Source: Jimgerdemannia flammicorona
Lineage: Eukaryota
Assembly: GCA_003990765.1 (NCBI GenBank)
Contig: RBNJ01000122.1
Span: forward strand, 1 to 40,448
Direction of reading: 5' to 3'
DNA: 40,448 nucleotides
The stretch's first letter is position 1, and each line of letters opens with the position of its first letter. This document shows positions 1-40,448 of the stretch, in pieces. The notes beneath the pieces are model-generated. The model was not told the origin of the DNA, searched no databases, and saw only the letters and a list, made by a program, of their open reading frames with translations. The position numbers and the translations under genes are program-made.

Positions 1-1383
1 TGTTTTTTTTCTTTTGTTTTTTTTTTTTTTGAGATGTGTGTTTTTCCTTCTATAGCTTGTTTTCCACCTTCGGATGGCCGAAATTTTGTTACCCAAAATG
101 TCAATCACTTCGGCCTATTCCCGGAAATCGGGCCCAAAACCAGAGTCGAGCGCAGCATGTATATACCTGTTACACGACGTAGACAAGGTGGATGTTAACG
201 TCAGGGCCTTCGGTCTTAGTCCATTTGTTGGTCGTAAGTAGAAGGTGAGGAAAAAGGGGACGAAGAGTCTTAAAATCTAGCCCGTAAACTTGTGCTCGGT
301 ATTGATAGGGATATTATCCCACGTGCGTTTAGGTTTCCGTATCACAATGGACCTCCGGAAAAGTGGTCGCACCATTGCGGAGATAGATACATTCTACTAA
401 ACTTTAAGTGGGCAAACTGTAGGGCAGCTGGTAATTACGTTCTCCTACAACTTCCGACCAGTGGTGAACCAATTGGATCGATAGACAGTGTCGCGCGCTA
501 GTAAGAAAGGTACGATATGACTCTTTTTTCGACGTCGTTCGACACCCAATGGCAAAGTGAAGCCCAATTCAGGTAAGATACAATTCATGGAGATCCAAAA
601 GAATTTTTCCCCACCTGCGCGGTTCTTCCGGCTCACGCGAACGTCCCCACATACCTCACGATGACACTGTTGGTGGTATCGTGGGGGACAACATTTTCCC
701 GTCGCTTTAGATTCCGTTTTCGGGCCATCTCACGAACCGGCAGATCTGCAAATGCGAGAAAAATGTAACAGAGAAAATTGGCATCCTTGGCAGTATATTT
801 GGCAATTATTTAATAGGCCTTATCGGCAATGGGCAGAGTGCACAAAACCCCACAACACGTGAGAGTTTCTTGAGTTCCAGCATAGGTAAAAGTGTTTCAG
901 AAACCAGAACAAGAGATGTAATTGAGTAAATCTTTCGCTATTCGAGTGTCTTTTCTTCACGTCGCATGTTCCAAACTAACTGGATTGTTGCGCTTCGGCA
1001 TCAATGACAAGATTGAATTTGCTAACATGAGTTTTACAGGGGCTATAATATCTGTAAATGTATGCATAATTCATCACTTCGAGACGCAATTAATATCCGA
1101 CGTATGCATCAATTTCATAAATTCTTCGACTGTGACAACTCTTGTATTACAAGAAAAGATTTTAAGTCTTGGGGCAACGAAAATCGTAACGAAGACCAGA
1201 CGTAAATGAGGGCTTGGCTGAATTAGGTTTAAATTCCGCAGATCGTTTGCAGGGTGTGGCACACGAATCAAGATTTTAGCTCAGTAATAACGTTTGAGAC
1301 TCAGGTTGCGTTTCTCGTCACTATCACCTATATCAACGAGCACCACCTCAACGACCCTTGGGCATCTGATCAAAACTGCAACC

Positions 1384-2578
1384 ATGAATCATTCAACAAT
1401 TTCCCTTCTACGATGCCACACCACCCGCTGGAAAGGTTATCATCCCAACAGCAGCCAATTAGCCTGGCTCAACCAAAACTATGGAACTTACGGCTGGGCC
1501 GACTTCTACGAATTTCCAATAGTAGACAACGGCCACTTCACCGTCGCGTTCGCGTCGACAGCCCTCCTACTCAGCGTTATATGCCTTTACATCATTGCGC
1601 GCAAGACTTTTGTTGACTACAACAGCATTCGAGTATTTTGTGTAGTCATGGGCGTCATCGAAATCGGCTACGCTGTCTGCAACTTCCTTCGCATCTGGGC
1701 CTTGGTTCCTTATCTACCGTTCCAACTGCTGACGAGCGCGAGCATGCTCCTGTTTGCTGATCTGCTGGTCCTCATCACCATTAGCCTCGGCAATAAGTTC
1801 TACTTCCATCGGAACAGCCGTTCCGACCCATTCTACTATGTCACTATCACCACGACGGTGCTCTTGAACATTGCGGGCTTAATCGCCATTCTCATGAAAC
1901 ATCCCTTTTATTGCACTCTGGGCGAACAAGGAGAGGTGTGGTCAAGGATCGCGCAGTATTGCTGGCCCTTCTCGGTTTTTTTTGGATATGTGTGGGCCTT
2001 TTATCCAGTAGTCAGGATGAGGACGGGGGTCGACAACACGCCTTCGGCGGCCGTGGCCGTGGGAGCATGGTAAGTTTCTACAAAAATTATATTACGTGTC
2101 GTTTCCGCTTTTACCAATTCTAAAAAAAAAAAAAAAAAATTGAATATTCGCCATAGGTACCTGACTGGAATGGCTATACCGCTCTTGCTACATACGGTGT
2201 TAACAATTATGGCTGGTGAACTTCAGAAGGCAAACTATCAGCCAACGAAAATTACCTCGGAAGCCCTTGGGGTACTGCTCAAGTATGTATCGTATCTCGG
2301 AGGTCATATCACTGCGATCGTTGTTTGCATTGCGAACCCAGTTTTGCGCACGTTATAACCATCCGTCTACTATTATTTTTCGAAGGATGATCATCCTCGC
2401 ATTCTACTCCATCCCCCCTTCACAAAAAGTCATATTCTCTGTCAGGCAGCGATTTTTCAACAGCTCCATAATTGGAATCACCCACGATGTACCCAATACA
2501 CTCGCCCATACCAGCCGCGGCGATCACTTCGACATGCAATTGACGGAGAATGTCCGGCTGTCCGATGAGGAATCTTGA
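1384..2578 (+). CDS. Seven-transmembrane (GPCR-like) membrane protein, 3 exons: join(1384..2069,2157..2282,2386..2578), 334 aa
   Basis: ATG at 1384. Introns 2070-2156 (GTAAGT...CATAG) and 2283-2385 (GTATGT...CGAAG) join three ORF-track segments in frame (1005 nt). Seven hydrophobic segments run from HFTVAFASTALLLSVICLYIIA to EALGVLLKMIILAFYSIPP, followed by a polar C-terminal tail. Confidence 0.75.
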
Positions 2579-3155
2579 GGGACGACACCGACTTCGATCG
2601 CGTCTCCGACTCTCGCAATTGATACCAAGCTTCCCGTATGACTATTACAGCTGACGCGAGGTGGACGTCTGGCGGCGCAATGGTTCCAAAACGTGGTACT
2701 TTCGGCGCCCAACGCCCTTGGCTTTGCCTCCCATACGGGTAATTACAACATTATCCTACTTAACGACACGGATACCGAGGAACACACAGGGCGGAAATTC
2801 GTCACCTACAAGCACCAGAATTTATAGCAACGGCAGCGGAGTCCACCACGTGAATGCGTAGAGTGTGACGTGAGAGACGAGACTTTGAGACTACCTATAC
2901 AAAAGGTAGAATGATAGGATGGGATTGATATGTGTCGGGAAGCACGTTCTAAAAGTCCATTTTATTACACCTCGCACGTGGCATTAATTTCGGAACACCA
3001 TTAATTTCTTTGCATCCGACCGCCATCAACAGCGGCACTTTCCATTCAACTTTTTGTAAATATAATCACAAACGAATAGTGTTTTGCATTGGTATCCCCT
3101 GTTTGCCTTTAAATTTTTTTTTTTTTTTCTCGCGGTTGGTGCATGTTATATCTAG

Positions 3156-3935
3156 TGTAACGTGCCGGCTCAATGGAAAGGTTGGGGCTGCTATGTAGAT
3201 TGGCTTAAGCCCCCAGTTACTTTGTCAAAAAGCAACAAAATGTTCTCTCAAAGATAGATGCAAGTTCTGTTTCATGTAACATGGATGATTTTGGCAATTT
3301 CCTAATTAGGCAGCAAATTCCTAGATAGTGCAGAATTTCCTTAGATGGCAGATTTCTTGGCAAATAACTCAAATGACCCAGATTCTTCCTGAATTGGCAG
3401 ACTTCTTGAATAAAGCAGACTTCTCTTCTTTGTATCAGAAAGTAGACCAGAGTGAAAAAGGACATCAAGCTCACAATCTTCTAAAAGTAGCTTTAGAGTA
3501 GGTATTTCTTCTAAGTATTACAATTCTTTCTAGATCAAGTGACTCTTGGTAGGCATATCTCTCAAAGTATAGTAGGCAGACTTGTCTTTTACTTTTTGGT
3601 TTCAATTTCAGACTGAGGTTTATTCACTCTTATCTCTGGGGTATTTTATATAATTGTAGTTGTTATCTAGTTACTACATATATAGCTATTATAAAATATA
3701 TAGTAATACTATTTTGGTAAAAGGGTGATCAGGTATATCTACTGGACACAGGTGTGTCTGATGGACACAGGTGTGTCTGATGAATACAAGTGTGTCCTTA
3801 GGATATAGATCAACAAACCTGATTTAGTATCTTACTAATTATAAGTGATAGTATATATAAGTAACTAAATATAGGTAACTATACTATACTGAGTATTTAT
3901 ATCATCTGACTATACTATATTATTTGCTTATTACA
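3156..3935 (-). repeat. 3' LTR of family-1 Gypsy element (780 bp)
   Basis: TG...CA termini. Homologous to 7811-8239 and, inverted, to both ends of the solo LTR 27207-28734. TATA/AATAAA cassette at ~3611-3652. Confidence 0.8.
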
Positions 3936-3974
3936 TCAGCCTCCACTAAAGGATAGTCTGTCTCCAGACTGCTC

Positions 3975-4484
3975 TTTAGTTATTATTATAGTATTTATAG
4001 ATATCTTCAGTATCTATATCTATATTATAAACTTCTTTAGTATCTGAATCACTCTATTCTAGTAACTCTTTCTCTTTCTCAGAGAACAGAACTTCAACAT
4101 AATTGATAATGCTCAGATAGGTGAGCATAGTCATTATCTGGAAGTTATTTAGAGAGAACTAGACCTGAGTCAATACTGTAATATTTCATTTATAGATTGT
4201 ATAAAGTCTATTTATAGCAATAGTATTCTTTTATAACAGATTAGTAATATAGTAGATATAGATCTGTTCTGGAACTAGAAAGTTTTACAGTAGTTGATCA
4301 ATTATATAATAGGTCTGCAGTTGATGAATCTGTAGTAAGTATTTTGCTAAGATAAAGTTTCCTTAATATATCTGAATTTATTGAAAATAGGTTTCATTTC
4401 TTAGAACTGAGGCAAGAGAACTGATAGGGCTTGAAAAGAACTGAAGATAAGAGTCTGAAGATACTGGTCAATTCTCTGATTCAT
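3975..4484 (-). pseudogene. Decayed accessory ORF between integrase and 3' LTR (family 1)
   Basis: ATG at 4484, just after the integrase end. Hand translation gives MNQRIDQYLQTL...LQTYYIIDQLL...AINRLYTIYK*NITVLTQV*FSLNNF with stops and one frameshift. Motif order matches the LTR-borne ORF of element 2. Confidence 0.5.
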
Positions 4485-4489
4485 TATAT

Positions 4490-5270
4490 GAGTGGTATAT
4501 ATATCTTGAGATAATTGATATAGACTGAGGTTCTCAGAGTATATCTATCTATACTTCTTAAATAGATGCTAGTTTCTCTGATATTGTATACAAGATAAGA
4601 TTCTTCTTATTTAGGCTCTAGTTTGGCAGCAAAGTTTATTTTAATTATACTTCTCCAGACTAGTACTTTATCTCTAATTTTGATCTTCTAATTCTTTTAC
4701 TTCTAATTATAGTACTTCTTTTGTCTTTTCTGAATCTTGATTATCTAGCTCAGGCTTGATTATATAATTGTTCTGCTTTTTTAAAAAGGTCTCTGAGGTT
4801 CTTATGATCAGTAGTTCTGGTTCTTTTAATGAATATCATCTTGAATGACTTTTGTTTAGTAGAAGTAGTAGAGATATTTTAAATTTCCTATAGGATCTTA
4901 GATAAGTAGAGATTCTAGTTAGTAAGATTAACTTAGGCAAGTTCTTTCTTAATAGTCTAGTTTATTCATTCTATTATACCATTAGTTTGAGAGTAATATA
5001 ATGTGGTTTATTTGAAATAAATCTTGTAAATTTGAGTATAACTTTTTTTTTTTTTTTTTTTTAAGTATAACTTATAATATAATTATTGATAAATTCTATA
5101 TCTCAGTCAAAAATGAGTTCTTCTGAAGATCTATATCTGAGTGTGAGATTATGAAGAAGGTCAATAATAATCAAGGCATCAGTAATTTTCATTAAAAAAG
5201 CTTTGAGCCATTTAGTTAGATATTCTATAAATATTAGAATATATTTATTTCTTCTTAGTATACTGACAGA
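4490..5270 (-). pseudogene. Gypsy integrase remnant (catalytic core plus GPY/F module)
   Basis: Translates RNKYILIFIEYLTKWLKAF...RYRSSEELIFD*DIEF (rve core) and KIRDKVLVW...KLEPK*EESYLV (decayed KWEGPY). Confidence 0.85.
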
Positions 5271-5284
5271 TAGTGCTTACAAAA

Positions 5285-5680
5285 AACTGAATCAAGTCAA
5301 ATTGACTCTTAATTCAATTTGATACAAACTGAATCAAGGCTCAATTCAATTCAACTTTCATTTGATTTGACTTTCATTTAGTTTGGCTTTTGTTCAATTC
5401 AATTCAGCTTTTATTTGATTTCATCTTCATTTGATTTGACTTTCATTCAATTTGACTTTCATTCAATTCAACTTTCATTCAATTTGGCTTTTGTTCAATT
5501 TGATTTGGCTTTCATTTAACTTTAATTCAGTTTGATGTGAGTTATGTAACTTTCAGAATCACATACTTTAAGGATACCTGAATTAAATCAATTTGAATTA
5601 ATTCAATTTGGTTCCAAACCTGAGTTGAATTAATTCAATTCAGTTCTAAACCTGAATTGAATTGATTTGATTCAGTTCAC
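5285..5680. repeat. hAT subterminal tandem repeats (TTCAATTTGACTTTCA-like, probably ancestral TTCGATTCGGCTTTCG)
   Basis: Many short units alternate TTCAA/TTTGA/TTCAG/TTTGG at the same positions, as expected if CG decayed to CA or TG. Confidence 0.7.
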
Positions 5681-5869
5681 ATGCTATACTACTCATAATA
5701 AACACTCTCTTCCAATACATTAACTATATCAGAGGAACTGTTTTTACTACCACCACTACCTATAGAAGATACTAGAGCAGCCTTGGTGTCAGTAGATATA
5801 ACTTCAACAAGTACAAGTATAACAATCTAGTATAGAGAGAAGAAAAGAAAAAGGAAAAGAAAAACTATA

Positions 5870-7810
5870 TGAATGCTCTGAGATCTGGAAAGAATTTACA
5901 AAGATAGATAAAAATAGTGAAATGTAATCACTGTTTAGCAATATATAAATTTATAGATAGTTTAACAACAAATATGCAGGACCATTTTACTCAGAGTCAT
6001 AAAGTTAAATAAGTAGGAGTAATGGATTTATTTCTTTTACAAGTATTATTAATTTACTTTATCTTTTTTTTTTTTTTTTCTATTTTATTTATTATTACTT
6101 TAAATTTTCTTATTATAATAATAGTCAAAATTTAATGCACAATTATTTCAAGAGAAGTTTATTCACTGGATTATTTAGGATAATCAGCCTTTCACAGTTA
6201 TTGAAAATTCAGAACTGAGAGATATTTTTTACCTTTTGAAATTAGATATTACTATTCCTTCTACTGAAATGATTCAAAATGAAATCAGATCAACTTTCAA
6301 ACAAAGTTAGAATGCCATCAAAATTAAACTACAGATAAATCTTAATAGTTCAAATCTTAATTCAAATAATCTGAATTTAATTTAATTCTAATAATCTAAA
6401 TCTCATTTAATTTATTGGAAACTAGAATATACTAGATCAAATATTCTTTACTCTTGATACATAGATATTGCTGAATATATATGTATTTCTTAGAATTAAT
6501 GTACATTGAATCTATCAGAATTGACAACTCAATTCTATATTGATTGATTTTATTGAGCTGTCAGGATCTCACTTAGGTGAAAATCTTACTAATACCTTCT
6601 TGAAGTGTATTAAAGACTTTAGCATATAGACAAAAATATATATTTTTCAAAAAGAGTATTTTCATACTTTCAGATTATTGTTTGATATTTAAAAATTGTC
6701 TTATATTTTAAATTATTTACTTTAGGTATTGGTTATAATAATAGATAATACAATCAATAATAATGTTTTATTTCAAATAATTCATGAGGAGTTCAATTAT
6801 ATCAGTCTAAATCATCCATCAATACAATATATATAATGTATGGCTCATATCATTAATCTGACTGTTCAGGATTTTTTAATCTGTCTGAAGGCTGATCAAG
6901 ATACTTTTAATATAACTGAGGGTAGAGAAATTTCAAAACTTTGAATGATTGTTATAAAGATTCAATCATCTTTACTGTATCAAGAGAAATTTGTTAAGAA
7001 GTATAAAATATTTAGACTCAAACCAAAAGAACTTATTTTAGATATCAAAACTTAATAGAATTCAATATATTCTATGATTGAGTGGGCCTTAGAATTTTCA
7101 GATATAAGTCTTTTATTCATTTTTAAATTTGATTCAAAATTTGATTCAAAATTTGATTCAAATAATCTAATAAATTTATTTTCTATAATATATAGCCTTT
7201 AACTGCAACTGTTATTATAGACAAAGACTTAAAAAAATATGCTATTAGGAGCCATACTTGGGAAATATTGAAAGACACTATGGAAATTCTAAAGAGCTTC
7301 AAAATGGCAACAGATCTTGCTGCCTGAGAAAAATATCCAACAATCTATTCTACTGTTCTGATTTACAATTTCTTACTGAATATGTTGGAAGAGCATGATG
7401 AGAAGATTCGAAAAACTACAGATGAGCAATTAAATACTACTGGAGAGTAATTGAATACTATTCATCTGGTACTAATGGTGACTATTGATAAGTTGAAAAT
7501 ATATTATTCAATAACAGATATTCCAACTTATTATATTGATACTGATAAGTAAAATTTTGAAACTTAAGAACTATATGAATTTTACATTTTAAATTTTTAC
7601 ATTTTCAATTTATTTTTCTTTGAATATACCAGTACTTGACCCCAGACTTAAACTATCATATTATATATCTCATAAATGAGAGTCTGAATGGGTTGAGACT
7701 GTCAAGAGAGCTGTTTATATAACTTATGATGAAACCTATGCTCCTCTCCCTGGATCAGTTTATTAAGAACAGTCTAATATTATGGATACTGAAATCAATG
7801 ATATTGATAC
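5870..7810 (+). pseudogene. hAT transposase pseudogene (BED zinc finger plus DDE core), intron-containing, C-terminal dimerisation domain missing
   Basis: SEIWKEF...KCNHC...TTNMQDHF...H (BED finger); WII*DNQPFTVIE; FTLDT*I (DAWTS); SHLGENL; CMAHIINL (CxxH); DIKT**NSIY (DVxTRWNST); EKYPT; LDPRLK. Many premature stops. Confidence 0.9.
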
Positions 7811-8239
7811 ACCAGAGTAGAAAAGAATATTAAGCTTACAATCTCCTAAAAGTAGCTTTAGAGTAGATATTTCTCCTAAGTGTTCTGGATCAAGTGGCTC
7901 TTGGCAGATGTATCCCTCAAAGTATAGTAGGCAGACTTGTCTTTTGCTTTTTGGTTTCAATTTTTGACTGAGGTTTATTCACTCTTATCTCTGGGATATT
8001 TTATACAGTTATGGTTGCTATCTGATTACTATTTGACTAACTATAAAATGCACAGTAATGCTATTTTGAAAAGAGAGTGACCAGGTGTGTCTGATAGACA
8101 CAGGTGTATCCTTAAGACAAACCCAATTTGGTACCTTACTAATTATAAGTGGTGGCACATGTGGGTAACTAGGTATGGGTAACTATGCTATACTGAGTAT
8201 TCATGTCATCTGGCTATACTATGTTATTTGCTTGTCACA
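7811..8239 (-). repeat. Truncated 5' LTR of family-1 Gypsy element
   Basis: Aligns to 3446-3935 (ACCAGAGT...TTATTTGCTT(G/A)T(C/T)ACA). Followed by TSD CTAG. Confidence 0.8.
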
Positions 8240-9312
8240 CTAGTCATACATATTACTTGGCATTAAATTACAATGATGTAGAGGTCCTGTAAATAATATC
8301 AACTCCTTACAAATACGTAAATCTTTATTCATTAGCTGATATATGTTACTAATATATCTATATGAGAAAAATCGTAACAAAAGGTAAATGCCTGAATCTT
8401 ATTTTCGTTGGGCGTTATATAAAGCCTGTAAGACTTAGTTGTCGCTATGTTTCCATTTCCGGAGGACGAATAACATGCGAAGCCGTTAGAATGTCTTGCC
8501 AACTCGCAGAGTATTGCATTCAAGCAGCTTGAGCGCAATTCAAAGCAAACAAGACTAACTCCAAGTTCATGTTTGAAGTCAACTCGTGGTCAACAGTCAG
8601 ATTGTGTAAAAGGTAGTTGGGTATTAATGGCGATGCCAACCTTCAAATATGTCTTATTTCGAACGTTATCGTGAGCAGTTAAATAAAAGAGGGTTGTAAT
8701 ACGTATACACCTGGAAGCGTTTGAAATATGGTAGGTATTTGTGATCGCCAATTAAGATTAGCATTGTGCAATTAACCTAATTAACCTGAACCCCTCCCCC
8801 GCCCCATTTCCTAAATTGACCATGAGATAATGCCTCATCCCACACTTCGGTGAAACGTCACGCCGATAGATTTTATCTTCGCCCGCTTTCCCGTTATACC
8901 CTGTCGACGTAGTAATAATCCTCCCCGCCATCAAAAACCTTCACGCCATTCTTACTAATACCAAACGAACCAAACAAACTCTGTCACCTACGTCTTGCCG
9001 ACTATACCCTCGCCTTCCTCCGCGCACGAAGCGGCCACACCGAGCGCTGGTCAACCAATTAATGGCCCAAAATTACAACCTGTGGTATTTATATACTAAT
9101 CGATGATGAGGTTGTTCCGGTTCAAGGTCCCCGCGGCGTGAAACATATTCATAGGCGGACGAAGCGGGAAGGTTCATTACGTAAAGGCTCGGTATCACGT
9201 AACGCTGCTCTACACGACCACTGATCAATGATCACTGGTGCGGCGGTCGAATTGGGAGTGTGACAGACGAGAAACGAACGTGAGTTCCGTTGAGCTTTGG
9301 AAATTATAAAAT

Positions 9313-9361
<49 letters not shown>

Positions 9362-10867
9362 CATACCTTGTTGCCGATGATGAGATTGAGAAATCCACCA
9401 AGCCAGCAATGAAAGACCGGTAAGCTTCGTGGTTTTCAATTGATCCGATGTGCTGGACTTTGGTGATTTGTTGTCGACAATGTATCGGAGATGACGATGG
9501 TCAGCCTCGTGGTATCTTCGTCATATTTATCTCGAACCGGCCTCGATATGAGCTGTTCGTTCCTCTGGCGTTTCCGATGGTTATGTCATCCCGTTCTCCA
9601 TTGCATGTAGGCTTTTTCGTCGCCTTTGTCTTGCGGGTGAGGTTTTGCGAGGGAGGTTTGCGCGAGGGGTTGGCGAGGAGGAAGGCTGAAGGAGAAACTT
9701 GGCAGAGTAGAATGAGACTTTGGTGAGTTACAATAGAATATTTTGAGGTTCGTTGGCAGAGGAAATACCGGGCTGGGTTGGAATACAAGTGCCGTGCTAA
9801 ATTCTATGCAAGTCAAATTCAAAATACAAGCGAAGTGCTGGTTTGGAATGGGGCGTTGTACAGCCGTCCAATCAATTAATTGGGTCTGGTTGGTCAAATG
9901 TCTTTAACGGAACACTGGCAGTATCGGCTCGACCGCTTGCTAAACTTCCATGCTTGCACATCCGTGCCTTGCTGCCTTACCGGGACTGTATCGCTGCTCA
10001 TATCGTTATCTATTGCCCGCTTCGTTGACATCATCTTTCTTCTGTACTATTGGGTCTACCTCCCATCTATTTTTCGCATCGATTGTTTTGCTTCAGACTT
10101 GCATCTGCTATTGACAATAATCCTACCGCCACGGGTCACGACTATTGCGGGTATCGAGCTATCCGTCTGCTTCACTGGAATCAGTATCTGCATCACACCT
10201 ATAAAAATATATTACATTGATTCAAGCACGAGCCACATCGTCGTCGCTTGCGACCGACGATCGAATTTTTCTTTACTTCTATACTTTTATTCATTGCTGT
10301 GCTTCGATGCAACCCATGAGTCATCCATCTTGTGCAACTTTTCTTCTAATATTAATTTACCGTTTATAGTCTAGGGATCGCCGGTCGCAAGTGTCGTCAG
10401 CGTAGCCTATGCGGTCTTGTTTTTGTTTCTTCAGCGATTCATCCTGGGACTCCAGATCAGTTTTTTATTATTTGCATTCTGGGTCTCGACGTATTTGTCC
10501 ATCGTAACGTTGAGCAGTGTAACCCCCAACACATGGAATCGTGTCACGCATTCGCCGGCAGCTTGAGCACACATAATTGTCAGGTTTTAACCTGAACGAT
10601 ATCAACTTTAATCATAGTCCGCGACTATCAGGTAAAAAAAGCGCATATAAGCAAGCGAAAAAACCAGAAATAAATGTGGCAATTAGGTAAACAAGCCAGA
10701 ACCGCTTGAACCTCAACAGATGCGCCAAACATGCCAATAATGGCCAAACTCTAAAACGTGAGCATCTTAATTAAAACAAAACTGTTGACAATACTGGAAA
10801 TGGCGTGGTATAGAATGTGATAAGTTGAAGTGAAAGTTAATGTCCAATCCTCGGCGAGGTTTCTACC

Positions 10868-11797
10868 CTAGGAAAAAAATTCCATTTTCTCTTCATTGTC
10901 ACCATAAGCTTGAGGAAGAAAACAGTGACGGTATAAGCACCCCCCATGATAGCCAACGTGGAGGTCAGGATGTCCAAAACAATAATATAAGGCGAAGCCC
11001 ACACCAGAGTACACGAAACGCACGAATAGATCGCTGGGATGACACCAAAATGGTTGAGGTCGTCCGCGATGTGTTGTTAAGAAACAAATCCATATCCTGA
11101 ACTTGGAGCTAGAATTGTCGTAGCACGCCAAGTCATCCGAATACCAGTAGTAGAGGCTGTTGACAATTTGTAACGAAGTGATTTTGTTTGCGGGGGGGTC
11201 CCCACACGTATAATTCTGGCCACTCCTCAGCAGCTGGGAGAACTTCTGAACGACCAGCACGCCCAGCGAATCGCCGCTGCTCGTCGCGTTTTGCAGCATC
11301 GGAATACTATCCACCGTCTTTACCACGTTGAGCCAGATTGGGGAGGGCGGCGTCGTGGTGCTGTTGGCGCACGAGATCCGGTATTGCCATTCTTGCAACG
11401 GGACGGTGAACGGGAAGCCGCGGACAAAGACCCAGTTTATCTTGCAATTGGAGAGTGGCATGCCGGTGTATTGTAGATCGGATAGGAATACATATGTGAA
11501 TACCGAGGTTGAGAAGGTTTCGCCGATCGTGAAAAGTTTATTTTCACATCTCGCTTATATGTGTGGGGAGTAATGTAATGTTAGTCGATTTTAGATAGCA
11601 GCAGACCGTTGAAAAGCATATTGTTGTATGCGTACCTGGATCGTACGTATCCCTGAACTCAGAGGTGCAATAAGGGACCTTCCCCTTAGTTGCAACCACA
11701 AACGCTGCGGTGCCCACGAAAACGGCGACGAGAATGAATATCCCCAAGAACGAAATTCCCAATGGGAACTCCCGAAAGATGTTATAATTAAACTCAT
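10868..11797 (-). pseudogene. Two-TM membrane protein gene with Cys-containing extracellular loop, copy A (one intron ~11559-11636), frameshifted
   Basis: Inverted paralog of 38245-39205. Intron GTACGC...CTAAC...ATAAG. Relative to copy B it has a 13-nt deletion after the ATG, two 1-nt deletions near 11070-11102 and a 10-nt deletion near 10900. Confidence 0.7.
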
Positions 11798-13619
11798 TTA
11801 CGGAATTTTTGAGAGAGAGCTAATACTCAGTGTGTGTCGATTTACTGTCCTGCCTACGTGCAGTAAAAACCACAAAGATAGCATCTGCTGAGGTTCTATA
11901 CTGCGAAATTAAAAGAGGAAAAAAGAAAATAAAAGAAAACCGTAATTGTTTGGGAAGGCTCCGGAAAAAAAAAAAAAAAAAAAAAAAAAAAGGCCGATAG
12001 AATAATTTTCAAAATTGTCTACTGTAGTGATAACCTTATTCTCAGTTGAATGGCGTCGAAACCAATGGGGAAATGTCGAGACAGGCCAGACCAATGTTCG
12101 AAGGCTTACAGTCCCGTGCTGCACTTTCGATCTTTCAAATGGTCCGCGTCGAAACTTTCTGTGGTCGCGAATACTGGAGCCAACTCAGACTTCGCGAGCA
12201 GGTTTAGATATTTGTTACTTAACGGACCACTTTGACAAACAAACAGAATGCCTAGGGAGTGAATGCATTGAGACTTCTCTACTGTAGAAATTACCCTTTC
12301 ATTGAATACACAGTTTTTACTCACGTCCTGTAATCTCTTCTGTACCCACGAAATAGCAAAGCTCATTTGAGCAGCGAAAAGAGCCGGTATCAATTACATA
12401 AAAGATATTTATGGTATGATTGTCAGGTTGCATTATAAACAGATGATGGCGAAAAGCCTGGGACCATGTTTGTGCGTCAGCTTTAAGATAGCAAATCAAT
12501 TGACCCATAAGGAGCATCTGCTGCGGTCCCATACGGCGGAATTCTTATATTATTATTATTAAAAAAACAAAAAAAAAAAAAAAAAGAGCAAACCAGCTCC
12601 AACACCATGATTTGGAAAGGCTCCAGCAGCAAGTAGGACAATATAATAGTTTGCACAAGTGTCTAATGTATTGGTTACCTTATTTCCAATTGACAGCGAC
12701 GTTCTGAAATGGTGAATCGATGTCGAATCGAATATGGCAAAGCAACTGCTGCGGCAGTGGCAACAACACTTAAACAGAAGTCACAGCCTTCCGAAATCAG
12801 TCATAGCGTTCTTGAAATGGGACAAATAGATTATGGCAGCGGACCCAAAACTTGCTACGGGACCTCTTGGTGACGACTATCATTGGAAGCCAAGAGAAGC
12901 CCTGAACCCCGAAACTTGCTAAGAGACACTTGACATTGGAAGCAAAGAGAAGTTCCGAACGTTCTGGAATTCTTAAGTATATATTGTGGCATGCGGTTTG
13001 TATCTCTAGTTGCTTCAAGCACAGCTCAATGTGCCACTTGGTGGAGTGCATGGTATATGACTGAGTGCATTTGCAACAGTTGCGATTCAATGGTCACATG
13101 ATTGGTTTGTCCAATTTGTACAGTGGAGGCTCGGTTGTTTAGTGGTCAATGAATTTTCCTAGTGGCGAATTACTTCTTGAACATATATGGTTTGTGGCGC
13201 AGTGGGTAAAGGGGAACTCGTCCGTCTGACTTGTTAGGTGAATGACGACAGTTGGGCTGGCTTTCCTAAGCTAAGTATCCTTGGGTTCCTTGGCTGGGGT
13301 CTTAACACCTCGAATGGCAGTTGGTTCTGAATACATGGCAGTCAGATCGAATGCACGATGGTTGGGCTGGTGGGATCTTGGTAGCAGTTGGTGGTTTTTT
13401 GTACAGCTTTCCTTTAGCGGCAGGTCTTTAAACTGAACTGAAGGGCTTTTCGTGTGGCTTTCCTTAGTGGCAAATCTTGAATGTTTTCCATGGCAAGAGA
13501 AAATTCTTTAACTCAAATCTCGAGTAATTGTTGCTCTAGTTATCTTGTTCTCAGAATTTATCTGGTCTCTTGGAGGCAGTGAGGTTTCTCTGTAATCTTT
13601 TTTACTTTTAAACACAAAC

Positions 13620-13662
13620 TGACTGAGGTTTATTCACTCTAAAATATAGGGTTATTTATACA
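13620..13662 (-). promoter_or_regulatory. LTR TATA box closely followed by AATAAA poly(A) signal
   Basis: Minus strand reads GTATAAATAACCCTATATTTTAGAGTGAATAAACCTCAGTC. Versions of this cassette recur in the other LTRs. Confidence 0.6.
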
Positions 13663-13869
13663 AATTTGCTAGTTATGGGGGGAGGGCTAAGGTATACTAT
13701 GTTGTAGTGGTTTAATTGCTGAAAACAGGTGTGACAATTGTTTGCGCCAAATTGGGATAAGATGAGTGCTAGTGCTGGATATGGATGTTGTGGGTGGTAT
13801 TGCTGAAAACGGGTATTGCTGACTTGCTGACAAACGTTGGCTGACTGGACTAAGAAAATGGACGTTGGA

Positions 13870-14796
13870 TCACTGAATAGTAAAGTACCCTTCATCAGTG
13901 ATCCAATCATCTTGCTGGGTTGTGACTTCTTCATCCCGTTCTTCAAAGGGTGGGAGCACTAGCCAGGAGGTGAGGGGGTAGAATTGTGGCCAATCAACTT
14001 TGATGACATTCTCCAACCCTTGGACTGCTTGAAGGCAGACAGAGGATTGGTAGATTCTTTGTTCCTCCTCTTCTTCTTCCTCAGATCCTTCAGTTTCTGT
14101 GTTGGTAGGGACTTCTGGGACTTCTTGATTTGATTCCCAAATAATGAGGTGTAAATTGTAGCTGACAGGGTGGTGAGTAGTTAGGGTTGCTCCAACAGGT
14201 GTTGTAATAGTAATGGGTGGTCCTTCAAAGATTTCCATGAGACTCATTAGGTGACCTTGATGGTTGTCTCGGAGTGGAGTAGTGTGAAAGCCTGGTTGAG
14301 TGGGCTTGGTTTGTTGGCTTCCTACAGTGACCTGGTTACTACCAATAGAGTCGGCTACTTCTGATTCTATCCAGTCTGCATCTTCAGTTGAGAGACAGGC
14401 AAGACTTCCAGCAGTCACTCCTTATAAGTGTGCTATAGCCCAGAGAATATGGCAGAAGATTTGGTGGATACGGAGGGCTCTCTTGATTAGCTGGCTGATG
14501 GTTAACATTTTGGCAATGAGGTCTTCCTGGTCACCTTCTTGGGTTTCATTATGAAGGCGGTGTCCAATTTCGTAATCATGCCAGAGGGTTATTCATTCAG
14601 TGGTATCTTTGAGCTATTGGGTCATTATGTACTGGTAATTGATGAAGTGTCCAAGGTCCTCGGTGTAGAAGTTCAGATGTTCAGAGGTATCTGGGTGCTA
14701 AATAGCCTTCTTGATAGCTTCAAGGATTAGAGTCTTTGGGCCAGGCAAGGGGGAAGAGTGGTGGGAGGTCTGGTTAGAGCGGCAGATAGGAGGCAT
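13870..14796 (-). pseudogene. LTR-encoded accessory ORF (308 codons), copy in 3' LTR
   Basis: ATG at 14796 is in frame with ORF-track 13870..14418. Only TAG/TGA/TAA point stops interrupt it. TATTTAAAG lies at 14849-14857 upstream. Confidence 0.7.
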
Positions 14797-15002
14797 TGTG
14801 TGGTGGGTACTTGTTCTTTGGTGCTGATTCCTGAGGCGGAGTATGGTTCTTTAAATAATGTAGTCTTCCTTTTGGCTCAGATTATCATTGCTCCTTTTGG
14901 GGAGATCACCTAATGGGTCAGGCTGTCTATTTGATTGTCATGCCATTATGTTGTCTGATCTTAGCAGTCACTGGTACTCTGTTGTCAATTGCGTACGTCA
15001 CA

Positions 15003-15012
15003 TCTACCCCTT
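15003..15012 (-). other. Polypurine tract (AAGGGGTAGA) abutting the 3' LTR
   Basis: Purine-rich run immediately 5' of TGTGACG on the minus strand. Confidence 0.65.
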
Positions 15013-15326
15013 GCAAAATTAGAGCTGTCCTCGGTGGTGAGGGTTACACAGAGTTGGGTGGTCTTAACTTCAGGGACAAGCAGAATGTTGGCGCATTTGT
15101 GAGGACTGGCCATCCTTTCTAGGGCGAGGGCTCCCATAGTTGTGGCTGGGGGTTCGAACCCATCAGAAATAGTATTTCTTGTAATCCGAGGCAATTTCTT
15201 AGTAACAATGTCTGTCACATGGATGGGCTTGAGTCTGGTTCCAATATTGTTGGCTTTCTTGAGTTCTGAGTGAAATATCTGTCATATCTCCAGCAGAGAT
15301 GACACAGATAGAGTGAACAGGATTGT

Positions 15327-16420
15327 TCAAATATGTTTTGCTTCTCTTGAGTAGTAGAGTCTTATGCAGTTGCAGTGTATCTTGGTCTTGAGTATAACTC
15401 CATCCAAGGTCTTGAGTTGATAAGTGTGGTTCAAGAATACTTGGTGTATGAGATAGGGGCCTTCCCATTTTGATTCAAGCTTGGCACTTCAATTTCCTTC
15501 TATGATGGTACAGTACACCAGAATCTTTTGTCCAATGAGCAGGGGTTCGAGGTCAGCTTTGCGGTTGTAGTACCTCTTTTGTCATTCTTGTGCCTTGGTG
15601 ATAAATTCTCGTACTTGCTGGCATATGTCATGTAACCAGGTGATCTCTTCTGTGACTCATTTTGACAGATCCAGCTGGACTGGTTCAGTAGGATCTTGTG
15701 CTTCTCAGCCATACACCAAATAGAAGGGGGTCTGTTGGGTAGTGGTTGTCTTAGAGGTACGGATGCTGAATAGAATTGCCAGTAAATAGATATCTCAGTT
15801 TAGTTGATCTCCGATTCTACTGAGACCTCACTTGATGGTCTGGTTCATTCGTTCAGTGAGTCCATTTGCCTGTGGGTGGTAGGCTGTTGTTGGTCATAGC
15901 TTGATCTTGAAGTTGCTCGCAAAGGTCTTCATGGCTTGGTTGACAAATTCTCAGCCTTGGTCTGTAATGATTTCCTTGGGCACACTATGGTAGCTGAAAA
16001 TTTCATCATACAGGATCCCAATAATTGTCTGGGCATCAGCAGTCTCAATGGCAAAGGCTTCAGGCCATTTTGTCAGGTGGTCTTCGATAGTGAGGATGTA
16101 GCATCTTCCTCGGCTGGTTACTGGTAGGGGTCCAATAATGTCTATTCTCAGTCTTTGAAAGGCTCCAGCTGGTACTGCGATTGGTATTAATAGTGCTCTG
16201 TTGGTAGGCTTTTGTTGGTATCTTTGGCAGGTATCACATTGTTGAATGTGCATTGAAATTTGTTTTCTCATCTTGGGCCACCAGTATCACTTCTTGATTC
16301 TTGTGATTGTGGCGCCAATTCCTTGGTGTGTATTTTGGTCATGATTTGTTATCAGGATCTTCAATATTTCTTCCTCTCTTGGAACTCAGGTGTACTGCTC
16401 TCCTTCTACTCTCCAAAGTT
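15327..16420 (-). pseudogene. Integrase (H2C2 zinc finger, rve core, GPY/F module)
   Basis: HIQQCDTCQ; RIDIIGPLP...EDHLTKWPEAFA...EIITDQG; TTAYHPQANGL; SAKLESKWEGPY. Confidence 0.95.
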
Positions 16421-16619
16421 CACCATCGCCTTCTTGGAATTTCTTGAAATTCCTTTGGATAAACAACTTGTGGGCTGGTTGGATTCCTTTCTTGAAGCTT
16501 TTATAGTGCAGACTCCAGGTGAGGGTGAGGCACAATTCTTGGTTCATTTGGGTGAGCAGGAAGCAGCCTTCTCTTGTGGGGGCTCCTTCCCTTCTTGTTA
16601 GTTTTGCAGGATTCTTGAC

Positions 16620-17870
16620 AGGATATTGACATTGGAATTTTTAGCACCTTTCTTGTAGACAATAGTGAACTGATATTCTTGCAGAGATATGATCCATCTA
16701 GTGAAGATTCCTGAGGACTCCGGCTTGTTGAACAATCATTGTAGAGCTTGATGATCAGTGATGAGGGTGAATCTCTTTCCCAAGAGATAGTGTCAGAAGT
16801 GATTCACAGCCCAAACTACTGCTAGGCATTCCAACTTAGTGGCTCCATAGTTCGCTTGTGTTTCATTTGTAGCCTTGCTAGCATATTTGATAACATGCTC
16901 CCTCTTCTGGTCATCTTGCTGAGACAGAATTGATCCGAGTCCTAAGGCTGAGGCATCAGTTGCCAGGATAAATGGTTTGCCAAAGTCTGGTCGCACCAGG
17001 ACAGGGGCTTCGGTAAGGGCCTTCTTGAGTAGGTCGAATGACTTTTGTTGTTCTTCTTTCCAGTAGAATGGTTGGTCCTTCTTGGAGATATCTCAGAGAG
17101 GTACTGCCTTATCTGAAAACCTTGGAATGAATTGTCGATAGTAGGATGCCAGCATAAGGAAAGATAGGGTCTCCTTTGCTGAGGTCGGGGTTGGGTAGTT
17201 CTTGACTTTCTCCACCTTGCAGGGGTCAGTATGTGTTCCTTGAGCTGAGACAACATATCCTAGATATTCAACTTGATGTTTTCCAAAGAAGCACTTCTTG
17301 GTATTAAGTCTGAGTCCTGAATTTCAAATGATATTGAATACTTCGTGGAGGTCTTGCAAATGCTGCTTGAATGTCTCAGAGTAGATGATTACATTATCTA
17401 TGTACACTAGTACATTTCTTCCAATGAGGTCCCAGTAGACATAGTTTATCATTTGTTGGAATGAGGTAGGTGCATTGCAGAGTCCAAAGGGCATTCGTAG
17501 GTATTTGTACTGTCCTTGTCTAGTGATGAAGACTGTCTTGCAGATATCTTCTTTGGCAATGGGTATTACTTAGAATCCTTGGAACTGGTCGGTAGTGGTC
17601 ATGTATTTGGCTTTACTGAGGGTATTGATGAGGTCATCAATTCTTGGCAGTGGGTAGGCATCTTCTGTAGTGACTTTGTTGAGTTTTCTAAAATCCACAA
17701 CTAATCTCCATCCTCCTTTCTTTAGTACTATGATTGCTGGTGAAGCCCAGGGGCTTGATGATGGTCTGATGACTCCATTTCATAACATTTCATCTATATG
17801 TTGTTGTTTGAATTCAATCAGATGATGTGGTGTTCGGTAGGGTCATTGTCGGATTGATCTTGCATCTCCA
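16620..17870 (-). pseudogene. Reverse transcriptase and RNase H
   Basis: SPWASPAIIV, VDFRKLN, AYPLPRIDDL, MPFGLCNAPTSFQ, YIDN (decayed YxDD), PFILATDASALGLGSILSQ, NYGATKLECLAVVWAV. Confidence 0.95.
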
Positions 17871-18444
17871 GTATGTATAGGGTGTTCTCCATATTGATAT
17901 GGTGGGAAGTTATCATATATGGTGGTAAATATATCTTTATACTCCTCTATCAACTCCTGTATCTGTTGTTGCTGGTTCTTGGTTAGAGTTGTCTCGATAT
18001 CAATAGCTTTGATTGCTGAATTTGCTGAGTCTTCCTCCCTGGTACCATCAGTCTCACCAGAGAGGGCTTGCCATTTCCCAAGAATTCGAAGACTTCTTCC
18101 TCATAGGTATCTATCAGTGGTTCGAAATATCCCAGTGTTGTTCCCTTGGGGATAGTTATCACTTCGAAGCCTGAGTTTCTGATAGGGATGTGGATCAGTG
18201 ACATCTGGTCATGAATTCATTCTTCAGCCAGGAGGATGTGGTATTCCTTTTGAAGCTCCAGTGATGGTGCAAATATCAAGTTGTTTGCTTCTACTGATAG
18301 GTGCACATCTAGGCCTTTTTGCTGATAGGGCTGCAGGAGGATATCTTCTCTTACTCGGATTGGGCAGCAGATGTGGGGTCTCATTTGTCAGAATTGAGCA
18401 ACTGTTGCTAAATGAACCTTGATAGGTGGTGTCCATAGATTTCT

Positions 18445-18855
18445 ATTGGTGCTTCCAAAGCCTCCTTGTTCTCTGTTGGTATCTTCTAGTTGGTCTACCT
18501 CTTGAATGGTCAGCTGTGATGTCTTGATAAACAGGATTTGGCAGATGGCTTCCATAGGACTGAAGAATTGGCTGATTCTACTAGAATTGTAGATAATGGC
18601 CTTCAAGGGACCTCGGTAGTCCTGATCGATGACTCCTCCTTCTACTGTGACTCCTTTGGTTGCCAATGAGGATCTTGAGGCCAATTGTCTATAATGCCCA
18701 GGTGGTATAGTGAGTGCAATCTGTAGGTCAAAAATCCTGGTACTTCTGGGTCGGATTCTTGCTTGGTAGGGGAGGCAGAGGTTATAACCAACTGATCCTT
18801 CTGTTTGTGCAAGAGGTGGCTGTGCCCAGGGTGAAAGCAGCTTGACCTGGATAAT
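18445..18855 (-). CDS. dut: Trimeric-type dUTPase domain within the pol polyprotein
   Basis: All five motifs in order: GSVGYNL, LASRSSL, GGVIDQDYRG, ICQIL, REQGGFGST. Same frame as protease and gag. Confidence 0.93.
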
Positions 18856-18859
18856 TGGT

Positions 18860-19974
18860 TGAGCTTTGAGAAATGGTACTTCAGCTGTTGCCATTGTAGG
18901 TGAGAAGTCCATGCGCTCCAGTTTGAAGAAAGACCAGTGAGCTCCTGTCTTTGAGTTTCTTGTATAATTGAATCCAGTCTTTTCTAGAGGGTCCAGAGCT
19001 TCCATAAGGATGAAGGCAAGATTGATACCTTCTTTTCCTTGATGAGGGCAGTAGTACCAGCGAATGATGGCAAGAACTTCCAATGGTAGGTCCCAGATAG
19101 AGGTCTTGCTCTTGAACTTGCAATCTCCTTCATGGTTGATTTCTTTGCACTTCCTACAGGCCCAGCAAATTCAAGGTTCTTGCAGGGTGGGATCTTTTCT
19201 CTTGACTTGGCTCTTATAGACATCTTTGCTGAGGTGAACATCTCGATGTTCACACCAGTGGCAGGTAAAGGTCTTTCCACAATCACAATATCTCTTCTTG
19301 ACAAAGTCTTCATTTCGCTGTTTGACTTCCCTACTGGTAGGGAATCTCTTCCGATACTTGTCATAGGTGGGCTGTGTGATCTGGAGGGCCCAGGTGATAG
19401 TATAAGAGCTGCTGCTTTCTCCTTCAATGGTAAGGGACTCAAATGTTTGGTGGGTGAGGATCTTCTGTCCTCCCTTATAGGTCTTCTTGAAGGTCTTTGG
19501 GGTTGGAGGTTGTATTCGACCGTGGGATGGTGCTTGCTTCAATTCATCCTTATCATCAATTTCTGGCATTGGAACCTTCTTGAGATCCAGGATTTGGCAA
19601 TTGCTGTAATCATCTCTTGGTGAGTGGAAGCTGATGAAATGTTCACATATGCCTTGACGAAAGGCTCGCATGATCTGATTTTCTACCAGTGGTGGTGGTG
19701 GTTGAGCAGATGGTCCTGCAAACTCAAGTACTGCCCTTGCATTAATGGCTCTATCAATGTTTTCTTCCAGACCTTCAACACCAATAACTCCAATGAAAGA
19801 GTCTTCTTGTTTGCTTTCTTGGTCCCTTAGGGTATTGAAATCACTTCCTAGTTCTTGTAGGAAATTGGCCTTGCTTTCATCCTCAGTAGTAGTGGGGGTA
19901 TCGCCATATCCTTGCCATTCTGTTTCTGAGGCTTGATTTGTTCTTTTGGATAATCCTTTCAAGTCAATGAGCAC
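18860..19974 (-). pseudogene. ~370-aa in-frame insert between protease and dUTPase with Cys/His clusters and an F-box-like motif
   Basis: One frame with a single TGA at 19171-19173. Contains CDCGKTFTCHWCEH, CWACRKCKEINHEGDC and SIWDLPLEVLAIIRWYY. Confidence 0.6.
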
Positions 19975-20320
19975 CTTGTGCTTCTGTCTATGAATGGAGA
20001 AGACCAGGAGTTGTTTCTTGATATCTACATTGGCTCCAACTCAGCTTAACCAGTCAGTTCCCAGTATCAGGTCATAGGAGGTTGCAGGGGTCACGACGGC
20101 TTTGGGTACATTGAGGCAGGCCTTTCCGACTTGAATGGGAATGTCTCTGACAAGTCCAAGGGGTGTGGAAGCTGATCCGTCAGCCATGATAACTCTTGCT
20201 TTGGTTCCTTCATCTATTCCCCATCCAATTCGCTCCAATATCCTTTGGGTGATGATGCATACTACTGCTCCAGTATCGATGAGAATTCTGGTATTTTCAC
20301 CATGCACTTTTCCATTGGTG
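19975..20320 (-). pseudogene. Retroviral-type aspartic protease
   Basis: ILIDTGAVVCII...MADG...YDLILGTDWL. Confidence 0.93.
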
Positions 20321-20907
20321 AGTCTTGTAGATTGATGTTCATGTCGCTGGCTCTCATGGGCTGTGTGGATAGTGCTAGGTTCTTGAGTGTGTGGTCCTTG
20401 GACTGGAAGTCTCTTGGTATCTTCCTTGGCTTCTTTCAGGAATTTTTACCTGACCTCTGGTGCATTCTTGAGGACTTGCTCAACTGTAAGACCAGCATTC
20501 TGTAGGTGGATATGTTTCCAAAGTGAGGCTTCTGCATGGGGCTTGCTGCTTCTTTGGTGTCTTGGCCCCTTGGGGTATAGTCTCTCATTCCTGATGGGCA
20601 TTTCATCAGCTGAAGATTCTATGCTCATATGCTCATCTTCTTCAAGATCTGGCAGGGTAGAGCTGGGGGTTGTCCTAGATGGTCTGGCTTCTGGTTCAGA
20701 AGTATCTCTTCTAACTCGCTTCTCCTGTTCTTGTGGAGTGTCTGAAGAAGAATGGCCATGTCATGGATGCTTGCCTGTGGATATTGTTACTGGCAGTTGA
20801 GGTGGGGGGTTCCTTCATGGTCTTCCTCGTCCTCTGGTCTCTGCGGGGGCAGCTTCCTATATCACCTTGGATGGAAAAGCCTCGAAGTATGGGTAGATGT
20901 CATCTTC

Positions 20908-22809
20908 TTAACCATGGAGCCAGGCTGCTTCTTCTTCCATCTCCTGAGTCTCTTCATCTATCTGAAAGAGATTGACATTTCTGTCATTGGATTGGGTGGA
21001 TTGGTTCCTTGGACAATTCCTCTGGATGTGGCCTTGATTTCCGTAGTTGAAGTAGGTGGGACCATAGGAACCAGTCACTGATGAGACTGTAGTTGCAGCT
21101 GGTAGTGCAGGGGCAGGACCTCTGTTGTCTTGTTGCCGGTAGTCTGGTCTGTTATCATGATGGTAGTCTTGTTGTCTTCTACCTTGGTTTTTCAGCTGGG
21201 CAACTGTGATGGCCAGGTCCTTCATTTGCTTAGTGAGCATTGTCATGGGGTCTTCTTGAACTCTTGATGGTGGCTGCTGCTGTGGTTGCCTGAATGGAGT
21301 CGGATTTGTGGGTGCTGGTCTGTTCTCATAGTTGGCTATCTGGGCTCTAAAGAAGGCATTCTCTTGCTCCATGGTTGTTCCTCAGGTTCTTGGGGTTTCA
21401 GCTTGGATTGGCTCATGATAGCCTTGTACTTATTGTACTGGTCTATAATCTGCTTCCCAACATCCTTGTGCTCTAGCAACTTGCTGTTCAATGTTTCGAT
21501 ATCCCATCCTGATAACTTGCCTTCGGAGTTCTGGATATAAGCCATTGAGGAAGGTAGTTGAGGCTAGAGCCAGTTGGACTGCTGGTTGAAGGTTCACCTT
21601 GATCATTTGAGCTTGAATCTGATGGTAGAAACTCTTGGGAGTTTCATTGGCAGCTTGGCTCATATAGGTCAAAGCCTCCTGTACTTCTTGTTGGCGCTCA
21701 AATCCATTGAACTGGGCATGGAGCCAGGCTTTGTAAATCATGTACCTTGCTACATGATTTCTATCAGGTTGAAGACTGTCATTCAGTTCCTCTGCATGGA
21801 TTCCTCCTCCAGCTTACTTGGCTTGATTATACCTCTGTAGGGCTGGTCCTCTCAGGAGTGACTCCACAATTCTGAGTTTCCTTGCAGCATCCCATTGTTT
21901 GGCAGCTGCTTGAACTTCAATTTCTCCAAAGAATTCCTTGATGTCTTCATTGTCTGTACTATGGAACTTCTGAAGGTAGCTCATGTCTGGCTCATCTTCA
22001 CTATCTGAGTATTGTTCAGGGGTAGGGGATCTGGCAGATCCTCGGAGTAATGGGGAAGGTGGTGGTGCTAGTACTTGATGAACTAGTGGTGCTGGCAGAG
22101 GGCAGTATCTTGGTGAGGGTGAGAGTAATCTGGCTCTTCTAATTAATGCTGGGGTTGAAGTCCTGGGTAGTGGTGGAGATCTTCTGATTGACTGGTGATA
22201 GTGGTAAGGTGTGAGTGACCAGAGTACTGAAGTTCGAGCAACTGATAGTGGGAGTGGACTGATATAACTGATAGTAAGTTCGTCTGCCCCTTGCTGTTAT
22301 GAAGTAGTGAGGTCTTGTTTGCCTTATTGTGGGTTTGTGTCGCTGTCTGGATAATAGTGTAGGTTGAATTTGTCCCTTTGATGGTCTGATCCCCAATTGT
22401 CATCTTGCTCTGATTGATATAGATGGTAGTCCTCTTCTCCTTCTGATGTTTCAAAGTATACCCGGTCCAGTGAAGTGACTCGAGTAACAACAGTAGTTAT
22501 GTAGTTACTTCTGTCTGAGTTCTTCCTATGGATAAGGGTCTGATACTCCTTGGGGATATCCTCTTCTTCTTCTTGGCCTAAGTCTTAGATCTGAAGGGGC
22601 AGTTCTGGTTGTCCTCTGAGTTGTCTCCTTTCTCTTGAAGTCAAACCGTAATCTGGGTCACTTCTTTCTTCTAATTCGGTTTTCTGGCTACTGATGTTGA
22701 ATAGGGTCCTGGCTACTATTCTGACAAGAGTGTGGGCTTTCTTTTCTGCTGAGGAGGGCTGTTGCTGTCCCTGGTTTGGTTGCTGACTTGGTCCTGCTAA
22801 GTTCTCCAC
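20908..22809 (-). pseudogene. gag (capsid plus zinc knuckle) with long in-frame N-terminal extension
   Basis: MSYLQKFHS at 21984; QAANETPKSFY...FLNGLYPELRRQV; knuckle TYFNYGNQGHIQRNCP (CX2CX4HX4C with two C>Y). All segments from 22809 to ~18100 share one frame. Confidence 0.85.
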
Positions 22810-22858
22810 TGTAGATAGCTGGGTTCTTGAGCCAAATGGTAAAGTCTTTTGAAAACTT

Positions 22859-22875
22859 TCCCAGTTGAGCCCCCA
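22859..22875 (-). other. Primer-binding site complementary to tRNA-Pro 3' end
   Basis: TGGGGGCTCAACTGGGA lies 3 nt inside the 5' LTR boundary; compare the MLV tRNA-Pro PBS TGGGGGCTCGTCCGGGA. Confidence 0.8.
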
Positions 22876-22878
22876 AAA

Positions 22879-24981
22879 TGTGGTGTGCAGTTTGTATCTC
22901 TAGTTGCTTCAAGCACGGCTCAATGTGCTACTTGGTGGAGTATGTGGTATATGACTGAGTGCATTTGCAATGGTTGCAAGTTGATGGTCACATGATTGAT
23001 TCGTCTGATTCATACAGTAGAGGCTCAGTTGTTTAGTAGTCGATGAATTTTCCTAGCAGCAAATTACTTCTTAAACGTATATGGTTCATAGCACAGCGGG
23101 TAAAGGGGAACTCATCTATCTGACTTGTTAGATGAATGATGACAGTTGGGCTGGCTTTCCTAAGCTAAGTATCCTTGGGTTCCTTGGCTGGGGTCTTAAC
23201 ACCTTGAATGGTGGTTGGTTCTGAATGTACAGCAGTCGGGTCAAATGTATGATGGTTGGGCTGGCAGGATCTCAGCAGCAGTTGGCGGTTTTTTGTGCAG
23301 CTTTCCTTTAGCAGCAGGTCTTTAAACTGAACTGAATGGCTTTTCATGTGGCTTTCCTTAGCGGCAAATCTTGAACATTTTCCATGACAAGAGAAAATTC
23401 TTTAACTCAAACCTTGAGCAATCGTTGCTCTAGTTATCTTGTTCTCAGAATTTATCTGGTCTCTTGGAGGTAGTGAGGTTTCTCTGTAATCCTTTTTACT
23501 TTTAAACACAAACTGACTGAGGTTTATTCACTCTAAGATATAGGGCTATTTATACAAATTTGCTAGCTATGGGGGGGGAACTAAGGTATACTATGTTGTG
23601 GTGGTTTAATTGCTGAATATGGGTGCGACAATTGTTTGTGCCGAATTGGGATAAGATGAGTGCTGATGCTGGATATGGATGTTGTAGGCGGTATCACTGA
23701 AAATGGGTGTGATAATTGTTTGCACTGAATTGGGATTAGATGAGTACTAGTGCTGGATATGGATGTTGTGGGTGGTATCACTGAAAACGGGTGTTGCTGA
23801 CTTGCTGATAAATGTTGGCTGACCGGACTGAGGAAATGGACATTGGATCACTGAATGGTAAAGTACCCTTCATCAGTGATCCAATCATCTTGCTGGGTTG
23901 TGACTTCTTCATCCTGTTCTTCAAAGAGTGGGAGCGCCAGCCAGGAGGTGAGGGGGTAGAATTGTGGCCAATCAACTTCGATGACATTCTCCAACCCTTA
24001 GACTGCTTGAAAGCAGACAGAGAATTGGTAGATTTTTTGTTCCTCCTCTTCTTCTTCCTCAGATCCTTCAGTTTCTGTGTTAGTAGGGACTTCTGGGACT
24101 TCTTGATTTGGTTCCCAAATGATGAGGTGCGAATTGTAGCTGACAGGGTAGTGAGTAGTTGGGGTTGCTCCAACAGGTGTTGTAATGATAATGGGTGGTC
24201 CTTCGAAGATTTCCATGAGACTCATTAGGTGACCTTGATAGTTGTCTCGGAGTGGAGTAGTGTGAAAGCCTGGTTGAGTGGGCTCAGTTTGTTGGCTTCC
24301 TACAGTGACCCGGTTACTACCAATAGAGTCGGCTATTTCTGATTCTATCCAGTCTGCTATCTTCAGTTGAGAGACAGGCAAGACTTCCAGCAGTTACTCC
24401 TTGTAAGTATACTATAGCCCAGGGAATATGGCAGAAGATTTGGTGGACACGGAGGGCTCTCTTGATTAGCTGGCTGGTGGTTAACATTTCGGCAATGAGG
24501 TCTTCCTGGTCGCCTTCTTGGGTTTCATTACGAAGGCGGTGTCCAATTTCGTAATCATGCCAGAGGGTCATTCATTTAGTGGTATCTTTGAGCTATTGGG
24601 TCATTATGTACCAGTAATTGATGAAGTGTCCAAGGTCCTCAGTGTAGAAGTTCAGATGTTCAGAGGTGTCTGGGCACTAAATAGCCTTCTTGATAGCTTC
24701 AAGGATTAGAGTCTTTGGGCCAGGCAAGGGGGAAGAGCAGTGGGAGGTCTGGTTGGGGCGGCGGATAGGAGGCATTGTGTGGTGGGTACTTGTTCTTTGG
24801 TGCTGATTCCTGAGGCGGAGTATGGTTCTTTAAATAATGTAGTCTTCCTTTTGGCTCGGATTATTATTGCTCCTTTTGGGGTGATCACCTAATAGATCAG
24901 GCTGTCTATTTGATTGTCATACCATTATGTCGTCTGATCTTAGCAGTCACCAGTACTCCATTGTCAATTGCATACATCACA
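22879..24981 (-). repeat. 5' LTR of element 2 (2103 bp; one extra 84-bp tandem unit)
   Basis: Direct repeat of 12985-15002. Extra unit at ~23613-23696 and a 1-nt insertion near 24360. Confidence 0.95.
23848..24775 (-). pseudogene. LTR-encoded accessory ORF, copy in 5' LTR (+1 frameshift near 24360)
   Basis: Homologous to 13870-14796. ORF-track pieces 24317..24571 and 23998..24381 are its two frames. Confidence 0.7.
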
Positions 24982-25371
24982 ATATATACAATATTGCATA
25001 ATATCCTTGACGCGATATCCTTGATTTTTGAAACCCTTTTCCCTACATACACACAAATCTTAACATGCCAATGCATACTATCATAGCTATTGCAAATGAC
25101 TGGAACATCATGCATTCCCTTGCGCAAACTGTTGGTGGGTTCCTCAGACAACTCTTTACAATGAAAAACTGCCCGGTTTGCAATAATCCATTTGACAACA
25201 TCTCTCAGGGGGGTAAACCATTGCTATACCAGGATCACATCGACAAATACAAAGGCACACACAAACCAGGTAGTGCATACTGAGAACAGTACACCACTCG
25301 GCATAAAGGATATGGTAGCTCTGGACTAGGATCGTCACTCTATTAGCCTAGCCACCCATATTTATGTATAT

Positions 25372-25740
25372 TGTGATGATAGTATAGTCAGATGACATAC
25401 AAAGAACACTTAGCATAGTTACCCTCATAGTTACCCACATGCACCACAATTTGTATAAATAACCAGATATACCAAATTGGGTATATTTTACTGCATATTC
25501 TATAATTATGCAGATAGTAACCAGATAGTAACCATACTTGTATAAAATACCCCAGAGATTTGAGTGAATAAATATTAGTCTGAAAAGTTAAAAAAAAAGC
25601 AAAATATAAGGCTGTCTATAATGAGTATATTGTAATCTTTCTTCAAATATAAGAATAAAGTAATATTCTTATTATAGAACTCTCAGATCCAACTTGTTAA
25701 CAAAAGCAATACCTAAACTCTACTATAATAGATAATTAGA
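25372..25740 (+). repeat. Partial/decayed LTR related to family 1 (right boundary uncertain)
   Basis: Starts TGTGAT after ATAT. Matches the reverse complement of ~7960-8239 (AGTATAGTCAGATGACAT, TAGTTACCCACAT, GTATAAAATACCCCAGAGA..GAGTGAATAAA). Confidence 0.65.
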
Positions 25741-25904
25741 ACTCAGTGTTTTCTTATAAAAACTTAGAACTTAGAGTCAATAGTTAGTTTGATTTTCTGT
25801 AATATATTAATTCTATTAGTATATAGTTTTATTATATCAATTCAATTTAATTAAATTAAATTGGATCTCTAATTTAATTTAAACTTAATTTTTTGAAAAT
25901 ACTA

Positions 25905-26250
25905 AATATCTTTATAACTGAAGTCTGATTATTATTTTATAATTAAAGACTTATAACTATCTATTTATTTTATTTTGTTATCTAGTTGATAAATATCTCT
26001 ATAACTGAAGCCTGATAAATATTCTATTTATTTTATTATTTAGTTGATAAATATCTCTATAACTAAAGCCTAATGATTATTCTATTTATTTTACTATCTA
26101 GTTGATAAATATCTTTATAACTGAAGTCTTATAATTATTCTATTTATTTTATTTATTATTTGGTTGATAAACATCTCTGTAACTAATACTTAATAATTAT
26201 TTTATTATTTATTTTCTAGTTAGTGAATATCTCTATGACTGAAGTCTTGA
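25905..26250. repeat. Tandem array of ~58-bp units (~6 copies)
   Basis: Recurring TAGTTGATAAATATCTCTATAACTGAAG...TTCTATTTATTTTA. Confidence 0.8.
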
Positions 26251-26819
26251 GACTATTTTTTTTTATTATAATAAAAGCTATTTTATTATTTTATTTTATT
26301 AAATATCTCTGCTAATTATAAATTTTAATATAATGTTTTATATATTAGAAGACTTCTTACTAATTGAGTACTGAATAATGCTATCTCTATTTCTGATAAT
26401 TAAAAACTTGAATAGTTATATATACTACATATTGGAGAATTATTAACTAATTACTAAATAATATCATCTCTCTCTCTAATACTACTATTATATTATACAT
26501 ATATATATATATTAATAAGTCTCTACTCTACTGAGATTTCTATTGATAAGTTTTTTTATATTACTAGATCCTCTGCTAAGATCCATTCTTTCACTGAGAA
26601 TTTGGTATTAAATTCTTACCATTCTCTCTTTAAAGTATATAAAAGATATAGTTAGAACATCTAGTCTATTAGTAATCTCTCTCACTTTATCACAATTCTC
26701 TATAGTACTAATACAAAATCCTCAATCAGTATCTCAAGAAACCAGTAGTATCTTAAGGTCTCTTTATTAACTCATATATATATATACTTGATAAAAGTAC
26801 TAAAGTATAGTTCTTTAAG

Positions 26820-27095
26820 CTAGCAGATAGATACTTCTGATCTCTCTGATAGATCATCTCTATGGATAGATCAATTTGACATCTGCTGATATATAATCTA
26901 ATCTCTACTAATCTTTTTTTGACCTTTACTAATAGATCTTGATCTCTGCTGATAGATTATCTCTCTTGATTAATAAAATTCTCTACTGATAGATTATCTC
27001 TATTGACAAAATCCCCTACTGATAAGTCACTTCTCTTAATCAATAAAATCTTCTGCTGATAGATCACTTCTCTTGATTGATAAAACTTTTGACTA
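26820..27095. repeat. Degenerate tandem repeats (CTGATAGATCATCTCT core)
   Basis: Core recurs at ~26846, 26949, 26986, 27019 and 27056. Confidence 0.6.
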
Positions 27096-27206
27096 ATAAT
27101 AATAATTTTTTTTTTTTTCTATAGGTACTAGGTCTCTAATAAAATATCTCTATTAATTGATATATTTAGTCTACTTTTTACTAAATCTATAACTTGATCT
27201 ATATAT

Positions 27207-28734
27207 TGTAACAAACCAAAATGTACTACTTGAATTATAACTTAGCCAGATGATACGAACAATTAGTATACTTACTCAGCATAATGTGACTTCTAGTATA
27301 TCATAGTTACTCATACCTGCCATACTTATAATTAGCCAAGACACTAGATCAGGATTATTTACCTGTATCCTGAGGACACACTCATGTCTTGCAGACACAC
27401 TCATGTCCTGTGGACACACTCATGTCCTGTGGACACACCTGTACCTAGAGGACACACCCAAACATTACCGAAGATAGCAAATCTATAGTTAGCCACATAG
27501 TAACCAGATAGCAACCAACTTGTATAAATTAACCCAGAGACAAGAGTGAATAAACCTCAGTCCAAATTGAAGTGCAAACCAAAGAAGCCTCTAAAGATTG
27601 AGCAATTGGTCTCCTTATTCCCACTCTAGTCCACTTTCTGATACAAAGATTGATTGGTTCGCTTGCCAGATAAGCCTGAAGATTTGTGGCCTAAGTTCAA
27701 GAAGAACTTCACCACCTTTTGAAGAGTAATCTGCTACTTAAGGAATAAGCCACTACATTTTTGATTCACTTGCCAGATAAGCCTGAAGATTTGCTACCCA
27801 AAGTTCAAGGAAGAACTTTGCCGCCATTTCCTAGAAGACCATTGTATCCAAGTTATCCTCTGCCTTCCCAAGAAAGCTGCCTTGATCAAGCCAGTTTCTG
27901 ATGCAACTTTGTAGTAGAGCCAGTCTACGATGTAACCCTGTACAAATGAAGCCAGTCTTTGATGTAACTTTGCCAAGAGATCCTTTCCCAAAGAATTCTA
28001 CCAGTAGTTCATATTCCCAGTTGAAGCTGCCGATTTAGAAGAATCTGTGCCATCCAAGTTATTTCCCAGAAGCCCATCGATTCAGGAAGAATTCACATCA
28101 TCTGCCATTTTTGAGTTATCTGCCACATTTCCAGAAGAACCCTACCAATTCAGGAAGAATCTGTGTCATCCGAGTTACTCAAGTTATCTGAGTTATTGAA
28201 TTATCTGCCTCTTGCGACATCTGAGTTATTTATCATTTTCAGTGAGCTCAAGAAGAATCCACTGTCAGTACTATTTTCAATAATAAGAACTTACGCTGTA
28301 CAATTCCCAGTGAGCCAAATCGAGTTGTCCACCAAATCTGCATAAGGAATACTGCCAAGATCATCCTGCATAAGGAGAACTGCTAAATTGCTAGACTGTC
28401 ATACACAAGGAGGTCGTCATGCTACACAAAGATCGTCGCACTAAGACCATCACCCAGAAATCACATACTTTTGGAAATTACCTCACTATACAAAATTGTA
28501 CCATTCCTAGTTGACCTAAGAAGGAAAGACATGAATCGCTGCTACACCTAGAGAACTGTCCCAATAAGGAAATCACTTACAGATATCCAGCTTTGACTAT
28601 TATACCACTAAATATCAAGGACCTCAGGAATCTTAGAACATTTTGTTGCTTTTTGATAAAGTAACTGGGGGCTCAAGCCAAACTACATCAACTCTCAACC
28701 TTGTAATTTACCTCCATTGAGCCAGCATGTTACA
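27207..28734 (+). mobile_element. Solo LTR (1528 bp) related to family 1
   Basis: Perfect 7-bp inverted termini TGTAACA...TGTTACA. TSD ATAT (27203-27206, 28735-28738). Last ~100 bp match the reverse complement of 3156-3245. TATA/AATAAA cassette at 27521-27562. Confidence 0.9.
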
Positions 28735-29585
28735 ATATCTTTACTAATATATATATCTCTTCTCTCTCTCTCTTTCTTCTTTCTACTTAATAAATTATTA
28801 TAGCAAAATAAATTTAACTATAGTCAATCTTCTATAACTTATATTTAACAAACTTAGCTTTAAACTCAGAAAATAATTATAATATTAACATAATAAGATA
28901 TAAATATTCAATATATATCTATAATTACTGTAGAGAAAACTGAAAATAAGATCTAGTTGATAAAAATTTTAAACCAATAATAAAAAAGACTTAATTTGTT
29001 AGATATTTCTAATATATAATCTAGTTTCTTTCTTCTCAAAATAAAGATGATCTATCTCTCATTTAAGCTTCTGATAAGCAGTCTCTTAATATAGACTAAT
29101 GATGATCTACTTCTTATTTGAGCTTCTGATAAATAGTCTCTCAATATATAGACTTTTATTATAGCTCAGTTAGTAGAAATTCAAAAGAAATAGAGTATAG
29201 ACAACTAAAGTATTCTTGAAGATAAATAGTTTCTCATAATATAGAATTCTATAATAACTTAACTGGTAGTAATTCAGAATAAACAGAATATAGATAATAG
29301 AAATTTTCTTCTAAATACTAATAATTTTCAAGATAATAATCTCAACAACTTTAATAAAAATTCTGAGGATTTATATAATAATGAGAATGATGAAGATTAA
29401 TCTTATACAACTAATAGTAATAATAGTAAATTCTTTGAAGATGTTTTTAAAATAATATCTATATATCTATATAATATTTTATCAATTATATTAATAGTTT
29501 TTTAAGTAATATACTAATACTTATCTAGTAAAAAGTAAAAGACAATATATAAGTAATTAAAATTAGTTTTCTGGTTTCTTTTTGA

Positions 29586-30049
29586 TGTAATATAGTGGAT
29601 GTATAACTGTATAAGTATATTAGATTTCTGTATCTTAAAAATTTGATCTTCTTTGACTTTACAGAGTTCTTGAGATATAGAAGTGGGTGAGTTTGAAGTA
29701 TATCTGTCTGTAGACTTACTAGTTCTTTTACTTTCTCTTTGCTTTAAACTATTTCAATCTGAGATATATTTACTCTAGACACTAGAGATATTTATACAAG
29801 TTTGCTAGCTATAAGGTAGTTAAGTTATAAGTCACTTTTTATAAATATCAAATCTTTCAACATCTGCTAAATCTTTGATGATTGCCAAAATCTTAATATT
29901 TATAAAGAGTTTAACATTTGCTAAAACTTTAATATTTATAAAATGACTGCTATTTGTAAGACTATACTATATTTGAGAATCAGATTTAGGTACTATTATC
30001 AAATATCTATTCTTTTGATTCATATTCCTAATTTGGATCAACTATTACA
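29586..30049 (-). repeat. 3' LTR of element 3
   Basis: TGTAAT...TATTACA, colinear with 35814-36277. Purine tract AGGAGAAAGT is adjacent on the minus strand. Confidence 0.9.
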
Positions 30050-30054
30050 ACTTT

Positions 30055-30545
30055 CTCCTAAATAGGTAATTCATCTCTGAAGTATTCTATTTACTCAAAC
30101 TCCCAAGCTTCTACAATTTATATCTCCTTATACTATACAATTTATATTATTATGTTCTCTTAATAGTATCTTTTGATATATATAAATTCTCTTAGAGCTA
30201 CTTTACAAAAATAGACTAAAGTTGACTCATTCTCTCTGAATAACTTATTAACTTGTTTGGTGATTGTGATCTGAGTATGAGAGAGCTGACACTCTCTAAT
30301 TTAGTCTTCTTTTTCCATCTCTGGTGGTAAGTTTAGTGGCTGTTCCAACTTGAAGTATTCTTGAAACTTAGTCCAGTTCTGATAGGTCTTGAAATATGAG
30401 ATTTATAATAAGTATATCTGAACAATACTCTGGATACTATTAAAGAATTTTTCTATGATCAGTAGCTTGGTAGTGCACCATTGTCTTTTTATAGCTTATT
30501 GTATAGCACTGATGATCTTGAGAGCTGTAGTAGTACTCTATTGAT
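30055..30545 (-). pseudogene. Decayed accessory ORF between integrase and PPT (family 3)
   Basis: Hand translation: TALKIISAIQ*AIKRQ...FQEYFKLEQPL...ITITKQVNKLFRENESTLVYFCKVALREFIYI. Confidence 0.55.
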
Positions 30546-30549
30546 TAGC

Positions 30550-33500
30550 TATAATATTTATTGAGTTAGTTTTAGTGAATGGTAATGGGAGTGATTATGC
30601 CTGAGAGTTTTTGTAGCCAAAAGGTAGTTCCTTTTATATTTTATATAAGATAAGGTCCTTCCTACTTAGACTTCAGTTTTTGTGACCATAAAGCTTTTAC
30701 TATATTCTAATATATTAAAACTTTGTCTTCTATCTTGATAATCTCTAGAGACTTATAAGTTTTCTCTACATTATTCTATTATAGTACCTGTGCTTTAGTT
30801 ATATAATCCTCAGCCTTTTTTCTGATTTGGTATAGTCTCTATATTTCTATATCTATATATTTCTATATAATATCTCTATTGAATAGAGAACTTTCTTCTC
30901 TGAACAGTATCTCTTAAGGGGTAAAATAGGTGCTTTGTGATTGGATATCCTGAAGAGCAGATAATGCTATTGATAGATAGTAATTCCAGTTTTAATAGTT
31001 ATTGCAGATCTTAGCAATAACATTCTTGAGGGGTTTATTAGTTCTTTTTGCTTGTTCATTTCTCTAAAAGTGATAGGCTGTAGTCTGAATGTACTGTATC
31101 TTATACTTCTTATAGAGAATCTCAAAGAACTGGTTTACAAATTCCATTTCTCTGTCTATTGTTACTTGTATTGGGGTCTTGAATTAGCAGATAATTTCTT
31201 TGTAGAAGAAATTAGTAATTGACTGTACATTGACTTCTTTAAGGGGTCTGCCTCTATCTATTTCATGAAAATATCTATAATGACAATGATATATCAGTTA
31301 CTAGTCAAAGTCAAGAGTAGAGAGCTAATATATCTATTATAATATATATAAAAAGTATTGGTTCATTGTGTGCTAATCCTGAGGTCTGATTTTATTGATT
31401 TTATTTCTGTTTCTAGCATTTATCATAAGTCTTGACAAATCATCTGATGTCTTTCTCCATTCCTACCCACTACATTGTTCTTCTTACTTTATTATATATA
31501 TTTATTCCTCCTAAATAACTGAGTTTATATACTGATTTCATTGCTTGCTCCTTCTTATATTTGGGTATGACTAGTAGCTTTTTTTTCTTTAGTGTTTCTC
31601 TATCAGTCTTGAATTGTTTCTATATTCTATTGATAATTATTTGTGTCCATTCTTTCAGATGTTGAGGCATCTTTTACTGTCTCAGATAGGTGATAATTCT
31701 ATAGTAGAGTTTCTTATTTACGATTAATTTACTAGTTGGAGATTCTTCAGAGTATCTGTAAGAGGACATCTATATTGACATTAGTTCTTCCAGAGTAGTA
31801 CATAATGGTTATATCATAAGCTTGCAACTTCATAATCCATCTAACATAGATTCTTTTGAATTGCCTAGTGGTCAGTAGTTAGGTAAGGGCTGAGTGGTCT
31901 GTCTGAATGATGAAGTATCTTTCTGTAAGATAGTAGTAGAACTTCTCTATGATCTAGATGACTACAAGATATTCCAACTTATAGGATTTATACTCTTTTT
32001 TAGCTCCTCAGATTTTTTGGCTTAGATACATGATGATATACTCTACTTTGTCTTTCTTTTGTACAGAACTGCTTTTAGTTCTTATATACTTATATCTATC
32101 TATAGGATGAATTCTTGGATCCAATTGGGTCTTCTGAGGATGGGTACTTGGATCAGCCTGATCTTGAGTTCATCAAATACTTTTTGTTACCTATTAGTAT
32201 ATTGAAACTTGATATTCTTCTTATTGAGTTTTTAAATTGGGTCTGCAATATTAGAGAATCCTCTAATAAATCTATAGTAATATGAGATAAGTCCCATGAA
32301 GGCTTGGGCTTCAGTAACAGTAGTAGGCTTTGGGTATGCTGCTACTGCTTAAATCTTAAGTGGGTCTATATATATTCCATCTCAGTTGATAATACATATG
32401 TCTAAGATAGGAGATCTTGATTTCTGCAAACTTGTACTTCTTGAGCTTGATATATAGACCATACTTTCTTAGCTTCTCCATTATCTACTAAATGTACTGC
32501 AAATATTCTTTGACTATTTTGCTATAGATAATAATATCATCTATCTTCTCATATCATAGTGGAAGATTTTATTCATTATTTGCTAAAAGCTTGCTGGTGT
32601 ATTGTATATTCCAAATGGCATTTACAGGTAGATATAGATTCCATCTGGAGTAATGAAGGCTGATTTTTTACTTGCTGCTTCAGTGAGGCCAATCTGGTAG
32701 AATCCTAAGTATAAATCTAAGGTACTGTAGTACTGTGCTTCATCTCCCAGAGTTACAAGAATGTCACTGATGAGGGGTAGTGATTGGTGATCCTTCTTTA
32801 TAGCCAGGTTGAGCTTCCTGTAATTGATGTAAAGTCTTAGGGTAAATTCTCCTGGTTTGCTTTCTTTTTTCAGAACTAATACCACTGGTGAAGCCCAAAG
32901 ACTGCTAGTCTCTTTAATAATACTGGCTTCTTTCATCTGCTTGATTTCTTCTCTGAGCCATTTATGATAGATTAGTAGAATTGGCCTTGCTTTTTGATAA
33001 ATGGATTTGATATCTTCTATATTTATATCATAATAGTAGTATGGGGTCTTTTTCTTGATATCCTTAAAGTCTGTGGCTAGGACATCCTCAAATTCCTACA
33101 GTATCTTCTTGAGTTCCTTTTTGAGCAGAAATTCATCTCTAATGGTATAGCTATACTTGTTTATAGTTTCTTCCTTCTTGTGATCTAGTTCTGTGATCTT
33201 AGTGCTGACAAATATTCCTTTCCAGTAGATTCAAATCCTTTCCTTCCTCTTTCTGTTTTCTCCAACTTTTTAACTTTCATAATCTTTGACTGAAGAACTG
33301 AGAAGATCAATATCTATATTAATTAGTCCTTCTTCTTGATTGGAAATGAAATTGTAGAGTTAGGGTTCCTAGTAATGAGTAGTGTTTCTCCAATATAATT
33401 CAAATCAATCACTTCTCCTTCAATAGTAATCTCACTCTTGGCTAGACTACTTTTTGTCTTAAGGATCCTGATATGGTCTTTTAGAATGGTCATCTCTAGA

Positions 33501-35710
33501 CTAGTTGCAAGTAGGATAGTTATCTGGAGCTTGAGTATAGTCTTCTCTACTGTAGTAATATCTATTTCAGCTATATTCTCTAATTTATATTCTGGTAGAA
33601 CTGCATCAGAATAGATTTTCCAAATCTTAATCTTGATTTCTTCATCATCACTATTCTCTAGAAGAGCTGGTAATTCATCATCCTCTTTCTCCTCCTTTTC
33701 TTATCTTGCTTATTTCTCAAGAGTCTTCTGTCTTTTTTCATAATAGATTTTCTTAATTCTGCTGATATACTGGTAATAATTGTCAACATATTTCATGCAG
33801 TATATTTTGATTCTATGAGAGCAGACTCCTTGTAGTGCATATCTCTCAATAATCTTTTTGTACTATTCTTTCTCACTGATCTATCTAACTTTCTTCTTCT
33901 TTTTCTACATAGTTACCATATAGACTTCTTCTTGCTCACTTTCTTCTTTCTCTATCTTAGGCAATACTCTTTTGTTGACATTGATGAGAATTTATATCTT
34001 CTGATCTCAGTAGATGATCTGTATCTTCTGGGCATTTAGGTCAATTATTGCTCTGGCTTTATGAAGCCACTAGTTGCTAATGAGGATATCATAGTTAGTA
34101 GCATTGATTACAATTACATCTACTGAGAAAGTTGCTTCTCCAAACTTGATGAGAACATCTCAGATCTTTTCCAGAGATGTGGCTCTTATGCCATCTATTA
34201 TAACAAATACCAATTTGATTGCTTCTTTAACCTCCCAACCTAAGCAGTCTCTTGCTTTCTTGCTGAGAAGGCATTCTTCTGCTCTAGTATCAATAATGGC
34301 CTCAAAGATTATATTTTCAATTTGACAGATTATATAGGCAGATGTCTTGTGATTATCTTCACTCTCTTCTCCAGAGTCTTCTTGAAAATTATTGGCCTTA
34401 GTTATCTTTTATTCTTATTCCTTAATTGTCTTAATAAGTCTATATCTCATTTGCTGTCTGAATGTGAGTATTTCTACTAGCTGGCCAAAGGTTGCATTGA
34501 TCTTTTATTGACTGAGATCCTTGAAGATACATATTATACTTGAAAGTCTTGGTCTTATAAAGCTTCTTCTTCTTTTCTCCTTCACTGGCTAGAGTAGTTC
34601 TTTAGATGATATGTATCTTAGACAGCCTGTTCTAACTCTATATATCTTGATCTATTCTTTGGCTTAGCTTTTTATAGCACTCTTTATCTGTTTCTTTATA
34701 GAATTCTTCTTGGGTCTCTCTGGTGGTCTCTTATAGAATTACTTGTAGATATCTTTTTTGATAGTCTATACAGAATAGACCTCTTATTTTTCTTCATTTG
34801 ATTTTCTGATTTCTTTAAAAGTAATAGTATTGGTCTATTTCTTATTTCTTGTAGTATTGCTTAACTGAGCTTTACACTTGATCTCACTCATACATTCATA
34901 TGTATGTATGAGTAGTGGTCTTCTTCTCTACAAGTATAGTAGGTATCTTTCTTCTTGTCTAAGATAGCAGCAAACTTCTGAACTAGATAGTAGTCTCTTC
35001 TTCTAATTTACTTTACCATATCTCTGAGATGAGCAGTCATTTCAGCAAACTTCTTAGCAAGTTCCTCCATAGGATCACTATTTCTCTACTACTCAGTAGC
35101 TCTTAGCTGAGATATATTTCGATTGATTACTGTGGTAGAGATTATGCTGATTGCTTTAGATGCTTCAATTCTGACTTCAGAAACTCTTTTCATTATGTAG
35201 TCTTGTAGGTATCTAGCTATTCAATATAACTGAATATAGGTAATCTTTTGTACTAGGTCCAAGACTACAGGTAATGAGTAGATGACTAGGGCTATCTCTG
35301 AGTGGACTCTTTTCATAAAGGTTGTCTTAGCTACTTGATCTCTGATAGTAGTAGCATAATCTGCAAAAATTATTTAATATTAGATTCTAGTATAGAATAT
35401 ATTTGGATCTTTGCTTATTTCTGGATATATTGTATTGAGCTGATCCTTTAGGGCTTGCTTGATCTCATCTGTATAGTAGGTGGTTCAGAGCCAAGTCTTC
35501 TATACTGCTAGCATAGTATCATCATTATTTTCCATATGAGTTATAGCTATAAATACTACTCTTGCTGGTCCTCAGAGACTGAAGAGCATGAGAACTACTT
35601 GCTATCTTGATATCAGAGTCCTTATAGCAGTATATTGCTTGAAATCATCAATGAATATAATAATTAATTCATCTGAAGTATATCTATAGAATACTGGTGG
35701 TTTTATATCT
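30550..35710 (-). pseudogene. gag-pol remnant of element 3
   Basis: EAIIDTRAEE (DTG protease, ~34300); SLWASPVVLV and DDIIIY (RT); *TDHSALT (RNase H); YTTFRLQP...SNEQA (IN); KSK*EGPYLI (GPY, ~30660). Confidence 0.9.
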
Positions 35711-35813
35711 ATCTTGTTTAGATATCTTAATTCAATTTATATAGTAGTAGTTGTTCATTGTTCAGCTTAAAAGTGAGGAATTATCTTGAATCACTAGCTA
35801 ATAGACACTAAGT

Positions 35814-36277
35814 TGTAACATAGTAGATGTGTAACTATATAAGTATGTCAGATTTCTGTATCTTAAAAACTTAATCTTCTTTGACTTTGTAGAGTTCTCA
35901 GGATATAGGGGTGGGTAAGTTCAAAGTGTATCTGTCTGTAGGCTTACTAGTTCCTTTGCTTTCTCTTTGTTTTGAACTATTTTGATCTAAGATTTATTCT
36001 CTCTAAACACTAGGGATATTTATACAAATTTGCTAGTTATAAGATAGCTAAGTTATGAGTCACTTTTTGCAAGTATCAAATCTTTCAACATCTACTAAAT
36101 CTTTGACAATTACCAAAATCTTAATATTTATAAAGAGTTTAACATTTACTAAAACTTTAATATTTGTAAAATGACTGCTATTTGTAAAGTTATACTATAT
36201 TTGAGAATCTAATTTAGATACTATAATCAAATGTCTATTCTTCTAATTCATATTCCTAATTCAAATTAACTGTTATA
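35814..36277 (-). repeat. 5' LTR of element 3
   Basis: TGTAACA...TGTTATA, same length (464 bp) as its partner. Confidence 0.9.
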
Positions 36278-36879
36278 TTAGTTATTAACTTTACTTTATA
36301 CTATCAAAATTAACTTCTATATTACTGATAATATATTTTTGGAATTCTTTATAGTTATAGACTTTGTACTATCAAAGCTGACTTTTATATTACTGATAAT
36401 ATGTAAAGATCTATATATTATTACTTGTTAGTTTATCAAGTTTAAAACAATCTAAATATTTCTAACTATTAGTGATGGAACTTATAAAGGCTTACTGGAT
36501 AAGATTATATAATACTTTGGAATTATGAGATATTTTAATGATATTATTTTCTGAAAAATATATATTAATAGTTAATATCTATAATTTTGAGTTTAATATA
36601 TTATTTTAATTTTTTATTAACTTTGATTATATTTTATAGCTCTATTAAGTACTTATATCAAATTAATATTATTTAAGAAAATATCTTATCAGAAACATTG
36701 AATAATCTGATATTCAATATTGCTGAATTATCACTCTCTTTAATATATAACAAAATGAGTAGTAAGGAGTATTGAAATGTAATAAAGAATATTAATCTCC
36801 AAATTGCTCTCTAATATTATATAGTAATTGGCTATTTTGCTATAAAATTCACCTTTATTTATAAGCTAGATCTCTACAG

Positions 36880-37365
36880 ATTATTACTGATTGATAAATT
36901 TTATAGCCCCTATATTATTAATACTATTGCTGTGCTCTTTACAGAAAGATATGCTTACTTTCCTAATGTCTTGAAAGAATATTGCCAACTTTCAGTTCCT
37001 TTACTTGCAATGATATATATATTGGTAAGCAATATTTTTCTTTATTTTTTATTATTTTATATAATTGCTTAATATATTTTATATCATTAATTATTAGCTT
37101 AACATGTTTTCCCCTATTAGCTTCATTACCTTGTAATAGAATATAGCGAGCACAATTTTAAGGAGCATGAATGGGCCAGCAAATATCGAAAATGGATGAA
37201 ATGGGTGAAGAGGCTGATTGCTCTGACAAAATCAACTGGTCTCACCTTCTCAATGATTCTCGCAAAGAATTTCCAGATGACGTTCTCAACTCCGAAGATG
37301 CCAGTGAATCCTCTAGTGACATGGAAGCTTTGCCCGACGAGATTCCCTTTGGTAACGATGGATAA
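36880..37365 (+). pseudogene. Last two exons (36880-37024, 37121-37365) of a decayed spliced gene; possible DUF6532-like TE-associated protein
   Basis: Acceptor CTACAG, donor GTAAGC and acceptor ATTAG are in phase. Reads KFYSPYIINTIAVLF...QLSVPLLAMIYIL|LHYLVIEYSEHNFKEHEWASKYRKW, then an apparent frameshift to an acidic tail ending TAA at 37365. The family call is by-eye recall only. Confidence 0.45.
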
Positions 37366-37513
37366 GTTTCGTTTTCATTTGCTATTGGTGTATTATTCAT
37401 TTGGCACTATTTTTATCATTCTACTGTAGTATTTTGCACCAAATGTACAACAATATGTTCCTTTACCCTTTCTGATGTACATTATCTGTAAATCAATAAA
37501 TCTAATTAGTATA

Positions 37514-37690
37514 CAGTGTTTTGCGTGACATATAGAGGTACATCGGTACATCGGGGCTGACATCTGCATCGCATCTTGGACATCTGCATCGCATCTCGGA
37601 CATCTGCAAACATCGCGCATCTCGACTGGAACTCTAGGTGACATCTGGCATCTAGGACATCTAGGACATCTGAGATTGCAGATTTCCGTG
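37514..37690. repeat. CATC-rich 20-bp tandem repeats following a CAGTGTTTT motif; possible DNA-transposon terminus
   Basis: GACATCTGCATCGCATCTYG x~3 at 37559-37624 plus GACATCTAG repeats. No partner end was found. Confidence 0.4.
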
Positions 37691-38081
37691 ATGTAGGGAA
37701 TCGGTTATGTTCTACGACAGGAAGCAGGGGGCGGCTTCCAACTCCCCAGGCCTCAATTGCTGCTTTATATGGCAGCATTTTGTAATTATCCGTCCTATCT
37801 ATGTCGACCATTTAATTTTTCATTCTGTGAGGGCTGTGCTCGCCCGAAATCGATAGTCACACAATTAATTAACTGAGAATCCACATGGACCATTTCCCAA
37901 ACTGATATAATTAGTATACAAGCTTATTCCAGAATGAATTCGGGCATTCTGTTCATGTGCAGATATGTGCACTTTGATTCAGGTTTTAATTGACTTATTG
38001 AAAAGGGAGGAGGTTAAAATAACTATGAGCCTGGAAGTGTAAATGTGTCACCATGAGTGCATATGTGAAAGGAAACCTTTA

Positions 38082-38115
<34 letters not shown>

Positions 38116-38244
38116 GAATCCGTAATTTGAATTTGGTGCCACTTTCCATCGCAGGCTGGGTATTTTACTATTTAAACCGCCGTCGTAGGCAAGACGATAA
38201 ATCGACACACACTGAGTATTAGCTTTCTCACAAAAATTCCGTAA

Positions 38245-39205
38245 ATGAATTTGCGCATGCGTATTAGATACAACATCTCTCGGGAGTTCCCATCGGGAAT
38301 TTCGTTCTTGGGGATATTCATTCTCGTCGCCGCTTTCGTGGGCGCCACAGCGTTTGTCGTTGTAACTAAGTGGAAGGTTGCACCTCTGAGTTTCGGTCCA
38401 CGTATGATCCAGGTACGTATATATGTAACAGTATGCTTTTCAACGATCTGTTGCGCTCTAAAAATTGACTAACATTGCATACCTCCCCACACACACATAT
38501 AAGCGAGTTGTGAAAAAAAAAACTTTTCACGTTCGGCGAAACCTTTTCAACTTCGACATTCACATACGTATTCCTGTCCGATCTACAATACACCGGCACG
38601 CCGCTCTCCATTTGCAAGATCGACTTCCAGCGGGTCTTTGTCCGCAGCTTCCCGTTGACCGTCCCGTTGCAAGAATGGCAATACCGGATCTCGTGCGCCA
38701 ACAGCATCACGACGCCGCCCTCTCCAATCTTGCTCAACGTGGTAAAGACGGTGGATAGCATTCCGATGCAGCAAAACGCGACGAGCAGCGGCGATTCGTT
38801 GGGAGTGCTGGTCGTAAGTTCTCCCAGCTGCTGAGGAGTGCCCAGAATTCTACGTGTGGAGACCCGCCCGCAAACAAAATCAATTCGTTACAAATCGTCA
38901 ACGGCCTCTACTACTGGTATTCGAATGACTTGGCGTGCTACGACAATTCTAGCTCCAAGGTCAAGAATATGGATTTGCTTCTCAACAGTACCATCGCAAA
39001 CGACCTCAACCAGTTTGGTGTCATCCCCGCGATCTATTCGTGCGCTTCGTGTTCCTCGGTGTGGGCTTCGCCTTATATTATTGTTTTGGATATCCTGACC
39101 TCCACGTTGGCTATCATGGGGGGTGCTTATACCGTCACTGTTTTCTTCCTTAAACTTATGTTGCCCGCCCGTGACAGTGAAGAGACAATGGAATTGTTTC
39201 CTTAG
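38245..39205 (+). pseudogene. Two-TM membrane protein gene, copy B (intron 38413-38503), frameshifted
   Basis: Inverted paralog of 10868-11797. Relative to copy A it has a 7-nt deletion near 38379, +2 A in the run at 38513-38522 and a 4-nt deletion near 38815. Confidence 0.7.
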
Positions 39206-39405
39206 GGTAGAAACCTCGCCGAGGATTGGACATTGACTTTTCACTTCGCATTCTGTACTACTCCATTTCTGGTATCCTCAACAGTTTTACTTTAAGATGC
39301 TCATGTTTTAGAGTTTAGCCATTATTGGCATGTTGGACGCATCTGTTGAGGTTCAAGCGGTTCTGTCTTTTTACATTATTTCATATCTTCGCTTGTTTGT
39401 ATGCG

Positions 39406-39446
<41 letters not shown>

Positions 39447-39447
<1 letters not shown>

Positions 39448-39505
39448 TGCCTTTTGCGTATTTCGAACGTTGGAATTTCCATGCACCGTTCATTCCCTCT
39501 GTTGA
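39447..39505. repeat. 59-bp exact direct repeat preceded by long poly(T), copy 1
   Basis: Identical to 40373-40431. Confidence 0.9.
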
Positions 39506-40292
39506 ACTATTTTTTTTAAAATGAATAGCGAATTAGTGCAATGTAAAGTAATCGTTCATTACCACCCGCCAAACATGTCGTTCATCCTTCTGTTACAAAT
39601 GGCAAATGGTGACCACATGACAATGGTTTTAATTAGACCTTGAATCATACTACGCTATTTCATACAGTAATAGCACGCCTTTCGATGATAAGTAATAATT
39701 TTTGACAATATTGCATGAGGTATTGGCATGCACTGAATTATCTAATTCAAAGGCTATATCAAACCCTAAGATGGCTGTTTCACGACACCTTTCGCGAACT
39801 TGATATGCGTCTCCGTCTCGGCGACTTGATTTTCGGCCCCGGCGAGCGCCTCGTTAGCTTTTCGCTCGTCTTCGGTAACCTGATATTCAGAGATTATGGT
39901 TGAAATTGACATCATTCATCGGTCGAAACCATCGATGGATTTGACAACTATGTGTGCTCAAGTTGCCGGCGAATGCGCGACACGATTTCATGTGTTGGGT
40001 TATAATACTCGACGTTTCGATGGATAAATACGTCGGTCGAGACCCACGAATTTCCGGATAACTATTAACTGTTTGCTTTCTATTTTCTTTCCCTTTTCGC
40101 CTTCCTCCTCCAATATGTTTTGTAATGAGAACTATTCGTGAATTATGTGGACGTGAGTAACGGCAGGCCCCCGTAATCGATATAAACAGATAACTTTTAC
40201 ATGCTGTTGCACAACACTCCTCGTGAGGCTTCTCGGCATGATTCATCAATCACATTTAGCCGGACCCGGAACCTCTTCAGTTCACGTTTTCC

Positions 40293-40372
<80 letters not shown>

Positions 40373-40373
<1 letters not shown>

Positions 40374-40431
40374 TGCCTTTTGCGTATTTCGAACGTTGGA
40401 ATTTCCATGCACCGTTCATTCCCTCTGTTGA
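40373..40431. repeat. 59-bp exact direct repeat preceded by long poly(T), copy 2
   Basis: Identical to 39447-39505; similarity may continue past the window end. Confidence 0.9.
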
Positions 40432-40448
40432 TCTTTTTTTTTTTAAAT

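Follow-up and report, generated by a model that had tools for sequence, protein, structure and literature searches.

Decayed genes of a candidate accessory family, placed before the PPT or within the LTR, in dead Ty3/Gypsy elements of Jimgerdemannia flammicorona

Retroviruses have accessory genes located within U3 or overlapping it: MMTV sag, lentiviral nef and the foamy-virus bel/tas region are 3'-proximal, lie past the PPT and need an mRNA of their own. LTR retrotransposons can carry sense additional ORFs downstream of integrase (aORF-3S; Athila, Bagy2), which are described as conserved within element families, as lacking similarity to host genes and as having no known function (PMC7264820). 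The Ty3/Gypsy element Cer1 of C. elegans has at the env position a non-env ORF, CERV, which is reported to have no homology outside its lineage; the protein (~517 aa, part of it encoded upstream via splicing) is made from spliced mRNA and regulates the export of genomic RNA (PMC10309623). Bdelloid rotifers have ORF3 types that are reported to be common to diverse LTR-retrotransposon lineages, several with dUTPase (PMC5408684). Fungal dUTPase-bearing Ty3/Gypsy elements include PosPlaTy3-5 of Postia placenta and others in Phanerochaete and Tuber (Tmt1), and one figure legend in the same source names an "additional ORF with unknown function", whose sequence and position the passages on these elements do not give (PMC2864245).

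The window analysed here, a stretch of 40,448 nt, holds three dead Ty3/Gypsy elements (families 1, 2 and 3), all on the minus strand and each with an LTR pair found by self-blastn. A sequence-only reading of this DNA had proposed that each element bears an extra sense ORF after integrase, with a motif order common to all. The motifs themselves were read correctly, as all eight searched strings of at least six residues occur where they had been placed, all on the minus strand. The ORFs fared less evenly: G>A and C>T mutation has wrecked every window copy of the candidate gene, none of the four candidate stretches (X1, X2a, X2b and X3) has an open frame, and it is through intact relatives that the genes of families 2 and 3 prove real, whereas X1 of family 1 has no such relatives. 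We refer to the still unnamed accessory-protein family, defined by P0001, P0004-6, P0010/23 and P0011/24, as X; it is a family of sense additional ORFs placed before the PPT or within the putative U3. Taken together, the likely explanation is that two of the three dead elements carry decayed members of a genuine accessory gene family, with X2-type and X3-type branches, which is neither gag, pol nor env. In family 2, in family 3 and in L001, an element from a metagenome, protease and RT are separated by dUTPase, an arrangement also described for PosPlaTy3-5 and Tmt1 (PMC2864245).

What had been taken for two post-integrase copies in family 2 proves to be the LTR pair (3' and 5') of a single element of 12 kb, as established by self-blastn and the LTR edges. 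The 3' LTR (12985..15002, minus strand, 2018 bp, TGTGA...CCACA) aligns by self-blastn to 22879-24981 with 89-93% identity, the 5' LTR (22879..24981, minus strand, 2103 bp) has one 84-nt repeat more, and a putative AT-rich TSD (ATATAT) was read from the sequence. The internal region between them (15003..22878, minus strand) contains gag and pol domains, all decayed and recognised with Pfam and by tblastn with L001 proteins; the order according to Pfam is PR-dUTPase-RT-RNase H-IN, with protease at 20445-20044, dUTPase at 19170-18391, RT at 17569-17327, RNase H at 17092-16796 and integrase at 16547-15333 (all minus strand). The PPT read from the sequence, GCAAGGGGTAGA (15003..15014, minus strand), adjoins the 3' LTR on its upstream side and is thus upstream of the gene that this LTR bears.

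This gene, X2a (13870..14796, minus strand; with its stop codon it fills LTR positions 207-1133), is interrupted by four in-frame stops and, when read through, is 66% identical to the intact 325-aa protein P0001 over 96% of its length (E 1.2e-130); phmmer with P0001 gives a single match, residues 1-322 at 13903-14796. The second copy, X2b in the 5' LTR (23848..24775, minus strand), is broken by stops and by a single frameshift, close to 24360, and the same query returns two matches in two frames (24356-24775 and 23881-24363). Both copies match the X family HMM, with E values of 1e-91 for X2a and 1e-59 for X2b, and judged by these relatives X2 is a real gene. Since X2b lies inside the 5' LTR, 23848-24775 is upstream of gag and not after integrase; a Pfam search found no integrase upstream of it.

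The sole TATAAA of the family 2 LTR (13655..13660, minus strand; LTR position 1343; the same motif is at 23549-23554, minus strand, in the 5' LTR) lies ~210 nt past the X2 stop, immediately after the 84-nt tandem repeats (repeat family D9) that follow that stop. Because this single motif is downstream of X2, the gene would be situated in U3, upstream of the promoter core, with the U3/R/U5 borders deduced from one TATA motif. X2 therefore has the placement of a U3-encoded accessory gene: past the PPT, inside the LTR and, given the putative U3/R border, before the promoter core. The definition of aORF-3S covers the internal region (PMC7264820), from integrase to PPT, whereas X2 starts 206 nt inside the LTR and past the PPT. 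The idea that the extra ORF occupies the env position in all three elements accordingly fails for family 2.

In family 3, the 3' LTR (29586..30047, minus strand) pairs with 35814-36275 at 87% identity and is adjoined by the PPT, AGGAGAAAGT (30048..30057, minus strand), which is downstream of X3. Integrase remnants were recognised at 30512..31799 (tblastn, Pfam), with RT (33095-32625) and dUTPase (33700-33326) upstream of them, all on the minus strand. X3 (30091..30552, minus strand) is a decayed post-integrase ORF of 153 codons whose ATG has become ATA and which has eight in-frame stops, and it shares 54-60% identity with the intact proteins P0013-P0015. L001, the one locus from which the genomic context of intact relatives was drawn, keeps an intact 153-codon ORF (5795-6256) in the place equivalent to X3. 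By tblastn this ORF matches X3 over residues 1-153 at 55% identity (E 1.6e-42), and the DNA alignment of the two is gap-free across the ORF, with no indels. The L001 ORF is separate from integrase, has its own ATG (N-terminus MANQR) and is in the +1 frame; it shares 44 nt with the end of the integrase ORF (5838), and 40 nt separate its stop from the LTR start. Compared with these intact counterparts, X3 is a real gene. Both X3 and the L001 ORF are sense, internal and located between integrase and the PPT or 3' LTR, a layout that fits aORF-3S, as described, exactly; the plant examples described are mostly env-like with TM segments, whereas X is small, acidic and soluble (PMC7264820). The elements with X also bear dUTPase, a difference from the plant aORF-3S examples.

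In proteins of the X2 type (205-342 aa) the helical core bears the motifs WxEYEIGH and AKKIHQIFRHAP; they also contain the motif DNPDQWLQ..FEGPPI and a tail that is acidic and closes with a short hydrophobic motif. Those of the X3 type (153 aa) consist of the helical core alone, with EAWEFE as their last residues. The AF2 models gave an all-helical core at low confidence. A core of ~150 aa, proposed earlier as a helical accessory protein kept across divergent families, is indeed present in at least two Gypsy families, with 43% RT-RNase H identity between X2-bearing and X3-bearing element types. The proposed nucleic-acid-binding role is not favoured in view of the acidity of the proteins (pI 4.6-5.8; over the first 160 residues the net charge is -7 to +3). 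The proteins have neither a signal peptide nor a TM segment (maximum 19-residue hydropathy 0.38-1.09, N-termini hydrophilic), in agreement with the view that this is not a conventional env. A match to a characterised domain was sought in Pfam and PDB, and there was none for the X proteins searched: with P0001-P0006, P0010 and the L001 ORF, Pfam gave nothing at E<=10, P0014 had one chance-level Pfam match (E 2.5; 8.8 bits, where the cut-off is 27), and the X2 profile matched no PDB sequence at E<=1. These same searches gave no indication of Sag or Nef homology.

Retroviral or errantiviral Env was rejected on the missing signal peptide, TM anchor and Pfam match, and a chromodomain extension on the lack of any chromo match in the L001 ORF and in all 145 minus-strand pieces searched. 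To read X as env-like or as a chromodomain-type extension of integrase, for which the post-integrase position alone speaks, is scarcely credible, given an N-terminus that is not hydrophobic and an L001 ORF that stands in a frame other than that of integrase. A transduced fragment of a host gene, carried along as a passenger that does nothing for the element, is a very improbable origin. Retroelements do transduce host sequences, but transduced genes are described as occurring in one or few copies (PMC7264820). The database searches point the other way as well, as only ten of 1.84 billion representatives match X2 at E<=1e-3, full-length proteins at 31-35% identity among them, with no larger host family. 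The gene is moreover intact in distant relatives only 28-37% identical (further intact X2 cluster members have 205-331 aa) and is present in two element families as divergent as those above.

X2-type and X3-type proteins are probably distant homologues, judging from profile comparisons of their intact relatives. We compared two X2-type with two X3-type alignments of intact relatives using hhalign (n = 4) and added one pairing with an X3 alignment containing the window copy; P ranged from 1.2e-4 to 1.8e-3 across the five pairings, over 84-119 colinear columns with equal motif spacing. The observed score of 32.7 was reached by none of 110 column shuffles (mean 12.5, maximum 20.6), the reversed alignment scored 12.8 and ten 153-aa windows of L001 Pol and integrase scored 8.6-16.7, so that the similarity lies above shuffled, reversed and real-protein controls. 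The X3-family HMM, run on the six-frame translation of the window, had as its next-best matches both X2 copies (i-Evalues 0.0018 and 0.01). Reciprocally, the X2 HMM scored three X3 proteins at 7.4-15.9 bits and the X3 HMM scored P0001 at 11.1 bits, with 0/300 shuffles as high in each case, and an independent profile Smith-Waterman comparison of X2 with X3 gave z of 5.8 and 8.1 (0/150 shuffles as high).

It is quite unlikely, in our judgement, that the two types are instead unrelated orphan ORFs, gained independently at the 3' end by different Gypsy families and alike only in what is generic to small helical proteins. That reading can draw on an identity of only ~20%, on modest hhalign probabilities (15-55%) and a score that fell from 35.3 to 27.9 as more sequences were added, on five of the six X2 proteins scoring near zero against the X3 HMM (-0.3 to 2.5 bits; 3-19/300 shuffles as high) and on AF2 models too poor for comparing folds; it has to contend with the colinearity, the three sets of controls, the reciprocal matches and the independent test. 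We therefore place the X3 type in the X family, through its intact relatives and at the level of distant homology. The common motif order thus holds between X2 and X3, and it is visible only via intact database relatives: the decayed window X3 is no match for the X2 profile (z 0.05-0.65) and is absent from the X family HMM matches, and window copies aligned directly do no better than shuffles (z 0.1-0.5; 145-206/500 reach the score). The suggestion that a G at the 'YxIG' motif of family 3 became E through G>A decay agrees with a G in four of the six intact relatives covering the site; one hhalign run gives the register of that suggestion, and the WxEY register shifts by one residue between runs.

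Family 1 is less clear. Its 3' LTR (3443..3935, minus strand) pairs with 7808-8239, the PPT read from the sequence is AGTGGAGGCTGA (3936-3947, minus strand), and a C-terminal integrase remnant (4499..4672, minus strand) was recovered when the C-terminus of L001 integrase served as tblastn query (39.7% identity, E 4.8e-8). X1 (3976..4484, minus strand), between the integrase end and the PPT, holds the same pre-PPT position as X3 and by position has the aORF-3S layout. Whether X1 is a further member of the X family, decayed beyond recognition, is evenly balanced in our view, and we would rate slightly below even the chance that it falls outside the family, as a decayed integrase C-terminal tail, an unrelated ORF or a non-coding spacer in which AT-rich DNA has produced the motifs by chance. 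The search for database relatives brought 19 candidates and none at E<=1, pairwise and single-family profile scores remain inside the shuffle range (z -0.3 to 1.6; with a single-family profile alone, the score is matched by 19/150 shuffles and 8/50 windows), and the eight stops in 181 codons do not set its frame apart, as all three frames have 5-6 per 100 codons. The motifs, furthermore, are in the integrase frame and the ATG assigned to them earlier (4484) is in another. Family 1 cannot be counted as a member on its score against either single-family profile, and its part in the claimed motif order is marginal.

Other observations on X1 favour membership. Against a merged core profile with transition-aware scoring, the motif frame alone is favoured, with z of 3.2-4.0 and a score reached by 0-6/400 shuffles and by none of 156 other AT-rich windows; in a frameshift-aware version, 3/150 shuffles and 1/50 windows reach it, and the signal overall is marginal (p about 0.01-0.02). 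Two motif matches are colinear, with a spacing of 33 aa compared with 34 aa in the X family. The integrase-to-LTR gap of 564 nt suits an ORF of ~150 codons (465 nt in family 3), and the ATG at 4484 opens a +1 frame just 5' of the integrase stop with MNQR, comparable to MANQR in L001.

The X2 and X3 genes would occupy the same site on the genomic RNA, 3' of integrase and 5' of R, and differ in the placement of the PPT. In family 3 the PPT is 3' of the gene, which makes the gene internal, whereas in family 2 it is 5' of the gene, so that on reverse transcription each of the two LTRs receives the gene, within U3, just as retroviral U3 genes are duplicated by lying downstream of the PPT. The gene may have entered the LTR through a shift of the plus-strand priming site. 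X protein would need a source other than full-length RNA read from the 5' end: for the X3 type, with an ATG that lies within the end of integrase, candidate routes are reinitiation or an mRNA that is subgenomic or spliced, and the X2 type, ~535 nt past the point where the integrase match ends, might use splicing or a promoter of its own inside the element.

Among the systems compared, the helical domain and acidic tail of X are reminiscent of the Tas transactivator. X differs from sag, nef and bel/tas in having no sequence relationship to them (no Pfam match), in being hosted by an LTR retrotransposon without env and in occurring also internally, before the PPT. The rotifer ORF3 similarly is an extra third ORF across divergent lineages, but is described as a recognisable enzyme or env-like protein, whereas X has no recognisable domain (PMC5408684). 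CERV, likened to X by description, is also a non-env ORF after pol (X has 153 aa or 205-342 aa), and by this analogy may be the best functional model for X.

Our best guess, drawn from composition, is that X protein works in trans, as a regulator or an adaptor, by making contacts with proteins. With its acidity and its bulky hydrophobic residues, the tail is similar to modules for activation or docking, and X could therefore behave as Tas does in foamy viruses or CERV in Cer1; that it serves transcription, the export of RNA or anti-silencing is possible but somewhat doubtful. On a broader and rather unlikely reading, a fast-evolving Rev/Tas/CERV-like or anti-silencing gene would be an ancestral third gene of a whole lineage of dUTPase-bearing Ty3/Gypsy elements, moved between the internal region and U3 by relocation of the PPT, with LTRs supplying the factor in trans. 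If this were true, each LTR of the LTR-borne branch, including the 5' LTR and presumably solo LTRs, would carry the gene adjacent to the core promoter on its upstream side, and LTRs could serve as dispersed, independently expressed genes that provide the factor in trans.

Self-comparison of the window resolved three LTR elements, all on the minus strand: family 1 (3' LTR 3443-3935, 5' LTR 7808-8239; 74% identity), family 2 (3' LTR 12985-15002, 5' LTR 22879-24981; 89-93% identity), and family 3 (3' LTR 29586-30047, 5' LTR 35814-36275; 87% identity). Between the LTRs of family 2, a Pfam scan of 145 stop-to-stop pieces of the minus strand gave the domain order protease, dUTPase, RT, RNase H, integrase; the scan matched dUTPase and RT in family 3, and gave no match in any stretch that the sequence-only reading had proposed as a third ORF. 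The family 2 LTRs have the termini TGTGA...CCACA, the purine tract GCAAGGGGTAGA adjoins the 3' LTR, and ATATAT occurs at both flanks of the element as a putative target duplication; LTRs of families 1 and 3 have a TGTGAC-type start with a purine tract just before it. The dUTPase lies between protease and RT in family 2 (19170-18391) and family 3 (33700-33326), both on the minus strand, and also in L001 (843-4619), a metagenome locus with a near-intact element related to family 3.

All eight motif strings of at least six residues quoted in the sequence-only reading, which named no strand, were found in the window, all on the minus strand. However, what it took for two copies of the family 2 gene, X2a (14796→13870) and X2b (24775→23848), belong to the 3' and 5' LTRs of one insertion of 12 kb, where both occupy LTR positions 207-1133. 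Given this position in both LTRs, the gene lies downstream of the polypurine tract (PPT) and within the LTR, and X2b is upstream of gag rather than 3' of integrase. In families 1 and 3 the stretches fall in the interval from the integrase remnant to the PPT; the family 2 gene is not at the proposed env position. Repeats of 84 nt lie in tandem downstream of the X2 stop, twice in the 3' LTR and three times in the 5' LTR, and beyond them, at LTR position 1343, is the sole TATAAA of the family 2 LTR. Because repeats followed by TATAAA form the usual enhancer-TATA layout, we infer that the X2 ORF is located in U3. A relic PPT or LTR start was looked for beyond the X2 stop and was absent. The repeats themselves (13699-13814 and 23593-23794, minus strand, between the X2 stop and TATAAA) have an enhancer-like look, and their copy number has altered since the family 2 insertion.

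None of the window copies has an open frame, contrary to their earlier description as ORFs. X2a carries four in-frame stops, X2b carries stops and one frameshift, X3 (the family 3 copy, 30552→30091) has a start changed from ATG to ATA and eight stops, and X1 (the family 1 stretch, 3976-4484) has eight stops in 181 codons, its other two frames being equally stop-rich. Damage in the copies is nearly all G>A and C>T: these account for 98 of the 164 differences between X3 and the intact L001 ORF, and of the 154 positions at which the two family 2 LTRs differ, 150 are transitions. The suspected G>E decay at the second motif of X3 was borne out, with G present in four of the six intact relatives covering the position.

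Intact relatives were nonetheless recovered. Searched as a read-through translation with X placed at stops, X2 matched the intact 325-aa database protein P0001 (66% identity, 96% query coverage, E 1.2e-130), one of three matches among 350 candidates. An exhaustive search with P0001 of 1.84 billion representatives returned 10 proteins at E<=1e-3; P0004, P0005, and P0006 are full-length relatives at 31-35% identity, and the clusters of P0001 relatives hold additional intact members of 205-331 aa. No relative was found in viral contigs scanned with P0001 and the working alignment A6. Eight of the 11 listed X2-type relatives of at least 200 aa are on contigs of just 1.05-1.6 kb, roughly the length that a monocistronic mRNA for an X2-type gene would have. 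X3 is 54-60% identical to P0013-P0015, and a metagenome scan found a single locus, L001, with a near-intact element of the family 3 kind. There, a 1258-aa ORF encodes Gag-PR-dUTPase-RT-RNase H; the integrase (4516-5838) is in a different frame, overlaps the end of that ORF, and is interrupted by one in-frame stop (LFTK*VEAG, ~5074-5076). The accessory ORF of L001 (5795-6256) is intact over 153 codons and is read in the +1 frame relative to integrase; its ATG falls 44 nt short of where the integrase ORF ends, and its stop is 40 nt ahead of the LTR start. X3 aligns with this ORF free of gaps. Based on the intact relatives and this gap-free alignment, comparison of sequences identifies X2 and X3 as decayed copies of real genes, and the accessory family persists intact in element families that share just 43% identity in RT-RNase H. 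Identification of X3 as a chromodomain or integrase tail was rejected on account of the separate frame and own ATG in L001.

Several other features share the window with these elements. An inverted repeat pair of 1.2-1.4 kb (10476-11858 and 38184-40051), 76-85% identical and of normal GC, has open frames of 148-228 codons without a Pfam match, and homopolymer A/T runs of ~40-75 nt lie beside its copies (9315-9360, 39404-39446, and 40298-40375). A 260-codon open frame on the plus strand (1291-2070) lacks a Pfam match, contains several hydrophobic segments, and is a possible exon of a gene for a host membrane protein. Families 2 and 3 are separated by an AT-rich block with inverted fragments (25488-25618, 27304-27571, and 28635-28737), which resemble the LTR of family 1 or the flank of that LTR and are older decayed insertions. 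AT-rich tandem arrays with units of ~16 nt and ~58 nt (5291-5559 and 25926-26273) are found within decayed regions.

Whether the X2-type and X3-type genes share an origin was not evident from the window copies, which aligned directly at shuffle level (z 0.1-0.5; score reached by 145-206 of 500 shuffles), as against z 28 for true family members in the same comparison. Similarly, P0001 and the first X2 HMM, run over the six-frame window, recovered the X2 copies only and missed X1 and X3. Profile-profile comparison with shuffled controls, as suggested in the sequence-only reading but made by way of the intact relatives, gave a clearer result: in hhalign, the X2 alignment scored 32.7, 35.3, 34.2, 29.3, and 27.9 against X3 alignments over 84-119 colinear columns (P 1.2e-4 to 1.8e-3, probability 15-55%), and none of 110 column shuffles of the X3 alignment reached 32.7 (mean 12.5, sd 2.5, max 20.6). 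The reversed X3 alignment scored 12.8, and ten 153-aa control windows from the L001 Pol and integrase scored 8.6-16.7. The three motifs picked out by eye in the earlier reading are those aligned between the branches, the first in one run, the third in all, and the second in three of the comparisons, with a register ambiguous by one residue. An X3-only HMM run over the six-frame window ranked X3 first, followed by both X2 copies (i-Evalues 0.0018 and 0.01), each at the correct position and in the correct frame.

Single-protein comparisons were less uniform. The X2 HMM gave 7.4, 11.3, and 15.9 bits against three X3 proteins (0/300 shuffles each) and the X3 HMM gave 11.1 bits against P0001 (0/300 shuffles), with the remaining five X2 proteins at -0.3 to 2.5 bits, values reached by 3-19 of 300 shuffles. 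By custom profile Smith-Waterman, the intact L001 ORF scored z 5.8 against the X2 profile and X2a scored z 8.1 against the X3 profile, neither being reached in 150 shuffles. Two points weaken the case: adding more sequences lowered the hhalign score, and the X2 profile did not see the decayed X3 window copy. We consider it probable, from these profile comparisons, that the two branches are homologous. Origin as a gag duplication was also considered and rejected, the N-terminal window of L001 Gag scoring only 10.7 against the working alignment A1.

A database search with X1, the family 1 stretch, returned 19 candidates, none with E<=1; against each single-family profile it scored within the noise range (z -0.3 to 1.6), and its score against the X3 profile under frameshift- and transition-aware alignment was equalled or exceeded in 19 of 150 shuffles and in eight out of 50 other AT-rich windows. 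Against a merged core profile of 92 columns, with scoring that tolerates C>T and G>A decay, only the frame originally proposed scored 15.0-16.1 (z 3.2-4.0), as did 0-6 of 400 shuffles and none of 156 other AT-rich windows (window max 15.5); with frameshifts allowed, the score was reached by 3 of 150 shuffles and by one window in 50. The two motif matches in X1 are colinear, spaced 33 aa apart as compared with 34 aa in the family, and the 564-nt gap between integrase and LTR leaves room for such an ORF. An ATG at 4484, in the +1 frame shortly before the integrase stop, opens MNQR, and the L001 ORF opens MANQR. The motif spacing, the gap, and the MNQR start favor membership circumstantially, and together with the profile scores (p ~0.01-0.02 allowing for several tests) amount to no more than a hint that X1 belongs to the family. 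The family said to be common to all three elements is thus supported in families 2 and 3, and only hinted at in family 1.

X2-type proteins comprise four parts: an N-terminus of Pro/basic type (MPPxR..QT...PLP), some 150 residues of helical core (WxEYEIGH, AKKIHQIFRHAPW), the motif DNPDQWLQ..FEGPPI, and a tail that is strongly acidic, its net charge past residue 160 being -11 to -29. Most full-length members close this tail with a DDxxPL(F/I/V)-type acidic-hydrophobic motif that looks like a docking or activation motif. In alignment A5 (P0001, P0005, P0006, P0021, P0023, and P0024), tail ends in most full-length members read DDWPLFYPL, DDFQPMVLNF, DDDEAPLILNF, and DDDGPLFVPH. X3-type proteins consist of the core only, with the C-terminus EAWEFE. 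TM segments are absent from X proteins, as first noted by eye, and AF2 models are helical, as was then envisaged, although of low confidence (mean pLDDT 50.5 and 45.4). No characterized domain was recognized, with no significant match in Pfam and nothing meaningful in PDB profile searches (best, asparaginase, E 0.26); in the ESM Atlas, P0001 had no usable match and the L001 ORF matched heterogeneous small hypothetical proteins only. Direct nucleic-acid binding, among the roles put forward earlier, is not favored, because X proteins are acidic (pI 4.6-5.8). Instead, the helical domain and acidic, hydrophobic-tipped tail suggest a trans-acting adaptor or activator. By analogy with CERV or Tas, a tentative possibility is that X works in transcription, RNA export, or anti-silencing, the remaining weight falling on particle assembly, nuclear import, or something else.

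On the RNA, both gene types are 3' of integrase and 5' of R; the branches differ in that the PPT follows the gene in family 3 and L001, whereas it precedes the gene in family 2. A shift in the plus-strand primer site probably carried the gene into U3, after which each round of reverse transcription would copy it into both LTRs. In an 8-kb genomic RNA, a 3'-terminal ORF would be beyond the reach of scanning from the cap, so translation of an X3-type gene would probably depend on a subgenomic mRNA, or else on coupling or reinitiation where the integrase stop overlaps it. X2-type genes, ~535 nt past the end of the integrase match, would probably use an internal promoter or splicing.

Extra ORFs past pol are known in LTR retrotransposons, with roles assigned to very few, and retroviral genes located within U3 include sag and nef. 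A sense additional ORF lying after pol and before the 3' LTR is described as an established class, into which X3 fits (PMC7264820), and CERV of Cer1 is described as a non-env ORF at the post-integrase position with an assigned function (PMC10309623). ORF3 types common to divergent elements are reported in rotifers (PMC5408684), and fungal Gypsy elements with dUTPase have been described, a figure legend naming an additional ORF of unknown function (PMC2864245). The literature searched held no account of the X protein family, nor of an additional-ORF family alternating between the internal region and U3. For annotation, the long LTRs of such elements are not safely taken as non-coding. An accessory family in two structural positions is a natural experiment on how retroelement genes move into the LTR, like the retroviral nef and sag-like genes, and if X does regulate transcription, RNA export, or silencing, it would provide a handle on the high copy number of these elements in the host.
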